Shown: positions 1-64,000 of the stretch, piece by piece
How the letters are laid out: every line of letters starts with the position of its first letter
How positions within the stretch are numbered: the first letter of the stretch is position 1
Assembly: GCA_035575715.1 (NCBI GenBank)
Contig: DATLXN010000011.1
Location: forward strand, 6,354-70,353
Direction of reading: 5' to 3'
DNA: 64,000 nucleotides
Source: Vicinamibacterales bacterium
GTDB taxonomy: Bacteria > Acidobacteriota > Vicinamibacteria > Vicinamibacterales > UBA2999
Notes under the pieces: generated by a model
Database searches by the model: none
What the model was told of the DNA's origin: nothing
The model's input: the letters and a program-made list of their open reading frames with translations, nothing else
Program-made: the position numbers and the translations under genes

Positions 1-225
1 GAGTTCGCGATCGGCACCAACATCGAGCTGACTCACGTCATCGGCCACATCCTGCAAGACGAGAAATTTCCTGGCATTCACATCGCGTTCGGCAATCCCT
101 ACGGCGCGCATACCGGGGCCGACTGGTACTCCGCGACGCACATTGATGTCGTCGGTACCCGCTTTGACATCTGGGTGGACGACGAACCGATCATGCGCGA
201 CGGGCGCTTCCTGATTACGGCGTGA
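1..225 (+). CDS. C-terminal fragment of an M29-family (aminopeptidase T/AmpS-like) aminopeptidase; the 5' end lies outside the window
   Basis: Frame 1 is open from base 1 to TGA 223-225. It reads EFAIGTNIELTHVIGHILQDEKFPGIHIAFGNPYGAHTGADWYSATHIDVV, which resembles the conserved C-terminal metal-site region of M29 peptidases. The stop overlaps the next GTG start (GTGA). Confidence 0.55.
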   Translation, partial: EFAIGTNIELTHVIGHILQDEKFPGIHIAFGNPYGAHTGADWYSATHIDVVGTRFDIWVDDEPIMRDGRFLITA

Positions 226-1403
226 TCCCCGACCTGCGCCGCGCGTTCAACGCCGCGTGGAGTGACGCCCAGTACGCGACGTTTCTGACGACGCTGCACT
301 CGCGGATTGGCGCGAAGGTGGAGTTCCCGGTCTCGGAGACGCCGTGCTTTTTTCCGCAAGCGGTGATTGACGACCTCGCCGCGGCCGGTGCGGATTTGAT
401 CCGGCAGTCGATGGCCGGCGAGGCGGCGCGCGCTGGGGCGGCGGTGGTCCCAGAGCAGTTTCGCAGCGGCCAGGCCGGCGCGGTTCCGACGTTTCTACAG
501 GTCGATTTTGGCCTCGCCCGTAGCGCTGACGGCGGGCTCGAGCCCAAGCTGGTCGAACTGCAGGCCTTTCCCTCGCTCTACGCTTTCCAAACGGCGCTGG
601 CCGATGCGTACCAGTCGGCCTTCGTATTGCCGGCGTCGTTGAACCGTTACCTGTCCGGCCTCACGGAAGATTCCTACCGGACGTTGCTGCGCGACGCAAT
701 CACCGGCGGACACGATCCGAAAGAAACCGTGCTGATGGAGATCGAGCCGGATCGACAGAAGACGCGGCCGGATTTCCTGCTCACCGAACAGATCTGGGGC
801 GTCGGTGCCGTCGATACCACTGCTGTGATCAAAGAGGGCCGGCAGTTATTTTACCGCCGCGACGGCCGCAAGACCCTGATCCGTCGGATCTACAACCGCG
901 TCATCCCAGACGAACTGGTGCGCAAGAACATCACGCTGCCGTTCGACTACCGCGACGATCTCGATGTCGAATGGACCGGGCACCCCGAGTGGTATTTCCG
1001 GATCAGCAAGTTTTCGATTCCGTTCTTGAAACATCCGTCGGTGCCGCGGACCTGGTTCCTCAATGAAGTCAACGGTCTGCCGGAGGCACGCGAGCGGCTC
1101 CTGCTGAAACCGCTGTTTTCGTTTGCCGGCGGCGGAATCGTCTTTGCGCCGACCGATGCGCAGTTGGCAGCGGTCCCGGCCGATCAACGCGACCAGTACA
1201 TCTTGCAGGAGCGGATCGATTTTGCGCCGGTGATCGACACCCCGTACGGTCCGACCCAAGCCGAGATCCGGATGATGTATGTGTGGACCGATCAGCTCCG
1301 CGCCGTGTTGCCGTTGGTGCGCATGGGCCGCGGCATGATGATGGGAGTCGATCATAACAAGGGCCTTCGCTGGGTCGGCGCGTCGGCAGGCCTCGTCGCT
1401 TAA
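222..1403 (+). CDS. conserved hypothetical protein (393 aa); function not recognisable, possibly ATP-grasp-like
   Basis: Uninterrupted 393-codon ORF. It has a 4-nt start/stop overlap with the upstream peptidase gene. I could assign no diagnostic motif. Confidence 0.5.
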   Translation: MIPDLRRAFNAAWSDAQYATFLTTLHSRIGAKVEFPVSETPCFFPQAVIDDLAAAGADLIRQSMAGEAARAGAAVVPEQFRSGQAGAVPTFLQVDFGLARSADGGLEPKLVELQAFPSLYAFQTALADAYQSAFVLPASLNRYLSGLTEDSYRTLLRDAITGGHDPKETVLMEIEPDRQKTRPDFLLTEQIWGVGAVDTTAVIKEGRQLFYRRDGRKTLIRRIYNRVIPDELVRKNITLPFDYRDDLDVEWTGHPEWYFRISKFSIPFLKHPSVPRTWFLNEVNGLPEARERLLLKPLFSFAGGGIVFAPTDAQLAAVPADQRDQYILQERIDFAPVIDTPYGPTQAEIRMMYVWTDQLRAVLPLVRMGRGMMMGVDHNKGLRWVGASAGLVA

Positions 1404-1431
1404 GACACGCAGAGGCGCGCATCTGCGTCAT

Positions 1432-2112
1432 CTAAGTGTCCAGCACGTCGGCAGGGGCGCCAGCCCTGTGCACGCGGCCGTCGCCAATCACCAGGACCCG
1501 ATCAGCAATCTGCGATAACTCCGCTGCGTCGTGCGTGACATAGATCAACGGGATGTGCCACTCGCGGCGAATGCGCAGCAGGTACGGCAGAATGCGGTCG
1601 CGCCGACCGCGATCGACGGCGGCGAGCGGTTCGTCCAGAAGCAGCAAGGCCGGCTGCGTCATCAGGGCGCGGCCCAAAGCCACGCGCTGGCGTTCGCCGC
1701 CCGACAATCCTTGAATTCGACGATCGAGCAACGGCACGATCTCCAACATTGCCGCGACGCTGTCGAGATCCGTGGTGACCGGCGACCGGCGAACGGCGAC
1801 CGGTGGTGTTCCGTAGGCCAGGTTCCCCCGCACCGTCAGATGGGGAAACAGCAGCGAATCTTGCGGGACATAGCCGATGCGACGATCGCGCGCCGGCAGA
1901 TTAATCCGCTGCGAAGAGGAAAACAACGTCGTCGCCCCAACCGTGAGTTCACCGCGTGTCGGCGCGCGGAGACCGGCAATGCTTTCGAGCAGCGTCGTTT
2001 TGCCCGCGCCTGACGGACCGAACAGCCCGAGCACCTCGACGCGGGAGGTATCGGCAATGTCGAGCACGAAGTCGCCCTGCTGGATCAGCAACTCGAACGC
2101 GAGATCGATCAT
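1432..2112 (-). CDS. modC: molybdate-type ABC transporter ATP-binding subunit (short form, no C-terminal TOBE domain)
   Basis: Walker A GPSGAGKTTLL, signature LSGGERQRVALGRAL, Walker B LLLLDEPL, H-loop YVTHD. It is the last gene of a three-gene operon with 4-nt overlaps. Confidence 0.8.
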   Translation of the reverse strand: MIDLAFELLIQQGDFVLDIADTSRVEVLGLFGPSGAGKTTLLESIAGLRAPTRGELTVGATTLFSSSQRINLPARDRRIGYVPQDSLLFPHLTVRGNLAYGTPPVAVRRSPVTTDLDSVAAMLEIVPLLDRRIQGLSGGERQRVALGRALMTQPALLLLDEPLAAVDRGRRDRILPYLLRIRREWHIPLIYVTHDAAELSQIADRVLVIGDGRVHRAGAPADVLDT

Positions 2113-2777
2113 GCCGTGCGCCGCCGCAGGACATGATGCGACGCGAACATCGCGATGAAGGCGAGCGCCACCGACAGCATCAACAAGCCCATCGCTTCGT
2201 CGTCGCGGCCAATTTCCGTGAAGCGATAGATCGCGACCGACAGCGTTTCGGTCTGGCCGGGAATGCCGCCGGCCACCATGATCGTCGCACCAAATTCACC
2301 AAGCGCACGCGCGAACCCGAGCAGTGCGGCAGCAATCACGCTGCGTCCGGCCAATGGCAGGCTGACCGTGAAGAACACCCGCAGCGGACCCGCACCCAGC
2401 GAGCCGGCCATCTGTTCAAAGCGCGGATTCAGATGCTCGAAGCCGGCCTTTGCCGTCAGGACGATGAGCGGCAGACTCATCACCGCCATCGCAATCACCA
2501 CCGCTTTCCAGGTGAAGACGATATCGAGGCCGGCCGATTCCAGCGCGCGGCCCACCGGGCTGCGCCGGCCGAACAGCCGCAGCAGAATCAGGCCGGTCGC
2601 GACCGGGGGCATCACCAGGGGCAATGTCGCGAGCGTTTCGACCACCGAGCGGCCGGGAAATGCGCGCCGCGCCAGTAGCCAGCCCAGGGCAACACCAGGC
2701 GGCAACGCGACGACCGTCGCGAGCAGTGCCATCAGCGCACTGAAGCCGGCCAGCTCAATCGCGTTCTCGGGCATCAC
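2109..2777 (-). CDS. modB: molybdate ABC transporter permease
   Basis: 222-aa polytopic membrane protein with an EAA-type loop (EQMAGSLGAGPLRVFFTVSLPLA). It overlaps both modA and modC by 4 nt. Confidence 0.8.
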   Translation of the reverse strand: MMPENAIELAGFSALMALLATVVALPPGVALGWLLARRAFPGRSVVETLATLPLVMPPVATGLILLRLFGRRSPVGRALESAGLDIVFTWKAVVIAMAVMSLPLIVLTAKAGFEHLNPRFEQMAGSLGAGPLRVFFTVSLPLAGRSVIAAALLGFARALGEFGATIMVAGGIPGQTETLSVAIYRFTEIGRDDEAMGLLMLSVALAFIAMFASHHVLRRRTA

Positions 2778-3541
2778 CGGGGCAGGCGGAAGCCGGCGTC
2801 GAGAAATACGCGACGCGCTGCGTCAGTCGTCAGAAAGGCAATCAGCGCGCGCGCGTTCAGTTCGTCGCCACCCGCGACCACTGCCGCCGGATAGAGGATC
2901 TCGGGCGCTTCGCCATCCGGCACCGCGTGACTGACCCGCACCGCCGGTTGAGTGGCGGCGTCGGTGGCGTAGACGATGCCCGCCTGGACATGGCCTTCGC
3001 GCACGGCCGCCATCGCTGCCGGACTACTCGGCGACGGGATCACCTTCGGAGCAACCGCGCGCCACAGATCGAGGCGCTCGAGCCATTGCCGGCCATAGAC
3101 GCCAGCCGGCACGGCGCCCGGGTCGGCCATCGCAATTCGCGTCACCGCCGCAGATCCAAGGTCGCGCGGGCCAACCGCGGTCGGTGAATCCGCCGGGACG
3201 ACGATCACCAACTGATTGCTCAGGACATTCACCCGCGACCCGTCGACCAGTCGGCCGGCCCGTTCGACCAGATCCATCTGCGCCGAGTCGGCACTGAGGA
3301 AGACGTCAACCGCCAGGCCCTCTCCGATCTGCCGCGCCAGGGCATTGGACCCACCAAAGTTGAAACGAACCGGCCGACCGCCTTGCGCAGCAAACTCCGC
3401 ACCGGCACGCGGCAGGACGTTACTGAGGCTCGCCGCCGCAGCGACCATCAGCGGGCGCGAATCGACAGCCCGGTCGACGCAGCCGCATCCCAAGGACACC
3501 CCGATCGCCAGCGTCACGGCATAAATCGTCGCCAGAGGCAT
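2774..3541 (-). CDS. modA: periplasmic molybdate-binding protein
   Basis: Signal/lipoprotein-like N-terminus. ModA-like motifs FNFGGSNALARQI, VFLSAD and GIVYATDA. First gene of the modABC operon. Confidence 0.75.
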   Translation of the reverse strand: MPLATIYAVTLAIGVSLGCGCVDRAVDSRPLMVAAAASLSNVLPRAGAEFAAQGGRPVRFNFGGSNALARQIGEGLAVDVFLSADSAQMDLVERAGRLVDGSRVNVLSNQLVIVVPADSPTAVGPRDLGSAAVTRIAMADPGAVPAGVYGRQWLERLDLWRAVAPKVIPSPSSPAAMAAVREGHVQAGIVYATDAATQPAVRVSHAVPDGEAPEILYPAAVVAGGDELNARALIAFLTTDAARRVFLDAGFRLPR

Positions 3542-3597
3542 AGCAAACAGTTTAGTATCAGTTGCGTCGTTTTTGACTACGCTTTAAGTCGTTTTTT

Positions 3598-4056
3598 GTG
3601 GTCTTTACACCTATGCAACTTCTCACTGCACGCGCTGCCGCCGCCGAACTGGGCGTGACCTACTCCACCCTCAAACGCTGGATCCATCGGGGGTCGCTAC
3701 GCACCGTGCGGACCGAGGGCGGCCATCACCGCATCCCGGCGGGTGAAGTCGAACGCATGCTGGCGGCCTCAGGGACACCGCCCAAACGGCGCGCCCAGCC
3801 GGCACCCGGCGGCGTGCTCGTCGCCCTCAGCGGCCGCAATCAGATTCGTGGCGTGGTCGATGAAATCCGCACCGACGGCCTGCTCGCCCAGATCCGCCTG
3901 CGCATTGGCGATCAGACCCTGACCGCGGTCATCACCCGCGACGCCGTTCGCGAGCTCAAGCTGCGCCGCGGCGACGAGGCGGTCGCGGTGATCAAGTCCA
4001 CCGATGTGATGGTCGGCAGGAGTACAATCGCGGCCCGCAACAGGGAGGATTCATGA
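3598..4056 (+). CDS. HTH (MerR/excisionase-type) plus TOBE/Mop domain regulator, probably molybdate-responsive
   Basis: N-terminal HTH (AAAELGVTYSTLKRWIHRGSL...GGHHRI). C-terminal Mop/TOBE-like segment (SGRNQIRGVVDEIRTDGLLAQIRLRIGDQTLTAVIT...AVAVIKSTDVMV). Transcribed divergently from modA. The start could also be the ATG at 3613. Confidence 0.7.
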   Translation: MVFTPMQLLTARAAAAELGVTYSTLKRWIHRGSLRTVRTEGGHHRIPAGEVERMLAASGTPPKRRAQPAPGGVLVALSGRNQIRGVVDEIRTDGLLAQIRLRIGDQTLTAVITRDAVRELKLRRGDEAVAVIKSTDVMVGRSTIAARNREDS

Positions 4057-6086
4057 AACGCATTCTGTCGGCTCTTGCGTTGGCGTTGATGCCGACGCTC
4101 ATCGCGGCCCAGTCACCCGCCTCCGATCGCCTGACCGTCGACCTCTATCTCGAATACGAGACCGTGTCCGAGCCGCAGTTGTCACCTGACGCGTCCCAGA
4201 TCATCTATACCCGCCAGTGGGTCGACAAGCAGAACGACCGGCGCGAATCGTCGCTGTGGGTGATGAACGCCGACGGCTCGAAGAATCGCTTCCTGGTCCG
4301 CGGTAGCGGCGCCAGATGGTCGCCTACCGGCGACCGCATTGTCTACACCGCGCAGGGCGAGCCACGCGGCACGCAGATCTTCGTCCGTTATATGGACGCC
4401 GAAGGCGCCGCGTCGCAGATCACCCGCGTCGACAAAGCCCCAACGGCGTTCGCGTGGTCACCGGACGGGACCAAGATCGGCTTCGCGATGAACGTCGAGG
4501 CCAAGAACGCCTGGCCAATCAAAATGCCGCGCGCCCCCGAAGGCGCCAAGTGGGTCGAGACCCCGCGCATCGTCGAACGCCTCGACTACCGCTCTGACGG
4601 CACCGGCTACGACGATGACGCGTATCGACACATTTTTGTGGTGCCGGCCACTGGTGGCACGCCACGGCAGCTGACCGACGGCGACTGGAATCACAACGGC
4701 GTGACCTGGACGCCTGACAGCAAACAAATCCTGTTTGGCTCGATGCGCGTCGCGGACGCGGAATATCAGTGGCGCGAGTCGGATATCTACTCAGTGCAGG
4801 TCGACACCGGCGCGATCAAACAATTGACCACGCGCAAGGGCCCTGACGGTAATCCGGTAGTGTCCCCGGACGGCAAACGCGTCGCCTACACCGGCAACGA
4901 TTGGTCAAAGGACACCTGGCAGGACAGCAAGCTCTATGTGATGAATATCGATGGCACCAACCATCGCTTGATCTCAGGGACCTGGGATCGCTCGCCACAG
5001 AGCGTGATGTGGAAGCCCGACGGCAACGGCGTCTACTTCACCGCACAGGATCAGGGCTCGCAGAATCTCTACTTCCTGCCCATGGCCGGCGAACGGACCG
5101 ACGACGTGCAGTCGGTGACGCGCGGCACGCACATGCTGACCACGTCGAGTGTGGCCAGGGGCAAAGCGGTGGGGGTGTTGACCTCGCCGTCACTACCGCC
5201 CGACATCGTCGCATTCGACATTGCCGCGCCGCAGCAGATGAAGCAGTTGACCAATGTCAACGAAGACATCCTGGCCGGCAAGAAGCTCGGCGAGGTGAAG
5301 GAGATGTGGTACACCTCGGCCGACGGCCTGAAGATTCAAGGCTGGTACATCACGCCGCCGGACTTCGATGCAGCGAAGAAGTATCCGATGCAGCTGCATA
5401 TTCACGGGGGCCCGCACAGCATGTACGGCGTCGGCTTCAATTACGGCTGGCAGGAACACGCGGCCAACGGCTACGTGGTCCTTTACACCAATCCGCGTGG
5501 CAGCACCGGCTACGGCAGTTCGTTCGGCAACCAGATCATGCGTGCGTATCCGAGCAAGGATTATGACGATTTGATGGCCGGCGTCGACGAACTCCTGAAA
5601 AAGGGATTTGTCGATCCGCGCAACATGTTTGTCACCGGCTGCAGCGGCGGCGGCGTGCTGACTGCGTGGATCGTCGGAAAGACCGATCGATTTGCCGCGG
5701 CGTCGGCAAACTGCCCGGTCATCGACTGGATGAGTTTTGTCGGCACCACCGACGGCGCCAGCTGGTACTACAACTTCGAGAAGCTGCCGTGGGAGGATCC
5801 GTCGGAACATATCCGGCGATCGCCGCTGACCTACGTCGGCAACGTCAAGACGCCGACGATGCTGATGACCGGCGTGCAGGATTTGCGGACGCCAATGCCG
5901 CAGACCGAGCAGTTCTACAGCGCGTTGAAATTACGCAAGGTCCCGACGGCGATGATTCGCTTCAACGACGAGTGGCACGGCACGACGTCGAGGCCGTCAA
6001 ACTTCATGCGGACGCAGTTGTACTTGCGGCATTGGTTCGACAAGTACAAGCGGATGCCGGTGACCACGTCCACCGCACAACAATAA
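4053..6086 (+). CDS. secreted S9-family serine peptidase (beta-propeller plus prolyl-oligopeptidase-type catalytic domain)
   Basis: Signal peptide MKRILSALALALMPTLIAAQ. TolB-like propeller repeats (SPDGxxI). Nucleophile elbow GCSGGG, with downstream acidic and His candidates (DLRTP, EWHG). ATGA overlap with the upstream regulator gene. Confidence 0.8.
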   Translation: MKRILSALALALMPTLIAAQSPASDRLTVDLYLEYETVSEPQLSPDASQIIYTRQWVDKQNDRRESSLWVMNADGSKNRFLVRGSGARWSPTGDRIVYTAQGEPRGTQIFVRYMDAEGAASQITRVDKAPTAFAWSPDGTKIGFAMNVEAKNAWPIKMPRAPEGAKWVETPRIVERLDYRSDGTGYDDDAYRHIFVVPATGGTPRQLTDGDWNHNGVTWTPDSKQILFGSMRVADAEYQWRESDIYSVQVDTGAIKQLTTRKGPDGNPVVSPDGKRVAYTGNDWSKDTWQDSKLYVMNIDGTNHRLISGTWDRSPQSVMWKPDGNGVYFTAQDQGSQNLYFLPMAGERTDDVQSVTRGTHMLTTSSVARGKAVGVLTSPSLPPDIVAFDIAAPQQMKQLTNVNEDILAGKKLGEVKEMWYTSADGLKIQGWYITPPDFDAAKKYPMQLHIHGGPHSMYGVGFNYGWQEHAANGYVVLYTNPRGSTGYGSSFGNQIMRAYPSKDYDDLMAGVDELLKKGFVDPRNMFVTGCSGGGVLTAWIVGKTDRFAAASANCPVIDWMSFVGTTDGASWYYNFEKLPWEDPSEHIRRSPLTYVGNVKTPTMLMTGVQDLRTPMPQTEQFYSALKLRKVPTAMIRFNDEWHGTTSRPSNFMRTQLYLRHWFDKYKRMPVTTSTAQQ

Positions 6087-6157
6087 ACAAGCCACACCCC
6101 TTTCTGCCTAATCCCTTGCGTCCCGTAAGCGTAGTCAGATAGGCTTGAGAGCGTTCC

Positions 6158-6229
6158 ATGGCGTTTGTTCACCACCACCTCGTCCATCATCACCGTTCCC
6201 CGAACGGGTGGGCCAAGGTGCGCGTGTAA
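6158..6229 (+). promoter_or_regulatory. candidate his-operon leader peptide ORF (MAFVHHHLVHHHRSPNGWAKVRV)
   Basis: ATG 6158 to TAA 6227-6229, 23 codons. Six are His, in two runs of three (6170-6178 and 6185-6193). A purine patch GAGAG lies at 6147-6151. The ORF is followed by a terminator that abuts hisI. Confidence 0.6.
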
Positions 6230-6260
6230 CGAACCGAACACGTTTTTTAGTCACGCAACA

Positions 6261-6290
6261 GGCCCGCCCACCGGCGGGCCTTTTTTATTT
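6261..6290 (+). terminator. intrinsic terminator / attenuator hairpin 11 nt upstream of the hisI start
   Basis: GGCCCGCC (6261-6268), loop CACC, GGCGGGCC (6273-6280), then TTTTTTATTT (6281-6290). GGGTGGGCC at 6206-6214 is complementary to 6261-6269 and is a possible antiterminator. Confidence 0.75.
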
Positions 6291-6301
6291 GAGCAAGGGA
6301 C

Positions 6302-6619
6302 ATGGACTTCACAAAACTCGACGGCTTGATTCCGGCCGTGGTGCAGGACAACGACAGCGGCGAAGTGCTGATGGTCGGCTTCATGAACGACCAGGCGTGG
6401 GACCTCACCCAGCAGACCGGTTACGTGACCTTTTTCAGCCGTACGCGCAACCGGCTGTGGACCAAAGGTGAAACCTCGGGCAATCGTCTCGCCGTTAAAC
6501 AGCTGTTCATCGATTGCGATGAGGACACGGTTCTGATCAAGGCGGCGCGAGAAGGCGACGGCAATGTTTGCCATACCGGCGAACGGTCCTGTTTTTATAC
6601 CGAGGTCAAGACGCGATGA
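6302..6619 (+). CDS. hisI: phosphoribosyl-AMP cyclohydrolase (monofunctional)
   Basis: 105 aa with [26 protein letters not shown] and CHTGERSCF motifs. ATGA overlap with hisG. Confidence 0.9.
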
Positions 6620-7503
6620 AGCTGCGGTTAGGTATCCCCAAGGGTTCGCTCGAAGCATCGACGGTGCAGCTGTTCCAGCGCGCCGGCTTCAACATCCTGG
6701 TCAGCTCGCGTTCGTATTTTCCGTCGATCGATGATCCGGAAATCGAATGCATGCTGATTCGCGCGCAGGAGATGGCACGCTATGTCGCGGACGGCGTCCT
6801 CGATGCCGGCCTGACCGGCATGGACTGGATCGCCGAGCATCAACTCGGGCACCCCGAACAGTCACCGCTGGTCTCGATCGCCGATCTGATTTACGCCAAG
6901 CAGAGTTTCGGCAAGGTTCGCTGGGTATTGGCGGCCCCGGACGACTCGCCCTTTCAAACCGCCGAGGACCTCAACGGCAAGCGGATTGCGACCGAATTGG
7001 TGCGCGTCACCAAAAATTACTTTACGCAAAAGGGTCTCAACGTCGATGTCGAGTTCTCGTGGGGCGCGACCGAGGTCAAACCGCCGGTGCTCGCTGATGC
7101 CATCGTCGAAGCGACCGAAACCGGTTCGACGCTGCGCGCCAATCGGCTGCGCATTCTCGATACGGTGACCGAATCCAACACCCAGTTAATCGCCAACGAC
7201 AGCGCTCTGCGAGATGCCTGGAAGCGAACCAAGCTGGAAAACATCGCGCTGCTGCTCAAGGCGGCGATCGAGGCACAAGGCCGCGTCGGGCTGATGCTCA
7301 ACGTCAAACAAACCGATCTGCTGTCGATCCTGGCGCTGCTGCCGGCGTTGCAGCGTCCGACAATTTCGTCACTCAGCGATCCGGACTGGGTGGCGGTCAA
7401 TACGATTATCGAAGAACGCACCGTGCGCGATTTGATCCCGAAGATCAAGGCGGCCGGCGGCCAGGGCATCGTCGAATACCCACTGAATAAGATCGTGCTG
7501 TGA
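6616..7503 (+). CDS. hisG: ATP phosphoribosyltransferase, long form with C-terminal regulatory domain
   Basis: The start was moved to ATG 6616 ([13 protein letters not shown]), which overlaps the hisI stop. The track ORF begins at 6568, inside hisI. A HisG_C-like tail is present (GRVGLMLNV...[10 protein letters not shown]). Confidence 0.9.
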
Positions 7504-8744
7504 TGCTGCGCACTGTCTCGTCCTCCGATCACAAGGCGGTTGACGCGCTGCTGTCGCCGACCCGCGTGCGCGATCAGGCCATCGACCGTCGCGTGGCGAA
7601 GATCATTGAGGCGGTTCGCACGGATCCGGATCGGGCGCTGCGGCGCTACGCCACTGAACTGGACGGTCTGACCGGTCCAATCGAGATTCCGCGCGAGCAA
7701 TGGCGTGAACGCGCGAGCGGTGTCCCTCCGGCCGTCCGCGCCGCGCTGCGGCGCGCCGCGCAGAATATTCGCAAGGTCGCCCGGGCGCAGGTGCCGCGGG
7801 CGTTTCGGGCCACCGTCAGCCCGGGCGTCACCGTCGAACAGCGCGTCATTCCACTCGATCGCGTCGGCTGCTACGTCCCGGGCGGGCTCTACCCGCTGCC
7901 CTCGTCGCTGTTGATGACGGCCATTCCGGCGCGGATCGCGGGAGTAGGCGAGGTCATCGCCATTTCGCCGCGGCCGCATCCGGCGGTACTTGCGGCAGCG
8001 CTGGAGGCCGGCATCGATCGGTTTTTCCAGATTGGCGGTGCGCACGGGATCGCGGCGATGGCCTACGGCACGGGACTGGTGCCGCGGGTCGACAAGATTG
8101 TCGGTCCCGGTAATAAGTGGGTGTCGGCGGCGAAAGCGCAAGTCAGTGGCGATTGCGCGATCGACTTCTACGCCGGCCCAACCGAGATCCTGATCGTCGC
8201 CGCGAAAGGCCCGTCCGATTGGATCGCCGCCGATCTGATCGCGCAAGCGGAACACGACCCCGATGCGCGCGCGGTCCTGATCACGCCAAGCAAGCGGCTG
8301 GCGGCACAAGTGCGTCGCGATGTCGAGCGACTCGCCCCGACCGATGGCCCGGCGGTGTTGTCGCTGAAGGCACACGGCGGCATCATCGTCACTTCGTCAC
8401 TGAAAGAAGCGATGGCGTTGGCCAACACCGCGGCGCCCGAGCACCTGGTTGTCGAAAGCGAGGTTCTGGCGCGGCAGGTCCGGTGCGCGGGTGCGGTGTT
8501 CGTCGGCCGGTGGACGGCGCAGGTCGCCGGCGATTACGCCATCGGTTCGAATCACGTCTTGCCTACGGCGGGGGCCGCGCGCTTTCGCGGTGGCCTCAAC
8601 GCCGCCGACTATGTGCGTTTGGTGTCGGTGCAACGGGTGAGCAAAGCGGGACTGATGCGGATCGGGCGGACGGTGACCACCCTGGCGCGCGCTGAGGGCC
8701 TTGAAGGGCATGCACGTTCGATTGACACAAGGATGATGAAGTGA
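7500..8744 (+). CDS. hisD: histidinol dehydrogenase
   Basis: 414 aa with [16 protein letters not shown] and [13 protein letters not shown] motifs. 4-nt overlaps on both sides. Confidence 0.9.
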
Positions 8745-9823
8745 GCACACCGCGCATTCAGGGCATTCCTGATTTCGGACCAGGCCTGCGGCTGCACTTG
8801 AACGAGAACACCGGCGGCTGCTCGCCAAAAGTCGTCGAGGCGGTCCGCGCGTTCGATGCACGTGGGCTCGCAACGTATCCGGATTACCGCGCGGCGGTGA
8901 TCGAGACTGCCGCGTATCTCGGCGTCGACCCCGACTGGCTGGTGCTCACCAACGGACTGGACGAAGGTGTGCTGTTGGTGGCTCTGGGTTACCTCGGCCA
9001 GTGCACGCCGGCACCGTTGGCCGCACTCGGCGCGTTATCGACCTCGCCACCCGCGCCAGCCGAAGTCGTGATGGCGATGCCGGCATTTGAAACCTACGTC
9101 ACCACTGCCAAAGCCATGGGCGCGACCATCGTCGCCGTGGCGCCGGAACCCGCGTATGCGTTTCCGGTCGACGCGGTCCTGGCCGCCGTCAACGAGAACA
9201 CGCGGCTGGTTTACATCAACAACCCGAATAATCCGACTGGCCAGCCGGTGGCCAAGGACGACATTCACCGGATCGCACGAGAGGCGTCGCACGCATTGGT
9301 GTTCGTCGACGAGGCGTATCACGACTTCCTGGGGGAGAATTTTCTGGACCAGGCGCGGCGCTACCCGAACGTGCTGATTGGCCGGACATTTTCAAAAGCG
9401 CATGGTCTGGCCGGCATGCGCGTCGGCGTGATGATCGCGCCGCCGGCAATCCTTGAACCGATCCGCGCCGTGATGCCGCTCTTCAATCTCAATGTCGTCG
9501 CCGTCAATGCCCTGCGGGCGGCGCTCAGCGACGGTGAATTCATGCCGTGGTCGGTCGCACAGGCGACGCAGTCGAAGCAGATGCTCTATGACCTGTGCGA
9601 TCGCGTCGGCCTTCGCTACTGGAAGAGTGCGGCGAACTTTGTGTTGATCGACGGTGGCCAACGCGCGCGGGAGTTGGTCGACGGGATGATTGCGCGCGGG
9701 GTGCTGGTGCGCGATCGGACCACGGATCCCTACTGCCCCAACTGCTTTCGGGTCACCGCCGGCGTCGTCGAGTACACCGAACAAGCCGTTGCGGCGCTGG
9801 AGGCGTTGTGCGCAAAGGCATAG
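8741..9823 (+). CDS. hisC: histidinol-phosphate aminotransferase
   Basis: [24 protein letters not shown] and [15 protein letters not shown] (PLP lysine). GTGA overlap with hisD. Confidence 0.9.
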
Positions 9824-10395
9824 TCGAGCGCCACACGGCGGAAACCAGGATCCGCATCGTCATCAATTTGGACGGCAAGGGGCGATTCGAGAATCACACC
9901 GGCATTCGCTTTCTCGACCACATGCTCGATCTGGTCGCCCGACATGGCGCATTTGATCTGACCGTGCAAGCCGACGGAGATCTCGACGTCGATCAGCATC
10001 ACACCGTCGAGGACGTCGGGATCGCGCTTGGCGAAGCGGTCGGCAAGGCTCTCGGGGACCGGCGCGGGATCAATCGGGCCGGATATTTCGTGATGCCGAT
10101 GGATGAAACGCTTGCCGTCGCCGCAATCGATCTCGGCGGTCGGGCGCATACGGTGGTTGACACCAAGGTCAAGGTGCGGTTGGTTGGCGATCTCCAGACC
10201 GAGCTGCTTCACGATTTTTTTGAGGGCTTCGCGATGGGCGCGCGCGCGAACGTTCATCTCAAGGTGATTTACGGGCGGTCGAATCACCACAAGATCGAGG
10301 CGTGCTTCAAGGCGTTCGCCCGTGCGTTGCGGGTGGCATGCTCCAAGGACCGCCGGATGGCCAAGCTGCTGCCGAGCACCAAAGGGCTGATGTGA
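9808..10395 (+). CDS. hisB: imidazoleglycerol-phosphate dehydratase
   Basis: The start was moved to GTG 9808 ([17 protein letters not shown]). The track ORF from 9595 lies inside hisC. Motifs [14 protein letters not shown] and [15 protein letters not shown]. Confidence 0.85.
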
Positions 10396-10994
10396 TCGCA
10401 CTGATCGACTACGGCGCCGGCAACCTGACCTCGGTGCGCAAGGCGCTGACCCATCTCGGTGCAGAGATCGCGACGCCGCACACTCCTTACGATCTCGAGT
10501 TGGCACGGGGGATCATCGTGCCGGGCGTCGGGCACTTCGATGCGACACGGGCGATCACCGACGAGTGGCGCGCCGGCATTCGCGCCGCGGTCGCACGCGG
10601 CGCCGCGCTGTTCGGCATTTGCCTCGGGATGCAGTGGCTGTTCGATGGCAGCACCGAAGCCCCTGGGCTGCCAGGCTTGGCCGCCTTTGCCGGCCTGTGC
10701 ACCAGACTGCCCAGCGACGGCACGCTGTTGAAGATTCCACACGTAGGGTGGAATAACCTGACGCAGCCGCAACCGACGCGGTTGATGGCCGGCATTGAAC
10801 AGGATGCGCAGGTCTACTTCACGCACTCCTACGCAGCACCGCTCACCTCAGCGGCGGCGGCGACGACGACCTACGGCGCAGCGACCTTTACTTCTGCCGT
10901 CGAGCACGGCCGCATTGCCGGAGCGCAGTTCCATCCCGAGAAATCAGGCGACGTCGGCCTGCGAATTCTGAAGAACTGGCTGGACTCGCTGTGA
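10392..10994 (+). CDS. hisH: imidazole glycerol phosphate synthase, glutamine amidotransferase subunit
   Basis: The start was moved to GTG 10392 ([12 protein letters not shown]), a GTGA overlap with hisB. Motifs GICLGMQ (Cys nucleophile), HVGWN and FHPEKS. Confidence 0.9.
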
Positions 10995-11009
10995 CCGAGC
11001 GCTGGTGTT

Positions 11010-11037
11010 GGTCCCTGATCCCTGATCCCTGGTCCCT
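11010..11037. repeat. four tandem heptamers GGTCCCT GATCCCT GATCCCT GGTCCCT in the hisH-hisF spacer
   Basis: Read directly from the sequence. The four units are in one register and fill most of the 48-nt gap between the hisH stop (10994) and the hisF GTG (11043). Confidence 0.9.
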
Positions 11038-11042
11038 ACCTC

Positions 11043-11798
11043 GTGCTGTCTAAACGCATCATCGCCTGTCTCGACGTGCGCGACGGCAAGGTCGTCAAGG
11101 GCGTCAACTTCGAGGGGTTGCGCGAAGCCGGTGATCCCGGTGAACTGGCGGCGCGCTACAACCACGAGGGCATCGACGAGATCGTCATCCTCGACGTCAC
11201 CGCGACCATGGAGGCCCGACAGGCGCGGGCACAGACCATCCGCGCCGTTGCGCGCGAGATTTTTCTGCCGCTCTGCGTCGGCGGCGGCATTCGCAGCGAG
11301 GATGATGCCGCGGCGGCGATTGACGCAGGCGCCGACAAGGTCAGCCTCAATACCGCCGCACTGCGCGACCCCTCGCTGATCACCCGCCTGGCTTCACGCT
11401 ATGGCAGCCAGGCAGTGATTGTCGCGATCGACGCGAAACGGCAGAACGCGCGCTTCGAGGTCTACGCGCGAAGCGGGACCGACCTGACCGCGAAGGACGC
11501 GCTCGACTGGGCTCGAGAGGCGGCCGACTGCGGCGCGGGCGAGATCCTGCTGACCTCGATCGACCGCGACGGCACGCGCGCGGGATTCGATTGCGCACTC
11601 ACCGCGGCGGTGTCCGACGCGGTCCCGATCCCGGTGATTGCGTCTGGAGGGGCGGGCGCCTTCGAGCATTTTGCCGAGGTCTTCACCGCAGGCGCTGCCG
11701 ATGCCGCGCTGGCGGCGTCAATTTTTCATTTCAATGAGAAGAGCGTGAGCGAGCTGAAACGCTTCCTCGCGGCGAGAGCGATTCCGGTTCGACTGTGA
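11043..11798 (+). CDS. hisF: imidazole glycerol phosphate synthase, cyclase subunit
   Basis: [35 protein letters not shown] and ASGGAG motifs. Confidence 0.9.
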
Positions 11799-11821
11799 CC
11801 GACAATGCACGGAGCTGACTT

Positions 11822-12520
11822 ATGTTGATTCCCTCAATCGATCTCAAAGGCGGCAAAGTCGTTCAGCTCGTTCAAGGCGACAAACTGGCCATCGAGTCCG
11901 ACGATCTCGACGGCTGGATGGTGAAGTTCGCTCGCTTCGCGAAAGTCCAGTTGATCGACCTTGATGCCGCGATGGGCATCGGCACTAACGACCAACTGGT
12001 TCGCCGGGTCGCATCGCGTCTGCCCTGCCGCGTCGGCGGTGGCGTACGCTCGGTCGGACGGGCGCAGGAGTTGCTCGCTGCCGGCGCCGAAGCGGTGATC
12101 GTCAGCTCCGCGTTCTTTGACGCCCATCGCTCGAGCGAAGCAGCCGGCGTGATCGACTTCGATTTCGCCCGCGCGCTGGCCGACGCGATCGGCCGGGATC
12201 GCGTCATCGGCGCCGTCGACTCGAAAGCCGGCAAAGTGGTCATCCACGGCTGGAAGACGACGCTGCCGATCACGGCGGTCGAGGCGGTTAAGGCACTCGA
12301 GCCGTATTGCGGCGAGTTCCTCTACACCCATGTCGATACAGAAGGACTGATGCAAGGCACCGACCTCGCGGCGATCCGCGCCGTCGCGCAAGCGACTTCT
12401 AGTAAGCTCACCGCCGCAGGCGGAATCACCACGCGCGCGGAAATTGATGCGCTGCATGCCGAAGGAATCGATGCAGTGGTCGGCATGGCGATCTACACTG
12501 GCTCGCTGGCGCTCGATTAG
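11822..12520 (+). CDS. hisA: ProFAR isomerase (HisA family)
   Basis: IPSIDLKGGKVVQLVQG, LIDLDAA, GGGVRS and AAGGITT motifs. (beta/alpha)8 paralogue of hisF. Last gene of the operon. Confidence 0.8.
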   Translation: MLIPSIDLKGGKVVQLVQGDKLAIESDDLDGWMVKFARFAKVQLIDLDAAMGIGTNDQLVRRVASRLPCRVGGGVRSVGRAQELLAAGAEAVIVSSAFFDAHRSSEAAGVIDFDFARALADAIGRDRVIGAVDSKAGKVVIHGWKTTLPITAVEAVKALEPYCGEFLYTHVDTEGLMQGTDLAAIRAVAQATSSKLTAAGGITTRAEIDALHAEGIDAVVGMAIYTGSLALD

Positions 12521-12564
12521 ATGTGGTGATCATCAGATCGCGCGATTCACCAAAGGAGACCCCG

Positions 12565-13035
12565 ATGTCCGTGAAGCCCATTCCCGACGGTTACCACAGC
12601 GTCACGCCGTACTTAATCGTTCGCGGCGCAACCAAAGCGATCGACTTCTACAAGGAAGTGTTCGGCGCCACCGAACTGATGCGGATGGACGCGCCAGGCG
12701 GAAAGATCGGACACGCGGAGATCAAGGTCGGCGATTCCACCCTGATGCTCGCGGACGAGAATCCGCAGTGGGGCTCCGAAAGCCCCGAACTGCTCGGCGG
12801 CTCGCCCGTGCAGTTGATGATCTACGTCGACGACTGCGACGCGACCTTCAAGAAGGCGATCGCGACGGGTGCGGTCGAAGTGCGACCGCTCAAGGATCAG
12901 TTCTACGGCGACCGATCTGGCTCGGTCACCGATCCATTCGGCCACAACTGGACCATCGCCACCCACAAAGAAGATCTCTCGCCAGAAGAGATGGGACGCC
13001 GCGCGGCCGCAGAAGCAGCCCAGGCGGGAGGGTAA
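12565..13035 (+). CDS. VOC/glyoxalase-family protein (PhnB-like)
   Basis: The start was moved to ATG 12565, behind SD AAGGAG (12553-12558). The protein reads MSVKPIPDGYHSVTPYLIVRGATKAIDFYKEVFGA...HAEIKVGDS, typical of the PhnB/VOC fold. Confidence 0.7.
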   Translation: MSVKPIPDGYHSVTPYLIVRGATKAIDFYKEVFGATELMRMDAPGGKIGHAEIKVGDSTLMLADENPQWGSESPELLGGSPVQLMIYVDDCDATFKKAIATGAVEVRPLKDQFYGDRSGSVTDPFGHNWTIATHKEDLSPEEMGRRAAAEAAQAGG

Positions 13036-14451
13036 ATGCTCCTCCGCATCTGTCTCGGCCTGGTCGTCGCGTTGAGCACCACGCTCATCGCGCAGCGGCC
13101 GCAGTTGGCCGATGCGGTCAAGCCGTATCTCCGCACCAACGAACCTGTTGTCGCGCTGACCAACGTCCGGGTGATTGACGGTAGCGGTGGCGCAGCGCGC
13201 GAGCGGCAGACGGTGGTGATCAGGGACGGCATCATTGCGACGGTTGGCGATGCCGCGGTCACGACCGTGCCGGCCGGCGCCGAAGTGATCGACCTCACCG
13301 GCCGCAGCGTCATCCCGGGCATGGTCATGCTGCATGAGCACCTCTACTACCCGACCGGCCCGGGCGTCTACGGTCAACTGGGCGAGAGCTTCAGTCGCCT
13401 TTATCTCGCCGGCGGCGTGACCACGATGCGCACCGGCGGGAATATGAATGGCTACATGGACCTCAATCTGAAACGCGCGATTGAGAGCGGACAGAAAGCC
13501 GGACCAGCAATCGACGCGACCGCCCCGTACGTGAATGGGCCGAATACGTTTCAGCAGATGACCAGCGTCACCACTGCCGACCAAGCCCGCCAGCACGTGG
13601 CGTATTGGGCCGGCCAGGGGGCGACATCATTCAAGGCCTACATGCAAATCTCGCGCGTCGCGCTTGGCGCGGCGATCGAAGAAGCGCACCAGCGCGGCAT
13701 GAAGGTGACCGGGCACCTGTGCTCGGTGACCTATAGCGAAGCGGCCGATCTCGGCATCGATAATCTCGAACACAGTTTTCTCGCGGCAACTGATTTCGTC
13801 AGCGACAAGCAGCCGGACACCTGCCCCGGACAAGGACGGGGCCAGCAAACCGTCAATGCGGTCGACGAGAATGGCGCGCCGTTCAAAGCACTCGTCGCCA
13901 AACTAATTGCCAAAGGCGTCGCGCTGACCTCCACCCTCACCGTGTTTGAAACCTTCACACCGGGCCGTCCGCTGCCCCCCGGCTTGGAAGTGCTCACGCC
14001 GCAGCTCAAACAGCAGTTCGAGCAGACCCATGCACGCACCGCGCAGAACAAGGAGTCGATTTACCGGACCCTGCTGCCTAAAGCGATGGCGCTGGAACGC
14101 GCATTTGTGCGCGCCGGCGGGACTCTGGTCGCCGGCACGGACCCAACTGGCTCTGGCGGCGTCATACCTGGATATGCCAATCAGCGGCAGCTCGAGCTGC
14201 TGGTCGATGCCGGGTTTACGCCGCTCGAGGCGATTCGCATCGGCACCATGAACGGCGCGCGCTACCTCGGCCGCGAGAAGGCGGTCGGAACCATTGAGGT
14301 CGGCAAACAGGCCGACCTCGTCGTGCTGAACGGTGATCCGTCGACGAGGATTGCGGATGTGCGGCAGGTCGAGATCGTCTTTCGGCAGGGTGTCGGCTAC
14401 GACCCGGCCAAGCTGATCGCTTCGGTGTCTGGTCGGGTTGGGCTGTTCTAG
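13036..14451 (+). CDS. secreted amidohydrolase-superfamily metallohydrolase
   Basis: Signal peptide present. HxH metal motif (MLHEHLYY). C-terminal GTDP and [10 protein letters not shown] motifs typical of the amidohydrolase family. Confidence 0.7.
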
Positions 14452-14517
14452 GGGACAGGTCCTTCAGGACCTGTCCCCGCACCTGTCCCCTCAGGACCTG
14501 TCCCCTCAGGTCCCCTC
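14451..14517. repeat. perfect 12-bp-stem palindrome followed by a tandem 15-nt direct repeat (three copies of ACCTGTCCCC)
   Basis: GGGGACAGGTCC-TTCA-GGACCTGTCCCC spans 14451-14478. ACCTGTCCCCTCAGG occurs at 14481-14495 and 14496-14510, followed by TCCCCTC. The element starts at the last base of the amidohydrolase stop codon. Confidence 0.85.
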
Positions 14518-14530
14518 AACGAGGTTTGTC

Positions 14531-15019
14531 GTGGATACAGTACGAGTGAAGGTGTTCGATGCAAAGGGCGATCTCATCGGCCCAATCGAAACCGCCAAGG
14601 TCGAAAAAACCGACGCCGAATGGCGGGCGCAATTGACGGCCGACCAATTTCAGGTCGCACGCGGCAAAGGCACGGAACGGCCGTTTTGCGGCACGCTGCT
14701 CGACAACAAGCAGCTAGGTGTTTACACCTGCATCTGCTGCAACCTGCCGCTGTTCACCTCGGACGCCAAATTCCACTCGGGCACCGGATGGCCGAGTTTT
14801 TTTCAGCCCATCGCCGACCAGAACGTGATCAACGACGAGGATGTCACCTACGGCATGCGACGCGTTGAGATCCTCTGCGCCCGCTGTGATGCCCATCTCG
14901 GCCACGTTTTCGAGGACGGTCCGCGCCCGACCGGACTACGCTACTGCGTCAATTCCGAATCGCTCACGTTTACCGACAGTAGCGATCTCTCGTCCCTCGC
15001 CGAGCCGGCCGCCAGCTAA
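14531..15019 (+). CDS. msrB: peptide-methionine (R)-S-oxide reductase
   Basis: The start was set to GTG 14531, behind GAGG (14521-14524). Two CxxC zinc motifs ([19 protein letters not shown]), plus GTGWPSF and RYCVNS. Confidence 0.85.
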
Positions 15020-15057
15020 GATAGAGGGGCCTGCCCGACAGAAGAAGGTGTGCTCGA

Positions 15058-16908
15058 ATGCCCGCTCGCCGACGGTCTCTGACTACCCTGTTGTGTGCGA
15101 CGCTGCTGGTCGCGGCGTGGGGTGAGGCCCGTGGCCACGCCCAAGATCCGCAAAAGCCCGCCGACCCGCCACAGCAACCCACCTTTCGGGCCAAGGTCAA
15201 TCTGGTCCGCGTCGACGTGTCGGTCAGCGACCGCGACGGCAAGGCGATCGAAGGCCTCCAGCCCTCTGATTTCATCGTCAAGGAAGACGGAGTCATCCAG
15301 GCGGTCGAATCGGCTCAACTGGTTCGTCTGAACGGGACGCCGCCTGGTGACCTGAAAGAATCGATCGAGATCCGATCCCCCGAGCATGCGCGCGTACAGG
15401 CTGCGCGCGACGATGTGCGACTGTTCGTGCTCTTTCTCGATGACTACCACGTCGACAAAGCGCCACAGGTGATGATCCCGTTGCGCCGCACGCTCAAGGC
15501 CTTTATCGAGAAGCTTGGCCCTTTCGATCTGGTCGCGATCGTCGACCCCTTGACGCCACTCAGCCACATCGAGTTCAGCCGCAATCGCAACGAGATGCTC
15601 GAACGGGTTGCCAAGTTCGAGGGCCGCCGGGGCGAATTGTTTCCGGTGCGCAGTGCCGCGGAAGAAGCGCAGCAAACGCAACGCAATGTCTGGGAACTGC
15701 GCGCCGGCGTGACCCTCGATGCAGTCAACGCTGTCGCCACACATCTGGGCGGATTGCGCGAAGGCCGCAAGTCGATCCTCTTTGTCAGCCAGGGTCCGCC
15801 GGTCAGCCTGCGCAGCGTCAATTGGCCGCGCATGGAAGAAGTCGTCGAGTCCGCCAATCGCGGCAACGTCACGATTCACACGCTCGACCCGCGCATGCTC
15901 GGCTCCTCGGAGTTCGGCGGCAACTTGGTATTGCGCCGGTTCTCTGACGAAACCGGCGGCCGGGCGATTTTCAATACCAACGACCATTCCGAGCATCTCG
16001 ATGGCGTGTTCGACGATGCGAGCGCCTATTACCTGGTCGGCTACGCGCCGACACGGGAGATGGCCGACGGCAAATTCCACAAGATTGACGTTGAAGTGAA
16101 GCGCAAGGGCGTGCGCGTGGTCGCGCGTCGTGGGTACTACGCACCGCGCGCCGCCGAACTCACTGCGCCATTGGTCACGCCGGTGGCCAGCGAAGTCGTC
16201 GTCGCGCTGACCAATCTGGTCGAACCCAAGTCGGGGCGTACGGCGGATGTCTGGATCGGATTTGCGCGAGGGGCGACCGGCGGCACGGTGGTCACCGCCG
16301 CGTGGGAGCCGACTACGAGGATGGGCGCGAATGCGGCGACGCGGATCGCGATCGAGCATTTGAACCATGACGGCTCGGTCGACGGCAAGGCGCAGTCGAT
16401 CGTGCGTCGCGAGGCGGCGACCGCGCCGGCTGTTGCACGCTTCTCGCTTGGCGCAGGCAAGACCATCCTGCGCTTCACGAGTTACGACGCCGCAGACGAA
16501 GTGCTCGATCGCTGGACCGAAGACGTGACGGTGCCTCCCTTCGCCGCCGATGCGCTTGCTCTGGCGACGCCGCGGTTTCTCCTGGCGCGGTCGGCGTTCG
16601 AACTCCGGGCTCTGCAGTCTGCCAACGAAATCACCCCCGCCGCCTCGCGGCGGTTGCGTAAGACGGACCGCGTGCTGGTCGAACTGGAGTACTACAGCCC
16701 GTCAGGTGCGCCAGAACTTGTGGTCGAACTGCTCAATCAGAAAGGCGTCTCGCTGGTGACACTGCCGGTACCGGCCGCGGAAGGCAATACCGCGCGTGTC
16801 GAAGTGCCGCTATCCAGCCTGGCGCCAGCGGTGTATGTTTTGCGCGTGCGAGCCCGGACTGCCGACAAGCAGGTCGAGCAACACGTGCCGTTCAGGATTG
16901 TGCCCTGA
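15058..16908 (+). CDS. VWFA-related (acidobacterial-type) domain protein, secreted
   Basis: N-terminal pattern QQPTFRAKVNLVRVDVSVSDRDGKAIEGLQPSDFIVKEDGV, followed by a VWA-like core (ILFVSQGPP). By recall this resembles the TIGR03436-type family. Confidence 0.65.
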   Translation: MPARRRSLTTLLCATLLVAAWGEARGHAQDPQKPADPPQQPTFRAKVNLVRVDVSVSDRDGKAIEGLQPSDFIVKEDGVIQAVESAQLVRLNGTPPGDLKESIEIRSPEHARVQAARDDVRLFVLFLDDYHVDKAPQVMIPLRRTLKAFIEKLGPFDLVAIVDPLTPLSHIEFSRNRNEMLERVAKFEGRRGELFPVRSAAEEAQQTQRNVWELRAGVTLDAVNAVATHLGGLREGRKSILFVSQGPPVSLRSVNWPRMEEVVESANRGNVTIHTLDPRMLGSSEFGGNLVLRRFSDETGGRAIFNTNDHSEHLDGVFDDASAYYLVGYAPTREMADGKFHKIDVEVKRKGVRVVARRGYYAPRAAELTAPLVTPVASEVVVALTNLVEPKSGRTADVWIGFARGATGGTVVTAAWEPTTRMGANAATRIAIEHLNHDGSVDGKAQSIVRREAATAPAVARFSLGAGKTILRFTSYDAADEVLDRWTEDVTVPPFAADALALATPRFLLARSAFELRALQSANEITPAASRRLRKTDRVLVELEYYSPSGAPELVVELLNQKGVSLVTLPVPAAEGNTARVEVPLSSLAPAVYVLRVRARTADKQVEQHVPFRIVP

Positions 16909-16943
16909 CCACGCGCCTGCCCCTCATCCTGCTGCTCGCGTGT

Positions 16944-17822
16944 GTGTCGCTGCCCGCCTGTGGCGTGGTCGAACGGCTGGGGGTGAGCGTGCTTGCGGAG
17001 CGCGCCCGTCTCTCCGATGCGCAGGTTCAACGCGACATTCCCTATCACGTCGATGGAGGCGTCGATCGTTCGCTCGACCTGTTTGTCTCGAACACGCCAA
17101 ACGCGCCGGTGCTGATCTTCGTGCACGGCGGCGGCTGGGACAACGGCCGCAAGGATCTACGCGTCGGCAGCCTCGACGTCTACGGCAACATCGGCCGCTA
17201 CTACGCGTCGCAGGGCGTGACGACCGCCGTCATCAATTACCGGCTGCAGCCAAAGGTCCGCTGGCGCGAACAGGCCGCCGATGTGGCCGAGAGCGTGATC
17301 TGGGCGAAGAAGAACATCGCCAGGTTTGGCGGCAACCCACAGCGCATCTTTCTCATGGGCCATTCGGCGGGGGCCCATCTCGCGTCGATGGTGACGCTCA
17401 ATCAGGCTGTTCAGCGCTCCGCCGGCATCGCCCCCTGCGATATTGACGGGGTCATCTCGGTCAGCGGCGCGGCGCTCGATCTGATATCCGAGAGTGTCGA
17501 CCTGCCGTACTACGAGCGACGTTTCGGTCCCCGTAGCGATCGCGCGGAATGGACGGCCGCCTCGCCTGCCAACCACGCCGACCCCGCCGACCCTGCTGCG
17601 CTGATCATCTATGCCGGAGGCGAATCGGCCGGACTTCAGCGCCAGTCGCAAGTGTTCAAGGCGGCGCTCGACCGCGCTGGCTCGAGTGCGCAACTGTTGC
17701 CGATCAAGGGAGAGAGTCATACGCGCATGGTGCTGGTGCTGAGTCATCCGGAAAAGGCGGCAGTACCGGCGGTGTTGCAACTCCTCCGCGACAGTCAATG
17801 TCCCTCCAGGAAACCGTCCTGA
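16944..17822 (+). CDS. alpha/beta hydrolase (esterase/lipase type)
   Basis: HGGGW oxyanion motif and a GHSAGAHL nucleophile elbow. The true start may lie upstream, because a lipobox-like LLLLACVS is encoded just 5' of the GTG. Confidence 0.7.
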   Translation: MSLPACGVVERLGVSVLAERARLSDAQVQRDIPYHVDGGVDRSLDLFVSNTPNAPVLIFVHGGGWDNGRKDLRVGSLDVYGNIGRYYASQGVTTAVINYRLQPKVRWREQAADVAESVIWAKKNIARFGGNPQRIFLMGHSAGAHLASMVTLNQAVQRSAGIAPCDIDGVISVSGAALDLISESVDLPYYERRFGPRSDRAEWTAASPANHADPADPAALIIYAGGESAGLQRQSQVFKAALDRAGSSAQLLPIKGESHTRMVLVLSHPEKAAVPAVLQLLRDSQCPSRKPS

Positions 17823-17955
17823 GCTGCGTGACGCGGCGGCGCTCGGGTTCGAAACGCCCTGAGCTGGCACTCTGCCGGACTAGTGGATTGCTGCGGCCAA
17901 ACAGGCCCGGAAGAAGTAGAATTGCGGGTCAGCTCAAACACGACCGGAGGATTTC

Positions 17956-19158
17956 ATGGACGTCAAGGACGCGGTTTCGCGCCGCAAGTTTGTTGGTGGA
18001 TTGGCGGCAGCTGTCGGCTACGTCAGCACCGGCGCGGGTCTCGATGTGTTCGCTCAAGGTCGCGGCGCCGGTCAGGACCGTCCCGCGGGCGCGGCTGCCG
18101 GACGTGGGCTGCAGACCGAAGCGGAATACGACTCGCTGGCCAAGCTGGCCAATAACGAAAACAATTTCGGCATTCCCGATTCGGTCATGAAGGCGATGAC
18201 CGATCACTGGAAGTACGCCGGCCGCTACGGCTACCCGAACGCGGGTCTGCAGCAGGCAATTGCCGACTACGACGGCGTCAAGGCTGAGAACGTGCTGCTC
18301 TCGCACGGCTCCGGCGAGATCCTCACCATCGTCGGCACGGCGCTACTGGCCGGTGGCAAGAAGGTCCTCGGCGTCGAACCGTCGTACAACTCGGTTTACG
18401 CGCACGCCACGAACATCAAGGCTGAAGCAATCAAACTGCCGTTGACCAAGGATTACCGCCAGGACATGGCGATGATGATCGAGGCGGCGAAGAAGCACGA
18501 GAAGGAAATCGGGTTTGTGTATCTGTGCAACCCGAACAACCCGACCGGAGTCATCGTTACCAAGCAGGAAATCAAGCAGCTGCTCGACGCGCTGCCTGCC
18601 GGGATGCCGGTCCTGATTGACGAGGCGTATCACCACTACGTCACCGACCCGAACTACGCGACCTCGATGCCGTACGTGAACGAAGGCCGCCCGGTCATCG
18701 TCGCGCGCACGTTCTCGAAGATTGCCGCGATGGCGGCGCTCCGCGTCGGTTACGCGGTGTCGACGCCCGAACTGCTCAGCAAGATGCGCACCTACCAGGC
18801 CGGCGTCGTCAACGTCCTCGCCCAGTACGGTGCGGTGGCTGCACTCAAGGACAAGGCGGCAATGGAATCCGCCAAGGTCAAGACCGTGGCGTTGCGCGAG
18901 AAGGCGACCAAGGACCTGAAGGCGCTTGGCTACGAAGTGATTCCGTCACAGACCAACTTCTTCATGGTCGGTCTGCGGCGCGAAGTGCAGCCGGTGATCA
19001 CTGCGTTCCGCGAAGAGGGTGTGCTGGTCGGGCGTCCGTTCCCGCCGATGACCCAGCACCTGCGCGTGTCGGTTGGCACGGCGGAAGAGATGGACCGCTT
19101 CATGGTTGCGTTCAAGAAGATCATGACCGCGCCGACGACTACTGCGCAGGCGAAATAG
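17956..19158 (+). CDS. class I/II PLP aminotransferase (HisC-like) with a twin-arginine signal peptide
   Basis: N-terminus MDVKDAVSRRKFVGGLAAAVGYVSTGAGLDVFAQG has a Tat motif SRRKFV. Mature part has NENNFG, CNPNNPTG, DEAYHHY and RTFSKIAAMAALRVGY (PLP Lys). Confidence 0.75.
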   Translation: MDVKDAVSRRKFVGGLAAAVGYVSTGAGLDVFAQGRGAGQDRPAGAAAGRGLQTEAEYDSLAKLANNENNFGIPDSVMKAMTDHWKYAGRYGYPNAGLQQAIADYDGVKAENVLLSHGSGEILTIVGTALLAGGKKVLGVEPSYNSVYAHATNIKAEAIKLPLTKDYRQDMAMMIEAAKKHEKEIGFVYLCNPNNPTGVIVTKQEIKQLLDALPAGMPVLIDEAYHHYVTDPNYATSMPYVNEGRPVIVARTFSKIAAMAALRVGYAVSTPELLSKMRTYQAGVVNVLAQYGAVAALKDKAAMESAKVKTVALREKATKDLKALGYEVIPSQTNFFMVGLRREVQPVITAFREEGVLVGRPFPPMTQHLRVSVGTAEEMDRFMVAFKKIMTAPTTTAQAK

Positions 19159-19200
19159 CCGAGCGGACGGACGCGCCCGCCTGCAGGTCGTTCAATATCC

Positions 19201-19230
19201 GGGCCGGTCACATCGACCGGCCCTTTTTTT
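19201..19230 (+). terminator. intrinsic terminator
   Basis: GGGCCGGTC (19201-19209), loop ACATC, GACCGGCCC (19215-19223), then TTTTTTT (19224-19230). Confidence 0.75.
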
Positions 19231-19243
19231 GGTCGGAGTTGTC

Positions 19244-22200
19244 ATGAACCGAGCCGCCGTGTTGGTCGTTACCGCGATTGCCCTGGGATGCGCAACAGTC
19301 GCCGCCGCGCAAGGCGGCGGCATGCAAGGGACTGTGCGAGACGCGCAGGGCGCCGTCCTGCCGGGCGCCACCGTCGTCATTCGCAACGTCGGCACCGGCG
19401 CCTCCTACGAGCATGTCACTGACCAGGCCGGGCGCTACCAGGCACCGATCCTTCCGCCGGGTGATTACGAACTGCAGGTTTCGATGAGCGGTTTCCGCCC
19501 GCTGACGCGCCGCGGCATGCGTCTCACCGTCGGACAGATGGCCGTGGTCGATCCGGTGTTGGAGGTGGGTCAGATCGCCGAGCAAGTCGAAGTTCGCGCC
19601 GATGCGACAGCGGTCAGTTTGAGATCGGGGTCGGTGAGCGGCCTTGCCGGCGAGCGCGAGATTCGCGATTTGCCGTTGAACGGCCGCTCCTTCCAGCAGC
19701 TTGCATTGCTGCAACCAGGGGTCCAGGCGGCATTGGCGGCCGGCAATGACGTGGTCGGGGGTCGCACACCGAAAATCTCGATCAATGGTGCCCGGCCCGA
19801 GCAGAACAGCTTCCTGCTCGATGGGACTGATATCAACAACGTCTACAACAAGACCCCTGGGTCGGCCGCGGGGGTCCTGCTCGGCGTCGAGGCGGTGCTG
19901 GAATTTCAAGTCCTCACCAATGCGTACTCCGCCGAGTTCGGACGTTCGGCGGGCGGAGTGTTCAATGCGGTGACCCGATCCGGGGCAAACCGCTACACCG
20001 GCTCAATCTTCGAGTTCCACCGCAACTCGGCGCTCGACGCACGTAATTTTTTTGATCCGGTGTCCCAGCCCAAGCCGCAGTTCACGCGCCATCAGTTCGG
20101 CGGGGTCCTTGGCGGGCCGGTGAAACGGGACCGGCTGTTTTTCTTTGCCGCCTACGAAGGCCTGATCGAGCGTCTCGGTGTCACTGGTCTCACGGCGGTG
20201 CCAGACGATGATGCACGACGGGGCGTTCTGGCGGGACGCCCGATCACGTTGCATCCGGCGATTCCGGCTTATCTGGACACGTTGTTCCCGCGCGCCAACG
20301 GCCGATCGCTGGGCGGTGGCACGGCCGAGTATCTGTTCACCGGCAAGCAACCCACCGACGAACATTTCAGCCAGCTGCGGGTCGACTATCGTCCGTCCGC
20401 GGCCAACTCACTCTTTGTCCGAGCGACGCACGATCGCGCCGAGGTGAGCCGGATCCCGGCGAACAAGCCGCCGATCTTTACCGTCGAAGAACAGACCCGT
20501 AACACCTACGTGACCGGTGAGCACCAGCACACCTTCAGCGGGTCGACAATCAACCAGCTGCGTGTCGGGTTGAATCGGTCAGAGTCGTTGGCTGACAACC
20601 GCCGGACCGTCGACATTCCCTCGAGCCTGGCCTGGATCCCAGGCGAACAATTCGGCTATCTCACGATTCAAGGCCTGGCGACCGAAATGGCCGGTGACTT
20701 CCGGCTGCCGCGTAACGATCGCCTGAACAACTGGCAATTGAGCGATACGCTGATTCTGACCCGGGGGCCACACTTGCTGCGGGTTGGTGCGCAGGCGCAG
20801 TACATGCAGTTCAATCAGCACACCACCAGCCAGGTGGGCGGCATCGTCACCTTCAACAATCTCGAGTTGTTTCTGACCGGCCGGCCCTCGAATGTCGATT
20901 TCGCGGTCCCCGGGAAGATCGATCCGGATCGCCGGTATCGGCAGTGGCTGTTTGCCGGCTTCGTGCAGGACGACTGGCAGGCCACTGAGCGCATTTCAGT
21001 GAATGCCGGACTGCGCTACGAGTTCGTGACGGTGCCGACTGAAGCTGACGGGAAAATCTCGAACCTGCGCAATGTGTCGGACGCCACACTCACTGTCGGC
21101 GACCCGTGGCACGACAATCCGTCGCTCAAGAACTTCGCGCCGAGGCTGGGCATCGCGTGGGATCCATTCGGGACCGGAAGGACGTCTTTGCGGTCGGGCT
21201 TTGGCATCTTTCACGACGAGATCCTGCCGAAGTACTACTTCTTCTCGGGCAGCCTCAACCCGCCGTTCACGACGCGCACGTCGATCCAGAATCCGCCGTT
21301 TCCAAACGTCGTGGCCAACTTCAATCCGAATGCCCCGATCCGCGCGCAGCTGCAAACTGTCCAGGCCGACCTGCAGACGCCCTACATCATGCAGTTCAAC
21401 GTCAGCCTGCAGCGCGCCTTCACCAGCAACTGGGACGCGACCGCGGGCTATGTCGGATCGCGGGGTCGCAATCTGTTGCGGCTTGGCGACGCCAATCTTG
21501 CGCCGGAGTCTGTGGTCAATGGCGTCAAGACCTACCAGCCGCAGCTCGGACGACGCAACCCGAATTTTGCCGCCATCTGGCAGCGAGTGACCGATGCGAG
21601 TTCGTCGTACAACTCGGCGCAATTTTCGTTGAACCGGAAATATGCCGACGGCTGGCGCGCACAGCTGTCGTACACGTTGTCGCGTTCGACCGACGACTCC
21701 AGTGGCATCAACTCTCAGGACTTCAGTAATGTCGTGCAGTACAACGCCGATTGGTACGACCCCGAGTACGATCGTGGGCTGTCGGCGTTCCACGCCAAAC
21801 ATAACTTCACGGCTAACGCCAGCTGGGAACTGCCCCTTGCCAGAGGCAAGACCGGGCTCGCCGGCGCCCTCCTGGCCGGCTGGCAGATCAATGGCATCAC
21901 CTCGCTCCGTTCGGGTCATCCGTTTACGGTGGAACTTGGTTTCAATCGGTCAGGCAATCTCAACACCACCGGCTTTTCGCGTCATGAGCGCCCGGATCTC
22001 AGAGACGGATGCTCAACCAATCCCGTGCTCGGCGGTCCGGAGCGCTATTGGGACGTCAATTGCTTCCAGTTGCCGGCGATCAACACGCGCGGTAACGTGG
22101 GCCGAAACTCACTGATTGGCCCCGGGTTGGTGTCGCTGGACGCGTCGCTCGTCAAGTCGTTTCCGATGGCCGGACGCGGGAACTTACAGGTGCGTATTGA

Positions 22201-22369
22201 GGCGTTCAACGTCACCAACCGCGCCAACTTCGCCATTCCCTCCGGGCGAACGGCATTCACCGGCGTCGGCGCCGATGGGACCCCGATCATCGCGCCGACC
22301 TGGGGACGGATCACGTCCACGGTCACCACCGCGCGTCAAATTCAGCTGGGCGCGAAATTCACGTTTTAG
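19244..22369 (+). CDS. TonB-dependent receptor with N-terminal carboxypeptidase-regulatory-like domain
   Basis: The start was set to ATG 19244, behind GGAG (19235-19238). The protein has a signal peptide and the segment GTVRDAQGAVLPGATVVIRNVGTGASYEHVTDQAGRYQAPILPPGDYELQVSMSGF. It also has a long beta-barrel and ends in a C-terminal aromatic residue (KFTF). Confidence 0.8.
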   Translation: MNRAAVLVVTAIALGCATVAAAQGGGMQGTVRDAQGAVLPGATVVIRNVGTGASYEHVTDQAGRYQAPILPPGDYELQVSMSGFRPLTRRGMRLTVGQMAVVDPVLEVGQIAEQVEVRADATAVSLRSGSVSGLAGEREIRDLPLNGRSFQQLALLQPGVQAALAAGNDVVGGRTPKISINGARPEQNSFLLDGTDINNVYNKTPGSAAGVLLGVEAVLEFQVLTNAYSAEFGRSAGGVFNAVTRSGANRYTGSIFEFHRNSALDARNFFDPVSQPKPQFTRHQFGGVLGGPVKRDRLFFFAAYEGLIERLGVTGLTAVPDDDARRGVLAGRPITLHPAIPAYLDTLFPRANGRSLGGGTAEYLFTGKQPTDEHFSQLRVDYRPSAANSLFVRATHDRAEVSRIPANKPPIFTVEEQTRNTYVTGEHQHTFSGSTINQLRVGLNRSESLADNRRTVDIPSSLAWIPGEQFGYLTIQGLATEMAGDFRLPRNDRLNNWQLSDTLILTRGPHLLRVGAQAQYMQFNQHTTSQVGGIVTFNNLELFLTGRPSNVDFAVPGKIDPDRRYRQWLFAGFVQDDWQATERISVNAGLRYEFVTVPTEADGKISNLRNVSDATLTVGDPWHDNPSLKNFAPRLGIAWDPFGTGRTSLRSGFGIFHDEILPKYYFFSGSLNPPFTTRTSIQNPPFPNVVANFNPNAPIRAQLQTVQADLQTPYIMQFNVSLQRAFTSNWDATAGYVGSRGRNLLRLGDANLAPESVVNGVKTYQPQLGRRNPNFAAIWQRVTDASSSYNSAQFSLNRKYADGWRAQLSYTLSRSTDDSSGINSQDFSNVVQYNADWYDPEYDRGLSAFHAKHNFTANASWELPLARGKTGLAGALLAGWQINGITSLRSGHPFTVELGFNRSGNLNTTGFSRHERPDLRDGCSTNPVLGGPERYWDVNCFQLPAINTRGNVGRNSLIGPGLVSLDASLVKSFPMAGRGNLQVRIEAFNVTNRANFAIPSGRTAFTGVGADGTPIIAPTWGRITSTVTTARQIQLGAKFTF

Positions 22370-22418
22370 AACCCGGCGGAGCCGGTCCCACCGCGAAGCG
22401 GTCCTGCGCGAAGGGGTC

Positions 22419-24020
22419 CTATCGCAACGGTGGCGTGGAGGCCGGCGGACGCCGATGCGTCGTCGCTTGCTCGTAGCTGTAGGCCAGCTTGATCAGGGTC
22501 GCCTCCGACCAGGCCGGGCCGAAGAACGTGATGCCCGCCGGTAACACGCCACGGGTGTAACCCATCGGCACCTGGATTGAGGGGAACCCGGTCACTGGCG
22601 AAAACACCTGGCTGTTGTCACCGCCCGCCGTGTTCAGGTCACCAATCAGCCGCGGCGGATTGCTCCACGTCGGATAGACCAGCGCATCGAGCTTGTGCGT
22701 GTCGATCATCGTCATGACCGCGGCACGGAACTTCGCTCGGTAGTCCACCTCCGCTTTGCACGCCGGCGTCTCGGGACCGTTCTCGGTGCCATCGTTCGCC
22801 TGCTCGAGTCGACGCTGCACAGTTGGATGAAACCGGCCTGACTTCACAATCTCGGCCAGCGATGTCACCGGCACACGATCGCCGTGTGATGCCAGGTAGC
22901 GATTGATGTCGTACTTGAACCCCATGCACGAGCCAACGCCGGCGGCCCGACGGATAGTGTCGAGGCCCTCGACTCGTGCCGGATCGACGATCACGGCACC
23001 GGAGTGACGCAGGTCGTCGAGGGCGCGCATGAAGACATCGACGATCTCCGGGTCGGTCGAGTCGCGTTCGTAGGCTTGACGCAACACGCCAATGCGGGCG
23101 CCGCGCAGGCCATCACGCACCAGCGCCGCCGCATAGTTCTCGCGCGCCCGTCCGCGCGACACGGCGGTTGCCGCATCGGCCGGATCTTCACCGACGACGA
23201 CTTGGAATACGGCGGTGACGTCCGCCACCGTGCGGGCCATCGGTCCGGCGACATCAGCCAGCAGATTGAGCGGCATCACACCCGCACGGCTGGTCAGTCC
23301 CATCGTCGAACGAATGCCGACCAGCGCTTGGTGCGACGCCGGTCCGCGAATGGAGTTGCCGGTGTCGGAGCCAAGACCGGCCGCGGCAAAACTGGCTGCG
23401 ACTGATGCCGCCGTGCCGCCGCTCGATCCCGCCGTGACGCGATCGAGCGCGTACGGGTTCTTGGTGTATCCCGGAAGAATCGAGCTGATCGTTTCAAGCG
23501 GCGTGAACGCCCATTCGGCCATGTTCGACTTGGCGAGGACGATCGCGCCGGCCGCTTTGATGCGCTGCACCTGGAACGCATCTTTGTGCGAAATGAAACC
23601 GGCAAGGGCGAGCGAGCCATTGGCGCTCTGCAGTCCAATGGTCTCGAAGTTGTCCTTGACGATCATCGGCACGCAGTGCAGCGGCCCGATGAAGTTGCCG
23701 GGGCCACGCGCGTCGAGCGCATCCGCGTGCTTCACCGCTTCGGCATTGATCACGACGATCGAATTAATAGCAGGCCCGTTTTTGTCGTAGGCGTCAATGC
23801 GTCGCAGGTATCGATCGACGATGCTGCGGCAGGTGGCGCGACCGCTCTTCAACGCGGCGTGGATATCGGCGATGGTTGCTTCTTCGACGCGAAACGGCGC
23901 CGGGGTTTGCGCGCGGAGCGCCCCGGCAGTGGCAAGAAGGAGGACAACGAGCGCAATTCGATTCACGCGACGGATTTTATCGTGGGGATGAGGAGGGAAA
24001 AGGCGGGCTGGTCTTGACAT
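22419..24020 (-). CDS. secreted amidase (amidase-signature family)
   Basis: AS-family motifs KDNFET and GSSGGTAASVAA. A signal-like segment VNRIALVVLLLATAGALRAQ suggests the real start may be slightly internal. Confidence 0.8.
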   Translation of the reverse strand: MSRPARLFPPHPHDKIRRVNRIALVVLLLATAGALRAQTPAPFRVEEATIADIHAALKSGRATCRSIVDRYLRRIDAYDKNGPAINSIVVINAEAVKHADALDARGPGNFIGPLHCVPMIVKDNFETIGLQSANGSLALAGFISHKDAFQVQRIKAAGAIVLAKSNMAEWAFTPLETISSILPGYTKNPYALDRVTAGSSGGTAASVAASFAAAGLGSDTGNSIRGPASHQALVGIRSTMGLTSRAGVMPLNLLADVAGPMARTVADVTAVFQVVVGEDPADAATAVSRGRARENYAAALVRDGLRGARIGVLRQAYERDSTDPEIVDVFMRALDDLRHSGAVIVDPARVEGLDTIRRAAGVGSCMGFKYDINRYLASHGDRVPVTSLAEIVKSGRFHPTVQRRLEQANDGTENGPETPACKAEVDYRAKFRAAVMTMIDTHKLDALVYPTWSNPPRLIGDLNTAGGDNSQVFSPVTGFPSIQVPMGYTRGVLPAGITFFGPAWSEATLIKLAYSYEQATTHRRPPASTPPLR

Positions 24021-24048
24021 CGTTGCATCACTACATCAATGTATCCAG

Positions 24049-24279
24049 ATGCGGACGACCGTGACCCTCGACGACGACGTCTTTCAAGCCGTCCAAGCGC
24101 TGATGCGCGGATCAGGGAAGACGCTGGGGCAAGTCCTGTCGCATCTGGCGCGGCGCGGGCTGCGCGCGCAGGACGCCTATGCGACGCGATCCGGTCTGCC
24201 CGTCTTTCCGGTCAGCGCCAACGCGCCAATCATCCCGTCGGATCGGGCCAGCGAACTCCTGGCCGACGAGTTGCCGTGA
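24049..24279 (+). CDS. vapB: type II antitoxin (VapB-like)
   Basis: 76 aa, reading MRTTVTLDDDVFQAVQALMRGSGKTLGQVLSHLARRGL. GTGA overlap with the downstream PIN-domain gene. Confidence 0.7.
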   Translation: MRTTVTLDDDVFQAVQALMRGSGKTLGQVLSHLARRGLRAQDAYATRSGLPVFPVSANAPIIPSDRASELLADELP

Positions 24280-24710
24280 AGCCCGCGCTGCTCGACGTCA
24301 ACGTGCTGCTGGCCCTCGCCTGGCCGTCGCATCAGCATCATCAGGACGCGCACCAGTGGTTTCACAAGGAATCGCGCTACGGCTGGACGACCTGCGCACT
24401 CACCCACCTGGGATTCGTGCGGCTCTCCTCACACCCCGCCTACACCGTCGATGCGGTGTCGCCACACGATGCGGCCAGCTTGCTGCAACAGTTGACGCGG
24501 CATCCCAAACATCAGTTCTGGAGCGCACTCCCGCCGCTCGACCAGCGCCTGCTGCAAAATGCGACCGGACACCGGCAGGTCACTGACGCCTACCTCGTCA
24601 GAGTGGCGCGCGCCCACGACGGCCGTTTGGTCACCTTCGATACCCGGATCGCCGTCCACGCGATCACGGCCGGAGACGTGAAGACCATTGGCCAGCCACT
24701 TTCGCCGTAA
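24276..24710 (+). CDS. vapC: PIN-domain toxin (VapC-like ribonuclease)
   Basis: The start was set to GTG 24276 (VKPALLDVNVLLAL...). Acidic PIN residues are present (LLDVN, TDAYL, TFD). The track ORF from 24039 is an out-of-frame upstream extension across vapB. Confidence 0.7.
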   Translation: MKPALLDVNVLLALAWPSHQHHQDAHQWFHKESRYGWTTCALTHLGFVRLSSHPAYTVDAVSPHDAASLLQQLTRHPKHQFWSALPPLDQRLLQNATGHRQVTDAYLVRVARAHDGRLVTFDTRIAVHAITAGDVKTIGQPLSP

Positions 24711-24783
24711 TCTATCCGCAGAGTAGGCAGATGACACAGGCACGGATCCTCAGATCACTGCGAATGGAAATCAGAGCCAAGAG

Positions 24784-26346
24784 ATGATGAAAATCGTTGG
24801 AAGCATGGCAGCGGCGCTGGCAATGGTCCTCGGGGGCGCGGCCCAGACGCCGCGATTCGAACGGGTGCAGCCGGATCTGTTCGCGGCCGGCACGTCGTTT
24901 GTGAACGCGTGGGCCGATTACGACGGCGACGGCGACCTCGATCTGTTTGTCGGCTTCGACGGGCTGCCCAATCGCCTGTATCGCAACGACAAGGGCCTGT
25001 TTACAGATGCGGCCGCCGCGGCCGGCGTCGCGGATGCGCGAGCGACGCGCGCCGCGGCGTGGGGCGATGTCGACAGCGACGGCGACGCCGACTTGCTCGT
25101 TGGCTTCACGCCAGAAACCGTTGCGGCGGGGCCAGCCTCGCTGCCCGCGACTCCGCCAACCGCCGAATCGCTCAGGCCAGGACAGCCCCGCGCGACATCA
25201 GTGCTTCGGTTGTATCGCAACACCAAAGGCGTGTTTGCTGACGACACCGCGGCGGTTGGATTGATGATTGCCACTGGTGCAGTGCGTCAGCCCGCGTGGG
25301 TCGATTACGACGGCGATCGCGACCTCGATCTGTTCGTGGCCTTTCGCGACAAGGCCAACGCGTTGTTTCGAAACGACGGCGGCCGCTTTACCGATGTCGC
25401 CGCTGAGGTCGGGCTGGCCGACACGCGGCGGACAGTGGGCGCGGTGTGGTTCGATCACGATGCAGACGGCGACCTCGATGTGCTGACCGGCAACATGGAC
25501 GGCGATGCCAATGGCTTGTTCAGCCAGGCGGATGGCAAGTTCGTCGACGTTGCGGACGCCCTGGGTGTCGCCTGGGGCGGCCGGTTGCCTGGCGATAAGA
25601 CCAACGGCACGGTCCGGCCATGCGTCGCCGATGTCGACAACGATGGCCATCTCGATCTGTTTTTCGCCAACTACGGCAAGAACGGCTTGTTCCTCAACCG
25701 GGGCAAAGGCAGGTTCGAGGATGTCTCCGTACGATGGGGCATCGCTCATGACGCACGCTACGACAGTTGCGCGTTTGGTGACATGGACAATGACGGTTTA
25801 CTCGACCTTTACGTCAACGGGACAGTCACTGGTGGCACCAACTATCCGGACTATATCTATCGCAACACTGGCAAAGCATTCGAGAACGTCACCCCAGCGG
25901 AGATCGGGTCGCCCAGCGGCGACCACGGCGTGCAGTGGGCCGACTATGACCTCGACGGGGATCTCGATCTGGCGCTCACCGGCGTGCAGAAGGACGGTAT
26001 GCACTGGCTGCTCCGCAACGTCTTGGCCTCGGAAGGCGTCCGCGGCGGACTGAATGTGCGTGTCGTCGATGAGGCGGGCCGGGCGACGCTGGCCGGGGGC
26101 GAAGTGAGTCTCCTGATCAACGGCACTGAGGTGCCGGTCGGTAAGCGATTGATCGATGCCGGGAGCGGTTACAACACCCAGAACGATGCGCCGCTGCACT
26201 TCGGCGTACCGGCCGTCTCGAAGGTCTACTTGCGCGTCCGCGCCAAGCGGCCAGGCCGCGAGTTGGTTGCCGATTCCGTTGTCATCGATATCGGCGCGTG
26301 GCGGAACCGGGTCTACGAATTCAGACTTCCGAACGTCAATCGCTAG
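24784..26346 (+). CDS. FG-GAP/VCBS repeat protein with ASPIC/UnbV-like C-terminus (CRTAC1-like)
   Basis: Seven D-x-D-x-DGDLDL-type repeats (DYDGDGDLDLFVG, DVDSDGDADLLVG and others). The C-terminus contains GSGYNTQNDAPLHFG. Confidence 0.75.
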   Translation: MMKIVGSMAAALAMVLGGAAQTPRFERVQPDLFAAGTSFVNAWADYDGDGDLDLFVGFDGLPNRLYRNDKGLFTDAAAAAGVADARATRAAAWGDVDSDGDADLLVGFTPETVAAGPASLPATPPTAESLRPGQPRATSVLRLYRNTKGVFADDTAAVGLMIATGAVRQPAWVDYDGDRDLDLFVAFRDKANALFRNDGGRFTDVAAEVGLADTRRTVGAVWFDHDADGDLDVLTGNMDGDANGLFSQADGKFVDVADALGVAWGGRLPGDKTNGTVRPCVADVDNDGHLDLFFANYGKNGLFLNRGKGRFEDVSVRWGIAHDARYDSCAFGDMDNDGLLDLYVNGTVTGGTNYPDYIYRNTGKAFENVTPAEIGSPSGDHGVQWADYDLDGDLDLALTGVQKDGMHWLLRNVLASEGVRGGLNVRVVDEAGRATLAGGEVSLLINGTEVPVGKRLIDAGSGYNTQNDAPLHFGVPAVSKVYLRVRAKRPGRELVADSVVIDIGAWRNRVYEFRLPNVNR

Positions 26347-26361
26347 GGATACGATTCGCCA

Positions 26362-27069
26362 ATGCAGCGCCTGATCATTGCCGTCACTCTGACCGTTTCG
26401 ATCATCGGAGCGCCCCTCGCATGGCAGGAGGACAAGGTCGTGCCAGTCCATCAGGAACCGCGGCACCGCCTGGTGTTCGACTCACCGGGTACACGGATCC
26501 TTGATATCCAGATTCCTCCAGGCGACACGACGCTGTTTCATACCCACAGCGATCCGATCCTTTACGTGACCATGGGCACGTCGACGACACGCAATCAGAA
26601 CTTCGGTGAGGACTGGCCGGCCCCGCGACCGCAGCCGCAACCGAACCCGGGGGCTACGGCCCCGACCCCTGCGCGGCTGGGTCGGATGATGATTACGACG
26701 ACTTACGGAGCGAAACCGTATACGCACCGCGTGAACAATATCGGGCAGACCGTGTTTCGGTTAATCGGCGTGACCAACACCTCGGCCGGCGATGCGAGTA
26801 CCACGCCGAGTGCCGACTTCGACGCCACGCCTGAACTCACCAACAACTGGTTCCACGGCTACCGGTGGGCATTGACCACCGCTGCCAAGAACCATCGTCA
26901 CGCTAACCCGGTGGCAGTCGTGTTGGTCACCGGCCGCGCGGTTGCCGGGACGACGGCGCTCGATCAGCCAGGCTCGTTTGCGTGGATTGAGGCGACAACG
27001 CCGCACTCTATACACGCGGCCGACGGCGCCGCCGAGGTGGTCGAGATCGAAGTGCGCCGGCCGCATTGA
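26362..27069 (+). CDS. secreted hypothetical protein, cupin-like
   Basis: Signal peptide present. HQEPRHRLVFDSPGTRILDIQIPPGDTTLFHTHSDPILYV resembles a cupin metal motif. The function call is weak. Confidence 0.45.
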   Translation: MQRLIIAVTLTVSIIGAPLAWQEDKVVPVHQEPRHRLVFDSPGTRILDIQIPPGDTTLFHTHSDPILYVTMGTSTTRNQNFGEDWPAPRPQPQPNPGATAPTPARLGRMMITTTYGAKPYTHRVNNIGQTVFRLIGVTNTSAGDASTTPSADFDATPELTNNWFHGYRWALTTAAKNHRHANPVAVVLVTGRAVAGTTALDQPGSFAWIEATTPHSIHAADGAAEVVEIEVRRPH

Positions 27070-27761
27070 TCTCGTTCATCATTCCCGCGCACGACGAAGA
27101 ACGCTTACTCGGCGCGACACTCGCCGCGCTCAAGACGGCCGCCGCGGCACACTCCCTCGACTACGAAATCATCGTCGTCGACGACGCCTCCACTGATCGC
27201 ACGGCTGAAGTCGCCAAGGCGGGCGATGCGTTGGTGATCCCGGTGACACTGCGCAAGATCTCCGCGGTGCGCAATGCCGGTGCCGCCGCCGCGCGCGGCG
27301 AGCGGTTCATCTTCGTCGACGCCGACAGCCTGGTCAGCCCGGCACTGCTTGGCGCCGCGCTGCGCGCACTCGACGAGGGTGCGGTCGGTGGCGGGGCGCG
27401 CCTCGCGTGGGAGGGCCACATCCCGCCGTGGTCGCGTCCGATGGTCTGGCTCACCGATTGGGTGATGCGCACCGCCAATCTCGGCGCCGGTTGCTTCATG
27501 TTCGCGACGCGGACAGCCTTCGAAGCAGTGGGCGGATTCGATGAGCACCTCTACGTCACGGAGGAAATTACGCTGAGCATCGCGCTGAAGAGGCACGGTC
27601 GCTTTGTGCTGTTGCGTGAACCGATCGTCACATCCGGCCGCAAGCTGCGGACCTATTCCCCACTCGAGCTGGCGCGGGTCTTGAGAGGCGGTTTGATCGC
27701 TGGTCGCAGGAACCCGGAGTACCTCAATCTCTGGTACGGGAAGCGCCGCAATGAGAAATAG
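27066..27761 (+). CDS. family 2 glycosyltransferase
   Basis: ISFIIPAHDEE, VVDDASTD and FVDAD (DxD) motifs. The TTG start overlaps the upstream stop. Confidence 0.75.
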   Translation: MISFIIPAHDEERLLGATLAALKTAAAAHSLDYEIIVVDDASTDRTAEVAKAGDALVIPVTLRKISAVRNAGAAAARGERFIFVDADSLVSPALLGAALRALDEGAVGGGARLAWEGHIPPWSRPMVWLTDWVMRTANLGAGCFMFATRTAFEAVGGFDEHLYVTEEITLSIALKRHGRFVLLREPIVTSGRKLRTYSPLELARVLRGGLIAGRRNPEYLNLWYGKRRNEK

Positions 27762-27770
27762 CCGTCAGCG

Positions 27771-27791
27771 CCCTGCTCCCTGATCCCTGCA
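27771..27791. repeat. three tandem heptamers CCCTGCT CCCTGAT CCCTGCA
   Basis: Read directly from the sequence. It uses the same CCCTGAT word as the array at 11013-11033. It lies in the spacer between the GT2 gene and the heavy-metal-binding protein gene. Confidence 0.8.
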
Positions 27792-27805
27792 AGTACAATC
27801 GATCC

Positions 27806-28858
27806 GTGCGCTACCTACTGGCCAGCCTGCTCGTTGTCTCCACTCTGAGCGCGCAGACGACCCCTGCTGCGCAGCCGCACCCGGAGGCGACTCAGGCCGC
27901 GGTCGCCGCCTACATGTGCCCGATGCACCCCGATGTCATGTCAGCGGTGCCCGGCAAGTGTCCGCGCTGCAACATGGATCTGGTGCCGGTCCCGGCCAGC
28001 GCGTATGTCTGCCCGATGCACCCCGACGTCATGTCGGCCACGCCAGGCACCTGCCCACGCTGCAATATGACGCTCATTGCCGGCAGCCCGATCACCATGC
28101 CGGATTTCCGGCTGCATCTGGAGACGACTCCCAAGGTGATCAAAGCGGGACAACCGACGAAATTTCGCTTTACCGTCCGGCATCCGCTCACCGGTGCGCC
28201 GGCGCGTGAGTTTGCGACGCTGCACGACAAGCTGTTCCACCTGTTCGTCATCAGCCGCGACATGAATGAGTTCGCGCACATTCATCCCGAACATCATCCG
28301 GATGGATCGTTCACGATCGAGCACACGCTCCCCAAGCCGGGACACTACACGCTGTTCTCTGATTTCCTGGCAATCGGCGGCGGCGCGCAGATCGTCGCCA
28401 CACCGATCGTCACTGCCGGCGTCGAGCCCGACATCATGGCGTCGCAGGCGCGTTTGCAGCCGGATCTGCCATGGACGCGAGTTGTTGATGGCGTGACGGT
28501 GGATCTGCTCAACGAGCCGACGACGTTTCTCGGCGGCGAAGAGATTGATCTGGTGTTCCGCTTCAGGAACTCCGCCAATGAAACACCGATCACCGACCTG
28601 GAACGCTATTTAGGCGCCTGGGGACACCTGCTGATTCTCAGCGAGGACATGACCGAATACGTTCACGCTCATCCGCGCGAAGAGACGCAGCCGGAAGCCA
28701 CGGTCCCCACCTCTGGCGGCCCCGAGGTGATCTTCGACGCGCTGCTGCCCAAGCCTGGCCGCTATCGGGCGTGGCTACAGTTCCAGCGGCAGGGCAAACT
28801 GACGACCGTATCGTTTACGTTTGCCGCACCACGGCCGGGCGAAACGCCGCAGTCCTGA
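27806..28858 (+). CDS. periplasmic heavy-metal-binding protein: two tandem CPMHP...CPRC motifs plus two YtkA/FixH-like His-rich domains
   Basis: Signal peptide present. Y(M/V)CPMHPDVMSAxPGxCPRCNM occurs twice, at nt 27911-27988 and 28004-28078. It is followed by FAHIHPEHH and YVHAHPRE segments. Confidence 0.65.
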   Translation: MRYLLASLLVVSTLSAQTTPAAQPHPEATQAAVAAYMCPMHPDVMSAVPGKCPRCNMDLVPVPASAYVCPMHPDVMSATPGTCPRCNMTLIAGSPITMPDFRLHLETTPKVIKAGQPTKFRFTVRHPLTGAPAREFATLHDKLFHLFVISRDMNEFAHIHPEHHPDGSFTIEHTLPKPGHYTLFSDFLAIGGGAQIVATPIVTAGVEPDIMASQARLQPDLPWTRVVDGVTVDLLNEPTTFLGGEEIDLVFRFRNSANETPITDLERYLGAWGHLLILSEDMTEYVHAHPREETQPEATVPTSGGPEVIFDALLPKPGRYRAWLQFQRQGKLTTVSFTFAAPRPGETPQS

Positions 28859-28889
28859 CGCCTCTGTAGAGCGTCGCCGATCCGACGTC

Positions 28890-29606
28890 ATGATCATTCG
28901 GCACGGCGGCGACTCGCTGCTCCTCATCACCCAGCCGGATCACGCGGCCTTGGGCGGCCGCATGATGCGGGGGTGGCAGCGCGATGCGCTCCAGCGGTCG
29001 GCGCGGCGTGACGAGATATTGATCGCGGTCGAACAGCACGATCACGGCTGGTCGGAACCTGACGCCTCGCCGATCGTCGATGTCGACAGCGGGAAGCTGC
29101 TCGATTTCATGGCTGTGCGCGATGACGTCAAGCGTGACGTCTGGCCACGAGCGGTTGCCCACCTGGCCGCGACGCCGTATGCCGCCGCTCTGGTCGCACA
29201 CCACGCCATTCACGTCTATCGCCGTTATCGACCGCATCCGGAGTGGTCGGCGTTTTTCAAAGAGATGGAGCGGCTGCGCGCCGATCACATTCGCGCCAGC
29301 CGGCCGCTGACGCTCAACGAGTTGTTCCTCGACTACCGCTTCGTGCGTCTCGGCGATCTGCTATCGCTGACCTTCTGCAACGCGTGGACTGAGCCGCAGA
29401 CCGGCGACGACAACCAGTTCCGGTTTCACCTCGACGGCGACGTTTTGCGTGTCAGCCCAGACCCGTTTGCCGGCGCCGAAATCCCGTTCGAGATCGATGC
29501 TCGGCAGTTGCCCGACCGCGCCTACCGCTCCAGCGACGATGCGGCGACGGCCTTCGCGGCTGCGCCCATCGTCACGCTGCGCGGCGCGCTGATCGGGAGT
29601 GACTGA
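28890..29606 (+). CDS. DUF3891-like hypothetical protein
   Basis: The start was set to ATG 28890 (MIIRHGGDSLLLITQPDHAALGGRMMRGW). The family assignment is from recall of the DUF3891 N-terminal pattern only. Confidence 0.45.
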   Translation: MIIRHGGDSLLLITQPDHAALGGRMMRGWQRDALQRSARRDEILIAVEQHDHGWSEPDASPIVDVDSGKLLDFMAVRDDVKRDVWPRAVAHLAATPYAAALVAHHAIHVYRRYRPHPEWSAFFKEMERLRADHIRASRPLTLNELFLDYRFVRLGDLLSLTFCNAWTEPQTGDDNQFRFHLDGDVLRVSPDPFAGAEIPFEIDARQLPDRAYRSSDDAATAFAAAPIVTLRGALIGSD

Positions 29607-29619
29607 CGCCGTGTTGATA

Positions 29620-29791
29620 CGGCTGCAGGATAGCGCGGAGATCTGCTCGGCCACGCGCTAACAGATTGCGCGCTCGTTCATAAGGCCAGCCGAACACGTC
29701 CTGGATCTCCGACACACCGAGGCCACTCAATCAGACCCGCCAGCTGCGCATCCGCTTCAAATGTGGCGATTGCCTGGGAGTTAGTGTTCAA
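29620..29791 (-). pseudogene. possible frameshifted remnant of a sigma-70 region-4 (HTH) segment
   Basis: The minus strand reads (M)NTNSQAIATFEADAQLAGLIEW, then shifts one frame. It continues GLGVSEIQDVFGWPYERARNLLARGRADLRAILQ. The pattern resembles ECF sigma region 4.2. There is no intact ORF. Confidence 0.25.
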
Positions 29792-29878
29792 ATTAAGTCC
29801 TCAGTTACTAACGCGAGAACTGAGACAGAATCGGCGGAGCGCAGAAGGCGGCCGTCCGGTCGTCAGGACCAGCGGCCC

Positions 29879-32800
29879 ATGACCACCCCCCCACCCAACC
29901 TCGTCACCCGACTCCTGCTCGACTGGAGTGCTGGAGATAAAGAGGCCTTCGACCAGCTGGTCCCGCTGGTTCATGAGGAACTGCGGCGATTGGCCGAAGG
30001 CTACATGCGTCGCGAGCCCGCCGGGCACACGTTGCAACCGACGGCGCTCGTGAACGAGGCCTACCTTCGCCTGGTCGACCAGCGCCGGATGCGGTGGCAG
30101 GATCGCGCCCACTTCTTTGCCATTTCGGCGCAGATGATGCGTCGCATTCTTGTCGACCACGCACGCAAGCGCCGCTACGCCGAACGCGGTGGCCCCGACG
30201 CGATCAAGATGAACCTCGACGAAGCCCTCGACTTCTCTCAGGGACGCGCCGCTCACGTCGTCGCACTGGACAATGCGCTCAGCCAGCTCGCCAAGGTCGA
30301 CCCGCAACATGGCAAGGTCGTCGAGCTGCGATTTTTTGGTGGATTGACGATCGAGGAGACCGCTGACGTGCTCGGATTGTCGCGCGACAGGGTCAAGCGC
30401 GAGTGGGCGACTGCGAAAGAGTGGCTAACGCGGGAGCTCACCGCGCAGACGGCGGAAGGTAGCGAACCGGTCAGTGCTCAGAAGACCGGGCCTTACGAGA
30501 TCCTCGAGCAGCTGGGCGCCGGTGGAATGGGCGAGGTTTTCCTCGCGCATGACAGTCGCCTCGGGCGCAAGGTCGCGCTCAAGCTGCTCCCCTCCTACTT
30601 CATCAACGACGGGGAGCGGTTGCAGCGCTTTCAGCAGGAGGCCAGTGCCGCGTCGCGGCTGAATCATCCGAACATCGTCACCATCTACGAAGTCGGGCAG
30701 CTCGATTCCGGTCCCTACATTGCGACTGAGTACATCGACGGCGTGACGTTGCGCGCATGGATGGAACAGAAGCACCTGAGCGTCAGCGATGCGATTGACG
30801 CCGCGCTGCAAGTCGCCTCCGCTCTGGCGGCCGCGCATGCCGCGGGCATTGTCCATCGAGACATCAAGCCCGAGAACATCATGGTGCGGCGCGATGGCTT
30901 GTTCAAGGTGGTCGACTTCGGACTCGCCAAGCTGACCGAACCGGGAGTTGCACCGATTTCGCCGGACCTGGCGGCGACCAAGCGGCTGCTGTTCAAGACC
31001 GATCCCGGCACGGTGATGGGCACGGTGATCTACATGTCGCCGGAACAGGCACGTGGCTGGGTCGTCGACGCGCGCACCGACATCTGGAGCCTTGGGGTCG
31101 TGCTCTACGAAATGGTCGCCGGTCAGCCACCGTTTGACGGCGGCAGTGTCGCGGACATCCTGGTGTCGATTCTCGACCGCGGCGCGCCGCCACTGACCCA
31201 TCCTGGTGGCGTCCCACCTGAACTCGCGCGCGTCGTTGCGAAGGCGCTGCACAAGGATCAGGAGCAGCGCTACGCGCAGGTCGACGATCTGATGCGGGAT
31301 CTGCGCGTGCTTCAACAGGATCTCAGCTTCGCCGAGCAGTTGCGGCGCAGCACCCAGGGTGAATCGATCGCCCCGGAGACGCCCGCGATCGAGACGGCCG
31401 CGCCAGAGGCGTCGGGGCGTCGCGCGCATAACTTCTCCACGCAGCGGAGCACCCTCATCGGTCGCGACACCGAACTGGCCCTGCTCAACACGCGGCTGCG
31501 GGACGACGAGGTGCGTCTGGTGACCCTGACCGGGCCCGGCGGTACCGGCAAGACGCGGTTGGCGTTGCAGGCGGCGGGCGATGTGGTCGACGCGTTCGAT
31601 CACGGCGTCGTCTTCGTGGCGCTGGCTGCCATCAGTAATCACGAGGTCGTCGCGTCGGCGATTGCTCAAGCGCTGGGGGTTCAGGAGACCCGCGAGCGAA
31701 CGTTCGCGGCTGGGCTGATCAACTATCTGCGCGATAAAACGATGCTGCTGGTGTTGGACAACTTCGAGCAGGTGGCGCCAGCCTCGCTTCTGGTCGCGGA
31801 CCTATTGGCGTCCTGTCCACAGGTCAAAGTGCTGGTCACCAGCCGCGCCCCGTTGCAGCTGTCCGACGAGCGGGAATTTCAGGTGCCGCCGCTGGCCCTG
31901 CGACAAGCAGAAGTCCTGTTCGTGCAGCGGGTCATGGCGGCTAAGCCGCAGTTCGCGTTGACCACCGACAGCGCGCGCGTGATCAGTGAAATCTGCGCAA
32001 GGCTCGACGGGCTCCCGCTGGCGTTGGAACTGGCGGCGACGCGTATCAAGCTGCTGTCGCTGGAAGAAATCTCGGCGCGGCTTAACCAGCCGCTGCAGCT
32101 GCTGCAGGGCGGAGCCAAAGATTTGCCGCCGCGCCAGCAAACCATGCGCGCCACGATTGCATGGAGCTATGACTTGCTCAGCGACGACGCACAAATGTTG
32201 TGGCGCCGGCTGTCGGTGTTCGTCGGCGGCTTCACGCTGGCCTCGGCAGAGGCGGTGTGCAGCGACATCAACGGCGTGACCATTGCGGTGCTCGATGCGC
32301 TCGAGTCGTTAGTGGACGAGAGCCTGGTCCAGCGCAAGGACATCGGCGACGGCACCTATCGCTTCCTGATGTTGGAGACCATTCGCGAATACGGACTGGA
32401 GCGCCTCGCGGCGAGCGGCGAGACCGCCCAATTGCGACGGCAGCATGCGATGTTCTGCGTTGACCTCGCGGAGGACGCAGAGCGGCATCTGCGGAGCGTG
32501 AGGCGCGATCCGTGGCTGGCGAGGCTCGAAAGCGAACATCACAATATCGGCGCGGCGCTCCGCTGGACGCTCGACAACGATGAGACCGAGATGGGCCTGC
32601 GGCTGGTCGGTGCTCTGCGCTGGTTCTGGTATCACCGCGGGCATATTGGTGAGGGATATCACTGGGCCACCGCGTTGCTCGCACGACAAGACGCGACGGC
32701 GTCTGTCAAGGCCAGAGCCAACGCCTTATACGCCGCCGGAAGTCTGGCGTTCTATTACAGCGATCCCACTGCCGCCGGCGCGTTACTCAGGGAAAGTGCA

Positions 32801-33367
32801 GTGCTGTGGCGAGCACTCGGCGACCGTCAATCGCTCGCCTATGCGCTGACCTTCACCAGCCTGCCGATTCACCTCGGCGAACGGGATTTCCCTGAGGCGC
32901 GCACCACTGCTGAAGAGGCGGTAGCGCTGTTCAGGACTCTCGATGATCCGTGGGGGCTGGCGTTGTCGCTCAATTACGCCGGCATCATCCTCTGGACCGA
33001 ACCGGGGGCCGAACAACAGGCGACGGCGATGCTCAAGGAGAGCGTGTCGTTGTTTCGTGGCCTTGGCGATGGCTGGGGTGTCGGCGGGGCCGCTCTTTAT
33101 CTCGGCGGCATGCACCAGGACCGCGGCGAAGTTCAGGAAGCGCGGGCGTTGTACGAAGAGTTCGTTGCAGTGATCCGTGAGTCGAAGGATCTGTGGCGGC
33201 TGGCGTCCGGCTTGGAGATCCTTGCGTCGTTACTCCGCGACGAAGGAGAAGACGCACGCGCCGACGCCTTGACTGAGGAGAGCACCACACTGCAACGCAA
33301 GCTGGGCCGATCGCTCAGTCTCAAGAAGGCGTGGGATCAGATGAAACTCGCTCGGCAACGCAGCTGA
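29879..33367 (+). CDS. multidomain fusion: ECF-type sigma factor, Ser/Thr protein kinase, STAND/AAA NTPase, TPR repeats
   Basis: Sigma part, aa 1 to about 190: LLLDWSAGDKEAFDQLVPLVHEELRRLA and RFFGGLTIEETADVLGLSRDRVKREW. Kinase part: GAGGMGEV, VALK, HRDIKPEN, DFGLAK, SPEQ. NTPase part: Walker A GPGGTGKT (31532-31555) and Walker B LLVLDN. The C-terminal 450 aa or so are TPR-like. One continuous 1162-codon ORF. Confidence 0.8.
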   Translation: MTTPPPNLVTRLLLDWSAGDKEAFDQLVPLVHEELRRLAEGYMRREPAGHTLQPTALVNEAYLRLVDQRRMRWQDRAHFFAISAQMMRRILVDHARKRRYAERGGPDAIKMNLDEALDFSQGRAAHVVALDNALSQLAKVDPQHGKVVELRFFGGLTIEETADVLGLSRDRVKREWATAKEWLTRELTAQTAEGSEPVSAQKTGPYEILEQLGAGGMGEVFLAHDSRLGRKVALKLLPSYFINDGERLQRFQQEASAASRLNHPNIVTIYEVGQLDSGPYIATEYIDGVTLRAWMEQKHLSVSDAIDAALQVASALAAAHAAGIVHRDIKPENIMVRRDGLFKVVDFGLAKLTEPGVAPISPDLAATKRLLFKTDPGTVMGTVIYMSPEQARGWVVDARTDIWSLGVVLYEMVAGQPPFDGGSVADILVSILDRGAPPLTHPGGVPPELARVVAKALHKDQEQRYAQVDDLMRDLRVLQQDLSFAEQLRRSTQGESIAPETPAIETAAPEASGRRAHNFSTQRSTLIGRDTELALLNTRLRDDEVRLVTLTGPGGTGKTRLALQAAGDVVDAFDHGVVFVALAAISNHEVVASAIAQALGVQETRERTFAAGLINYLRDKTMLLVLDNFEQVAPASLLVADLLASCPQVKVLVTSRAPLQLSDEREFQVPPLALRQAEVLFVQRVMAAKPQFALTTDSARVISEICARLDGLPLALELAATRIKLLSLEEISARLNQPLQLLQGGAKDLPPRQQTMRATIAWSYDLLSDDAQMLWRRLSVFVGGFTLASAEAVCSDINGVTIAVLDALESLVDESLVQRKDIGDGTYRFLMLETIREYGLERLAASGETAQLRRQHAMFCVDLAEDAERHLRSVRRDPWLARLESEHHNIGAALRWTLDNDETEMGLRLVGALRWFWYHRGHIGEGYHWATALLARQDATASVKARANALYAAGSLAFYYSDPTAAGALLRESAVLWRALGDRQSLAYALTFTSLPIHLGERDFPEARTTAEEAVALFRTLDDPWGLALSLNYAGIILWTEPGAEQQATAMLKESVSLFRGLGDGWGVGGAALYLGGMHQDRGEVQEARALYEEFVAVIRESKDLWRLASGLEILASLLRDEGEDARADALTEESTTLQRKLGRSLSLKKAWDQMKLARQRS

Positions 33368-33458
33368 GCGCCACCTTTTTGAGCGGCAATCTGCACCAAG
33401 GAGTCGTGCCATGACTGGGAGCCGCCGTGCGTCGTGTTGTCTCGCGCGTCGCAGGCGA

Positions 33459-34607
33459 TTACCGACGTGCGACGGTAAGCCAGGTCTGCGCTTTCGCCGT
33501 GATCGGCTGATCGGTGAGGTTATCGAAGTAGGTGTTCACTACCAGCCGTGTGCCGATCGGTAGCGGCACAGGGGCCGATAAGTAATATGGCGAGCGCCAC
33601 TCGGGACGGAAGTCCTTGACCCATAGCAACGGCGTGACCACCCCGTCGGGCGTCGTCGCAATGACTTCAATTGACCGCGCGCCCGCACTCGGCGCCGGCC
33701 ACAGCGCCAGCGCCGACGACGCGGTGGCCAGCTTCATTTCGCTGCGCACGCGATGGCTCGAACTCCCCGCGGCGAGGGTCTGGCTTGCGCCGCCAAGCGA
33801 TAGCGCCTCGACCACCCGATCGGTGCCGGCGCCGAAGTACAGGCCGATCTCACTGATGTCAGTCACGGTTTCTTCGGCTCCGCTGTAGCCGATCTCCACG
33901 ATGATCTGCGCGCCTGCCGGCAGCCGCAAGGCGGTGCCTTCGGGCAGATGCGTCGTGGTCTGCCACGGCGTCCACGCGCCCAGCCAGCGCCCGTTGCCGG
34001 ACTCATAGAAGGCGGCGTGGCGCACGACGCGTCGATCACCCTGCTTCAAGCCAATTGCATGAACGCGGCGCGGTGCGGTCAATCCGGTCGCCACCACGAA
34101 GCGCTTGACCTCGAATGGAGACGACGCTGCAACGACCTGGCCTTTGCCCACCGCGATGACCTGATCAGGGGGGCCGTGATCCCACAACGGTGCTGGCGGG
34201 ACATAGACCGGTGGGATGCCCTCATCAGCCTTGAGCACGCCACTGGGCGCCCCGCCGTCGGCCCACGACAGGATGATCTCCATCTCACGCGCGGTCAGGC
34301 TGATGTCGTTGGAGAAATGACCATAGCCGGGCACCGCCGTCCACGGTGGCATGCGGCGTTCGAGGATCTCTTCGCGAATCGCGCGCGCCCATGGCCTGGC
34401 GTCGGTGTAGGTGAGCAGCGACACGCCGAGATTGCGCTCGGTGTGGCACTGGAAACACTTGCGCTGGAAAATCTGCGCGATCTCGTTGCGGAACTGGACG
34501 CTGGTGGTAATTGGCTTGTGCGGGTACGCGGGCGTGGGAAAGGCAAGAACCACGGCCAGCAGACCCAGCGCGGCGACGCAAGCGTAGGTGAATATCTTCC
34601 CAGTCAT
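33459..34607 (-). CDS. heme-c domain protein fused to a degenerate PHM/DBH-like (copper monooxygenase) fold
   Basis: TM/signal segment, then CFQCH heme motif and MPPW. The C-terminal part aligns by eye with the upstream paralogue but lacks its HH, HxH and Met copper ligands. Confidence 0.55.
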   Translation of the reverse strand: MTGKIFTYACVAALGLLAVVLAFPTPAYPHKPITTSVQFRNEIAQIFQRKCFQCHTERNLGVSLLTYTDARPWARAIREEILERRMPPWTAVPGYGHFSNDISLTAREMEIILSWADGGAPSGVLKADEGIPPVYVPPAPLWDHGPPDQVIAVGKGQVVAASSPFEVKRFVVATGLTAPRRVHAIGLKQGDRRVVRHAAFYESGNGRWLGAWTPWQTTTHLPEGTALRLPAGAQIIVEIGYSGAEETVTDISEIGLYFGAGTDRVVEALSLGGASQTLAAGSSSHRVRSEMKLATASSALALWPAPSAGARSIEVIATTPDGVVTPLLWVKDFRPEWRSPYYLSAPVPLPIGTRLVVNTYFDNLTDQPITAKAQTWLTVARR

Positions 34608-34640
34608 CAGTTACTCACCTTACACCGACGATCCACAGAA

Positions 34641-34677
34641 GCACGGAAGCACGAAATGACTTTCCGTGTTTCCGTGC
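34641..34677. repeat. hairpin built from CACGGAA/TTCCGTG words
   Basis: The left arm GCACGGAAGCACGAAA spans 34641-34656 and the loop is TGAC. The right arm TTTCCGTGTTTCCGTGC spans 34661-34677. TTCCGTG occurs at 34662 and 34670. The hairpin lies between the two cytochrome/monooxygenase genes. Confidence 0.8.
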
Positions 34678-34701
34678 CTCGAAGACCGTCGTCGGGCTGC
34701 G

Positions 34702-36057
34702 CTACTGCTGCGGTTGCGCAGTGGTCGTGACGCGGTCCTTATCGACGCTGTACATCACGCCGGTGTACTGCATCTCTTCCCAGGTCTGGTCGCCCCAGTA
34801 GACCGGTTGCGTTGAATCCGGATTCGCTTTGTTCGCTTTGGAGTTGTCGTAGTGGGCGACCGCCTTCAACACCGAACCTTTCGGGATCCGCAGCGGCTGC
34901 GCAAACGCGTAATCGGTCTGCCAGTTGAAGTCGTAGTTCGGCACCGACAGGATCACTTCGTTGCGTCCATCGGGATGAGTCAGCCGGTACTCCCACTGCT
35001 TGCCGCGCACGTGCGTATGCGGCGCAATGCTGTAGACGGTGACGTCCTCGAGAAACTCGAGGCCGGATTCAACCGGATGATTGGCTTCGCCCGCGGGGAT
35101 CATGAACCGCGGGTTGACCATCGCCGCGGCGCGCACTTCCGACGCCGGCGCCTGCGTCGCGAACTTGAAGCCAATGCTGGTTGTGTCGGTCGATGGCTTG
35201 CCGTTCGAGGTGTAGTGAATCTGGAACGTCAATACCGACCCAGCCTGCAGCAACATCGCGGTCCCCGGCGGGAAGACCGTGGCGTTGGTGCCGGGCGCGA
35301 TCTGCGCGATCAGCGGACCGCGGCTGGTCCCCTGGTTCGGGGCGCCGCCGCGGGCCTTCGCTGCTTCCATTTCTTTGATCATCGTCGGCGACAGGGGACC
35401 GCCGGGAGGATTGGCCTGACGGAAGGCCGGCGCGCGCCGGGTCATCTTTGGCGGCCGCGCATAGACCAGCACGTGATGGACGACCGAACGATCACCCGGT
35501 CGAATCTCCATCGCCTGAACCCACTTATCCTCGGTGAGATTAGTCGGCATCTCGAAATACTGGTAGTCGATCGTGCCCTGAGCGGGCACCGCGTACGGCG
35601 TGGCCATGCCGACCACGGCGTCGGGCTGACCGATCGTCCAGCCCTTGGCAAAGGACGGCAGCTGCGGGAGGTCCTTCTGGTCACCCTTTGGCGAACCGGC
35701 GGCGACCCACCGGGTGATCGTCTCTTTCTCGGCGGTCGTCAGTCGGCGCTCGTTGAGAAACTTGCCGTGCGCCGGATCGGCGTGCCACGGCGGCATGGTG
35801 CCGTTGACGACGTTGTCACGGATCGAGCGCGCCCACGGGCGCGCCTCGTCGTAGGTGATCAGTGACATTGGAGCCACTTCGCCCTCGCGATGACAGCTCA
35901 CGCAGTGCTTGTACAGGATCGGCGCGACATCCTTTGCGAAGGTTGGAGCCGCTGCCGCTCGAGCGCCCTGCGCCTCAGGCCGGCCGGGGGATACGACCAG
36001 TGAGCCAAACAGGAACACGCCGAACGCCGCCGAAAACCGGCCGAACAGATGGGTCAT
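34702..36057 (-). CDS. heme-c domain fused to a type-II copper monooxygenase-like domain (PHM/DBH family pattern)
   Basis: Signal peptide present. Heme-c motif CVSCH, with APM and MPPWHADP. Candidate copper ligands VVHHVLVY, FQIHYT, APHTHVRG (HxH) and EEMQY. YDFNWQ is also present. These match my recall of the PHM CuH (H,H,H) and CuM (H-x-H, M) sites. Confidence 0.6.
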   Translation of the reverse strand: MTHLFGRFSAAFGVFLFGSLVVSPGRPEAQGARAAAAPTFAKDVAPILYKHCVSCHREGEVAPMSLITYDEARPWARSIRDNVVNGTMPPWHADPAHGKFLNERRLTTAEKETITRWVAAGSPKGDQKDLPQLPSFAKGWTIGQPDAVVGMATPYAVPAQGTIDYQYFEMPTNLTEDKWVQAMEIRPGDRSVVHHVLVYARPPKMTRRAPAFRQANPPGGPLSPTMIKEMEAAKARGGAPNQGTSRGPLIAQIAPGTNATVFPPGTAMLLQAGSVLTFQIHYTSNGKPSTDTTSIGFKFATQAPASEVRAAAMVNPRFMIPAGEANHPVESGLEFLEDVTVYSIAPHTHVRGKQWEYRLTHPDGRNEVILSVPNYDFNWQTDYAFAQPLRIPKGSVLKAVAHYDNSKANKANPDSTQPVYWGDQTWEEMQYTGVMYSVDKDRVTTTAQPQQ

Positions 36058-36138
36058 AGGGAGTACCTCGAGGTTGTCCCCGATGGTACGATCCTCCAGC
36101 CCGGCTGTCTACGGCTACCGGTCATTTAAGCTAGTCCG

Positions 36139-36888
36139 GTGCCGCAGCCCTCTGACTACCGCCCGCTGACCTGTGCGCAATGCCGTGAAGGCCTTGGGCT
36201 CGACTTCACGTTCAGCATGGCCTTTCAGCCCATAGTCAACACGACGACCGGCGTAGTCTTCGCGCAGGAAGCGCTGGTCCGCGGGCTGGACAATGAGCCG
36301 GCCAGTCACATTTTCAGCTTCGTCAACGACACCAACCGCTATCGCTTCGATCAGGCCTGCCGGGTCGAGGCGATCCGGCTCGCGGCCAGCCTTGGTGTCG
36401 AATCAGCCCTGTCGATTAACTTTCTGCCCAACGCGGTCTATCGACCCGAGCTCTGTATCCGGACGACCCTCGAAGCTGCCGCCACTTACAGTTTTCCGAT
36501 CGACCGGATCATCTTCGAAATCACCGAGGTCGAGCGCGTCGCTGACAACGGGCATCTGCGGGAGATCGTCCAGTACTACCAACAGCGCGGGTTCAAGACG
36601 GCGCTTGATGACTTCGGCGCGGGCTATGCCGGCCTCAACCTGCTTGCCGAATTTCAGACCGATTTCCTGAAGCTCGATATGGCGCTGGTCCGCGGCCTCA
36701 ATGCTGACCGCACCCGCCGCGCCATCGTCAACAGCATTGTTCGGCTGTGTCGGGAGCTGCACATCGAACCGATCGCCGAAGGCGTTGAAACCGGCGAGGA
36801 GCTTGCGGTGCTTCAGGACTTTGGCGTCGAACTTTTTCAAGGTTATTACTTCGCTCGGCCCACCTTTCAATCACTGGCATCCCTATGA
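36139..36888 (+). CDS. stand-alone EAL-domain protein (c-di-GMP phosphodiesterase)
   Basis: EALVRG, FLPNAV, FEITE, DDFGAGYAGLNLL, LKLD, EGVE and QGYYFARP. All catalytic EAL motifs are present. GTG start; no sensor or GGDEF domain. Confidence 0.8.
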   Translation: MPQPSDYRPLTCAQCREGLGLDFTFSMAFQPIVNTTTGVVFAQEALVRGLDNEPASHIFSFVNDTNRYRFDQACRVEAIRLAASLGVESALSINFLPNAVYRPELCIRTTLEAAATYSFPIDRIIFEITEVERVADNGHLREIVQYYQQRGFKTALDDFGAGYAGLNLLAEFQTDFLKLDMALVRGLNADRTRRAIVNSIVRLCRELHIEPIAEGVETGEELAVLQDFGVELFQGYYFARPTFQSLASL

Positions 36889-38291
36889 CCACTACTCGCC
36901 TGCTGACCTCGTCGATCGCCGTGTTGTTGTTGTGCATCACCCCTGCGGCTGCCGCCTCGCGGACGATGCGGGTGGACTACTTCCACACCGGCAACGCGAC
37001 GCAGGAGATTTACAGTCTCGACCGCGTCGTGATCGAGCCGGCCGAGTGGCCGGGCGATCCACGGAAGACCCTCGATCGGACCAATCTCGGAAAGTATTTG
37101 TTCGAGGTGCGTGACGCCGCATCCGGGAATGTGCTGTTCTCGCGCGGTTTCGCGTCGATCTACGGCGAGTGGGAAACCACCGACGAGGCTAAGGCGATGC
37201 ACCGCACGTTCCACGAATCGCTGCGTTTTCCCGAGCCAGCGGCACCGGTGCGCATCGTGATTCGGAAGCGTGACGCGCAGAACCAGTTCGCGGATGCCTG
37301 GACAACCACGATCAATCCGAAGGACATGTTCGTGGACACGGCGCGGCCGCCGTCGCCCGGGGCGGTAATCGCGCTGGAGAACAACGGCGATCCGACAAGC
37401 AAGGTCGATGTGCTGTTGATGGGCGATGGTTATACCGCGGCCGAACGTCCAAAGTTCGAACGCGACGCGCGTCGATTCGTCGAGATCCTCTTTGCCACCT
37501 CGCCGTTCAAAGAACAACGGCGTCAGTTCGACGTCTGGGGCATCGTGCCGGCGGCCGCGGAGTCCGGCATCTCGCGCCCATCCACCGGCGTCCATCGGGC
37601 GTCGCCGTTAGGCGCCACCTATGACGCGTTCGGATCGGAACGCTACGTCCTGTCGTTCAACAACCGCGCGATGCGCGAAGCGGCGAGCTTCGCGCCGTAT
37701 GAGTTCGTCGAAGTGCTGACCAACACGCGGACCTATGGCGGTGGCGGGATTTTTGGTCTGTACGGCACGGTCGCGGCGGACAGCGAGCAGGCGCCGTACG
37801 TGTTTATCCATGAGTTTGCGCACCACTTTGCGGCGCTGGCCGACGAGTACTACACCTCACCGGTCGCCTATGCGCCCGCACCCGCGACGCGGGTCGAACC
37901 GTGGGAGCCGAACGTCACCGCACTTCTCGACCCCGCCACCTTGAAGTGGCGCGACCTGGTCGCGCCGGGCACGCCGCTCCCGACACCGTGGCTCAAAGAC
38001 GAGTTCGAACGCGAGTCACGTGCCTATGGCGCACGGCGCGCCAGGATCCGCGCCGACAATCGGCCGGAGGAGGAGATGGAAGCGCTGTTCCGCGACAACC
38101 GGACGTTTGAGTTGACGTTATTTGGCCGCGAGACACACGCCGGCAAGGTCGGCGCATTCGAGGGCGCGAACTACGAGGCCAAAGACTACTTCCGCCCCGA
38201 AGTCGACTGCATCATGTTCACGCGGAGCCAGGCGTTTTGCGCGGTGTGCCGGCGGGCACTCGAAGCCGTGATCGCCTTATACGCGGCCTAG
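36885..38291 (+). CDS. M64-family (IgA-peptidase-like) zinc metallopeptidase, secreted
   Basis: Signal peptide present. N-terminal MRVDYFHTGN-type domain. Zinc motif HEFAHHFAALADEY. ATGA overlap with the EAL gene. Confidence 0.75.
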   Translation: MTTTRLLTSSIAVLLLCITPAAAASRTMRVDYFHTGNATQEIYSLDRVVIEPAEWPGDPRKTLDRTNLGKYLFEVRDAASGNVLFSRGFASIYGEWETTDEAKAMHRTFHESLRFPEPAAPVRIVIRKRDAQNQFADAWTTTINPKDMFVDTARPPSPGAVIALENNGDPTSKVDVLLMGDGYTAAERPKFERDARRFVEILFATSPFKEQRRQFDVWGIVPAAAESGISRPSTGVHRASPLGATYDAFGSERYVLSFNNRAMREAASFAPYEFVEVLTNTRTYGGGGIFGLYGTVAADSEQAPYVFIHEFAHHFAALADEYYTSPVAYAPAPATRVEPWEPNVTALLDPATLKWRDLVAPGTPLPTPWLKDEFERESRAYGARRARIRADNRPEEEMEALFRDNRTFELTLFGRETHAGKVGAFEGANYEAKDYFRPEVDCIMFTRSQAFCAVCRRALEAVIALYAA

Positions 38292-38297
38292 AAATTC

Positions 38298-38359
38298 AAC
38301 ACGAAGTTCCCGAACAGCACGAAGTGAATGATTTCTTCGTCTACTTCGTGTTCTTCGTG
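38298..38359. repeat. inverted cluster of CACGAAG / CTTCGTG words between convergent genes
   Basis: CACGAAG occurs at 38300 and 38318. CTTCGTC occurs at 38335 and CTTCGTG at 38344 and 38353 (9-nt spacing). The arms can pair as an imperfect hairpin. Confidence 0.75.
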
Positions 38360-38368
38360 TCGTTTCCC

Positions 38369-38393
38369 GACGACCGACCACCGACGACCGACC
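38369..38393. repeat. 3.5 tandem heptamers GACGACC GACCACC GACGACC GACC
   Basis: Read directly from the sequence. Same family and orientation as the 30-unit array at 39937-40146. It runs into the stop codon (38393-38395) of the minus-strand hydrolase gene. Confidence 0.85.
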
Positions 38394-39916
38394 TATTGTC
38401 GCGTCGTCGGATTCTGTTTTTTCTTCGTCGCGAAAAACTCAAACATCCCGGCCAGGTTCGGCACGACCACGTCGCTGTGGCCGCCGCCGGGGACTTCGAT
38501 GTAGACGTGATCGACCTCCTGCGTCTTCATCTCGGCCACCATGCCGCGGGAGCCGCCGACCGGGACCGTCGGGTCGTTGTCGCCGTGCACGACAAACTGC
38601 GGGATGTGCTTCATTCGCACCACGCTGGTCGGTGCGCCGGTGCCGGCAAAGGTTCCAAGCGCCGCCCAGATATCCGGGTACTTCGCAGCGAGGAACCAGG
38701 TGCCGATCGCGCCCATTGAGTGGCCCATCAGGAAGATGCGTGAGTCGTCGACTTTGAAATCACGGCGCATCCGCGCCAGCACCTGCATCACATCCTGTTC
38801 GCTGAATTCCTGCTTGCGCTTCGACGCGGCGTCGCTGCCATAGCTGAAGCCGTAGAAGCCGTCCACGCGGTAGCCGAGTGGGGACACCGCGATGAAGCCG
38901 TGCTTCTCCGCGAGTTCAGGCACGCGCTTGGCGTAGTTGTCCATCATGCCATCTTCGTTCCCCCCCAAACCATGGAGCGCGACAACCAGTGGCGCCGGTT
39001 TGGCCGGGTTGTAGGTCGACGGGACGTAGACGCGGTAGGGCATGATCTCGCCGGCCACTTCGAGCAGATAGTGGCGTTCGAAGTCGCCGGTGCGGTTGGC
39101 AAACGGATCCTTGCCGCCGTTCGCGGCGGCGGCAATGGTCTCGGCGGCAGCCAACTCTTTGGCCAGGTCGAACTGACTCAACTCCATCGTGCCGCGGTTC
39201 ACTTTGCGCAGGTAGTCGGCCGGGTAGCGGATGTCGGCGCGCACATTGTCGGCAGCGGCAAGCGCCGCCTTCTCCAACGCGGCCAGCCGCGACTCGAGCC
39301 CTTTCTGCACAGCGATACGCAGGCTCGCGGTGCCCAGCTTGGCGGCCCCATCGCTCACGTCGACATCGAGCATGTAAGCGCCGTCGGGTACGGCCGACAG
39401 ATCGAGTTCCATGTGCAGCGGCATGTCGCGCAGATCACGACTGACGTCGCTGAAGTCCGCGATTGGCTTCAGGTCACCGGCGCCGGCCGGCGCCGCCAGC
39501 AGTGGCCGCACGGTTGCGCGTGCCGTCAGCGGGCTGGCCAACTGCATGACCGGCGCAAAGATCTGCTCGAGCCGGACGTGATACGGCAGTGATGAGTCGA
39601 CGAACTGCCGCTCGCTGCGCAGGATCAGTGACTGATCGAAGTCATCGGCGTCGGTCCACGGCCGCTTGTTGAGCAGGGCCATCCCCTTGGCGATCTGGCG
39701 CCGCATCTCCGCCGTCCGGCCAAGACGCATCGCCTCGGCGATCTCTTTGTCGATCGCATCGATGGCGATCTTCAATTCGCCGTCAGGCTTGACGCGATTC
39801 TTGAGTGAGTTGTAGCCAACGCGCGCGAGTGCGGCGTTGGGCGGCGCCTGGGCAAAGGCTGGCGCCGATAAGGCGAGGGCAACCGCTGCGATGGTGACAA
39901 GACGGGCAATGCGCAT
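38393..39916 (-). CDS. secreted alpha/beta hydrolase (esterase/peptidase type) with an N-terminal domain of about 270 aa and unknown function
   Basis: Signal peptide MRIARLVTIAAVALALSAPAFAQ. C-terminal motifs VVALHGLGGNED, GHSMGAIG (nucleophile elbow) and HGDNDPTVP. SD GGGAG lies on the minus strand at 39921-39925. Confidence 0.7.
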   Translation of the reverse strand: MRIARLVTIAAVALALSAPAFAQAPPNAALARVGYNSLKNRVKPDGELKIAIDAIDKEIAEAMRLGRTAEMRRQIAKGMALLNKRPWTDADDFDQSLILRSERQFVDSSLPYHVRLEQIFAPVMQLASPLTARATVRPLLAAPAGAGDLKPIADFSDVSRDLRDMPLHMELDLSAVPDGAYMLDVDVSDGAAKLGTASLRIAVQKGLESRLAALEKAALAAADNVRADIRYPADYLRKVNRGTMELSQFDLAKELAAAETIAAAANGGKDPFANRTGDFERHYLLEVAGEIMPYRVYVPSTYNPAKPAPLVVALHGLGGNEDGMMDNYAKRVPELAEKHGFIAVSPLGYRVDGFYGFSYGSDAASKRKQEFSEQDVMQVLARMRRDFKVDDSRIFLMGHSMGAIGTWFLAAKYPDIWAALGTFAGTGAPTSVVRMKHIPQFVVHGDNDPTVPVGGSRGMVAEMKTQEVDHVYIEVPGGGHSDVVVPNLAGMFEFFATKKKQNPTTRQ

Positions 39917-39936
39917 GTGACTCCCTCTGATCGATT

Positions 39937-40146
39937 GGCGATTGGCGATTGACGACCGACGACTGACGACTGACGACTGACGACTGACGACTGACGACTG
40001 GCGATTGACGACCGACGACTGGCGATTGACGACCGACGACTGACGACCGACGACTGACGACTGACGACTGGCGACTGGCGACTGGCGACTGGCGATTGGC
40101 GATTGGCGATTGGCGATTGGCGATTGGCGATTGGCGACCGACGACC
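39937..40146. repeat. 30-unit heptanucleotide tandem array, consensus GRCGAYY
   Basis: Counted by hand in one unbroken register. Units are GGCGATT x10, GACGACT x11, GACGACC x5, GGCGACT x3 and GGCGACC x1, arranged in homogeneous blocks. The array fills 210 of the 254 nt between divergent start codons. Confidence 0.95.
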
Positions 40147-40170
40147 GGCAGTGTGATAGGTTCCCGCCAA

Positions 40171-40677
40171 ATGATCAACAAAGCGCTGACTGTCGGGGTA
40201 TTGGCTTTGGTCACGGCTGTTGCCACGGGGGCCCAGGGTCCCGCCGCACCATCGGCGACCACCGAGACGCAACGCAAATTCGTCGGCCATTGGCGGCTAT
40301 TGAAGTTTGAAAATTTCGACGAGAAAGGCGTGGCGCGGCTGGCCGGCTACGACGGTGGACGGATCATCTATGACGACGCCGGCAACATGTCGGCGCAGCT
40401 GATGCGATCCGAACGCAAACTGATGGCTCAGCTCTCCACAGAAGCTGAACGCGCCGCTGCATACGCCACCTACACCGCGTACTACGGGAAGTACACCATC
40501 GACAGCAGCGCAGCAAGGGTCACGCATCACGTCGAAGGTTCGGTCAATCCGAACTGGGTCAAGACCGACCTGGTGCGCTATTACGCCTTCTCCAACAGCG
40601 ACAACACGATGACGTTGTCGATCAAGAACGCCGAGGGTCGGATCACCGGCACGCTCACGTGGGAGCGTTTGCGGTAG
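40171..40677 (+). CDS. lipocalin-like domain protein, secreted
   Basis: The start was set to ATG 40171 (MINKALTVGVLALVTAVATGAQG). The track ORF start at 40096 lies inside the heptamer array. FVGHWRLLKFENFDEKG is typical of lipocalin-like domains. Confidence 0.6.
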   Translation: MINKALTVGVLALVTAVATGAQGPAAPSATTETQRKFVGHWRLLKFENFDEKGVARLAGYDGGRIIYDDAGNMSAQLMRSERKLMAQLSTEAERAAAYATYTAYYGKYTIDSSAARVTHHVEGSVNPNWVKTDLVRYYAFSNSDNTMTLSIKNAEGRITGTLTWERLR

Positions 40678-40716
40678 GCGAAGACTCCTCGCTGAACTGC
40701 GAAATCTTCTTGAACC

Positions 40717-40749
40717 ATTCCGTGGTCCTGCGTTTCCGTGCCACGCAGG
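40717..40749. repeat. TTCCGTG-N9-TTCCGTG element with embedded hairpin
   Basis: TTCCGTG occurs at 40718 and 40734 (16-nt period). CCTGCG (40727-40732) pairs with CGCAGG (40744-40749). The element is about 85 percent identical by eye to 58178-58210. Confidence 0.8.
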
Positions 40750-40767
40750 TCCCCCGTTTGAACGTGT

Positions 40768-42036
40768 CTAGCGTTTCGCTGAGTATGCCTTTGCCTGCTG
40801 ACTGACGATGTCGAGCAGGTTGCCCATCGCCAGATTGACGTCGATCAAGTGCAGGCCCCAATTGCCCTGCACGCGTCCCGCCGCGCCCAGGTCTCCGGGG
40901 AGGTCATCCGCTCGCACATCCGCGGGATTGCCGTGGACGGTCACTTCGAGAAATGTCCCGTTGTCGTTGGTGGCGCATTTCGCCGAGACCAGACCAGGAA
41001 CGCTGACAAACGGGGTCTCGACAAGCGCACCAGTAGTCACCCACTGGTGTTTTTGCGGCACACTGCTGGCAATCAGGCTGCCCTGTCCGGTCAGATAGGA
41101 ATCGAGCGCGCCACTGCCGCCGCCGAGCGCTGCGGGATTGGTGCAGACCGACTCCATGCCTTCGCCGGCGACGCGACCGAACAGTGTGTTTGCGGGAGGG
41201 GGCAGCGTCGACCGGAATGCCGCATACGAAATCAGGCAACCGGTTTGCTGCGCGGAGCGACACACCGGAAATGTTTTGAATGCGCCGCCGACGTCTTTGC
41301 CTTTGACGACCGGGATGCTGGTGCCCAGCAGGATGGCCGACACAATCTGCGACTGAATCGGCTTGCCGTCGACCTGGTTGGCGATCAACGTGGTCAGCAC
41401 CATCGCGCCTTGCGAGTGGCCGATCAACACCACACCGCGGCCGTTGTTGTCGTTCTTCAAATAGTGATTCCACGCCTCGACGACATCGTCGTACCCGGGG
41501 CCGCGATCAAGTGAAAGCCGCCCGCCGCCCGCCATCGCGCTGCGTAGGCCGGTCAGCGTCACCTGGCGATACAGTGGCGCGAATGGCCGGCACTGCGAGG
41601 CAAAGCGCGCAAATTGCTGGCGGATCACGTTGGTTTCTTCCGGACCGACGATCATGTCGCTGTTGGTGGTCTGGTCGTTGGACACCGTCGGATACACGTA
41701 GAAGCAATCGATCGGTGCTTTCGGATTCGCAGCCCATGTCTCTCGGGTCAACGTACCGTCGGCGCCAATCACCGACGTCGTGAGATCAATCGCACACGCG
41801 TCCATCCGGCCCGGGCGGCACAACCAGGCGTCGGGTTTGCTGTAATCGTTCTTCACTGGCGCCGCGGCGGGCGTCGGAAATGTGGGACTTGGCACCTGGA
41901 CTCCAGGAGTCGGAGGCGTGGGCTGCACCAGCGTCGGTTTCGGCGTCACCGGGGGCACGCCGGTCGACGGCGTTTGCGCGCTGACCTGGAGGTGGCCAGC
42001 CACCACCACGGCGAGAACGATCAGAAGTCGGAACAC
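40768..42036 (-). CDS. secreted alpha/beta hydrolase, DUF3089-like
   Basis: Signal peptide present, then a Pro-rich linker and a GHSQGA nucleophile elbow. The family name is from recall. Confidence 0.55.
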   Translation of the reverse strand: MFRLLIVLAVVVAGHLQVSAQTPSTGVPPVTPKPTLVQPTPPTPGVQVPSPTFPTPAAAPVKNDYSKPDAWLCRPGRMDACAIDLTTSVIGADGTLTRETWAANPKAPIDCFYVYPTVSNDQTTNSDMIVGPEETNVIRQQFARFASQCRPFAPLYRQVTLTGLRSAMAGGGRLSLDRGPGYDDVVEAWNHYLKNDNNGRGVVLIGHSQGAMVLTTLIANQVDGKPIQSQIVSAILLGTSIPVVKGKDVGGAFKTFPVCRSAQQTGCLISYAAFRSTLPPPANTLFGRVAGEGMESVCTNPAALGGGSGALDSYLTGQGSLIASSVPQKHQWVTTGALVETPFVSVPGLVSAKCATNDNGTFLEVTVHGNPADVRADDLPGDLGAAGRVQGNWGLHLIDVNLAMGNLLDIVSQQAKAYSAKR

Positions 42037-42070
42037 AAGGCCTCCTCAGTAAAAATCAGATCACCAGGTC

Positions 42071-42973
42071 TTAATGGCTCATCGAATAGAGCGTGACGTT
42101 AATGCCTAACGCATACCCGTCAATCGCAAACGCATGGAAATAGTTCGGGTCGTCGCCTTCGCGTTCCCACGAATCACCGACGTCGGTGTTGTGTGTCATC
42201 AACACCATCAGCCGGCCGTGGTTGTCGAGGATGCCGCGCGCGGTCGCGGTGGCGCTGTCGTCGCCCCGCTCTGACGTGCCGCCGCCGCTGCCCATCCAAT
42301 GCCCGATCGATGGAATCTGCGGCACCTTCTTGATCACGAAATGCGTTTTGAAGAGGGGATGATCGAGCGGTAATTCGACGATTGGGTACTGTCCGGCCGG
42401 AAAGACTTTGCGCAGCTCGGCTTCCCACGATTGCCATGCGTAGGATCCCCAGAAGTCATCGGCCCAAAGAAAGCCGCCCTTGAGCAGATACTCGCGCAGC
42501 CGGATCACTTCCTGGTCATCGAGAAAGGCCCCGCCGACTTCGGTCATCATTACAAACGGACACTGAAACATCGCCTCGTCGGTGAGCCGTACCACCAGGT
42601 GATTGGGTTCGCGGGCGCTGTCGAAGCTGACGCGCGTTTTGGTGAGTTCCGATAAGCGAATCGAGAGATTGGCGTCAGCTTGCGGGTAATCGACGCCCCA
42701 GCCGCCGCCGTCACCGCGCCCGTTACGATAGGCGACACGGCAGAAGTGGTAGGCGCCATCAAAGTCGGCTGGCGCGGCCATGCGCACCGCCGCCCCGCCG
42801 CGACCACCCCCGCGACGCTGCGCCTCGCCGATTGTTGCGCCGGCAACAAGCAGGACCACGAGCAGCCCGGGAAGTGCACGAGCGGCGATCACGCGCACAG
42901 GATATACGATGCGGTATGGCTTCCGACATTCCACTTCGGCCATTCGGGCGCAGCGGCGAACGCGTGTCGGCAC
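42071..42973 (-). CDS. DUF4159-like protein
   Basis: YHFCRVAYRNGRGDGGGWGVDYPQADANLSIRLSELT, FVMMTEVG and LREYLLKGGFLWADDFWG. The true start is probably internal (ATG at 42943 or a GTG near 42898), because the longest ORF overlaps the divergent reductase gene. Confidence 0.6.
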   Translation of the reverse strand: MPTRVRRCARMAEVECRKPYRIVYPVRVIAARALPGLLVVLLVAGATIGEAQRRGGGRGGAAVRMAAPADFDGAYHFCRVAYRNGRGDGGGWGVDYPQADANLSIRLSELTKTRVSFDSAREPNHLVVRLTDEAMFQCPFVMMTEVGGAFLDDQEVIRLREYLLKGGFLWADDFWGSYAWQSWEAELRKVFPAGQYPIVELPLDHPLFKTHFVIKKVPQIPSIGHWMGSGGGTSERGDDSATATARGILDNHGRLMVLMTHNTDVGDSWEREGDDPNYFHAFAIDGYALGINVTLYSMSH

Positions 42974-43830
42974 TCGGGCTCGGTGGCTACCATCTCGGCG
43001 GGATCACGTCGAGCCGCACGGCGACGCGCATCGTCCATGCCGCCATCGATGCCGGCATCACCTTCATGGACAACGCGTGGGAATACCACCAGGGCGAGAG
43101 TGAAACGCGCATGGGCAAAGCGATTGCGGACCGCCGCGATCGCGTGTTCCTGATGACCAAGGTCTGCACCCACGGCCGCAATGCCCGCGTCGCCATGCGC
43201 CAACTTGAAGAGTCACTGCGCCGGCTGAACACCGACTACCTCGATCTCTGGCAAGTGCACGAGTGTGTCTATTACTCTGACCCGTCACGTCATTTTGCCA
43301 AGGGCGGCGTCATCGAGGCGCTCGACCGCGCCAAGGAGCAGGGCAAGGTGCGCTTCGTCGGGTTCACCGGCCACAAAGATCCGGCGATTCATCTTGAGAT
43401 GCTCTCGCACAAATATCCTTTCGATGCCTGCCAGCTGCCATTGAACGCATTCGACGCGTCCTTCCGCAGTTTCGAAAGAGACGTGCTGCCTGTCCTGGTT
43501 CGACGGGGTATTGCGCCAATTGGGATGAAGAGCATGGGCGGCCGCGGCGAGTCGGTGGAACAGCGAGCACTCACCGCGACCAAGGCGTTGCGTTACGCGA
43601 TGAGTCTGCCGGTCGCCGTCACCGTCAGCGGCATTGATTCCGAGCAAGTGCTCAAACAGAACCTGCGCATCGCCCGCGGCTTCACGCCATTCACCGCGCG
43701 CGAGATGACCGCCTTACGTCGCGAAGTGGCGGACGATGCAGCGGATGGACGGTTCGAGTTGTACAAGACCACCGGCGAACACGACGGCGACGAGGGTCGT
43801 GCGCAGCACGGCTACCCGCCGCAACAGTAA
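42916..43830 (+). CDS. aldo/keto reductase
   Basis: The start was set to ATG 42916 (MASDIPLRPFGRSGERVSALGLGGYHLGG). DNAWEYHQGESE and LWQVHE are also present. Confidence 0.8.
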   Translation: MASDIPLRPFGRSGERVSALGLGGYHLGGITSSRTATRIVHAAIDAGITFMDNAWEYHQGESETRMGKAIADRRDRVFLMTKVCTHGRNARVAMRQLEESLRRLNTDYLDLWQVHECVYYSDPSRHFAKGGVIEALDRAKEQGKVRFVGFTGHKDPAIHLEMLSHKYPFDACQLPLNAFDASFRSFERDVLPVLVRRGIAPIGMKSMGGRGESVEQRALTATKALRYAMSLPVAVTVSGIDSEQVLKQNLRIARGFTPFTAREMTALRREVADDAADGRFELYKTTGEHDGDEGRAQHGYPPQQ

Positions 43831-43850
43831 CCACTGATTCGAAAACGAAC

Positions 43851-43882
43851 CACAGATTTCACAGATCTCAAGACGTCACAGA
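43851..43882. repeat. three CACAGA words in a 5' intergenic region
   Basis: CACAGA occurs at 43851, 43860 and 43877. The reverse complement shares GTGAAATCTGTGG with 57237-57249. Confidence 0.7.
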
Positions 43883-43889
43883 CTCGGAA

Positions 43890-44351
43890 ATGCTGAACGC
43901 ACTCGATGACACCGTGCTGGCCACTATTCGACGAGGCATCCTCGCGATCGTCGGGCTCGGGCTGAGCGGTATGTTGATCGAGTTGTGGCTGATCAATCAT
44001 CGCGAGGACTCCAACCAGGTGATCCCGCTCGTCGTGGCCGCCGCGGCGTTGATCGTGTTGGCGTGGGTGGCGATTCGACCGGGCCTGGGCATCCTGCGTG
44101 CGATGCAGTTCATGATGCTGACCTGCATCGGCACTGGCATTCTCGGCGTCACGCTGCACTTCCAGGCGAACGCGGCCTTTCAGCGCGAACTCGATCCAAC
44201 CATCGCCGCCGGCGCGTTGATCTGGAAGGTGGTCGAAGCGACGGCGCCACCGGCGCTGTCGCCGGGACTCATGGTCCAATTGGGTTTACTGGGATTGGTG
44301 TATACCTACAAACACCCGGCGCTGCGCGGTGAAGAGTTCGATGGGAGATAA
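43890..44351 (+). CDS. small integral membrane protein, unknown function
   Basis: 153-aa ORF with four hydrophobic segments. No recognisable motif. Confidence 0.5.
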   Translation: MLNALDDTVLATIRRGILAIVGLGLSGMLIELWLINHREDSNQVIPLVVAAAALIVLAWVAIRPGLGILRAMQFMMLTCIGTGILGVTLHFQANAAFQRELDPTIAAGALIWKVVEATAPPALSPGLMVQLGLLGLVYTYKHPALRGEEFDGR

Positions 44352-44354
44352 ACG

Positions 44355-44984
44355 ATGAAGTCAGTGATTGTGGTGCTCGCGTTGGCGATGGCCTCGGCCG
44401 TCGCCGTTGAAGCGCAGGTTGGCAAGTCGCACGGCTTGCTGGATGCCAATACCGCCAGCGAAGCGGACCTGCTCAAGGCACCGCACGTGACTGCCGCGAT
44501 TGCCAAAGCGATCGTCGCCGCGCGACCATTCGCGAGCATCACTGAGCTTCACAAGCTGCTGCTCTCGCACAAGCTCACGGCCGACCAGACCGCGGCTGTG
44601 TATGGCCGGGCCTTTGTCCACATCAACCTGAACACCGCGACGGCTGCAGAGATCATGTTGATCCCCGGCGCCGGTAAGCGCATCGCCCACGAATTCGAGG
44701 AATACCGGCCGTGGAAGTCGTGGGCACAGTTCGACAAAGAGATCAGCAAATACGTCGGCGCCAAAGAAACCACACGCCTCGCGCAGTACGGCTTTATCCC
44801 GCTCAATTTGAATACCGCCTCGGACGCCGACCTCCTCACTATTCCTGGTGTCGGTCAGAAGATGCTGCACGAGTTCAAAGAATACCGGCCGTGGAAGACG
44901 ACCGGCCAGTTCGACAAAGAGATCGGGAAGTACGTGGACGCCAAGGAAGTGCGGCGTCTGGCCCGCTACGTCACGATCCAATAG
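44355..44984 (+). CDS. secreted helix-hairpin-helix (ComEA-like) repeat protein
   Basis: Signal peptide present. Three N(L)NTA(S/T)..(D/E)L....PG(V/A)G-type HhH units. An internally duplicated block EYRPWK(S/T)..QFDKEI.KYV.AKE..RLA.Y is also present. Confidence 0.6.
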   Translation: MKSVIVVLALAMASAVAVEAQVGKSHGLLDANTASEADLLKAPHVTAAIAKAIVAARPFASITELHKLLLSHKLTADQTAAVYGRAFVHINLNTATAAEIMLIPGAGKRIAHEFEEYRPWKSWAQFDKEISKYVGAKETTRLAQYGFIPLNLNTASDADLLTIPGVGQKMLHEFKEYRPWKTTGQFDKEIGKYVDAKEVRRLARYVTIQ

Positions 44985-45209
44985 GCTGGATTTCAGCTCA
45001 TCCTAATCAGGAATTCGCGAAAATCGCCGTAAAACATTGACGGACTCCGCGTGAGTGCGCTATACGAAACGTCTATTCCCGTTTGCAACTAGGGTGTCTC
45101 TGCGTGTGCCCGCAGATATTTCGGTGCAAGCGTTGCGTTGCTTTGTTCGGCGTTGCCGCGATCGCTTTCGCGCGCACACAGGAATGTCGGAGTTGAAAGG
45201 GGCTTGGTA

Positions 45210-48200
45210 ATGCGTAGGTTGTTAATTCGAACTCTCCTCGCACTGTCGTGCGTGGCCGCGCCAGTTGTCGCTGCGGCACAAACCGGCACGTCGATCGCCG
45301 GAACGGTCCGCGACGCGTCCGGCGGCGTGTTGCCGGGCGTCACCGTCGAAGTCGCCAGTCCCGCATTGATCGAAAAAGTCCGCACGGCGGTGTCTGACGG
45401 CGAGGGCAAATACTCGATCGTCAGTCTGCGTCCCGGCATCTACACTGTGACCTTTTCGCTGCCCGGCTTCGGCACCGTCAAACGCGAAGCCATCGAGCTG
45501 ACGTCCGACTTCACCGCACAGGTGAATACCGATATGAAAGTCGGCACGCTCGAAGAAACCATCACCGTCACCGGTGAATCCCCCATCGTCGATACGCAAG
45601 CGGTGACCCAGCGTCACGTGATGACGCGTGAAGTACTCGACCTCATCCCGACCGGCCGCAACATTCAGGCGGTCGGGATCATGATCCCGGGCACCTCCCT
45701 GGCGGTCGGCGGCGGCGGCGCGCTGTCGCGTGACGTCGGCGGATCGGGGCAGCTGCAACAATCGCCCCTGCAGTACCGCGGCTCCGGTGACACCGTACAG
45801 ACCATCGAAGGCCTGCGCTTGAACAACCTGTGCGCGCAAGGCGCCTACAGCGGCGTCTATTGGAACGACGCCAGTTTCGAAGAGCTCAGTTACGTGACCG
45901 GCGCTGACTCCGCCGAAATGGGCCAAGGCGGGATGCGCGTCAACATGGTGCCCCGAGATGGCGGCAACAGCTTTCGCGGGCAAGTCTTCGGTAACTATGC
46001 CGATAGCGCCTTCGCCTCGAGCAATTGCGGATCGCCTGGCATCGGCCAACCGTGCACGCGTTCCAACCTCACCGGCAGCACCACGTTCAATCCGAACAAC
46101 ACCCTGACCAACGTCGATGAGATCCAGGAAATCTGGGATTTCAATCCGACGTTCGGCGGACCGATCAAGCGCGACAAGCTGTGGTTCCACTACACCTTCC
46201 GGCACTGGGGCACCAACAAGACCAAAGCCGACAGTTATTTCGACGCTGATCCTGACAACCCCTTCCGCTACGTCGCCGACACCAGTCGGCCCGGCATCGA
46301 TGACGGCCATATTGTCAGCAACGCGGGTCGGGTAAAGTGGGCAGCCACCAGCAAGGATCAGTTCTCGGTCTATCACGACAACCAGGCAAAATTCCGTGAC
46401 CATTGGGGCATTGCCGCGGCGATTCCACCGGAAGCGGCTGGCGTCCAGGTGACCCCGACCAGCTTTGTCAACGTGACCAAATGGACACGGACACACACCA
46501 ATCGGCTGCTGTTCGAGGCCGGCTTCGGCTACTACAACCAGGAGTACACCGAGCTCTATCAGCCCAGCGTCACCGGCCAGACCGACAAGGTGTGGGATCT
46601 CGAGGCGATTCGCAATTCGCGGGTCTACAACGTCGTCGATCAATCCAATGGCCGCCAGGCCAATGCGTGGCCGAATCCGGCCGATCACTTTTCGGTGTTG
46701 CGGACGTTCATGGGCGCCGCGTCCTACGTGACCGGCTCGCACAACTTCCGATTCGGCGCCACCCTGACCAACGGCGACTGGCGGCTTCTCACCGCCTGGA
46801 CGGGCGATGTACAACCGATCACCTACAACGCCGGAGCACCGGTCTCGGTGACCTTGCGTCTCCCCAGCGATCGCCGCAACGGCATCAACAGGGATCTCGG
46901 CCTGTTCCTGCAGGACCGCTGGGCGTTGGGTCGCGTGACGATGAACCTCGGCCTGCGCTACGACCAGTTCATCGGCGAGACGCGGGAAAGCGAAGTGCTA
47001 CCCAGCCGCTTCAACAACGGCTTCAAGTTCGAGCAGTGCTCCGACGGAAAAGCCGCCCCTGGCTGCGCCGGCACGGTGCAGAACTGGAAGGACATCTCGC
47101 CGCGCGTCGGCTTCGCGATGGACGTGTTCGGCAACGGCCGCACGGCGCTCAAAGCGAGCGTGGCGCGCTATGTGGCCGGCCAGCAGATCGCGGTAGCCAA
47201 CCAGGTCAACCCGGTCAGTGCGCTGAGCCTTGCCGACACGCGCGTCTGGAGAGATCTCGACGGTAACGGGTTGCCCCTCGATGGCAACGGCAACATCCAG
47301 TTCAATGAGCTGACCAACTCCGCGGCGACGCCGACGTTCGGACGCAATGTGTCGACCACCAGCTACGACCCGGCGGTGTTGAACGGCTGGGGCGCGCGTG
47401 GCTACAACCTCGAATATACCGTCGCGGCGCAGCACCAAGTCGCCAATCGCGTCTCGGTCAGCGGCGGCTATTACCGCCGCACCTTCGGCAACGCGACGTT
47501 CACCGACGACCTCCGCTACGACGCGAACAGTTACGACTCGTTCTGCATCACCGCACCAGTCGATCCGCGGCTGCCAGGCGGCGGCGGCTACCAGGTGTGC
47601 GGCGTACAAGACTTGAAGCCGGCCGTGTTTGCGCAGGGATTACCGGCGAACAACCTGATTCGCTTCTCCGACGACTTCGGCGGCGAAACGAACCTGTATC
47701 AAGGCTTCGATGCCAACATCGAAGGCCGCTTCCGCAACGGCGCGTTTCTCAAGGCCGGTATGCAGGCGACGGCGCGCACGTTCGACAACTGCAACCTGAT
47801 TGCCGCTGGTCTCGATGCAGTAGTCGGTGCGGCCGCGCAGGGCACCGAACTGTATGCCGATGGCAGCTCGGGTTGCCATCGCGAGTATCCGTATCGGCCG
47901 GATCTGAAATTGTCGGGCGCGTACATGTTGCCGCTCGGCATCCAGCTCGCCGGCACCTATCAGTTCAGCCGCGGCGTGCAGAACGGTGGCGCGAGCCCCA
48001 GCATCGGCGCCAGTTGGCCAATCACCAACGCGGTCGCCGCGCCAATGATCGGCCGCCCCTTCACTGGTGTCGCTTCGCGCACCGTGCAGTTGATCCGCGA
48101 AGGCCTCGAGTATGGCGAGCACAACCTGAGTCAGTTAGATATGCGGGTAGGCAAACGCTTCGACATCGGGCGCACCCGCCTGCGGCTCGACTTCGATGTC

Positions 48201-48335
48201 TATAACGCGCTAAACAGCAGTTGGCCGTACACGGTCAACGTGACCTACTCGACAGCCCCGAACGGACAGTACCTCCGTCCAACCAACGTGCTGCAAAGCC
48301 GCTTCTTCAAGCTGGGCGGACAGCTGAGCTTCTAA
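45210..48335 (+). CDS. TonB-dependent receptor with carboxypeptidase-regulatory-like domain (paralogue of 19244-22369)
   Basis: The start was set to ATG 45210 (MRRLLIRTLLALSCVAAPVVAAAQ). GTVRDASGGVLPGVTVEVASPALIEKVRTAVSDGEGKYSIVSLRPGIYTVTFSLPGF is present. The protein has a long barrel and ends in QLSF. Confidence 0.8.
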   Translation: MRRLLIRTLLALSCVAAPVVAAAQTGTSIAGTVRDASGGVLPGVTVEVASPALIEKVRTAVSDGEGKYSIVSLRPGIYTVTFSLPGFGTVKREAIELTSDFTAQVNTDMKVGTLEETITVTGESPIVDTQAVTQRHVMTREVLDLIPTGRNIQAVGIMIPGTSLAVGGGGALSRDVGGSGQLQQSPLQYRGSGDTVQTIEGLRLNNLCAQGAYSGVYWNDASFEELSYVTGADSAEMGQGGMRVNMVPRDGGNSFRGQVFGNYADSAFASSNCGSPGIGQPCTRSNLTGSTTFNPNNTLTNVDEIQEIWDFNPTFGGPIKRDKLWFHYTFRHWGTNKTKADSYFDADPDNPFRYVADTSRPGIDDGHIVSNAGRVKWAATSKDQFSVYHDNQAKFRDHWGIAAAIPPEAAGVQVTPTSFVNVTKWTRTHTNRLLFEAGFGYYNQEYTELYQPSVTGQTDKVWDLEAIRNSRVYNVVDQSNGRQANAWPNPADHFSVLRTFMGAASYVTGSHNFRFGATLTNGDWRLLTAWTGDVQPITYNAGAPVSVTLRLPSDRRNGINRDLGLFLQDRWALGRVTMNLGLRYDQFIGETRESEVLPSRFNNGFKFEQCSDGKAAPGCAGTVQNWKDISPRVGFAMDVFGNGRTALKASVARYVAGQQIAVANQVNPVSALSLADTRVWRDLDGNGLPLDGNGNIQFNELTNSAATPTFGRNVSTTSYDPAVLNGWGARGYNLEYTVAAQHQVANRVSVSGGYYRRTFGNATFTDDLRYDANSYDSFCITAPVDPRLPGGGGYQVCGVQDLKPAVFAQGLPANNLIRFSDDFGGETNLYQGFDANIEGRFRNGAFLKAGMQATARTFDNCNLIAAGLDAVVGAAAQGTELYADGSSGCHREYPYRPDLKLSGAYMLPLGIQLAGTYQFSRGVQNGGASPSIGASWPITNAVAAPMIGRPFTGVASRTVQLIREGLEYGEHNLSQLDMRVGKRFDIGRTRLRLDFDVYNALNSSWPYTVNVTYSTAPNGQYLRPTNVLQSRFFKLGGQLSF

Positions 48336-48338
48336 AAA

Positions 48339-48386
48339 GCAGGCAGGCGGGTAGGCAGGTAAGCGGGTAGGCAGGTAAGCAGGTAA
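48339..48386. repeat. six tandem octamers, consensus GCRGGTAR
   Basis: GCAGGCAG GCGGGTAG GCAGGTAA GCGGGTAG GCAGGTAA GCAGGTAA, starting 4 nt after the receptor stop codon. Confidence 0.9.
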
Positions 48387-48393
48387 CTAAGAT

Positions 48394-48422
48394 GGGCGGG
48401 TGCGCTTCGTGCGCGCCCGCCC
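48394..48422 (+). terminator. GC-rich stem-loop without U-tract (possible terminator of the receptor gene)
   Basis: GGGCGGG-T-GCGC-TTCGT-GCGC-G-CCCGCCC. It covers the GTG at 48400, which argues against that start codon. Confidence 0.4.
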
Positions 48423-48435
48423 ATTCGTGTCTTCA

Positions 48436-50028
48436 ATGAAATGTTGTCTTTCGTCTTTCGTCTTTCTCCTTTCCGTCACTGCGTCGTCCGCGCAGCACGC
48501 CTCGCATCGTCTTGCGCCCATTCCACTCGAAATCGTTGAACGGCCCGTGACGATGCGGGCCGGCGTGCCGCGTGCGCATGACGATACGGGCTCGCCATCG
48601 AAAGAGGCGCAGGCGTTCTACGACCAGGGGCTCGCCTATCTCCATTCGTTTGTCTGGATCGAGGCCGCGCGATCGTTCAACGCGGCGCTGCGCAGCGATC
48701 CGACACTCGCGATGGCGCACCTTGGCTTGAGCATCGCGTTTACGGAACTGAATCGACCGGCCGGTGCGCAGAAGGCGTTTGACGCAGCTGCCGCACACGC
48801 ACCGCAGGACGCGCATGCGCGACGCCACATCGACGTGCGGCGGCTGCAGATGTTTGCCGAGGGCGCACCCGGTGACGCGGCCAAGCTGGCGGCGTATCGC
48901 CAGGCGCTTGACGCCGCGATCACGGCGTTTCCACAGGACGCCGAGTTTGTATTGCTGCGCGGCATGGCCGAATCCGGCGACGCCGCCGATCGCGGCCAGG
49001 GCAGCCTTGCCGCCTCGGTCAGGTATTACGAACGCGCGCTCGCGCTGGAGCCGGGATATTTCGCGGCTCACCACTTTCTCGCGCATGCACACGAGAACGC
49101 GGGACACCAAGCCGCCGCGCTGCCACACGCCGCGACGTTCGCCAAACAGGCCGCGGAGATCCCGCACGCGCGCCACATGCACGGCCACAGCCTGCGTCGC
49201 GTCGGCCGCGTCCACGACGCGATTGTTGAATTCGAAGCCGCCGATCGCCTGCACCGGCAGTATGCGCAACGGGAGAAGATCGCACCGGAGTACGACTGGC
49301 ACTTCGAGCACAACCTCGGCTTGCTCGCCACCTCGCTCCACTACACCGGTCAAATCAAGCGCGCCGAGACATTATTGAAAACGGCATTCGCGCTGCCGAC
49401 CAACCTGCTGGTTCAGGCCTACAACAAACGCGAGTGGCCGATGTTCCTGCGCGCACGCGGACGCTATACCGAGGCAGAAGCCGCGGCCAAGGTGCTCATC
49501 GGCCACGCCAACCCCGTGGTCCAGGCGACGGGCCACATCGAGGCCGGCTTTGCGCTGCTGGCGCAGCAGCGCTGGGGCGAGGCGGCCAACGCCTCGAATG
49601 CGGCGCTGCGGCTGTTGCGGACGGCGCCGGGCGGCGCCGTCGCGGCCACTGCGCTGCAGGCGTTACAGGGAGAATTCAACCTGCGCACCGCGGAACGCGC
49701 CAAAGGCCGCGCCATGCTCGAAGAGGCGGCGAAGAAGCTGCGTGCCGCACCAGGGCCCGACGCCTGGAGCCAGGCACTTTTCAGTCTGGAGCAGATGGCT
49801 CGCAGCGCGCGCACCGTCGGTGATTGGGAGCTCGCGGGGAAGTTGGCGGGGCACATGGCTGAGCACGACCCGGCCTACGGCGGGACGCACTACGCACTTG
49901 CACTTGTGGCGGAGCACGGCGAAGATGCCGCTACGGCCAAAGCCGAGCTGGCGCTGGCCCTGAAGTCTTGGGCGAAAGCTGATCCCGATTTACCTGAACT
50001 CGTCGAGATTCGAAAGAAATTGAAATGA
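48436..50028 (+). CDS. TPR-repeat protein with predicted signal peptide
   Basis: The start was set to ATG 48436 (MKCCLSSFVFLLSVTASSAQ), downstream of the hairpin. Multiple TPR-like helices follow (AQAFYDQGLAYLHSF..., YYERALALEPGYFAAHHFLAHA). If the signal peptide is not real, the start could be the ATG near 48553. Confidence 0.6.
   Translation: MKCCLSSFVFLLSVTASSAQHASHRLAPIPLEIVERPVTMRAGVPRAHDDTGSPSKEAQAFYDQGLAYLHSFVWIEAARSFNAALRSDPTLAMAHLGLSIAFTELNRPAGAQKAFDAAAAHAPQDAHARRHIDVRRLQMFAEGAPGDAAKLAAYRQALDAAITAFPQDAEFVLLRGMAESGDAADRGQGSLAASVRYYERALALEPGYFAAHHFLAHAHENAGHQAAALPHAATFAKQAAEIPHARHMHGHSLRRVGRVHDAIVEFEAADRLHRQYAQREKIAPEYDWHFEHNLGLLATSLHYTGQIKRAETLLKTAFALPTNLLVQAYNKREWPMFLRARGRYTEAEAAAKVLIGHANPVVQATGHIEAGFALLAQQRWGEAANASNAALRLLRTAPGGAVAATALQALQGEFNLRTAERAKGRAMLEEAAKKLRAAPGPDAWSQALFSLEQMARSARTVGDWELAGKLAGHMAEHDPAYGGTHYALALVAEHGEDAATAKAELALALKSWAKADPDLPELVEIRKKLK
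48446..48473. repeat. four tandem heptamers GTCTTTC GTCTTTC GTCTTTC TCCTTTC inside the 5' end of the TPR ORF
   Basis: Read directly from the sequence. Same word as the pyrimidine arm at 61068-61116. Confidence 0.85.
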
Positions 50029-50042
50029 TCAATGGAGCTGTC

Positions 50043-50411
50043 ATGACCAAATTCACAGTGCTGCTCGTGGCACTCGTCCTGTTCGCTGCCCCCGTCTCGG
50101 CGCAGAAGTCCGACCTCACCGGCCAATGGGCTGTCGACGTGCAGACTGATGCCGGGAGCGGGTCGCCTGTCTTCGTGCTGAAACAGGTCGACGACAAACT
50201 CACCGGCACTTACAAAGGTACCCTCGGCGAGGCCAATGTCACCGGCACCGTCTCCGGCAAGACGTTCAAGATTACCTTCAATATCGATGCGCAAGGCACC
50301 GCGCTGGCAGTCGTCTACGACGGCGAGATCGACAGCAGCGACGCGATCAAAGGCCGTGTCGATCTGGGCGGGCTCGGCAGCGGCACCTTTACCGGGAAGC
50401 GCAGCAAATGA
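50043..50411 (+). CDS. small secreted hypothetical protein
   Basis: The start was set to ATG 50043 (MTKFTVLLVALVLFAAPVSAQ). The 122-aa protein is beta-rich. It is tightly packed between the TPR and dehydrogenase genes, and its stop overlaps the next ATG. Confidence 0.55.
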   Translation: MTKFTVLLVALVLFAAPVSAQKSDLTGQWAVDVQTDAGSGSPVFVLKQVDDKLTGTYKGTLGEANVTGTVSGKTFKITFNIDAQGTALAVVYDGEIDSSDAIKGRVDLGGLGSGTFTGKRSK

Positions 50412-52306
50412 GCGCGCGCAGATTCGGGCTCGTCGCCCTGATCGCCACTACGTTGGTCTTCGCGATTGTCGCGCGGACGGCGCTGACCGCCGAACAAGGC
50501 AAGCCAGTCGGCACCGCAGGTCTCTCCTTGCCGGCCGGCGAACTGGGGGGCGCGCTCTATACCGAGCGGTGCGCTGCCTGTCATGACGCGCCCGACACGT
50601 CGCGCGCCCCGTCACGGCAGAACCTCAGCGCACGAACCGTCGCGCAGATCGTCGCCGCCCTCTCTCCGGGCGGCGTCATGGCGGTCCACGGCGACAAAAT
50701 GTCAGCGCCAGAGAAGCACGCGGTCGCGACTTTCTTGTCTGCCGCGAGCGCCGCGGCTCCCGGTGCCGCTGCGGCCTCTGCGGATCCCGCGGTGGGCAGC
50801 TGCCCGGCCAATCCACCGATCCCGGACCTCGCATCGCTGCCGGCCTGGAACGGCTGGGGCAACGACGCGGCCAATACCCGCTTCCAGCACGCCCAGGCGG
50901 CAGGCCTCAGCGCGGGTGATGTCCCTCAGCTGACCCTGAAGTGGGCGTTTGCCTTCGCCGGATCAACGGCGGCATCCGGCCAGCCGACCATTGCCGCGGG
51001 GCGCGTCTTCGTCGGCAACAGCAACGGCATGGTCTACTCGCTCGACGCCAAGACCGGCTGCACCTACTGGACCTTCAAAGCGGATGGTGGCGTGCGTGTG
51101 TCGCCAAGCATCGCGCGCGTTGCTATCGGCGGCACGCAGCGGGCCATCGCGATGTTCGGTGACGTCCGCGCCACCGCCTACGCCGTCGATGCCCAGACCG
51201 GCACGATGGTGTGGAAGTTGAAGGTCGACGACCACGCCTTCGCGCGCATCACCGGCGCACCGTCATACGCCAATGGACGTCTTTACGTGCCCGTGTCTTC
51301 GGTCGAAGAAGTCTCGGGAGGACGTCCGTCCTACCAGTGCTGCACTTTCCGCGGCAGCGTCGTCGCCCTCGACGCCGCAACCGGCAAGCAGCTCTGGAAG
51401 ACCTACATGATTCCTGAGGCGCCGAAGATCGTCGGCAAGAATTCCGCTGGTACATCGCTGTGGAAAGATGCCGGCGTTGCGATCTGGACGTCGCCGACGC
51501 TCGACGTCGCGAAGAACATGATTTACGTCGCGACCGGCAACGCCTACACCAGTCCCGCAGCGCCGACCAGCGATGCGGTGGTCGCCCTCGATATGGCCAG
51601 CGGTGCGATTCAATGGGTTCAGCAAGCGACGCCGAATGATGTCTACGTGATCGGCTGCAAGCCGGGTGTCGAGAACTGCCCCGATGACGTCGGACCCGAT
51701 TTCGACTTTGGCAACTCGCCCATCCTGCGGGCGTTGCCCGGTGGCCGGCGCGTACTGACGCTCGGACAAAAGTCGGGCATGGTCTACGGCATGGATCCCG
51801 ACAACAAGGGAAAAGTCTTGTGGCAGATGCGCGCCGGCAAAGGCGGCGAACTCGGCGGCATCGAATGGGGCTCGGCCGCAGATGAACAGAACGTCTACAT
51901 TCCAGTCTCCGACGTTCTGCGTCCCGCAGGCGAAGCGGGCGGCCTCTACGCCTATCGATTAGCCACCGGCGAACAGGTCTGGCACACGCCAGCGCCGGCC
52001 CTGGCGTGCACCGGCGGGCAGGGATGCACCGGGGCCCAGTCTGCGCCGGTCAGTGTCATGCCCGGGGTCGTGTTCTCAGGCTCCGTTGACGGCAACCTCC
52101 GTGCGTATGCGACCGCCGACGGCAAGATCATCTGGACGTTCAATACGATGCGGCCCTTCGAAACGGTCAACGGCGTCAAAGGCCAGGGCGGCTCGATCGA
52201 CGCCGCCGGTCCGGTCATCGCCGGAGGGATGGTGTTTACCAACTCAGGCTACGGCCAGTGGCGCGGCAAGCCCGGGAACGTCCTGCTGGCGTTTGGTTTG
52301 CCGTAA
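50408..52306 (+). CDS. quinohemoprotein-type dehydrogenase: N-terminal heme-c domain plus PQQ-like beta-propeller (polyvinyl-alcohol-dehydrogenase-like architecture)
   Basis: CAACH heme motif near the N-terminus. WNGWGNDAANTRFQ is present, with repeated propeller blades (VFVGNSNGMVYSLDAKTG, VVALDAATGKQLW, VVALDMASGAIQW, LYAYRLATGEQVW, LRAYATADGKIIW). Confidence 0.65.
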   Translation: MSARRFGLVALIATTLVFAIVARTALTAEQGKPVGTAGLSLPAGELGGALYTERCAACHDAPDTSRAPSRQNLSARTVAQIVAALSPGGVMAVHGDKMSAPEKHAVATFLSAASAAAPGAAAASADPAVGSCPANPPIPDLASLPAWNGWGNDAANTRFQHAQAAGLSAGDVPQLTLKWAFAFAGSTAASGQPTIAAGRVFVGNSNGMVYSLDAKTGCTYWTFKADGGVRVSPSIARVAIGGTQRAIAMFGDVRATAYAVDAQTGTMVWKLKVDDHAFARITGAPSYANGRLYVPVSSVEEVSGGRPSYQCCTFRGSVVALDAATGKQLWKTYMIPEAPKIVGKNSAGTSLWKDAGVAIWTSPTLDVAKNMIYVATGNAYTSPAAPTSDAVVALDMASGAIQWVQQATPNDVYVIGCKPGVENCPDDVGPDFDFGNSPILRALPGGRRVLTLGQKSGMVYGMDPDNKGKVLWQMRAGKGGELGGIEWGSAADEQNVYIPVSDVLRPAGEAGGLYAYRLATGEQVWHTPAPALACTGGQGCTGAQSAPVSVMPGVVFSGSVDGNLRAYATADGKIIWTFNTMRPFETVNGVKGQGGSIDAAGPVIAGGMVFTNSGYGQWRGKPGNVLLAFGLP

Positions 52307-52318
52307 CGAGACGGACAA

Positions 52319-52377
52319 GCCGCAGAGGCACAGAGACGCAGAGAATGTTTCTCTCTGTGTCTCTGAGTCTCTGTGGC
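52319..52377 (+). terminator. long, nearly perfect hairpin (about 26 bp) built from CAGAG/CTCTG words; no U-tract
   Basis: Hand pairing of 52319-52344 with 52352-52377 gives one mismatch and three G-U pairs. The loop is ATGTTTC. The hairpin starts 13 nt after the dehydrogenase stop codon. Confidence 0.55.
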
Positions 52378-52388
52378 CGCGCTCGTCC

Positions 52389-52424
52389 CTACCCGCCCAC
52401 CTGCCTACCTGCCCACCTGCCTGC
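52389..52424. repeat. four tandem octamers CTACCCGC CCACCTGC CTACCTGC CCACCTGC (reverse complement of the GCRGGTRR family)
   Basis: Read directly from the sequence. CTACCCGC is the exact reverse complement of the GCGGGTAG units at 48347 and 48363. Confidence 0.9.
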
Positions 52425-52479
52425 GCAATCAACCTTCCCCACCGCAACCCCGTCTACTCCACTGTCATGGAGGTTTTTG

Positions 52480-53280
52480 ATGAGACGTCGCTCCACATCC
52501 GTATTGGCGCTCCTCTTCGCACTCATTCTCGCGGCGCCGGCCGCCGCCCAGCGCAATCGCGACCGCGATCGTGATCGCGAGCGGGACCAGGACCGCGATC
52601 AACCGCGTGAGACGGAAACGGTCGACCGGACCCTGTCGCTAGCGCCAGGTGGGACGGTTCGTCTGAAGACGTTCTCCGGGCGTGTCAACATCACCGGCAC
52701 GTCAGGCAATCAAGTGGTGATCAAAGCCGTCCGCCGGGCGACGCGCGAACGTCTCCAGGACATCAAGCTCGAAATTACGCAGAACGGCAGCGTCATCGAC
52801 ATCGACGCGAATCATCGTCTTGTCGAACGTCGCAACGACAACATCGTCGAAACTGATTTCGAGATCCAGGTGCCGAGCCAGGCCACCCTGGATCTCCGCA
52901 CCTTCAGCGCGCCGGTCACGGTCACCGGTGTCGCGGGAGACCTCACTGTCGACGGATTCTCGAGCGAAGTCCGGCTTACCGATGTCACCGGCCCAGTACG
53001 CGTCAAGACGTTCAGCGGCGGCGTCTCTGTCCAGGCCCGCGCATGGACGGATGGTGACGACGTGAACATCAACACGTTCAGTGGCGATGTCACGTTGCGC
53101 CTGCCTGACAGCGCCCGCGGTGATCTGACGTTTGATACCTTTAGCGGCCGCTTCAACAGCGATTTGCCGGTCACCCTCTCGTCGACCAGCAAGCGGAACT
53201 TCCGTGGATCGCTCAACGGCGGCGGCACGTCCGACATGCGGCTGAAAACGTTCAGCGGTGATGTGACCATCCGGCGATAA
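52480..53280 (+). CDS. DUF4097-like beta-strand repeat protein, secreted
   Basis: The start was set to ATG 52480, behind GGAGG (52469-52473). Signal peptide, then an RD-rich tract (RNRDRDRDRERDQDRDQ). Repeated TFSG(R/G/D)V units follow. The track start at 52258 runs through repeat DNA. Confidence 0.65.
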   Translation: MRRRSTSVLALLFALILAAPAAAQRNRDRDRDRERDQDRDQPRETETVDRTLSLAPGGTVRLKTFSGRVNITGTSGNQVVIKAVRRATRERLQDIKLEITQNGSVIDIDANHRLVERRNDNIVETDFEIQVPSQATLDLRTFSAPVTVTGVAGDLTVDGFSSEVRLTDVTGPVRVKTFSGGVSVQARAWTDGDDVNINTFSGDVTLRLPDSARGDLTFDTFSGRFNSDLPVTLSSTSKRNFRGSLNGGGTSDMRLKTFSGDVTIRR

Positions 53281-53350
53281 CCGACACGAGGCACAGAACT
53301 GCCGAAACCCGCAGTGTCGCTGAGTCCGTGCGTGAAGTATTCTGGCGCGC

Positions 53351-54649
53351 GTGATTGCCCGCGCGCTGACCAAAGTCGGACTCGTCACTCCCCAGCAACG
53401 GGCCTGGGCGTCGTATGACTGGGCCAACTCCGCCTACTTCACTACCATCGTCACCGCGGTCTTCCCGGCGTTTTACGCCAGCTACGCTTCGGCCGGCCTC
53501 GAACCGGCACAAGCCACTGCACGCTTTGGCGCGATCACCACGGCGTCGGTCGCGCTGATCGCCGTCTCGTCGCCAATCCTCGGCGCCATTGCCGATTACA
53601 CCGGCATCAAGAAAAAGCTCCTCGCCATCTTCATGATGGTCGGCGCGACGTCAGCCGCGGCGATGGTCCTGATCCAGCGCGGTGACTGGATGCTCGCGTC
53701 GCTCCTGTTCGTCATCGGCAACATCGGGGCGTCTGGCACAACGGTGTTTTATGACTCGCTGCTGCCGCATGTGGCTCGGCCGGACGAAACCGACCGGGTG
53801 TCATCGGCGAGCTATGCCCTCGGGTATCTCGGCGGCGGCATTCTGTTGCTGCTCAACCTTGCGTGGATCCTGCAGCCGCAGACTTTTGGCTTTGCCGACA
53901 CGGTGGCGGCGACCAAGGCGTCGTTTGTCAGCGTCGCGGTGTGGTGGGTGGTGTTTTCGATCCCGTTGCTGCTGCGCGTGCCGGAGCCGCCGGTCGTGCT
54001 CGAACCCGGCGAGGGCGTCGGCACCAACGTGGTGGTCGCCGCGTTTGGACGGTTAGGCCGGACCTTCAAGGAGATTCGCCGCTACAAGCACGCCTTCCTG
54101 TTCTTCATCGCCATGCTGCTCTATCAGGACGGCATCCAAACCATCATCCGGATGGCGTCAGTGTTTGGCGCGGAGATGGGGATTGATCAGAACGCGCAGA
54201 TCGCGGCGTTCGTGATGGTGCAGTTCCTCGGCATCCCGTTTTCGTTTCTGTTTGGCGCGTTAGGCGCGCGCATCGGCACCAAGCGCGCGTTGTTTGTCGC
54301 GTTGGCGGTCTACACCATGACCTCGATCATGGGCTTCTTCATGCAGACGGTGACGCATTTCTTCATCCTCGCGGGAATGGTGGCGACCGTGCAAGGCGGC
54401 GCGCAAGCGCTCAGCCGCGCATTGTTTTCGCGGCTGATCCCGGTCAAAAAAGCGTCCGAGTTTTTTGGGTTTTATGCGGTCGCTGAACGGTTCGCGACGG
54501 TGCTGGGGCCGTTGGTGTTCACGCTCAGCGTGATGATCACGGGATCGAGCCGCTTCGCGATCCTGTTCATCATCGTGTTCTTCGCCGCTGGTGCTGTCGT
54601 GTTGTCGCTGGTCGACGAACGGGAGGGCATGGCGGCGGCGCAGAGTTGA
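53351..54649 (+). CDS. MFS transporter (UMF1/Atg22-like family)
   Basis: About 12 TM segments. The N-terminal signature WASYDWANSAYFTTIVTAVFPAFY matches my recall of the UMF1 family. Confidence 0.7.
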   Translation: MIARALTKVGLVTPQQRAWASYDWANSAYFTTIVTAVFPAFYASYASAGLEPAQATARFGAITTASVALIAVSSPILGAIADYTGIKKKLLAIFMMVGATSAAAMVLIQRGDWMLASLLFVIGNIGASGTTVFYDSLLPHVARPDETDRVSSASYALGYLGGGILLLLNLAWILQPQTFGFADTVAATKASFVSVAVWWVVFSIPLLLRVPEPPVVLEPGEGVGTNVVVAAFGRLGRTFKEIRRYKHAFLFFIAMLLYQDGIQTIIRMASVFGAEMGIDQNAQIAAFVMVQFLGIPFSFLFGALGARIGTKRALFVALAVYTMTSIMGFFMQTVTHFFILAGMVATVQGGAQALSRALFSRLIPVKKASEFFGFYAVAERFATVLGPLVFTLSVMITGSSRFAILFIIVFFAAGAVVLSLVDEREGMAAAQS

Positions 54650-54660
54650 TTGCGCCGCCG

Positions 54661-54695
54661 CACTCAGCACTTAGCACTTAGCACTTAGCACTTTA
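54661..54695. repeat. five tandem heptamers CACTCAG CACTTAG CACTTAG CACTTAG CACTTTA
   Basis: Read directly from the sequence. The last unit contains the stop codon (TAA on the minus strand, 54693-54695) of the TPR gene. Confidence 0.9.
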
Positions 54696-55685
54696 TTGCC
54701 CCGCCCCGGCAAGGCGCTGGCGCGCCGCCGGGCGCGCGATGGCGGCCTGGAGGTTGTGCACGTTCGACTCCAGCGTGCGGCGGTAATATTGGCGGGCGTT
54801 AGCGGTGTCGCCGTTCGCCTCGTAGGCCATCCCGATCATGTTGAGAATGAACGGGTCAGCGAGGTTGCCTTGCGTCAGTTGCGCGATCGCACGTTCGTAA
54901 TCTTTTGCGTAAAAGGCGACGTAGCCGGCCACCCACCGATAGAGCTCGTTGTCGTCGCTCGCCTTCCCGCGCTTCTGCATGATCGATTCGAACTCGGTCA
55001 CCAGCCGGCGCGCTTCGTCGATTTTGCCTTCGCGCGCGGCAATGCGGGCCTGTGAATGACGCCACCGTAGTTCCCACAGCATTTGCTCGGCCTCCGGTTG
55101 CGACGGCAGCGGACGCCATTCGCGATACCCGAGCTCGTACCACTTACGGCCGTTGGCCACGTCGCCGGCTTCCAGATAGACGCGGCCGATCGAACGGGCA
55201 GACGCGCCGGCACCCGCCGTATCGCCGTCGACTTGTTGCTGGCGCCGCACGGTTTCGTAGTGACGCTGCGCTTCGGCGGGCTTGCCCTCGAACACATACG
55301 ACAGCGCCAGGGCGCCGGTCGCCTGATTGCGAACGGTCGACGTCGGCGCGCTGGAGATCGCGCGCTGCAGGTGGTTGCGGGCTTCGGGATACTGTCCCTT
55401 GAGATTAAGCAGGATGCCCAGAGCGCTCGCCGCTTCGAACGAGCGGGCATGGAGGTTGAGCGCTTGCCGATACAGTCGCTCCGCCTCATCGTACTTGCCT
55501 TGGGTCATCAACGTGCGGCCCTGTTTGACCAGGGACTCAGGGTCGGGGGCTTGCGCGGCGACCGACCCCCCACCTGCCCCAAGCATGACCAGCGCGACAG
55601 CAGTAGGCAGGTAACAGCGCATAGCGAGGATTCTACGCCAGCCGTTTGCTCGAGCGAAGCGGTGCCAGCGCGCCACCGGCGTCAT
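54693..55685 (-). CDS. TPR-repeat protein, probably secreted
   Basis: Several TPR units (YDEAERLYRQALNLHARSFEAASALG and others). A signal-like segment begins after Met22, so the start could be at 55622 instead of 55685. Confidence 0.65.
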   Translation of the reverse strand: MTPVARWHRFARANGWRRILAMRCYLPTAVALVMLGAGGGSVAAQAPDPESLVKQGRTLMTQGKYDEAERLYRQALNLHARSFEAASALGILLNLKGQYPEARNHLQRAISSAPTSTVRNQATGALALSYVFEGKPAEAQRHYETVRRQQQVDGDTAGAGASARSIGRVYLEAGDVANGRKWYELGYREWRPLPSQPEAEQMLWELRWRHSQARIAAREGKIDEARRLVTEFESIMQKRGKASDDNELYRWVAGYVAFYAKDYERAIAQLTQGNLADPFILNMIGMAYEANGDTANARQYYRRTLESNVHNLQAAIARPAARQRLAGAGQ

Positions 55686-56536
55686 TGCACCGCCTGTAGT
55701 GCGATCAACGCTTCGACGGGCATGCCCCGTTTAAGGACGCCGTCCTTGTTGTCAACCTCGACCCGCACGCGGTATGCCAGCTTCGACCGTTCGGCAGCGT
55801 TTTGCGCGTTGCGCGGGGTGACTTCCGCTTTGGCGGAGATGTAGCTGACCGTTCCGGCCCTGCCGCTGCCGCTGGCATCGGCAAACACGATCGCCGCCAG
55901 GCCGAGGCGAAGGCGCGGGTGCAGTGGCTCGGATACGAACACGTCTGCCCAGGCTTCCGCGAGATTACCAATCACGGCGATCGGCGACCGCGGCCCGATC
56001 ACTTCGCCCACTTCGACCAGTCTTTCGGCGACGATGCCGGCGGTAGGCGAGCGCACGGAGGTGTCGTTGAGCGCTGCTTCGGCGGTAGCGACTTGCGCTT
56101 GTGCAGCGGCCACACGCGCGCGCGCCGCGCCAAGGTCTTCGGGCCGCGCATCGCCTTGCAGCAGCTGTAATTGCGCTTCGGCTTCGCTCTTCGCGGTGCG
56201 GGCGCGGTCAATGTTCAATTCAATGTCGCGGCTATCGATCCGCGCGACCAGCGTGTTGGCCTTGACGCGGTCCCCGACGTTGACATTGAGCAAGACGATG
56301 CGGCCACCGATCTTGGAGGCTAAACGGACATCAGTGGCCTCGACGTAACCGGAGGCGCGGATGTCGTTCGCCGCAGGCGGTTCGGTGCACGCAGCACTGG
56401 CCGCGATCACTACGAAGACCGCGCAACGAATGCCCCCAGCGCCACGTTCCGCGAACTGAGCCCAGCACCCACGTTTCATGACCTGCACGCAAGTTCCATG
56501 ACCGCACCCCCTCTGGCGAATGTGCACAGTGAGCAT
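55682..56536 (-). CDS. HlyD-family periplasmic adaptor (membrane fusion protein)
   Basis: Beta-barrel/lipoyl motifs (GYVEATDVRLASKIGGRIVLLNVNVGDRVKA, VRSPTAGIV) and a short coiled coil. The likely real start is ATG 56479 (MKRGCW...AASAAC, lipobox-like). Confidence 0.7.
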   Translation of the reverse strand: MLTVHIRQRGCGHGTCVQVMKRGCWAQFAERGAGGIRCAVFVVIAASAACTEPPAANDIRASGYVEATDVRLASKIGGRIVLLNVNVGDRVKANTLVARIDSRDIELNIDRARTAKSEAEAQLQLLQGDARPEDLGAARARVAAAQAQVATAEAALNDTSVRSPTAGIVAERLVEVGEVIGPRSPIAVIGNLAEAWADVFVSEPLHPRLRLGLAAIVFADASGSGRAGTVSYISAKAEVTPRNAQNAAERSKLAYRVRVEVDNKDGVLKRGMPVEALIALQAVQ

Positions 56537-56696
56537 ACTGAAGTAAGGCGTGCGGCATGTACCGGATCACCCGGTCATGCGGCATAGTAATGAACATCAG
56601 CAGCTGAGCTCGGCCTGGTGCGGCGCCCGGCCTCGCTCGTATCCCCGCCACATTACGGGGCGCGGAATATGCAGCGTCGCACGCGGGAGAAAACTT

Positions 56697-57185
56697 ATGA
56701 CCCACGTCTTACTGACTGTTGCCACCTTTCTGGCCCTGACCCTCTCCGCCTCGGCCCAAACTCATCCAGACCACTCCGGCACCTGGAAAATGGATGAGGC
56801 CAGGAGCGAGTCCGCCGGTCACGAGGGCTTCACCAGCCCGGTCATCTGGACCATTAAGCATAGCCAGGACGTGATGGTGCTCGACCTTCAACGTGGCCCC
56901 AAGACCTTCACGTTGACCTATAAGGTCTTCGATAAGCCCCCGGCAGGTCCGGCCACCGAAGGCGTACCCTCTTACCGCGCCTATTGGGACGGCGATGCCC
57001 TGATCACCCTGACCGCGCAAAACATTCAGGGTCAGACGGTCACGACCCGCGAGACCCGCCGGCTGCAGAACGGCGGTCGCGAGCTGGTCGTCGAACGCAT
57101 TCTCACCGTCGAACACGGCTACACCCTGAAGGGCGCGCAGAATTACAGCACTGCCAAGGACGTGTTCACGCGCGTCTCACCCTAA
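56697..57185 (+). CDS. small secreted hypothetical protein
   Basis: The start was set to ATG 56697 (MTHVLLTVATFLALTLSASAQ). 162 aa with no recognisable motif. Confidence 0.5.
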   Translation: MTHVLLTVATFLALTLSASAQTHPDHSGTWKMDEARSESAGHEGFTSPVIWTIKHSQDVMVLDLQRGPKTFTLTYKVFDKPPAGPATEGVPSYRAYWDGDALITLTAQNIQGQTVTTRETRRLQNGGRELVVERILTVEHGYTLKGAQNYSTAKDVFTRVSP

Positions 57186-57224
57186 ATGCTGAGGACCCCG
57201 CTGACCCAGATGCAGTTGGCCAAC

Positions 57225-57263
57225 TCTGTGTCATCGGTGAAATCTGTGGGCGGCTTTTCTGTG
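57225..57263. repeat. three TCTGTG words upstream of the epimerase-family gene
   Basis: TCTGTG occurs at 57225, 57243 and 57258. This is the inverse of the CACAGA words at 43851-43882. Confidence 0.7.
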
Positions 57264-57271
57264 GTCTTGTA

Positions 57272-58165
57272 ATGCAAGTCGTCATTGCCGGCGGGTCCGG
57301 CTTCCTCGGCCGCCCACTCACCGCCCGATTACAACGCGACGGGCACGTCGTGCGAGTGTTGACGCGCCGTCCGCGCCCTGGCGTTGCCGACGAGATTGCC
57401 TGGACGCCGGATGGCACCGCCGGACCATGGGCTCGTGCCCTCGAGGGTGTCGATGCGGTGATCAATCTGTCCGGCGAAGGCATCGCCGACAAGCGATGGG
57501 ACGACGCGCGGAAAGCGGCGCTGCGACAGAGTCGCGTGGCGACCACGCGCAGTCTGGTAGCGGCCATCCGACAAGCGGCCCAGCCGCCGAGAGTGTTGGT
57601 CAGCGGCTCGGCGGTCGGATACTACGGGCCGCGCGGTGACGAACTGGTCACCGAAGCGACGCCGCCAGGCGCCGACTTCCTGTCTGATCTCTGTGTCGAA
57701 TGGGAACGCGAAGCCGAACAGGCGTCGTCGACAACGCGCGTGGTGATTGTGCGCACCGGCCTGGTGATGCACCCAGACGGCGGCGCACTCGCCAAGATGC
57801 TCCTCCCCTTCCGCATCGGCCTGGGCGGTCCGCTCGGCTCCGGCACGCAGTACATGCCGTGGATCCATCTCGACGACTGGATGGACCTGATCGTGTGGAT
57901 GCTCACGACGCCCGGTGCACGCGGTGCCTTCAACGGCTGCGCGCCGAACCCAGTGACCAACGCCGAGTTCACCCGCGCGCTGGCCGCCGCGGTCAGCCGT
58001 CCCGCGGTGGTGCCGGTGCCCGGGTTTGGGCTGCGCCTCCTGCTGGGGGAGTTTGCCGCGTCGCTGTTGAGCGGCCAACGTGCGATCCCGTCGCGCGCGC
58101 AAGAAATGGGCTTTGGCTTCCGCTTCAGCGAAATCTCAGCTGCGCTCCGTGACTTGATCGCCTAA
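57272..58165 (+). CDS. NAD-dependent epimerase-family protein (YfcH/TIGR01777-like)
   Basis: The start was set to ATG 57272 (MQVVIAGGSGFLGRPL, Rossmann GxxGxxG). The C-terminal extension is typical of DUF1731-containing YfcH proteins. Confidence 0.7.
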   Translation: MQVVIAGGSGFLGRPLTARLQRDGHVVRVLTRRPRPGVADEIAWTPDGTAGPWARALEGVDAVINLSGEGIADKRWDDARKAALRQSRVATTRSLVAAIRQAAQPPRVLVSGSAVGYYGPRGDELVTEATPPGADFLSDLCVEWEREAEQASSTTRVVIVRTGLVMHPDGGALAKMLLPFRIGLGGPLGSGTQYMPWIHLDDWMDLIVWMLTTPGARGAFNGCAPNPVTNAEFTRALAAAVSRPAVVPVPGFGLRLLLGEFAASLLSGQRAIPSRAQEMGFGFRFSEISAALRDLIA

Positions 58166-58177
58166 TCACGAGCGTTG

Positions 58178-58210
58178 ATTCCGTGGTTCAGCGCTTCCGT
58201 GCAACGTGCC
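58178..58210. repeat. TTCCGTG-N9-TTCCGTG element, second copy
   Basis: TTCCGTG occurs at 58179 and 58195, the same 16-nt period as 40718/40734. It lies between convergent gene ends. Confidence 0.8.
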
Positions 58211-58212
58211 GT

Positions 58213-59472
58213 CTACAAGAAATTCGGCGCGCCCGCTTTGAAGTCCGCGCCGAGAATCGACACCGAGTTACTGCCTAACCAGTTATCGAGCACCTTGGCG
58301 TACACCGAACGGAAGTCGGTCTCGAACTTCACATCGCCGGCGTTGTTCTCGAGATGGGGGTTGGCGGCATCCTGACGCAAGTCTGCAGCAGTGCCAAAGA
58401 TGCCGCCGCGCACGCCACCACCGAGCGCCATCATCACCCCGGCCGCGCCGTGGTCAGTGCCGGCACTGCCGTTCTCGTTGATCCGCCGTCCGAATTCCGA
58501 AAACACGATCACCAGCGTCGAACCGAGCAGCCCCTGGTTGTTGAGATCCTGGTAAAACGACAGCACGCTGTCGTTCAACGTGCCCATCAAGTTCACGTAG
58601 GCGCCTTGGTTGGCGCCTTGACCCGAGTGGGTATCAAAGCCGCCGGTCTGGACCCAGAACACCTTGGTCCCGATGCGGCGATTCATCGCACCCGCCACCG
58701 CGCGAAGCGCCTGACCGAGGCCATTATTCGGATAGGTCAACGACGGCGTGTAGGAGGCGACCCGCGCCACCTGATCGAGTGTGCCCAACGCGGCCTGCGC
58801 CGTGGAGTTCACGAATGAGAGATGCGGCCGGTCGACCGGGAGATGCGACGAGATCTTGGTCGCCGCGGTTCGTTCGAGTACCGCTTCGGTGCCGCTATTG
58901 GGACTGGAGAACGCGTAGGTCGCCGGATTGGTGATCGCCGGCACGCCCACCGTGCGCGCCATCAATGGCCGCGGTGTTTCCCGTGTCGTGTTCCAGCCGA
59001 CGAGCGGGTCCACCGGCGACGGCAGCGTATCGAGATAGCGGCCGAGCCAACCGGTGCCTTGGGTGCTGGTCGGATTGGCCGTGCCCCAAATGTCGAATCC
59101 CTGGAAGTGCGATCGGCTCGAGTTCTGATAGCCGGTGCGCTGCATGATGGCCAGGCGCCCTTCATCGAAAATCGACTTCAACCCGGTCAGGCGCGGGTGC
59201 AGGCCCAGCTCGACGCCCGATGAATCGGTGCCGATCTGAATGACGTTACCCGCTGGGATCGCCAGCGTCGGCCGCCGGCTGTAATACGCCGCATCGCGGT
59301 ACGGAATCAGTGTGCTCAGCGCGTCGTTGCCGCCGCCCAGATAGAGCACCACCAGATTGCGTGACGGCGCGGCCTGGGCCAGCGCCAGCTCGGTCAGGAA
59401 CTGTGGCGCAGCGAAGCCCACCGTAAATGCCGAGACGCCGCCTTTGACGAACTGTCGTCGTGTGAAATTCAT
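58213..59472 (-). CDS. DUF1501-family protein (sulfatase/phosphatase-like fold) with Tat signal
   Basis: MNFTRRQFVKGGVSAF is a twin-arginine motif. The protein follows a DUF1800 gene, the typical pairing. Confidence 0.7.
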   Translation of the reverse strand: MNFTRRQFVKGGVSAFTVGFAAPQFLTELALAQAAPSRNLVVLYLGGGNDALSTLIPYRDAAYYSRRPTLAIPAGNVIQIGTDSSGVELGLHPRLTGLKSIFDEGRLAIMQRTGYQNSSRSHFQGFDIWGTANPTSTQGTGWLGRYLDTLPSPVDPLVGWNTTRETPRPLMARTVGVPAITNPATYAFSSPNSGTEAVLERTAATKISSHLPVDRPHLSFVNSTAQAALGTLDQVARVASYTPSLTYPNNGLGQALRAVAGAMNRRIGTKVFWVQTGGFDTHSGQGANQGAYVNLMGTLNDSVLSFYQDLNNQGLLGSTLVIVFSEFGRRINENGSAGTDHGAAGVMMALGGGVRGGIFGTAADLRQDAANPHLENNAGDVKFETDFRSVYAKVLDNWLGSNSVSILGADFKAGAPNFL

Positions 59473-59482
59473 CGCGGTGCCT

Positions 59483-60937
59483 CTAGTTGAACTGGTACTC
59501 GGACGACGCGACGATCAGCCGCGCTAAGCCGGCGCTCTTGTTATTCAGCTGCGTCTCGTTGCCGGTCCATGCGCCACCGGCGCGCAGGTACTCGAGCAGC
59601 GCGTTGTAGACGTCAGTCGACATCGGCGCATAGGTAAAGTGATTGAGCATGTAGTCGAGGACACGTTCAGGCGTTTGGCGGTAGTCGGCAAGCTCGCGGC
59701 CCAGATTGAACTTCTGATTGGCCATCAACGTCGCGGCGAAATTCATCCGTGCCAGCATCGAGGCAGTGGAAAACCATTCCGGACCGAGGGCCCAGCCGTT
59801 GACGTCGGGTGGCTCATACAGGCTCTGACCCATATTGGCAAGCGGGGTCATCGCCGCATCCACTGACAACCCGTTCCAGCCGGTCTCTTTGATCGCCCGA
59901 ACGACGAATTCAACCGGCCAGGAGTAATGCCCGAATGTCGACCCGAGAAACGCCTCACTGGTAAACAAGCGACGCAACACCGCTTTGATGTTGCCGTCGT
60001 TCTGCATATAGACATTCGCGAGGTCGCTGATCACGCGAGCATCCGGGGCGGCCACCTCGCTGACGAAGAAGGCGTACAGTTTCTGCACCAGGCGATGCGC
60101 AGTGGCTGGTTGGCGCGCCAGGGCGGCGATCAGATCGAGCCCGTCCTGCATCCCCTGCGATGCGGCGCGGGCCGGAATGCGCTTGCCGCCGTCGGTATAC
60201 ACCGCAAACGTGAAGTCTTTGGCGGTGACGTCATGGTTGGCTTCGTTGAAGACGAACTCGTAGTACGACGTGTCTGCGGTCGTCCGATCGCCGGAGAAGC
60301 GGACGCTCCATCCGGTGAACACCCGCGCCGCAGCCACGACATCGGCTTCCGTGTACTGGCCGATGCCAATCGTGAACAGCTCGAGGATCTCGCGGCCAAA
60401 ATTCTCTTGCGGACGCTGACGGGTGTTGTTCCGACCATCGAGCCAGACCAGCATCGCGGGATCGCGCGATACTTCGGTCAACAACTCGCGGAAGTTGCCG
60501 GTCGCCATGTTGCGGAACAACTGGTATTGGCCACGCATATGGCCTGCGGTCTGATCGCTACGGCCGGCCATCATCTTGGTGGCATGCACTGATCCGAACG
60601 TCCCGTTGACCTTGCTGAAGGCGGTCGCGAAATGGTTGTGCCAGAACAGCGCCATCTTCTCTTGCAGCGGACGGCGGCTGTGCACCATGCGAAACAGCTC
60701 GCGTTGGCGCGCGTCGTTGACCACCGTGTTCGGTGCAAACTGCCCACGCGTGGTGACCGACACGTATTCCGGCTTGTTGATGTGGTCATCAACATCGTCT
60801 GGTTCCTGCTCGTAATTGAGCAGATTGTCGATAACGCTCCCGAGGGAGGCCCCGGAATAGCGAGCTAGGTCGGCAGTGCTGGCGCCGAATCCGATGCGGC
60901 GGAGCACATGTTCAAGCGTGCGATCACCCCTGGGCAT
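59483..60937 (-). CDS. DUF1800-family protein
   Basis: 484-aa ORF with FWHNHFAT-type and LDGRNN-type motifs that I recall from DUF1800. It sits immediately upstream of the DUF1501 gene. Confidence 0.65.
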   Translation of the reverse strand: MPRGDRTLEHVLRRIGFGASTADLARYSGASLGSVIDNLLNYEQEPDDVDDHINKPEYVSVTTRGQFAPNTVVNDARQRELFRMVHSRRPLQEKMALFWHNHFATAFSKVNGTFGSVHATKMMAGRSDQTAGHMRGQYQLFRNMATGNFRELLTEVSRDPAMLVWLDGRNNTRQRPQENFGREILELFTIGIGQYTEADVVAAARVFTGWSVRFSGDRTTADTSYYEFVFNEANHDVTAKDFTFAVYTDGGKRIPARAASQGMQDGLDLIAALARQPATAHRLVQKLYAFFVSEVAAPDARVISDLANVYMQNDGNIKAVLRRLFTSEAFLGSTFGHYSWPVEFVVRAIKETGWNGLSVDAAMTPLANMGQSLYEPPDVNGWALGPEWFSTASMLARMNFAATLMANQKFNLGRELADYRQTPERVLDYMLNHFTYAPMSTDVYNALLEYLRAGGAWTGNETQLNNKSAGLARLIVASSEYQFN

Positions 60938-61029
60938 TAGCTGTCCTCGTGAAAGAGATACCGATCCTAGCCCAGCAAGGGGGAATCGGCGTGGTGGATT
61001 TGACCGCCACCACCCCGCCGGGGTTTAAC

Positions 61030-61116
61030 GAAAGAAGAAAGAAGAAAGAAGAAAGACGGAAATAACGCTTTCGTCTTTCGTCTTTCGTCTTCCGTCTTCC
61101 GTCTTCCGTCTTCCGT
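61030..61116. repeat. purine-heptamer array (GAAAGAA x3, GAAAGAC, GGAAATA) facing a pyrimidine-heptamer array (CTTTCGT x3, CTTCCGT x4); foldable as a long imperfect hairpin
   Basis: Units counted by hand. GAAAGAC (61051-61057) pairs perfectly with GTCTTTC (61073-61079). Neighbouring units pair at 5-6 of 7 positions. Confidence 0.9.
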
Positions 61117-61133
61117 TGGCAGGAGGCCTGTGC

Positions 61134-63866
61134 TTATCGGCCTCCCAGGCTGATCATGTTGGCCATCAGCCGATAGGCGCCGTCCGTCCCGGCCGGCAAC
61201 TGACGCCACAGGCCCAGTCCGACATAGAGCCAGCGACCGCGACCCACCTTCGCCTCCACCAGCGCGCCCAGCTTCCCCCCGTTATTGAACGGAAACGGGT
61301 CCTCGAACTCGAGCAGGTCGACAATCTGCGGATCGCGGCCGGCCGTATCAAAAAAGTACAACCCCCGCTCCTGTCGCCAGCCTTTCCAGTCGGCCTCGGT
61401 GATCCGGTTGGGGGTCGTGAAGATTGGATGCTGCGGCTGCAACACCCGGACGACGGAGTTTTCGTCGGTCACGCGCTCGCGCCCGACCTTGCCGGCGAAG
61501 GGCCCGTACTGCGCTTCGTTGAACTCGAACTTGTTGTAATTGACGATCACCGTGCCGCCGGCACGCGCGTAGTCGAGCAGACGCTGATTGTTCGCGCGCA
61601 GATCGGCGCGACGTTCGTAGGCACGGACGCCGGTCATCATCACGTCGAAGCGACTGAGATCGCCCCACGCGAGTTCGTCGGCGGTCAGCAGTTCGACGCG
61701 GGCGCCCAATTGTTCCAGCGCCGTCGGCACTTCATCACCGACGCCCATCACGTAACCCACCGTCAGGTTCGGCTTGACCTTGACGTCCAGCGTCTTGACG
61801 ATGACTTCCGGCGTGCGCAGCACATGGCGTCGGGTGGTATGTGGATATTCGACGACCTGGTATCCATCGGTATAGGTGGTCGTGCCGTCGTTCACCCGCG
61901 CTTTGATTGCCACATCTCGTGGCTTCGACGAGAAATCAGGAACCAGCCGGAATCGCACGGTCATCGACTCGTCTTCACGGGTGAACGCCACCGGCGCGCT
62001 GGCCGGGGTGGCCCGCCAGTCGCGCGGCAACTCGAGCTGCACGGTGGCCTGTGCCGCACCGCGCGCGTGATTGGTGACGGTGACGCGCACATCACGTCCT
62101 GCGGAATCTGACGCACGGCCGGTCGGTCCCGCCGGCAGCGGCACCACGGCAATCTCCGGAGAGACGGTCACCGCAAACGTCGGCACGACATGCAGTTCGC
62201 CACGCTTTTCCCCACTGAAGATGTTGCCTTCGGATCGGAACTGCACCGGGATGGTGGTCGTGACATCGACGCCGGCGATATTCAACAGGAATTGCGCGGT
62301 AAACGGCGTCGGCCGAAACGGCAGCCCCGCCGGCACATCGGGGTCGACGATGAAGCGGGCGGCGTCCGGTGCGTATTTGAAATGCGCGGCGGTGAGGCGC
62401 GCGTTGGCCGGCACCCGCGGTGACACCGTGCAACTCGACCGGCTTTCCGACCCGCGCATCAACACATCGTCTTTGCACAATTCGGCTTGCGCATCAAAGC
62501 CGGTCAGCGCCCGGCGTGAAATCATCACTGGCACGACACCGCTGCGATTGGCCGCCATCAGATCGATCTGAACAGTCTGGCCGGCGACGACGAGCGCATC
62601 GCGGGCGATCGCTTCGAGCCGCACATCAGCGGCATGCATCAGCGCTTCGCCAAACTGCGTGTCCTTGAGTCGAAGGCGATGCGCGATCTCGAAGCGCGCC
62701 TGGTCTGAAATGGGTAGCGACGACAACGAAGAGCGCAGCTCGCGGACGGCGCCGAGCCCGCGCAGTAAGGCCGGAACGGTCGCCGTCGAACCACCGCGAT
62801 CGAACGCGGCGCGCGCTTCCAGCACCGCCGCGGCAACGCGCTCGAGTCGCGAGGTCAGCGCCTGTGGCGGTTGCTCACCGGCAAACTGCGCCAGGCTGGT
62901 AATGCGCGTGTCGAGACCGTCAAACGGCTCGCTTTCGGTGCGGTTGACGCCATCGGACAACACCGTGTCGCGCAGCCGGTAGCCGCGCGGGGCGCCCGGT
63001 CCCATTGCGGTCGGCGTGGCGGCCGGCAGCGGCAACAGCTGCGACATGCCTTGACACTTGTGCATGCTGCGTGCTTCACCGGCGATCTCGCCGTAGGTGC
63101 GCCCGAGCAGCGGGTCATAAACGTCGCCGCCGCCAAATGCGAGCAACTTGGTTGCCCCTTCACCGGTCAGCGCCGGAGCGCCGCCAGGGCCGGGGCCGCC
63201 GAAGCCAGCCGTGTAATAGAACTTCCTGGGTTGCCACGGCCGCAGCCCGTCTTTGGCCATCTGCTCGGGAAACGCATTCGGGTCGGCGGCAGCGCGAAAC
63301 GCTTCGGCCGTCAGTCGCGAGGAGGCCTGGTGATGTTGACCGCCGCCGGCGCCGTCAAAGACAAAGCCGACGATGACGTCGGGGCGGATCGTGCGGATCA
63401 TGCGGACGTAGTCACCGAGGATTTCCTGCTTCCCCCACTTCTCGAGCGTCTCTTCGATGCTGAAGGAGTAACCAAAATCGACCGCGCGCGTGAAGTACTG
63501 CTCGGCGCCGTCGAATCGGTGGGCGGCAAGTAACTCCTCGGTGCGCAACACCGACAACGCTTCGAACAGCTCGGGACCGATTTCGTTCTGCCCGCCCTCG
63601 CCGCGCGTCGCGGCGACCAGCGATATCCGGTAGCCCTTGCCGTGCGCGTAATACGCGAGCATCGCGTTGTTCTCGTCGTCGGGATGCGCCGTCGTCATCA
63701 TGAAGTTGCCGACGGTGTCGAGCTTGCGGAGCACCAACTCCAACGCCGGTTCGCCGCGCATCGTCGTCACCGGCTGCAGGCGGTGTTGGGCGGCGGGGGC
63801 GGTGGCAACGGCCACAAGGGCGAGGAGGACGATGGCAGTGGTTCGACGCATCCTGTCAGCGTACAA
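61134..63866 (-). CDS. large secreted PIG-L/LmbE-family deacetylase with long C-terminal extension
   Basis: Signal peptide present. AHPDDE motif (MMTTAHPDDENNAML) and RGEGGQN. The C-terminal region of about 650 aa includes a ThuA/GATase-like tail. An alternative start is Met6 at 63851. Confidence 0.7.
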   Translation of the reverse strand: MYADRMRRTTAIVLLALVAVATAPAAQHRLQPVTTMRGEPALELVLRKLDTVGNFMMTTAHPDDENNAMLAYYAHGKGYRISLVAATRGEGGQNEIGPELFEALSVLRTEELLAAHRFDGAEQYFTRAVDFGYSFSIEETLEKWGKQEILGDYVRMIRTIRPDVIVGFVFDGAGGGQHHQASSRLTAEAFRAAADPNAFPEQMAKDGLRPWQPRKFYYTAGFGGPGPGGAPALTGEGATKLLAFGGGDVYDPLLGRTYGEIAGEARSMHKCQGMSQLLPLPAATPTAMGPGAPRGYRLRDTVLSDGVNRTESEPFDGLDTRITSLAQFAGEQPPQALTSRLERVAAAVLEARAAFDRGGSTATVPALLRGLGAVRELRSSLSSLPISDQARFEIAHRLRLKDTQFGEALMHAADVRLEAIARDALVVAGQTVQIDLMAANRSGVVPVMISRRALTGFDAQAELCKDDVLMRGSESRSSCTVSPRVPANARLTAAHFKYAPDAARFIVDPDVPAGLPFRPTPFTAQFLLNIAGVDVTTTIPVQFRSEGNIFSGEKRGELHVVPTFAVTVSPEIAVVPLPAGPTGRASDSAGRDVRVTVTNHARGAAQATVQLELPRDWRATPASAPVAFTREDESMTVRFRLVPDFSSKPRDVAIKARVNDGTTTYTDGYQVVEYPHTTRRHVLRTPEVIVKTLDVKVKPNLTVGYVMGVGDEVPTALEQLGARVELLTADELAWGDLSRFDVMMTGVRAYERRADLRANNQRLLDYARAGGTVIVNYNKFEFNEAQYGPFAGKVGRERVTDENSVVRVLQPQHPIFTTPNRITEADWKGWRQERGLYFFDTAGRDPQIVDLLEFEDPFPFNNGGKLGALVEAKVGRGRWLYVGLGLWRQLPAGTDGAYRLMANMISLGGR

Positions 63867-64000
63867 GACAAGGCGCCGGATCGAAAAGATCGCACTTAAA
63901 GACGTTGAACTTCAGCGGCCCGCAAACCGCACCGTCGCGGATAACGAGACAGACCGTCCCGGCGCAGGCACCGCGCGGACATCCTGGCTGGCCAGGTAGT

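Follow-up and report, generated by a model that had tools for sequence, protein, structure and literature searches.

A His-rich leader peptide and a probable ribosome-mediated transcription attenuator ahead of the his operon in Acidobacteriota

Introduction

Does a short, His-rich reading frame followed by a hairpin, standing directly ahead of hisI, control histidine biosynthesis in an acidobacterium, or is the hairpin merely the end of the preceding gene? The question arises in the window, by which we mean the whole 64,000-nt stretch that was analysed, from a Vicinamibacterales bacterium, a soil acidobacterium of the Acidobacteriota (assembly GCA_035575715.1, contig DATLXN010000011.1, positions 6,354-70,353 of the forward strand). 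A sequence-only reading of this DNA had proposed an attenuator, and every computational test that it put forward, except the Rfam scan, supports the proposal. From the sequence evidence assembled here, the element is very probably a ribosome-mediated transcription attenuator of the his operon.

Gene regulation in Acidobacteriota, which are among the most abundant soil phyla, is almost unstudied, and, according to a 2010 survey, hardly any of the attenuators predicted for the phylum had been assigned a function (PMC2965389). The same reading had regarded the element as not described for the lineage. This agrees with our search of the full-text literature, which cannot prove absence: no description for Acidobacteria was found, and a listing in Lopatovskaya et al. 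(2010, Mol Biol 44:128) is possible. The element would be a concrete cis-regulatory device of phylum-wide occurrence whose mechanism is clear and open to test; it would also add one more lineage to the independent or ancient His leader peptides, and it may be of use as a native histidine-responsive control part for Acidobacteriota.

The leader reading frame and its conservation

The reading frame lies between a peptidase gene and the his genes, as follows.

4053-6086, plus strand (that of the leader ORF and hisI): S9 peptidase ORF, the gene directly upstream
6158-6229, plus strand: leader peptide ORF (hisL-like), 23 codons and TAA, with ATG at 6158, TAA at 6227-6229, and the product MAFVHHHLVHHHRSPNGWAKVRV
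6170-6193, plus strand: putative regulatory His codons, CAC CAC CAC at 6170-6178 and CAT CAT CAC at 6185-6193
6302-12520, plus strand: his operon hisIGDCBHFA (Pfam and NCBIfam assignments)
6302-6619, plus strand: hisI, first gene of the operon, with ATG at 6302
6616-7503, plus strand: hisG, with an ATGA overlap with hisI
7500-8744, plus strand: hisD
8741-9823, plus strand: hisC
within 9595-10395, plus strand: hisB
within 10302-10994, plus strand: hisH
11043-11798, plus strand: hisF
11822-12520, plus strand: hisA-like gene, last gene of the operon

The mini-ORF, its peptide, and both His-codon runs had been located beforehand, and all of their positions were reproduced to the base. His accounts for 6 of the 23 leader codons, and the genes downstream of the leader form a complete his operon according to Pfam and NCBIfam. 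A search of the 64-kb window for further leader-peptide attenuators or His-rich mini-ORFs returned none.

For comparison, 69 acidobacterial loci with enough upstream sequence were assembled, comprising the window and 68 other species. Of the 69, 60 (87%) have a His-rich short ORF (at least 4 His in 8 codons) in the 300 nt preceding hisI; such an ORF occurs in 1 of 1163 further 303-nt windows taken from these loci (0.1%) and in none of the 69 reverse complements. Leader and terminator together precede hisI in 67 of the 69 loci and are absent from the other two, L054 and L071; the layout is also absent in 9 loci of Bacteroidota, Chloroflexota, and other phyla. The conservation anticipated for a genuine leader is thereby borne out, the His-rich mini-ORF and terminator being kept upstream of hisI in Vicinamibacteria, Terriglobales, and Bryobacterales. 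In most relatives hisG, hisD, and hisC come after hisI. A homologous hairpin with a U-tract is present in relatives. The acidobacterial equivalents of the leader ORF are 21-27 aa long and contain 5-8 His codons.

These counts bear on the simplest alternative, in which the hairpin does nothing more than terminate the S9 peptidase gene, and the His-rich ORF is a chance frame without regulatory role. The peptidase gene (4053-6086) does lie on the same strand, and no other terminator-like hairpin was found before 6260, so that peptidase transcripts would end at the 6260-6290 hairpin. However, an S9 peptidase is the upstream gene in only 3-4 of 80 related loci, whereas leader, terminator, and hisI remain together as an intact unit; with no conserved gene upstream, the hairpin is more than a terminator of the peptidase gene. 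The frequency of His-rich mini-ORFs upstream of acidobacterial hisI genes relative to control windows likewise argues against a chance frame. Contradicted by these conservation data, both the chance-ORF and the peptidase-terminator readings were rejected, and we assign this alternative next to no probability.

The same data raise a second alternative, namely that the mini-ORF encodes a functional His-rich micropeptide, for instance a metal binder, which is itself under selection and whose transcript either continues into the his genes or stops ahead of them. Peptides rich in His are able to bind Ni or Zn, both the length of the ORF (21-27 aa) and its His content are conserved in many species, and a secondary role of the released peptide or of the attenuated RNA is possible. 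Against this, the leader amino acids outside the His run are poorly conserved, whereas the C-terminal half keeps its nucleotide complementarity to the terminator arm, and in every case the element stands next to the his operon. The 23-aa leader peptide matched no family among Pfam and NCBIfam profiles at E <= 10, and an exact look-up of the window peptide and nine relatives' peptides in a 15-billion-protein collection found none of them. A micropeptide selected for its own sake is thus extremely unlikely, and we retain the attenuator as the preferred reading. The present analysis also supplies a missing annotation, that of a 21-27-aa gene with neither a gene-caller report nor an Rfam, Pfam, or NCBIfam model.

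Promoter and translation start of the leader

Two hexamers upstream of the leader are candidate promoter elements.

6116-6121, plus strand: predicted -35 box TTGCGT, a weak match to the consensus (3 of 6), where relatives have TTGACA
6140-6145, plus strand: predicted -10 box TAGGCT, matching the consensus at 3 of 6 positions, 18 nt after the -35 box

The motifs of the window itself are weak, a point in favor of the peptidase-terminator alternative; the promoter is recognized only by its position relative to relatives and was not reported by a generic promoter scan. A search of the 64-kb window for strict-consensus promoters immediately before start codons found none. At the corresponding position, 42 of 54 loci of relatives carry TTGACN-N16-18-TANNNT; the conserved form is TTGACA-N17/18-TAnnnT. 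The promoter block is identical in a 98% relative (L082), with the sequence farther upstream diverging. A conserved predicted promoter thus stands between the upstream gene and the leader, contrary to the peptidase-terminator alternative, and its place immediately upstream of the mini-ORF would put the terminator inside the his transcript.

In the relatives, 6-11 nt (mode, 9-10) separate the end of the -10 hexamer TAnnnT from the leader start codon, as compared with 12 nt in the window. Promoter spacing would place the transcription start of the window near 6151-6153, with a 5' UTR of about 5-7 nt, and the spacing in relatives implies a putative 5' UTR of 0-4 nt. A Shine-Dalgarno core was found upstream of none of the 54 leaders, as against 21 of the 54 hisI genes. 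Given a promoter 6-11 nt before the start codon and no Shine-Dalgarno core, the mRNA from which the leader is translated is probably leaderless or close to it.

Mutually exclusive structures in the leader RNA

Four segments of the leader RNA take part in competing helices, three of which are listed here along with the terminator; the fourth (region 4, 6273-6281) is the 3' arm of the terminator.

6163-6187, plus strand: region 1, 5' strand of the anti-antiterminator, which contains His codons and pairs with 6208-6234 in the absence of a ribosome
6206-6226, plus strand: region 2, 3' part of the leader ORF, in which 6206-6214 and 6219-6222 form the 5' strand of the antiterminator
6254-6269, plus strand: region 3, common to the antiterminator (3' strand) and the terminator (5' arm, 6260-6268)
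6260-6290, plus strand: intrinsic terminator (attenuator), with a 9-bp GC stem (6260-6268/6273-6281), the loop CACC, and a U-tract at 6281-6290

The terminator is as originally described, with GGCCCGCC at 6261-6268, the loop CACC, GGCGGGCC at 6273-6280, and then TTTTTTATTT at 6281-6290, the stem reaching 9 bp when A6260-U6281 is counted; the hisI ATG at 6302 does stand 11 nt past the end of the U-tract. Two upstream pairings pointed out earlier could also be reproduced, namely that of GGGUGGGCC (6206-6214) with GGCCCGCCC (6261-6269), comprising 8 Watson-Crick pairs and 1 G-U pair, as antiterminator, and that of CCACCU (6175-6180) with GGGUGG (6206-6211). The anti-antiterminator is longer than had been proposed, extending over 6163-6187 and 6208-6234.

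Folding identified three mutually exclusive helices (1:2, 2:3, and 3:4) that switch with ribosome position, as the attenuator proposal had predicted. In constrained folds, the 1:2 hairpin, in which the His codons pair with the 3' end of the ORF, spans 6160-6237 at -29.7 kcal/mol, the 2:3 antiterminator reaches -30.1 kcal/mol, and the 3:4 terminator -20.1 kcal/mol; the ground state, which combines 1:2 with 3:4, lies at -51.8 kcal/mol, versus -40.0 kcal/mol with the antiterminator forced. A ribosome mask on any His codon tested (n = 4, the first and last of each run) led the nascent RNA to form the 9-bp 6206-6214:6261-6269 antiterminator, with 6219-6222 additionally pairing with 6254-6257, and a mask on the stop codon, or no mask, gave the terminator in nascent-RNA folds of the window. 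When the window was treated within the across-loci test, the ribosome-free minimum-energy fold of its nascent RNA still held the antiterminator, so that superattenuation would depend on folding kinetics.

The idea that a ribosome at the stop codon hides the antiterminator strand was only partly upheld: it holds for the 3' part of 6206-6214, the rest being sequestered by 6175-6179 instead. With the ribosome at the stop codon, a 28-nt footprint hides just 3 of the 9 nt of 6206-6214, and the additional 6175-6179:6207-6211 pairing is then needed to block the antiterminator.

For the interval 6087-6301, the folding energy is -78 kcal/mol, as compared with -60.3 +/- 4.0 kcal/mol for dinucleotide shuffles (z = -4.4). 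The antiterminator contributes -12.2 kcal/mol in the window versus -3.7 kcal/mol with shuffled linkers (z = -4.0), and none of 60 shuffles was as good.

Comparative support for the antiterminator

Across 54 loci, the terminator 5' arm pairs with upstream RNA at -11.5 kcal/mol when the ribosome is stalled, at -5.5 kcal/mol when it is at the stop codon, and at -5.6 kcal/mol when there is none, and the strength of the real antiterminators (-11.5 kcal/mol) exceeds that obtained with shuffled linkers (-6.65 kcal/mol; Wilcoxon p = 3e-9). Duplexes of region 2 with region 3 average -21.0 kcal/mol for cognate pairs versus -18.2 kcal/mol for non-cognate pairs. None of 5000 permutations did as well, and the advantage of cognate over swapped partners holds inside each class. 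Such complementarity of the ORF 3' end to the terminator arm, beyond that of shuffles, also speaks against the peptidase-terminator alternative.

Alignments point in the same direction. In the Terriglobia alignment, the antiterminator is 89.7% paired, as compared with 30-58% for slid controls, and its covariation score of 0.231 (versus 0.183) was reached by 1 of 500 shuffles; with 2 pairs changed on both sides, covariation support is modest. The terminator helix is 96.7% paired in alignment A3, where 5 of its 9 pairs changed on both sides. Alignment A1, a MAFFT alignment of 27 Vicinamibacteria leaders, recovers the terminator and a conserved CGCGCA:UGCGCG helix of the 1:2 type. Its antiterminator strands are out of register because linker length varies, and the alignment-free swap test and the better-aligned Terriglobia set were therefore used instead of covariation counting on A1. 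Across loci, the shuffle, swap, and covariation tests indicate a conserved antiterminator whose changes go together with those of the terminator arm.

A covariance model built from Terriglobia leaders only (R1) scores the window at 38.5 bits and finds almost every Vicinamibacteria locus, along the entire model, with no match to the non-acidobacterial loci. These matches were rejected as evidence of homology, since R1 also matches E. coli hisL (35.4 bits) and therefore recognizes a start codon, a His run, and a terminator in their generic arrangement.

Geometry is consistent with a role for the ribosome. In the relatives, region 2 begins a median of 15 nt past the last His codon and extends roughly to the stop codon, and in ribosome-free folds a median of 58% of the region 2 span is paired with the His-codon segment. 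The spacing of His codons, region 2, and stop codon is thus compatible with a ribosome footprint.

Proposed mechanism

Computation establishes which elements are present, how they are spaced and conserved, and that their pairings exclude one another. We infer the transcription start, leaderless-type initiation, ribosome-polymerase coupling, and the response to His-tRNA charging in the scheme that follows. Transcription would begin a few nucleotides upstream of ATG 6158, from TTGCGT-N18-TAGGCT, and a ribosome would translate the 23-codon leader as RNA polymerase moves on. When His-tRNA(His) is scarce, the ribosome would stall at the His codons (6170-6193), covering region 1, and the free region 2 (6206-6226) could pair with region 3 (6254-6269) once the latter has been made; the terminator hairpin could then not form, and the polymerase would read into hisIGDCBHFA. 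When His-tRNA(His) is plentiful, the ribosome would reach the stop codon (6227-6229) and cover region 2 from about 6212 onward, the rest of it pairing back with 6175-6179, so that region 3 and region 4 (6273-6281) could pair and transcription would end at the U-tract (6281-6290). If no ribosome is present at all, helices 1:2 and 3:4 would form and also lead to termination.

A third alternative assigns histidine sensing to another route, in which a protein or a tRNA binds the leader RNA (T-box-like or HisR/TRAP-like), or control is exerted by Rho or at the level of translation, with the His codons incidental or only part of the system. The his operons of other phyla use T-boxes or the HisR repressor (PMC9413887), an additional repressor at the conserved promoter is possible, and transcription-translation coupling in Acidobacteriota is itself presumed. 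However, the Rfam T-box model had no match in window positions 5800-6700 (E <= 10) or in 10 related loci (E <= 1), and the strong intrinsic terminator and footprint-compatible spacing are needed by the ribosome model and not required by the alternatives. We consider such a route very unlikely, and the ribosome-mediated attenuator is the reading on which the following rests.

A broader proposal is that nearly all Acidobacteriota share an ancient His attenuator, one that operates without Shine-Dalgarno sequences, the 70S ribosome loading on a 5'-terminal or near-terminal AUG as the RNA emerges, so that leaderless initiation, rather than a Shine-Dalgarno-led paused complex, would set the coupling of the first ribosome to the polymerase. 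We offer this tentatively, as an idea with slightly less than an even chance of being right. If true, the element would be an independently evolved or very old form of attenuation, and Acidobacteriota would have tight transcription-translation coupling and efficient leaderless translation. The element itself already points to such coupling and to Shine-Dalgarno-independent, probably leaderless, initiation in this phylum; the understanding of attenuation as such would be unchanged by it.

Relation to known systems

Several features characteristic of ribosome-mediated attenuators were found computationally, namely a His-rich ORF before the his operon, a terminator before hisI, a mutually exclusive antiterminator, and an anti-antiterminator that includes the regulatory codons. 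The Rfam His_leader scan that had been suggested went against the expectation of a match: RF00514 (gathering score, 49 bits) matched neither window positions 5800-6700 at E <= 10 nor any of 10 related loci at E <= 1, although the positive control, E. coli hisL, scored 131.6 bits. This failure bears on membership in the enterobacterial family, not on mechanism. The Rfam scans gave only sub-threshold, terminator-driven matches, to Phe_leader (23.5 bits) and Trp_leader (17.8 bits).

Similar to enterobacterial hisL (RF00514), the element has a His-rich short ORF in the his leader, followed by a terminator whose 5' arm is able to pair upstream, and its proposed readout is likewise ribosome stalling on His codons; the linear layout shared with E. 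coli hisL is reflected in the full-length match of the acidobacteria-only covariance model to hisL at 35.4 bits. There are clear distinctions between them. The E. coli hisL peptide has 16 aa with seven consecutive His, whereas that of the window has two His triplets in 23 aa. The operon here begins with hisI and the enterobacterial one with hisG, and the leader start codon, unlike that of enterobacterial hisL, lacks a Shine-Dalgarno sequence and lies a few nucleotides from the predicted transcription start. Whereas the enterobacterial his leader is a six-segment arrangement, the structure here is a simple four-segment one (1:2, 2:3, 3:4).

In the Bacillus cereus group, Peptostreptococcaceae, and Erysipelotrichales, all Firmicutes, His leader peptides have been predicted at hisZ/hisS. 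These leaders resemble the present element in being lineage-specific, His-rich finds of comparative genomics with terminator and antiterminator hairpins and no RF00514 match (PMC2965389; PMC9413887). They differ in phylum and first genes, and they are patchy in Firmicutes, in contrast to the near-universal occurrence in the sampled Acidobacteriota; a leaderless arrangement is not known to be reported for them.

Leaderless attenuators are known from Deinococcus and Actinobacteria. In Deinococcus deserti, 14 leaderless leader peptides were predicted, in a paper that never mentions histidine (PMC4007540), and mycobacteria have poly-Cys leaderless short ORFs (bioRxiv 10.1101/834739). These systems likewise lack a Shine-Dalgarno sequence, and their start codon lies at, or about 1 nt from, the transcription start. 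Their transcription starts are mapped, whereas the start here is placed by promoter spacing. The mycobacterial system further differs in that it senses cysteine and acts on translation rather than through an intrinsic terminator.

The logic is also that of the four-region model of E. coli trpL, with which the element shares the 1:2/2:3/3:4 scheme, the regulatory codons in region 1, and a stop codon adjoining region 2, so that a terminating ribosome would block the antiterminator. It differs from trpL in the amino acid sensed, in showing no sequence relation, and in having region 2 almost wholly inside the ORF, and initiation at trpL is Shine-Dalgarno-led. The element is a lineage-specific addition to a well-known regulatory class, solid rather than surprising.

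The His leader and its operon in the window

Between an S9-family peptidase gene and hisI, the window carries a mini-ORF with two His triplets, a hairpin, and a T-run, exactly as the sequence-only reading had described. The peptidase-hisI interval folds to -78 kcal/mol, compared with -60.3 +/- 4.0 kcal/mol for shuffled sequence (z = -4.4), and the hisI protein shows 100% identity with one annotated in a Vicinamibacterales MAG, which assigns the window to class Vicinamibacteria of the Acidobacteriota.

Features of the leader region and its surroundings in the window
2774-3541, minus strand: ModA-like solute-binding protein
3598-4056, plus strand: HTH and Mop-domain protein, ModE-like
4053-6086: S9-family peptidase gene (Pfam Peptidase_S9)
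6116-6121 and 6140-6145: predicted promoter, TTGCGT, N18, TAGGCT, 12 nt to the leader ATG
6158-6229: leader peptide ORF, ATG start, encoding MAFVHHHLVHHHRSPNGWAKVRV
6170-6178 and 6185-6193: two His triplets in the leader ORF
6260-6281: GC-rich terminator hairpin, 9 bp, loop CACC, then TTTTTTATTT, 11 nt short of the hisI ATG
6302-6619: hisI (PRA-CH), heading the his cluster
As far as 12520: tightly packed cluster hisI-G-D-C-B-H-F-A(like)

The last his gene (11822-12520) is HisA-like, scoring 148.6 bits, well under the NCBIfam HisA cut-off of 228.95. The hisI of this operon is monofunctional, with no hisE (PRA-PH) domain seen within the his cluster, and the next ORFs encode a VOC-family protein and an amidohydrolase. 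The divergent pair just 5' of the peptidase gene (2774-4056), which is unrelated to the attenuator, resembles a module for molybdate uptake and its regulation.

Conservation upstream of hisI

A hisI protein scan, with one genome per species, returned 80 loci (L-numbers below). Nine with non-acidobacterial labels and three cut off just 5' of hisI were left out, and the remaining 68, together with the window, formed a set of 69 acidobacterial-type loci whose upstream sequence could be used. In 65 of these, automatic scanning recovered a short ORF in which His codons cluster densely, and in 54 the filter recognised a GC hairpin with a T-run after it. With two loci added by inspection, the element was found in 67/69, bearing out the expectation that a His-rich mini-ORF and terminator would recur 5' of hisI in relatives. 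In one of the two (L030), the leader ORF continues beyond 45 codons, probably through an assembly indel; in the other (L017, a Vicinamibacterales MAG), the leader MTPASHLRHHHHHHHRVTGRRSCG and its terminator (~2009-2146) lie ~0.85 kb 5' of hisI, separated from it by an 89-nt tandem repeat present in 8.7 copies (2195-2976, 95% matches). Only L054 and L071 (2740-3000 in both; labels Acidobacteriaceae, Terriglobia) have no His leader 5' of hisI, which suggests that the attenuator was lost or that another mechanism has taken its place; L054 retains a TTGACA-N17-TAGCGT promoter and a long GC hairpin, with no His-rich ORF. All nine loci with Bacteroidota, Chloroflexota, or Woesearchaeota labels lack the element, and L032, labelled Woesearchaeota, has a bacterial-type hisI without a leader. 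Two contigs, L001 (labelled Bifidobacteriaceae) and L070 (labelled Verrucomicrobiia), also carry acidobacterial-type hisI genes with His leaders; both probably come from MAGs through mis-binning or carry a wrong label.

The hairpin might simply terminate the peptidase gene, with the His-rich ORF arising by chance, and in the window it would incidentally stop peptidase transcripts too. This explanation is unlikely, as a short ORF with at least four His in eight codons lies within 300 nt 5' of hisI in 60/69 loci, compared with 0/69 reverse complements and 1/1163 other windows of the same loci, and an S9 peptidase gene precedes the leader in only 3-4 of the 80 loci. Because the upstream gene varies while hisG, hisD, and hisC follow hisI in most of the 80, the hairpin is best regarded as part of the his operon.

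The leaders span 21-27 aa (10th-90th percentile) and contain 5-8 His codons, with a gap of 9-13 codons between the His run and the stop codon. Among close relatives, the peptide drifts and the design is kept: the leader of L082 (hisI 98% identical) differs from that of the window by one residue, and those of L084 and L085 read MSFSRAHHVHHHHRSTSGSAGLRV and MSAARVHHVHHHHCQTDGWVRV. It is unlikely that the mini-ORF instead encodes a functional His-rich micropeptide. The terminator usually lies 7-100 nt 5' of hisI, and 140-250 nt in L005 (2804-3000), L020, L027, and L034; the L005 spacer holds another GC-rich inverted repeat (GCGCGGGCCTTGAGGCCCGCG).

Alternative folds and the antiterminator

The leader RNA can be divided into the His-codon strand (region 1), the 3' part of the ORF (region 2, 6206-6226), region 3 (6254-6269), and the terminator 3' arm (region 4), which may form an anti-antiterminator (1:2), an antiterminator (2:3), and the intrinsic terminator (3:4). 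In the window, these helices taken separately have energies of -29.7, -30.1, and -20.1 kcal/mol, respectively. For the leader as a whole, the ground state (1:2 with 3:4) reaches -51.8 kcal/mol versus -40.0 kcal/mol with the antiterminator forced, so termination is the default and the antiterminator wins only when region 1 is masked, which, as modelled, is the classical attenuator design.

Mutually exclusive structures, anticipated by the sequence-only reading, were obtained when a ribosome was mimicked by blocking 28 nt of the leader (P-site -12 to +15). With the A site on the first or last His codon of either run, and nascent RNA ending just 5' of the terminator 3' arm, the 9-bp antiterminator 6206-6214:6261-6269 forms, extended by 6219-6222:6254-6257. 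With the ribosome on the stop codon, the antiterminator is gone and the terminator forms. The earlier proposal that this ribosome covers 6206-6214 holds from 6212 onward (6212-6239 is masked), and 6207-6211 instead pairs back with 6175-6179. The ribosome-free fold pairs the His-codon segment 6163-6187 with 6208-6234, and the terminator again forms. Thus, a ribosome stalled on the His codons would mask region 1 and let the antiterminator form, whereas a ribosome at the stop codon, or none, would leave the terminator to form.

Across 54 loci, the terminator 5' arm pairs with upstream RNA at -11.5 kcal/mol when a ribosome occupies the first His codon of the run, compared with -5.5 kcal/mol at the stop codon and -5.6 kcal/mol without a ribosome; the partner strand lies 5-25 nt 5' of the leader stop codon in most. 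With the stretch from stalled ribosome to terminator dinucleotide-shuffled, this pairing weakens to -6.65 kcal/mol (Wilcoxon p = 3e-9), and 28/54 loci individually fall within the best 5% of shuffles. An alignment-free swap test gave -21.0 kcal/mol for regions 2 and 3 of the same locus versus -18.2 kcal/mol for those of different loci, with none of 5000 permutations as good, and also holds within Vicinamibacteria and within Terriglobia. In the well-aligned Terriglobia leader set, the antiterminator columns (69-77:126-134) are 89.7% paired, versus 30-58% when slid; their covariation score is 0.231 versus 0.183 for shuffles (reached by 1/500), with changes on both sides in two pairs only. The terminator helix is 96.7% paired, and together with a small hairpin beside the His run the figure is 95.1%, seven of these pairs showing changes on both sides. 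When folded without a ribosome, 44/54 loci form the terminator, and the His-codon segment pairs with a median 58% of the span of region 2.

Measured from the first base of the final His codon, region 2 begins at a median distance of 15 nt, narrowly outside the reach of a stalled ribosome. Its end is a median 1.5 nt short of the stop codon, where a terminating ribosome covers it. The spacing of His codons, region 2, and stop codon thus fits a ribosome footprint, and a different sensing mechanism is unlikely.

Promoter and leader translation start

Aligning the sequence 5' of leader start codons revealed a near-consensus sigma-70 promoter, absent from the sequence-only reading: in 42/54 loci, 6-11 nt (mode 9-10) separate the end of TTGACN-N16-18-TANNNT from the start codon, and only 74 such patterns occur in the 932 kb scanned (both strands of 80 loci). 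In sigma-70 promoters, usually six or so bases separate the -10 hexamer from the transcription start, giving a predicted 5' UTR of 0-4 nt. On this predicted promoter, translation of the leader peptide probably uses an mRNA that is leaderless or nearly so. In the 13 nt before the start, 0/54 leaders have a Shine-Dalgarno core (GGAG, GAGG, or AGGA), versus 21/54 hisI genes. In the window and the relatives nearest to it, the promoter is a weaker version, and for the window it predicts that transcription starts near 6151-6153, with a 5' UTR of ~5-7 nt. A generic promoter scan of the window did not report TTGCGT-N18-TAGGCT. Support for it comes from where it lies relative to the promoters of relatives and from its unchanged sequence in L082, which diverges further 5'.

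Comparison with known systems

Anatomy, thermodynamics, geometry, and conservation in 67/69 loci strongly support the initial reading, and the element is very probably a classical His attenuator. The enterobacterial Rfam His_leader model (RF00514) matched neither the window (E <= 10) nor ten related loci (E <= 1), so the Rfam scan proposed earlier places the element outside that family; with the same tool, E. coli hisL scored 131.6 bits. The window leader peptide matches no Pfam or NCBIfam model, and neither this peptide nor any of nine relatives occurs in a set of 15 billion predicted proteins, which marks the element as unannotated. A covariance model built solely from Terriglobia leaders aligns end to end with the element in the window (6155-6288, 38.5 bits, E about 6e-7), and detects nearly all Vicinamibacteria loci and none of the non-acidobacterial loci. 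E. coli hisL is hit by this model too (35.4 bits), so its matches reflect a common layout and were ruled out as proof of shared ancestry. A common origin within the phylum is nevertheless suggested by the shared promoter spacing, missing Shine-Dalgarno, hisI in first place, and leader length.

His leader peptides have been described for gamma-proteobacteria, some Firmicutes (PMC2965389; PMC9413887) and Actinobacteria (cited in PMC4833913). None was found for Acidobacteria in the literature searched; a broad 2010 Russian survey might list candidates. The probable leaderless initiation has precedents in other phyla: leaderless leader peptides have been described in Deinococcus deserti (PMC4007540), and mycobacteria have leaderless short ORFs that sense Cys (bioRxiv 10.1101/834739). 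Sharing the logic of the enterobacterial his and trp attenuators, the element would represent a new, phylum-wide member of a very well-known regulatory class.

Follow-up and report, generated by a model that had tools for sequence, protein, structure and literature searches.

Tandem heptamers in the non-coding DNA of cyanobacteria (Calothrix/Nostoc), known as STRR, were reportedly described by Mazel and colleagues in 1990 and are mentioned in PMC4692102. REP elements are of another kind: each is a single palindrome of ~20–40 nt that follows one conserved consensus, accompanied by a cognate RAYT gene. Hairpin terminators that lack a U-tract have been proposed for high-GC bacteria. Intergenic heptamer arrays are widespread in prokaryotes (PMC4692102, PMC4679880, bioRxiv 10.1101/309039) and are reported as the most abundant periodic DNA repeat of prokaryotic spacers (bioRxiv 10.1101/309039; PMC4692102). 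Long simple-sequence repeats (SSRs) have units of 5–11 nt, heptamers being the commonest (Mrazek et al. 2007, via PMC4679880, PMC4692102; SPADE survey, bioRxiv 10.1101/309039), and polymerase slippage has been proposed as their cause (PMC4679880, PMC4692102, bioRxiv 10.1101/309039). The GGGAATC repeats of Xanthomonas and the GGGGA(C/T)T repeats of Nostoc lie near ORFs, are depleted between divergent ORFs and in some cases form inverted pairs (Rehm et al. 2015, PMC4692102); their length and sequence vary between close relatives (PMC4692102). TAACTGA direct repeats occur in Beggiatoaceae, cyanobacteria and Bacteroidetes (MacGregor 2015, PMC4679880). The literature on long SSRs that we examined does not single out Acidobacteriota (Vicinamibacterales) as one of the lineages concerned.

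We analysed a window of 64 kb, the whole stretch of DNA considered here, from a Vicinamibacterales MAG (Acidobacteriota), a soil acidobacterium. On a hand-checked gene map, its intergenic fraction is 2,836 nt (~2.8 kb), or 4.6% of the window. Arrays were called by TRF, with 200 dinucleotide shuffles of the intergenic DNA as the null and 50 kb of E. coli K-12 as a control. The comparison set comprised ~80 related Vicinamibacterales/gp6 genomes, including long-read assemblies (relatives are labelled L0xx), and Logan contigs of the same sequencing run (for example L001) provided an independent assembly.

Tandem arrays occupy 683 of the 2,836 intergenic nucleotides (24%), against 50 ± 32 nt (~2%) in the shuffles, and periods 7 and 8 dominate. 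They are found in 11 of 30 spacers, where shuffles give 1.3, and arrays of period 7 or 8 are found in 9 spacers versus 0.38. Thirteen intergenic TRF rows have a period of 7 or 8, with 2.0–31 copies each. Once spaced copies are included, such words are present in 15 of the 30 spacers that measure 20 nt or more. Coverage of coding DNA in the window is 1.5%, as opposed to 22.5% of intergenic DNA in that comparison, and mostly with periods that are multiples of 3; the 50 kb of E. coli K-12 held no intergenic arrays. The original prediction described the intergenic DNA as largely built from a small vocabulary of short words. That description fits about one base in four and one spacer in two, so that "largely" is too strong. 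Its further view, that these are not isolated slippage events, agrees with arrays ~14-fold above shuffles and confined to spacers. Every array that it named is present where it was placed. The arrays of the window are as follows, without strand unless one is given.

1407–1428: mini-hairpin ACGCAGA-loop-TCTGCGT (CRCRGA/TCYGYG motif) in a convergent spacer, beyond the range of the original prediction.
11012–11037: TCCCTGA, 3.7 copies, called by TRF; fills the 48-nt hisH–hisA spacer.
14451–14518: perfect hairpin GGGGACAGGTCC-ttca-GGACCTGTCCCC, from the last base of a stop codon; fold −42.6 kcal/mol, z −5.2.
27771–27789: CCCTGAT, 2.7 copies (weak); lies in a co-directional spacer of 44 nt and repeats the word of 11012.
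34626–34691: long hairpin with arms CACAGAAG-CACGGAAG-CACGAAA and TTTCCGTG, two copies; fills the spacer between two minus-strand genes.
38300–38360: two CACGAAG facing three CTTCGTS (the first copy is CTTCGTC) in a convergent spacer; a weaker inverted array, fold z −2.1 / −1.3.
38367–38393: CCGACGA/CCGACCA, 3.9 copies, called by TRF; abuts the stop codon of a hydrolase gene.
39927–40146: 31 units of A[CT][TC]G[AG]CG (GRCGAYY); fills the divergent spacer between the hydrolase (minus strand) and lipocalin (plus strand, ATG 40171) genes.
40718–40752: two TTCCGTG, 16 nt apart, in and beside a small hairpin GGTCCTGCGT/ACGCAGGTCC; convergent spacer, fold z −2.05.
43851–43882, plus strand: three CACAGA (period ~9), 20 nt past a stop codon and 7 nt ahead of the next ATG.
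48339–48385: GCAGGTAG/GCGGGTAG, 5.9 copies, directly 3' of the stop codon of a TonB-dependent receptor gene.
48446–48466, plus strand: three GTCTTTC, probably coding, as the hydrophobic core of the signal peptide MKCCLSSFVFLLSVTASSAQ that starts from ATG 48436.
52319–52377: GCAGAG/CACAGAGA units opposite TCTCTGTG units, as a hairpin that lies 13 nt past the stop codon of a PQQ-propeller gene.
52388–52422: CCTACCTG, 4.4 copies; reverse complement of the word at 48339, 4 kb away.
54660–54693: GCACTTA, 4.9 copies; fills a 43-nt convergent spacer and runs into the stop codon of a minus-strand TPR gene.
57225–57263: three TCTGTG with a spacing of 15–18 nt; the epimerase ATG (57272) follows closely.
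58179–58201: two TTCCGTG with a spacing of 16 nt in a convergent spacer.
61027–61116: GAAAGAA, 3.9 copies, facing three CTTTCGT plus four CTTCCGT (seven CTTYCGT); very long imperfect hairpin, 18 nt past the stop codon of a PIG-L gene (minus strand).

The array at 11012 has four CCC runs, which makes its opposite strand G4-type (G3N4); its canonical word, AGGGATC, also builds arrays in L014, L037 and L045. The spacer of the 27771 array and the spacer at 10995 have an exact 10-mer in common. Copies of ACCTGTCCCC lie at 14469–14518, with an inverted copy at 14452, and the stretch 14464–14518 is intergenic because msrB begins at GTG 14531. In the hairpin at 34626, CACGGAAG and TTTCCGTG lie at 34634 and 34661, and the transcribed strand folds at −44.2 kcal/mol (z −5.4), the opposite one at −37.4. 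A separate GC-rich hairpin is present at 48391–48427, 3' of the 48339 array. The GTCTTTC copies at 48446 repeat the word of the first block of the 61068 array, and were originally taken as intergenic, which their probable place in a signal-peptide coding sequence contradicts. The hairpin at 52319, with its CACAGA and TCTGTG words at 52321 and 52352, folds at −54.2 kcal/mol (z −5.1) and is also present in the independent contig L001. For the hairpin at 61027 the values are −62.3 kcal/mol (z −5.3) for the transcribed strand and −55.8 for the opposite one. As a side observation, arrays mislead start-codon calls (40096 versus 40171; 14438 versus 14531; 48553 versus 48436).

We consider it probable that the arrays are slippage-driven long SSRs of the STRR or "intergenic heptamer" kind, a trait of the Vicinamibacterales, often seeded at hairpins that lie 3' of genes. 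The process would begin when slipped-strand mispairing in replication duplicates a short spacer sequence, in many cases one arm of a 3' hairpin. Arrays would then grow and shrink by whole units, variant units would spread as blocks, and template switching between hairpin arms may keep inverted arrays matched. Since units of 7–8 nt break the reading frame, arrays would be lost from coding DNA and thus pile up in the very small intergenic fraction (4.6%). Fast turnover would leave each genome with its own drifting set of related words.

We infer slippage and template switching as causes from the structure of the arrays. The 31-unit array, the longest in the whole data set, contains blocks of identical variants (×5, ×4, ×6) and a 21-nt higher-order repeat, and its variants differ by transitions only. 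The 61068 array is likewise made of three CTTTCGT followed by four CTTCCGT. Seeding at hairpins is suggested by the hairpin at 14451, whose loop and 3' arm recur behind it in further tandem copies (15-nt unit). Across the ~80 relatives, intergenic arrays prefer periods of 7 to 9 (7 in 91 arrays, 9 in 47 and 8 in 35; 14 in 19), and those of period 7 have a median copy number of 4.6; coding arrays have periods that are mostly multiples of 3. Whole-unit change is visible between L030 and L045 (~95% nucleotide identity): in a (GGCAGAA)n hairpin, their alignment has a gap of 8 nt, or roughly one unit.

The same pattern in ~80 relatives, long-read assemblies among them, implies an order-level trait and not an artefact. 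That the arrays are products of short-read metagenome assembly is therefore extremely improbable, and this explanation is largely refuted. It would fit the three Logan contig ends that fall inside arrays, at 39979, 48351 (the start of L001) and 54695 (the end of L001). It would also fit the 219-bp array, which probably exceeds a typical short read; its copy number comes from a short-read assembly and is uncertain, with a Logan contig breaking inside it at 39979. Internal arrays, however, are identical in the independent Logan assembly (100% and 99.99% identity). Equivalent arrays are found in MAGs of many projects and assemblers, with many in relatives that have contigs of 0.7–1.2 Mb (L011, L012, L016, L030, L045), and they respect gene boundaries and sit in orthologous spacers.

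The vocabulary differs from genome to genome. Among array pairs that lie more than 150 nt apart in one genome, 7.0% have identical words, against 0.64% of pairs between genomes, an 11-fold difference. Thus the original description of the arrays as genome-specific applies to the vocabulary, but not to the pattern itself, which is found throughout the ~80 Vicinamibacterales/gp6 relatives. Within the window, word reuse is in modest excess: an exact 10-mer is common to 17 spacer pairs, where shuffles give 6.9 ± 2.7, and 7 of the 17 correspond to words of the original prediction. One such pair links the spacer of the 38367 array, whose word family is that of the array at the other, 5' end of the hydrolase gene, to the spacer at 39917.

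Two observations are not explained by slippage alone. The same word recurs at spacers 4–17 kb apart in one genome, and at one orthologous spacer of L030 and L045, which are ~95% identical, CGGCARC ×9 in one stands where GGATCAG ×7.7 stands in the other. The preference for 7 nt is a further point against this reading. The first two could instead reflect a dedicated, lineage-encoded system that writes or spreads words, copying arrays between spacers in the manner of REP/BIME–RAYT or by recombinase gene conversion. We regard such a system as unlikely. It would account for the genome-specific vocabularies, for a single word family at 6 sites within 10 kb in L012, and for a gene indel lying exactly between two arrays. 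It would also suit genes bracketed by same-word arrays, namely the hydrolase gene of the window (38367, 39927) and IVP and lipocalin genes in L004, and the CRCRGA/TCYGYG motif, a second component common across the order, whose orientation within hairpins is biased (18 regions versus 8). Against it, within-genome words form single-substitution networks (CCGGCAG, CCGGTAT, CCGGAAC, CCGGATC), as expected of mutation followed by expansion. The 61 distinct heptamers among 89 arrays indicate that there is no single recognition sequence, and in the few pairs inspected, same-word arrays lack common flanks beyond the repeat. No transposase, RAYT-like or nuclease gene lies within the 64-kb window. Array words are compositionally unremarkable, with no stop-codon excess and no excess of G-run words (23 observed versus 18 expected). 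The generating system proposed originally, for which DNA-binding, nuclease or RAYT-like genes had been suggested as a sign, thus finds no dedicated machinery in the window.

Slippage seeded at hairpins also has to be read together with the position of the arrays. An inverted copy is found within 160 nt for 64 of 156 arrays (41%), versus 0 in the control. Paired arrays have predicted hairpins of −40 to −95 kcal/mol, with folds reaching z ~ −5, and the transcribed strand is not consistently favoured. Arrays number 2.6 per kb in convergent spacers, 1.5–2.1 in co-directional and 0.76 in divergent spacers, at a median distance of 14 nt from the stop codon. Long predicted hairpins after stop codons may act as terminators without a U-tract, shield the 3' ends of mRNA in the manner of REP elements or be sites of processing, roles that we infer from their place and stability. 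Array hairpins have no T-run, and thus differ from canonical intrinsic terminators (hairpin plus U-tract), of which the window has only three candidates by appearance (6260, 19201, 33349). The proposal that arrays replace canonical U-tract terminators cannot be concluded. Strict U-tract terminators are found in 11 of 809 3' regions (1.4%) and are as rare in array-poor relatives as in array-rich ones, so that a terminator role does not require arrays, and array load and canonical terminators were not negatively correlated among the relatives compared. The spacer orthologous to the 34626 hairpin holds a canonical terminator in L004 and a plain hairpin in L003. Rfam covariance models gave no match at gathering score in this DNA, only two chance matches to miRNA hairpins (E ~0.6–0.7). 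A CRISPR array was rejected as an identity, as the units are of 7–9 nt and directly adjacent, compared with 24–48-nt repeats separated by unique spacers of similar length.

A bolder, and in our judgement unlikely, hypothesis is that an active lineage-encoded process installs and replaces tandem-word arrays at 3' hairpins, with CRCRGA/TCYGYG hairpins as the conserved core and the hairpins as the main U-tract-less terminators or operon punctuation. The process could rest on a nuclease or recombinase specific for hairpins or repeats, or on an enzyme of replication or repair that readily switches templates. Such a system would be REP/RAYT-like, with a word of 7–9 nt as its unit in place of a 35-nt palindrome.

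Alternatively, arrays may be protein- or RNA-binding platforms or phase-variation switches, with copy number tuning the promoter spacing or 5'-UTR of adjacent genes. We consider this very unlikely. Consistent with it, the 31-unit array occupies a divergent promoter spacer and has TTGACG, a −35-like hexamer, three times in its sequence, several other start codons or the same ones stand no more than 10 nt from an array, and in ~15% of relatives some array sits just upstream of the hydrolase gene. Counter to it, arrays are scarcest in divergent (promoter-only) spacers, the genes next to arrays have housekeeping or otherwise ordinary roles (his operon, msrB, hydrolases), the word at a given spacer varies between genomes, and words show no strand bias relative to transcription (32 versus 34). 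Moreover, with the geometry of B-DNA, a 7-nt period would place successive sites on different faces of the helix. Phase-variation contingency loci, in which a changing unit number switches the expression of a surface or virulence gene from an SSR in its promoter or 5' coding region, do not fit in position or in neighbouring genes.

Vicinamibacterales are abundant soil bacteria with very compact genomes, in which about a quarter of the spacer DNA lies in arrays. Their range from array-rich to array-free provides a comparative series in which to ask whether array load tracks a replication or repair gene, and whether array hairpins act as terminators in a lineage with so few U-tract terminators. 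In practical terms, arrays break short-read assemblies and could serve as markers for strain typing.

Compared with known systems, the arrays have the properties of intergenic long SSRs: head-to-tail copies of a 5–11-nt unit, mostly 7 nt (at least ~3 copies by definition), over-representation relative to composition-matched random sequence, a non-coding bias with multiple-of-3 periods inside genes, a lineage-specific excess, and copy-number or sequence variation between close relatives (L030 versus L045). What sets them apart is the frequent use of 8- and 9-nt units as well, the inverted pairing of 41% of arrays and the many words of each genome. With the repeats of Xanthomonas and Nostoc they have in common an intergenic location near ORF ends, depletion between divergent ORFs, length and sequence variation between close relatives, some inverted pairs able to form stem-loops, and adjacent genes of all functional classes, and the TCCCTGA arrays of the window (GGGATCA on the other strand) resemble the G3N4 type. 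There, however, one G-rich word dominates and four units are preferred, whereas here the vocabulary is broad and not enriched in G-runs. The TAACTGA repeats are similarly heptamers in spacers, often touch start codons, break contigs and are missing from the same spacer in related genomes, and the words GTAACTG and GTAACTT of L011 and L012 are one or two mismatches away. In that case, a single word lies mostly forward and upstream of start codons, in contrast to the many words, lack of orientation bias and 3'-end bias seen here.

The analogy originally drawn with STRR is apt, as both consist of heptanucleotides repeated in tandem outside coding DNA, and in both a genome uses a few words over and over. 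Phylum and words differ, and none of the STRR words CCCCAGT, TTGGTCA and CAACAGT is among the array consensus units, which therefore fall outside STRR as consensus heptamers of heterocystous cyanobacteria. Like REP/BIME, the hairpins are dispersed intergenic palindromes at gene 3' ends or inside operons, stable and with a genome-specific consensus. Unlike REP/BIME, they have arms built from tandem arrays with many different words, the one common sequence is the short CRCRGA motif in place of a ~20–40-nt palindromic consensus, and no cognate RAYT (Y1 transposase) gene lies within the 64-kb window. As in intrinsic terminators, a stable hairpin stands a few to tens of nucleotides from the stop codon, but the arrays lack a U-tract, their stems of 20–45 bp are far longer than typical, and some fill spacers in likely operons with no room for a new promoter. 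No description had been known when the arrays were first noted; this holds for Vicinamibacterales in the literature searched, whereas heptamer arrays as such are widely described (PMC4692102, PMC4679880, bioRxiv 10.1101/309039). Cyanobacteria, Xanthomonas and other bacteria are already known for repeats of this general kind, of which the Vicinamibacterales are a further example rather than a new kind of system.

Spacers make up ~2.9 kb, or 4.6%, of the hand-checked gene map of the window, whose coding density is very high, and arrays of short words, detected with TRF, cover 22.5% of intergenic bases compared to 1.5% of coding bases. With start codons corrected, arrays occupy 683 of 2836 intergenic nt, against 50 ± 32 in 200 dinucleotide-preserving shuffles, and the original observation is confirmed. 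Eleven of the 30 spacers carry an array (1.3 in shuffles) and nine carry one of period 7 or 8 (0.38 in shuffles). Counting spaced copies (40718, 57225, 58179) and the hairpin array at 14451 as well, half of all spacers of 20 nt or longer carry such words. All the arrays originally listed appear in the TRF output and can be read in the sequence. The same tool found no intergenic array in a 50-kb stretch of E. coli K-12. Within genes TRF gives few rows, most of them either weak matches of two copies or arrays whose period is divisible by three.

Because the lipocalin gene begins with ATG 40171 and not with the TTG further upstream, the 31-unit array before it is entirely intergenic. Similarly, the msrB start at GTG 14531 leaves the 14451-14518 repeat intergenic. 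The words described as intergenic all lie where they had been placed, but one of them, GTCTTTC x3 at 48446, probably encodes the signal-peptide hydrophobic core (MKCCLSSFVFLLSVTASSAQ) of a TPR protein that starts at ATG 48436. Its three heptamers within 48436-48466 amount to 21 nt, or 7 codons, and exactly three preserve the reading frame. The gene call for this protein on the Logan contig of the source run begins at 48553, 39 codons later, and would miss the signal peptide. The convergent spacer at 22370-22418 holds about two copies of a 15-nt repeat, CGCGAAGCGGTCCTG, which was absent from the original list and is a longer-period relative of the arrays.

The window (G+C 61-67%) has a gene content that fits a soil acidobacterium, and includes:

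38393-39916, minus strand: alpha/beta-hydrolase, 507 aa, 100% identical to a 'MAG TPA: Vicinamibacterales bacterium' protein on a 154-kb contig
29879-33367: ECF-sigma/Ser-Thr-kinase/NB-ARC fusion, one 1162-aa ORF with ECF sigma factor (Sigma70_ECF, region 4), Ser/Thr protein kinase, NB-ARC/AAA ATPase and TPR repeats
24039-24710: 223-aa ORF with a PIN domain confined to residues 84-205; the longest-ORF call may have fused a distinct small antitoxin gene to it as the N-terminal part
CarboxypepD_reg/OMP_b-brl_4 TonB-type receptors
M64 peptidase
PQQ propeller protein
DUF1800/DUF1501 proteins
his operon

The sequences next nearest to the hydrolase are 72-73% identical, and the species was seen in one run only (SRR7741809). 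The window contains no tRNA genes and no Rfam matches.

Could the arrays be an assembly artefact? This is ruled out by independent Logan contigs and by equivalent arrays in MAGs of many projects. Two Logan contigs from SRR7741809 align to the window over 6.3 and 11.6 kb with 100% and 99.99% identity and contain its internal arrays, so that these persist in an independent assembly. Equivalent arrays also occur on five contigs of 0.7-1.2 Mb (L011, L012, L016, L030, L045), taken to be long-read assemblies. The Logan contig ends fall inside arrays in all three cases examined (39979, 48351, 54695), which leaves the number of copies in the 219-bp array insecure. Repeated or length-heterogeneous k-mers break de Bruijn graphs in this way, and these three sites may be length-heterogeneous in the population. 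Arrays fragment k=31 assemblies.

Relatives were collected as 80 loci (1.4 Mb, GTDB species representatives) by a contig search with an alignment of the hydrolase family; the search with the single hydrolase protein as query returned no matches. Nearly all retrieved loci are labelled Acidobacteriota, Vicinamibacterales or gp6. At a TRF score of at least 40, intergenic arrays have periods of 7 (n=91), 9 (n=47), 8 (n=35) and 14 (n=19), with few others, and coding arrays peak at 12, 15, 9 and 18. Array load differs strongly by lineage. Some loci, such as L023, L059, L073 and L078, lack arrays over about 20 kb; L023 and L078 are the loci of ~21.5 kb sampled from two closed long-read MAGs, OY970174 and OY970261. 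The rich loci L016, L031, L032, L043, L045 and L085 have 8-13 arrays that take up 14-25% of spacer DNA. The window lies at the rich end of this range, and its 31-unit array is the longest among all loci. The pattern is thus not, as first proposed, peculiar to one genome; across the 80 loci it characterises parts of an order.

The words themselves are very diverse between genomes, with 61 canonical heptamers in 89 arrays. In same-period array pairs more than 150 nt apart, an identical canonical word is shared by 7.0% of pairs within a locus versus 0.64% of pairs between genomes, and words differing by at most one base by 20% versus 3.7%. Recurrence across the window itself, also noted originally, is real but modest: an exact 10-mer is common to 17 spacer pairs, compared to 6.9 ± 2.7 in shuffles, and seven of the 17 involve words from the original list. 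Within a genome, words form families joined by single substitutions, such as CCGGCAG, CCGGCAT, CCGGTAT, CCGGAAC, CCGGATC, GGCAGAA and GGCAAAA in L030/L045, or AAGTTAC, CAGTTAC and AACTGGT at six sites in 10 kb of L012. The dominant words of L011 and L012 (2622, 2919, 4321, 6752, 12967-13108) are GTAACTG and GTAACTT, one or two mismatches from the TAACTGA heptamer of Beggiatoaceae, cyanobacteria and some Bacteroidetes (PMC4679880), a likeness that may be coincidence.

We found no sign of sequence-specific information in the words with regard to strand bias, stop codons, G/C-runs or folding, which speaks against a general explanation by rut sites, backup stops, G-quadruplexes or one binding protein. 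Rho-binding (rut) sites are not indicated by co-directional spacers, which have no sense-strand C>G bias (32 versus 34). Backup stops in all three frames fare no better, with 44 stop-containing heptamer units observed and 47.5 expected. G-quadruplexes or i-motifs have a few candidate arrays (11012, 14469), and the count of GGG/CCC words (23 versus 18 ± 3.9 expected) is not a significant excess. No purine/pyrimidine asymmetry relative to transcription was found in the words.

Structure and position are more regular. An inverted copy lies within 160 nt of 64 of the 156 intergenic arrays (12-mer, at most one mismatch), compared to 0 in the reversed-sequence control. Such pairs form hairpins of great length, and the four main ones of the window have loops of 4-7 nt with no T-run after them:

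34626-34691: hairpin, -44.2 kcal/mol, z about -5 versus shuffles
52319-52377: hairpin, -54.2 kcal/mol, z about -5 versus shuffles
61027-61110: hairpin, -62.3 kcal/mol, z about -5 versus shuffles
14451-14478: hairpin, -42.6 kcal/mol, z about -5 versus shuffles

Array hairpins of relatives reach -45 to -96 kcal/mol. Arrays per kb number 2.6 in convergent, 1.5-2.1 in co-directional and 0.76 in divergent spacers. The median array is 14 nt away from its neighbouring stop codon and 32 nt from a start codon; for 45% of arrays the stop codon is no more than 10 nt away. In probable operons an array can fill the whole spacer (hisH-hisA, 14451, 34608, 43851). Selection at the RNA level, considered as strand asymmetry of folding, gave a mixed picture: the transcribed strand is favoured at 34608 and 61030, not at 52307 and 14445. 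The hydrolase gene is bracketed by one word family (CGACGAC) in direct orientation, at 38367-38393 and 39927-40146, which in principle is a recombination substrate for gene deletion or duplication.

Convincing hairpins with a T-run stand at only three gene ends in the window (6260, 19201, 33349). The spacer orthologous to the 34626 hairpin has a canonical terminator in L004 and a plain hairpin in L003; the former implies that array hairpins occupy terminator sites. The hairpins might plausibly act in termination or mRNA 3'-end protection. The further proposal, that arrays replace canonical terminators, is not demonstrated. Strict canonical terminators follow 1.4% of 809 3' regions in the order, being rare throughout the lineage and no commoner in array-poor loci, and array and terminator fractions show no negative correlation over 55 loci (Spearman 0.08, p 0.56).

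A short inverted motif, CRCRGA/TCYGYG, is more conserved than the heptamer words, being common to different genomes as the words are not. CACAGA/TCTGTG is enriched 8.8-fold in spacers of 20-400 nt across all loci, second to TAGAAT, and occurs in 36 spacers of 27 loci among all relatives. C[AG]C[AG]GA recurs at spacings of 8-9 and 16-18 nt, usually with 2-4 units per arm. CRCRGA lies 5' of TCYGYG in 18 regions versus 8 of opposite order; coding DNA is symmetric. Sites in the window are 1407, 34626, 38300 (variant CACGAA), 40718, 43851, 52319, 57225 and 58179. Neither the motif nor any array matched an Rfam family. In the same spacer set TAGAAT is the most enriched hexamer (15.5-fold) and is likely the -10 box; together with TTGACA (5.2-fold) it suggests TTGACA-N17-TAGAAT as the Vicinamibacterales promoter consensus. 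A TAGAAT box lies within a few nt of the end of several array hairpins (L027 8845, L031 14375, L018, L022, L041).

How do arrays arise and change? In the 31-unit array, identical variants stand in runs, transitions are the sole differences between variants, and a 21-nt block is duplicated, a pattern that marks stepwise expansion by whole units in place. Between L030 and L045 (about 95% DNA identity), the shared hairpin (GGCAGAA)n...(TTTTGCC)n differs by about one unit, an 8-nt gap. The best-supported account is that arrays would be made and remodelled by replication slippage, and hairpin arms would often supply the seeds. The clearest example is at 14451: what is repeated there is the loop of the hairpin together with its 3' arm. 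Inverted arrays may be kept matched by template switching from one arm to the other, a mechanism known from quasi-palindrome mutation, and purifying selection would restrict 7-8-nt units to spacers.

Alternatively, arrays may be actively copied or converted, or a dedicated enzyme may lie behind them. Slippage poorly explains why distant spacers carry the same word, or the outright replacement of words between near-identical genomes, and this minority reading therefore stays alive. At one conserved-flank spacer (19740/19610), L030 has CGGCARC x9 and L045 has GGATCAG x7.7; at another, one of the two genomes carries a (GGGTCTT)n array and the other has some 170 nt of unique sequence in its place. 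A 258-aa ORF without a Pfam match, present in L030 (4874-5812) and absent from L045 (5415-5522), sits exactly between (CCGGTNT)n and (TTCTGCC)n arrays that adjoin in L045. The hydrolase-lipocalin spacer has GACGACT x31 in the window, CAATCACC x6.5 in L004, CACAGAACA x4 in L002 and none in L003. A conserved array at this spacer can be rejected, since it is genuine in only about 12-14 of 81 relatives (about 15%), not above background, and the words differ. The 64-kb window showed no gene for a transposase, a RAYT-like protein or a nuclease.

Two loci of relatives show further arrangements. In L004 (8751-9987) one 8-mer occupies three consecutive spacers (ATTGGGTG / CCAATCAC / CAATCACC), and the first two arrays, inverted, lie on either side of a 23S_rRNA_IVP (Avd-like four-helix-bundle) gene, which L002 and L003 lack at this position. 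In L002, the orthologue of the 34608-34701 spacer (8938-9158) is occupied over about 220 nt by repeats of roughly 50 nt each (ggttttgaactg..ggtcttgg.ggttttgcacttggcgcgaagcgcc) with a very stable fold, and looks like a MITE-like insertion, not a short-unit array.

The literature searched holds no description that pairs tandem repeats with Vicinamibacter, and to that extent the original claim of novelty stands; heptamer repeats as such, however, are reported to be the most abundant tandem repeat of prokaryotic spacers, with function unknown (bioRxiv 10.1101/309039). The arrays resemble the GGGAATC repeats of Xanthomonas and GGGGAYT repeats of Nostoc (PMC4692102), which are intergenic, depleted between divergent ORFs, arranged in inverted pairs, variable among close relatives and found next to genes of every functional class. 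A further match is with the long-SSR classes of Mrazek, as summarised in PMC4679880. These shared features place the arrays within an already described kind, and we rate Vicinamibacterales as a newly added case of the known spacer heptamer repeats. Four features are moderately interesting: spacer occupancy is very high, inverted-array hairpins are frequent, the CRCRGA motif runs through the order, and array-rich as well as array-free relatives exist, which makes comparison possible. Within the pattern, the CRCRGA motif is the part most like a REP-like family.

Follow-up and report, generated by a model that had tools for sequence, protein, structure and literature searches.

A Putative Natural Fusion of a Cognate ECF43-Type Sigma Factor and Hanks Kinase with a STAND Switch and a TPR Sensor

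A single protein of 1162 residues from a soil acidobacterium combines a sigma factor, a Ser/Thr kinase, a STAND NTPase and a tetratricopeptide repeat (TPR) sensor. Its gene lies within the window, a 64,000-nucleotide stretch of contig DATLXN010000011.1 from a Vicinamibacterales genome (assembly GCA_035575715.1), and comparison of its sequence with related loci identifies it as an in-frame natural fusion of neighbouring cognate sigma and kinase genes. We suggest that activation of the TPR/STAND part most likely turns on the kinase, and that phosphorylation of Thr55 then licenses the sigma part to bind RNA polymerase. That the gene is such a fusion of a cognate ECF43-type pair with a STAND switch and a TPR sensor, and that it works in this way, we consider probable. 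Judged from its sequence, a known two-protein kinase-to-sigma switch is here one chain, rare and built from known parts.

Results

Domain Architecture

The first-pass annotation had read the locus as one uninterrupted frame encoding four complete parts in the order sigma, kinase, STAND and TPR, and this reading holds: the frame runs from ATG to TGA with no internal stop (Table 1), and Pfam and NCBIfam profiles place the domains as claimed. Sigma70_ECF (PF07638) matches aa 9–188 over profile positions 4–184 of 185 (E 1.4e-53, 182 bits, cut-off 21.1 bits), and the sigma part scores 210.6 bits against TIGR02999 (cut-off 126.15 bits). Pkinase follows at aa 206–466 (E 5e-50) and NB-ARC at aa 536–765 (E 2.9e-14, 53.3 bits, cut-off 23.5 bits), the latter in agreement with the proposed STAND-type P-loop NTPase, and TPR_12 matches weakly at aa 1073–1140. 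Every motif quoted earlier is present, namely GAGGMGEV (213–220), VALK (K235), HRDIKPEN (326–333), DFG (346–348) and SPEQ (387–390) in the kinase and GPGGTGKT (Walker A, 552–559) and LLVLDN (Walker B, 623–628) in the NTPase, where TSR (654–656) and GLPLA (711–715) are also seen. The TPR part, put at about 450 aa, is shorter than supposed: in AlphaFold models it spans about 310 aa (849–1161, 16 helices), and aa 769–846 form the winged-helix part of the STAND module, not TPR.

Table 1. Features of the fused gene in window coordinates
Feature	Position	Strand	Basis or remark
Whole fused gene	29879..33367	+	1162 codons plus TGA; apparently monocistronic, downstream gene convergent
Sigma region 2 (aa 6–102)	29894..30184	+	PF07638, TIGR02999; four helices (6–17, 21–45, 54–65, 73–102) in model
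Region 2.2 motif HTLQPTALVNEAY (aa 50–62)	30026..30064	+	Sequence, alignment, ECF43 consensus
Disordered linker between sigma regions 2 and 4 (aa 103–121)	30185..30241	+	pLDDT below 50 for aa 106–129
Sigma region 4 (aa 122–191), helix-turn-helix	30242..30451	+	Sigma70_r4 and r4_2; helices 122–191 in model
Fusion junction, short linker AQTAEGSEPVSAQKTGP (aa 189–205)	30443..30493	+	Alignment; pLDDT below 50 for aa 188–197
Hanks Ser/Thr kinase (aa 206–492)	30494..31354	+	Pkinase E 5e-50; K235, D328, N333, D346
Kinase-STAND linker (aa 493–528), disordered	31355..31462	+	pLDDT below 50 for aa 494–513
NB-ARC nucleotide-binding and helical domains (aa 529–765)	31463..32173	+	NB-ARC 53.3 bits; structure matches
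Winged-helix domain of STAND module (aa 769–846)	32183..32416	+	Helix/strand pattern in models
TPR-like sensor, 16 helices (aa 849–1161)	32423..33361	+	Model pLDDT about 90 or higher; weak TPR_12
Terminator-like hairpin over stop codon, then T-run	33349..33380	+	Consensus match only

By sequence the kinase is PknB-like (E 4e-52), and its model matches 5u94 with a target-normalised TM-score of 0.89 (Foldseek). It has the full Hanks set (G213–V220, K235, E254, H326–D328, N333, D346–G348, S387–E389), activation-loop threonines at T374, T378 and T382, and a C-terminal helix at 468–492; the catalytic residues are invariant or nearly so in an alignment with relatives. The linker that follows is only 29–36% identical to those relatives, as against 60–69% in the domains. 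The remainder of the chain, modelled with confidence as aa 515–1162 (pLDDT 89.8, pTM 0.78), resembles 6mfv, a STAND protein with a TPR sensor, most closely (689 columns, E 1e-12); plant NLRs, CED-4 and Apaf-1 also match, as does LGN/Pins for the TPR part; for NLRs and CED-4 the alignment covers about 360 columns (rmsd 4–5 Å). The plant NLR At5g66900 matches the NB-ARC part (E 1.5e-7), and PF25872 (HTH_77) is precomputed on homologues at the winged-helix domain. Walker A and B, TSR, GLPLA, the winged helix and the C-terminal repeat sensor thus make up a STAND module of the NB-ARC/AP-ATPase kind. Its structural relatives carry a CARD, CC or TIR effector domain or none, whereas the window protein carries a kinase and a sigma factor.

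The gene is preceded by genes for an FG-GAP protein, a GT2 glycosyltransferase, an HMBD metal-binding protein and a DUF3891 protein, and followed by two convergent heme/PHM-like genes. As had been claimed, no anti-sigma gene is adjacent: a domain check of the neighbouring genes found no anti-sigma domain. No autoregulatory ECF-type promoter was found upstream of the fused gene. We considered an anti-phage role (Avs-like STAND; kinase defence systems PD-T4-6, MADS and BREX PglW) and rejected it: the PADLOC and NCBIfam matches cover little beyond the kinase (aa ~180–583), NCBIfam defence scores fall far below their cut-offs, and the neighbours are non-defence genes.

The Sigma Part Is of the ECF43 Type

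That the sigma part is an ECF sigma factor with regions 2 and 4 is borne out, but it is not a generic one: it belongs with the ECF43-like, phosphorylation-dependent kind. Only regions 2 and 4 are present, both family models score above cut-off, the acidic DAED/DxxD of region 2.2 is replaced by uncharged residues plus a conserved threonine, and a cognate Hanks kinase takes the place of an anti-sigma factor (fused here, encoded by the overlapping next gene in orthologues); the label "ECF43-type" is used here for a match to the Pfam and TIGRFAM models together with this region 2.2 motif. Within HTLQPTALVNEAY, QPTA stands where DAED would be, and the same region 2.2 block is found in 15 aligned relatives. 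The ECF43 consensus is QTTA, with the phosphorylated threonine conserved in 88% of members (PMC13147305; PMC8999054). Thr55 (codon ACG, 30041–30043) is the predicted phospho-acceptor, at the position phosphorylated in EcfP and EcfK, in each case by the neighbouring kinase. It may not be the sole switch, since an EcfK T51A mutant, altered at the equivalent residue, is still functional and a linker site matters too (PMC13147305); the region 2-4 linker of the window protein has D114 at a position where aligned relatives have D or T.

Split Relatives and the Fusion Junction

In split acidobacterial pairs the same four domains occur in the same order at 60–69% identity per domain, and we regard these pairs as unfused orthologues of the window gene. 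At locus L003 a PF07638 gene for a 195-aa sigma is followed, in a different frame and with 14 nt shared, by the gene encoding the kinase-NB-ARC-TPR protein P0006; the contig encoding P0007 has the same layout. The window sigma domain is 69% identical to the free partner sigma, as against 50% to the other ECF43 sigma that its genome encodes. That genome has one classical pair, in which the sigma gene runs 4 nt into the gene for a membrane kinase. The STAND part had been taken for a module added to a sigma-kinase fusion, an account that has to be reversed: kinase-NB-ARC-TPR proteins are a pre-existing and abundant acidobacterial family (7816 matches), some of whose genes directly follow a free ECF43 sigma gene, and the window gene is a fused cognate pair. 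Two related loci lack an intact sigma gene, one (L005) with a 51-aa remnant and one (L004) with none, so a sigma factor is evidently dispensable for kinases of this family.

Sigma precedes kinase in 51 scorable loci from species-representative genomes, none of them fused, and the spacing between the two is constant at 1031–1226 nt (n=51), compared with 828 nt in the window gene. The linker AQTAEGSEPVSAQKTGP occupies the place of what was lost, namely the sigma stop codon and a roughly 55–70-aa N-terminal module found in nearly all partner kinases. This module (about 55 aa, consensus ERWxxVExLxxxALExxPxERxAFLxxACxGDxxLxxEVxSLL) was recognised by visual reading in about 43 of 45 partner kinases, and no Pfam family matches it. 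The split-pair kinase keeps it within a roughly 85-aa N-terminal segment (ERWxxV...ACxGD...EVExLL); the window fusion, unlike ECF43 sigma/kinase pairs, has it deleted.

Other Fusions

The exact protein is known from one contig only, and none of the best matches listed for 400 genomes of the order, among them congeners, is fused. Four candidates with long frames were inspected and all proved split. The best 150 sigma representatives are all free-standing proteins, so the four-domain architecture has not spread. The only other four-domain fusions found are P0002 and P0003, which have a common junction, different from that of the window gene, and therefore derive from a fusion that preceded their divergence. 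Their identity to each other is 75% in the sigma, 77% in the kinase, 73% in the NB-ARC and 77% in the TPR part; a sigma as conserved as the kinase indicates purifying selection on the tethered factor.

Sigma-kinase fusions are present in databases, as had been stated; in metagenomes 78 long proteins bear PF07638, most with Pkinase. Sigma is N-terminal to the kinase in 36 metagenomic fusions, with the full sigma-to-kinase spacing kept in 29 of the 36, and in about 20 clusters of around 850 aa the sigma is C-terminal, after a P-loop NTPase and then a kinase; the NB-ARC/TPR module is found, as in the window gene, only in P0002 and P0003. The literature searched contained no description of sigma-kinase fusions, in keeping with the earlier view that they are mechanistically uncharacterised.

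Discussion

The idea of a self-contained transcription system, raised when the gene was first read, gains from the ECF43-like character of the sigma part a concrete published mechanism to borrow. In EcfP-PknT of Vibrio parahaemolyticus and EcfK-PknS of Xanthomonas citri, as in the window gene, region 2.2 lacks DAED and has a conserved threonine, and a dedicated Hanks kinase is present with no anti-sigma factor; phosphorylation of EcfP and EcfK enables binding to the beta-prime subunit (PMC8999054, PMC13147305). Those systems are separate proteins, and PknT and PknS are membrane receptors with periplasmic sensors, whereas the window protein is one chain whose soluble kinase has an NB-ARC/TPR sensor. 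We envisage four steps: (i) a cytoplasmic ligand or protein would bind the TPR sensor and relieve NB-ARC autoinhibition, with nucleotide exchange and oligomerisation as in STAND proteins; (ii) kinase domains brought together would auto-activate on their activation-loop threonines, as PknB-type kinases do; (iii) the kinase, by analogy with EcfP/PknT and EcfK/PknS, would phosphorylate Thr55 of the sigma to which it is tethered, either in cis or from one protomer to another, the phosphate supplying the negative charge of the missing DAED; and (iv) the sigma part, attached or clipped, would bind the beta-prime clamp helices of RNA polymerase and direct transcription of its regulon. Tethered through ~16 residues to an oligomerising protein of 970 aa, the sigma factor may meet steric hindrance on RNA polymerase.

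Other known systems share parts of this design. ECF41, ECF42 and similar "one-component" sigmas lack an anti-sigma factor and have a sensor or regulator fused C-terminally to region 4, a layout analogous to that of the window protein; their extensions (SnoaL-like, TPR and others) work through contacts within the molecule, and their region 2.2 stays acidic. We rejected membership of that group for the window protein, as its region 2.2 has no acidic motif and its extension is homologous to separate partner kinases. Among the ECF C-terminal extensions described in the literature searched, none contained a kinase or STAND NTPase. Mycobacterium tuberculosis PknK, like the kinase-STAND part here, is soluble, with an N-terminal Hanks kinase followed by a regulatory region that Leipe and co-workers are said to have assigned to the STAND class in 2004. 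PknK lacks a fused sigma and acts on separate proteins, and its likeness to the window STAND is by domain class only. It controls transcription regulators by phosphorylation (PMC9045387).

The strongest rival to a working switch is a neutral or decaying fusion, in which an accidental and recent in-frame deletion left a sigma that is inactive or being lost while the kinase-STAND-TPR part serves other substrates. Such an origin would suit a singleton protein whose fused form is missing from congeners and order among the matches listed, whose orthologous kinases adjoin a sigma remnant or no sigma, whose relatives include thousands of kinase-NB-ARC-TPR proteins without sigma, and whose gene has no ECF-type promoter upstream. 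The sigma domain, however, aligns to the full PF07638 profile at 182 bits, close to the 191–193 for free partner sigmas, and in the alignment no motif is degenerate and the conserved blocks are all kept. In the P0002/P0003 lineage, moreover, the tethered sigma has been conserved like the catalytic domains since fusion, and a short junction without the kinase N-terminal module recurs in P0130, P0180, P0189 and P0190. We think such a fusion unlikely.

Less likely still is a precursor that is processed: fusion would give 1:1 synthesis and contact, the junction (aa 188–205) would be cut after activation, and a free phosphorylated sigma would act. The predicted disorder and poor conservation of the junction and the kinase-STAND linker are consistent with cleavage, and a free sigma would avoid the steric problem, but neither a protease gene nor a cleavage motif was identified, and the literature describes ECF sigmas with large C-terminal extensions. 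We see very little chance that two real genes were merged by a missing stretch or indel in sequencing or assembly. Splitting is indeed the rule (0/51 loci fused), yet what sets the window gene apart from split relatives is about 200 nt lost in frame and not a 1-nt indel, the junction DNA (30380–30560) has no homopolymer run, the gene lies inside a 154-kb contig of a genome that is 100% complete with 0.41% contamination, and analogous fusions exist in two other assemblies. Just as improbable is a PhyR-like mimic or decoy, a kinase-controlled docking or titration surface for another protein that does not bind RNA polymerase: sigma-like mimic domains are known (PhyR), and cyanobacterial r4-NB-ARC-TPR proteins are sigma pieces fused to STAND modules, but here regions 2 and 4 are full length with all conserved blocks, identity to a free-standing partner sigma is 69%, and no NepR-like or anti-sigma gene is nearby.

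Returning to the working switch, the comparison of split and fused forms points to the N-terminal module of the kinases, conserved and unannotated, as a candidate element for sigma docking, which makes recognition of sigma by the kinase directly testable. A module that became dispensable once the sigma was tethered would explain its loss here and in at least six other short-junction fusions. The fuller proposal is a working single-chain route from signal to transcription, with phosphorylation of the protein's own sigma gated by a STAND oligomerisation switch and with the N-terminal module serving, in partner kinases, to dock or hold the sigma; we regard it as possible and only tentative.

Activation of ECF43 sigmas by phosphorylation was shown experimentally only in 2018–2026, and only for two membrane-kinase pairs. 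The fusion is a compact natural construct in which to study cis versus trans phosphorylation and sigma function on a large oligomerising sensor, and a single-chain sensor-kinase-sigma could serve as an orthogonal switch in synthetic biology. What is new for the family is that such a pair can fuse, that the tethered sigma appears to have stayed under selection in one lineage, and that soluble STAND/TPR kinases also partner with ECF43-type sigmas, so that cytoplasmic signals could feed an "extracytoplasmic function" sigma factor.

Domain Organization

Profile searches found the four modules in the order that the first-pass annotation had claimed (PF07638, TIGR02999, Pkinase, NB-ARC and, over the helical repeat region, weak TPR matches only), and every motif quoted there is present in the protein, as is the GLPLA motif of NB-ARC. 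Domain boundaries were taken from AlphaFold models (pLDDT 84 for the full-length chain) and are collected in the table; because they confine the TPR-like region to about 310 residues, the earlier figure of about 450 aa has to be revised downward. The window protein qualifies both as a Hanks kinase and as an NB-ARC STAND protein. Its kinase is PknB-like both in sequence (E 4e-52) and in fold (target-normalized TM-score 0.89). A Foldseek search with the full-length model returned kinases only, and the STAND-TPR part was therefore searched separately; its best fold match is 6mfv, a STAND protein of known structure that has a TPR sensor, and the next matches are plant NLR resistosomes, CED-4 and Apaf-1.

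Features of the fused gene and of related loci (nucleotide positions refer to the window unless a locus is named; aa, residues of the window protein)
Feature	Position	Basis or detail
Fused gene	29879-33367 (+)	one ORF, ATG to TGA, 1162 codons, no internal stops
Sigma70_ECF PF07638	aa 9-188	182 bits, nearly entire profile covered
TIGR02999	window protein	210.6 bits, cut-off 126
Sigma region 2	aa 6-102	AlphaFold model
Region 2.2	aa 50-62	HTLQPTALVNEAY
Thr55 codon	30041-30043	predicted phosphorylation site
Disordered linker	aa 103-121	AlphaFold model
Sigma region 4	aa 122-191	AlphaFold model
Disordered junction	aa 188-205	AlphaFold model
Pkinase	aa 206-466	E 5e-50
Kinase	aa 206-492	AlphaFold model
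Disordered linker	aa 493-528	AlphaFold model
STAND-TPR half	aa 515-1162	AlphaFold, pLDDT 89.8, pTM 0.78
NB-ARC profile match	aa 536-765	53.3 bits, cut-off 23.5
NB-ARC nucleotide-binding and helical domains	aa 529-765	AlphaFold model
Winged helix	aa 769-846	AlphaFold model
TPR-like helices (16)	aa 849-1161	AlphaFold model
CAGAAT	29826-29831	
Possible sigma relic	29572-29730 (- strand)	LSGLGVSEIQDVFGWPYERARNLLARGRADLRAILQP
Metal-related flanking genes	27806-28858, 33459-36057; L001 1853-2878	
Second ECF43-type locus of own genome	C1:105682-107750 (L002 7683-9751)	
Kinase N-terminal module	L003 (P0006 locus) 4001-4260; L002 8240-8460; L022-L101	
Sigma remnant at L005	2729-2884	51 aa
L004, sigma absent	2528-4001	

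Class of the Sigma Domain

In canonical sigma factors, the acidic DAED or DxxD of region 2.2 contacts the beta-prime clamp helices; the window sigma domain carries QPTA in place of these residues. This motif, together with the Pfam and TIGRFAM matches, points to an ECF43-type sigma factor, and our use of that label rests on these three features. ECF43 sigma factors are intrinsically inactive until a neighboring Hanks kinase phosphorylates a threonine, T63 of EcfP by PknT in Vibrio parahaemolyticus and T51 of EcfK by PknS in Xanthomonas citri; their consensus is QTTA, and the threonine is kept in 88% of members (PMC8999054; PMC13147305). Thr55 is its predicted equivalent in the window protein. 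EcfK also needs a phosphorylation site in its linker, and its T51A variant still functions (PMC13147305). Asp114 of the window protein falls in a linker column where relatives have D or T, and our guess is that this column corresponds to EcfK T106. By the features tested, the window protein belongs with the ECF43 sigma/kinase systems and would work like them, whereas ECF sigma factors with regulatory C-terminal extensions are only analogous to it.

Origin of the Fusion

Among 5.8 billion proteins searched, kinase-NB-ARC-TPR proteins without a sigma domain number in the thousands, from Acidobacteriota wherever a source is named, and only two further proteins, P0002 and P0003 from JGI metagenomes, have all four domains (each 59% identical to the window protein). 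The nearest relatives without a sigma domain (P0004 to P0015, 59-63% identity) have about 85 additional N-terminal residues with a conserved helical module, ERWxxV...AFLxxACxGDxxLRxEVExLL. On the contigs of two of them, P0006 and P0007, the kinase gene is directly preceded by a gene for a 195-aa PF07638 sigma factor, with an overlap of 14 nt. The window sigma domain shares 69% identity with this free sigma factor, against just 50% with the second ECF43 sigma that its genome encodes. The latter, the sole other ECF43-type sigma of that genome, belongs to a classical split pair, its gene overlapping by 4 nt that of a 503-aa kinase that has transmembrane segments at its C-terminal end and carries the same N-terminal module. 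Identity to the relatives varies little from domain to domain, being 65-69% in the sigma domain, 64-69% in the kinase, 60-67% in NB-ARC and 57-65% in the winged helix and TPR region; in the linkers it is low (13-36%).

Measured between the region 2.2 motif and the HRD of the kinase, the spacing is 1031-1226 nt at the 51 split loci taken from species-representative genomes; loci of the order have 1035-1165 nt, the window has 828 nt and the P0002 locus (L001) 882 nt. In the window protein, about 16 residues separate the final helix of the sigma domain from the opening strand of the kinase. The adjoining sigma and kinase genes of relatives, taken with the shortened spacing, show that the window gene is a cognate sigma/kinase pair joined in frame, a change in which the sigma stop codon and the kinase N-terminal module were lost.

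Distribution

When the search was narrowed to long proteins carrying the window's sigma domain, it yielded 78 clusters, Pkinase being present in most. The sigma domain lies N-terminal to the kinase in 36 proteins. Full sigma-kinase spacing is retained in 29, about half of which match the strict N-terminal-module pattern; in the other seven, including the window protein, the junction is shortened and the module is gone. The reverse layout is seen in a family of about 850 aa (including P0133, P0137, P0139, P0140, P0145, P0147, P0148, P0150, P0152 and P0154), where a P-loop NTPase (GTRRxGKT near residue 39; weak ATPase_2 and AAA_22 matches) precedes a Hanks kinase and a complete C-terminal ECF43-type sigma. 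The 36 proteins and the reverse-layout family together show that sigma-kinase fusion is recurrent yet always sparse. We found no description of such fusions in the accessible literature, although an earlier mention is possible; the cyanobacterial r4-NB-ARC-TPR proteins that have been described differ in having only a region-4 piece and no kinase. The parts and their functional pairing are already known; what is rare, and without an earlier description that we could find, is their covalent joining and the kind of sensor.

Across 400 genomes of the order, six congeners included, the best-listed matches cover the sigma part only, at 62% identity or less. Long open frames made fused genes seem possible in four genomes (G063, G158, G153 and G165), and all four proved to be split pairs; at the G158 locus (L019) a stop codon divides sigma factor and kinase, which are otherwise in one frame. 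The fused form was absent from all 51 scorable loci of species-representative genomes: the two genes are in different frames at 41 and in the same frame with an intervening stop at 10. The sigma family comprises 4628 clusters at E 1e-30 or better, and its 150 best representatives are all free proteins (168-469 aa).

The loci of P0002, P0003, P0013 and P0014 have common neighbors, PQQ_2 upstream and VWA, M20/M28 and S9 peptidases downstream, and differ in the state of the sigma factor, which is fused (L001 and the P0003 contig) or has been lost, with a remnant left at L005 and none at L004, both related, syntenic loci. They look like a small evolutionary series of sigma gain and loss.

Genomic Neighborhood

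A gap of 272 nt separates the fused gene from the upstream DUF3891 gene, a hairpin resembling a terminator overlaps its stop codon, and the downstream gene is convergent; the fused gene appears to be monocistronic. The first-pass annotation was right that no anti-sigma gene adjoins it, for none of the neighbors has an anti-sigma domain. The promoter scan found no sigma-70-type site. In the order, a number of free ECF43 sigma genes are preceded by a AATGCGGGAAC...GATCGTCA box and TAGAAT (at loci L008, L009, L011, L015 and L016, and also L021 and L007, AATGCGGGAAC, about 20 nt, GATCGTCA and then a start-proximal TAGAAT), which may be the autoregulatory promoter of those sigma factors. The box is missing upstream of the window gene, where CAGAAT occurs alone, and a genome-wide search for the 8-mer TGCGGGAA was uninformative (115 matches). 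Only the DUF3891 gene is kept in congeners (45-53% identity); none of the genes flanking it is conserved there.

Two further observations concern the flanks. A short frame in the gap directly upstream, overlapping the end of the DUF3891 gene, resembles the helix-turn-helix of ECF sigma region 4.2, with a possible continuation in a neighboring frame, and may be the relic of another sigma gene. Metal-related genes flank fused sigma genes in two contexts: in the window, genes for two heme/PHM-like copper monooxygenases and for a protein that has two HMBD motifs for heavy-metal binding, and beside P0002 one for a MopE-like Cu-binding protein. The association may hint at the regulon or be fortuitous.

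Discussion

Our analysis establishes the parts of the protein and the evolutionary link between its sigma factor and kinase. The best-supported account of its action transfers the published ECF43 logic to this chain, and we infer each of its five steps: (i) a cytoplasmic input would act on the TPR sensor; (ii) the NB-ARC module would swap its nucleotide and oligomerize; (iii) kinase domains thus juxtaposed would auto-activate on T374, T378 or T382; (iv) the kinase would phosphorylate the attached sigma on Thr55, either in cis or from one protomer to another; and (v) the sigma would gain the ability to bind RNA polymerase. Held 16 residues from a 970-aa oligomer, the sigma may be hindered on the polymerase; a version of the five-step model with cleavage of the disordered junction is also viable.

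The main rival holds that the fusion is neutral or decaying, which we think rather unlikely. P0002 and P0003 have one common junction, unlike that of the window protein, with a linker of 34 rather than 16 residues that retains part of the post-module segment. Since their shared fusion they have kept 75% identity in the sigma domain, 77% in the kinase, 73% in NB-ARC and 77% in the TPR region; their tethered sigma has been about as constrained as the catalytic domains. In a tree of the kinase-STAND-TPR part (quick search, SH-aLRT support), the two form a clade sister to sigma-less proteins and the window protein falls outside it, which requires a minimum of two fusions. Less likely than a neutral or decaying fusion, and in our judgment very improbable, is an assembly artefact, since the window gene differs from its split relatives by a deletion of about 200 nt and not by an indel, no homopolymer run occurs at the junction, and completeness of the genome is 100% and its contamination 0.41%, the contig being 154 kb long. 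A role as a sigma mimic likewise falls below a neutral or decaying fusion, and we give it scant credence. We rejected a defense-system reading, the PADLOC matches being confined to the kinase domain.

Kinases whose genes follow those of ECF43-type sigma factors have in common an N-terminal module of about 55 aa (consensus peRW.qve.l.qaALer.p.eR.aFL..AC.GD..LrrEVeSLLa....Ag.FlE.PA), which we saw by eye in about 43 of 45 partner kinases, which is missing from the window protein, and for which Pfam gave no match at E up to 10. The fused gene offers a natural system in which to ask whether a sigma can be phosphorylated in cis, and the fusion directs attention to this unannotated module of the partner kinases as a candidate sigma-docking element.
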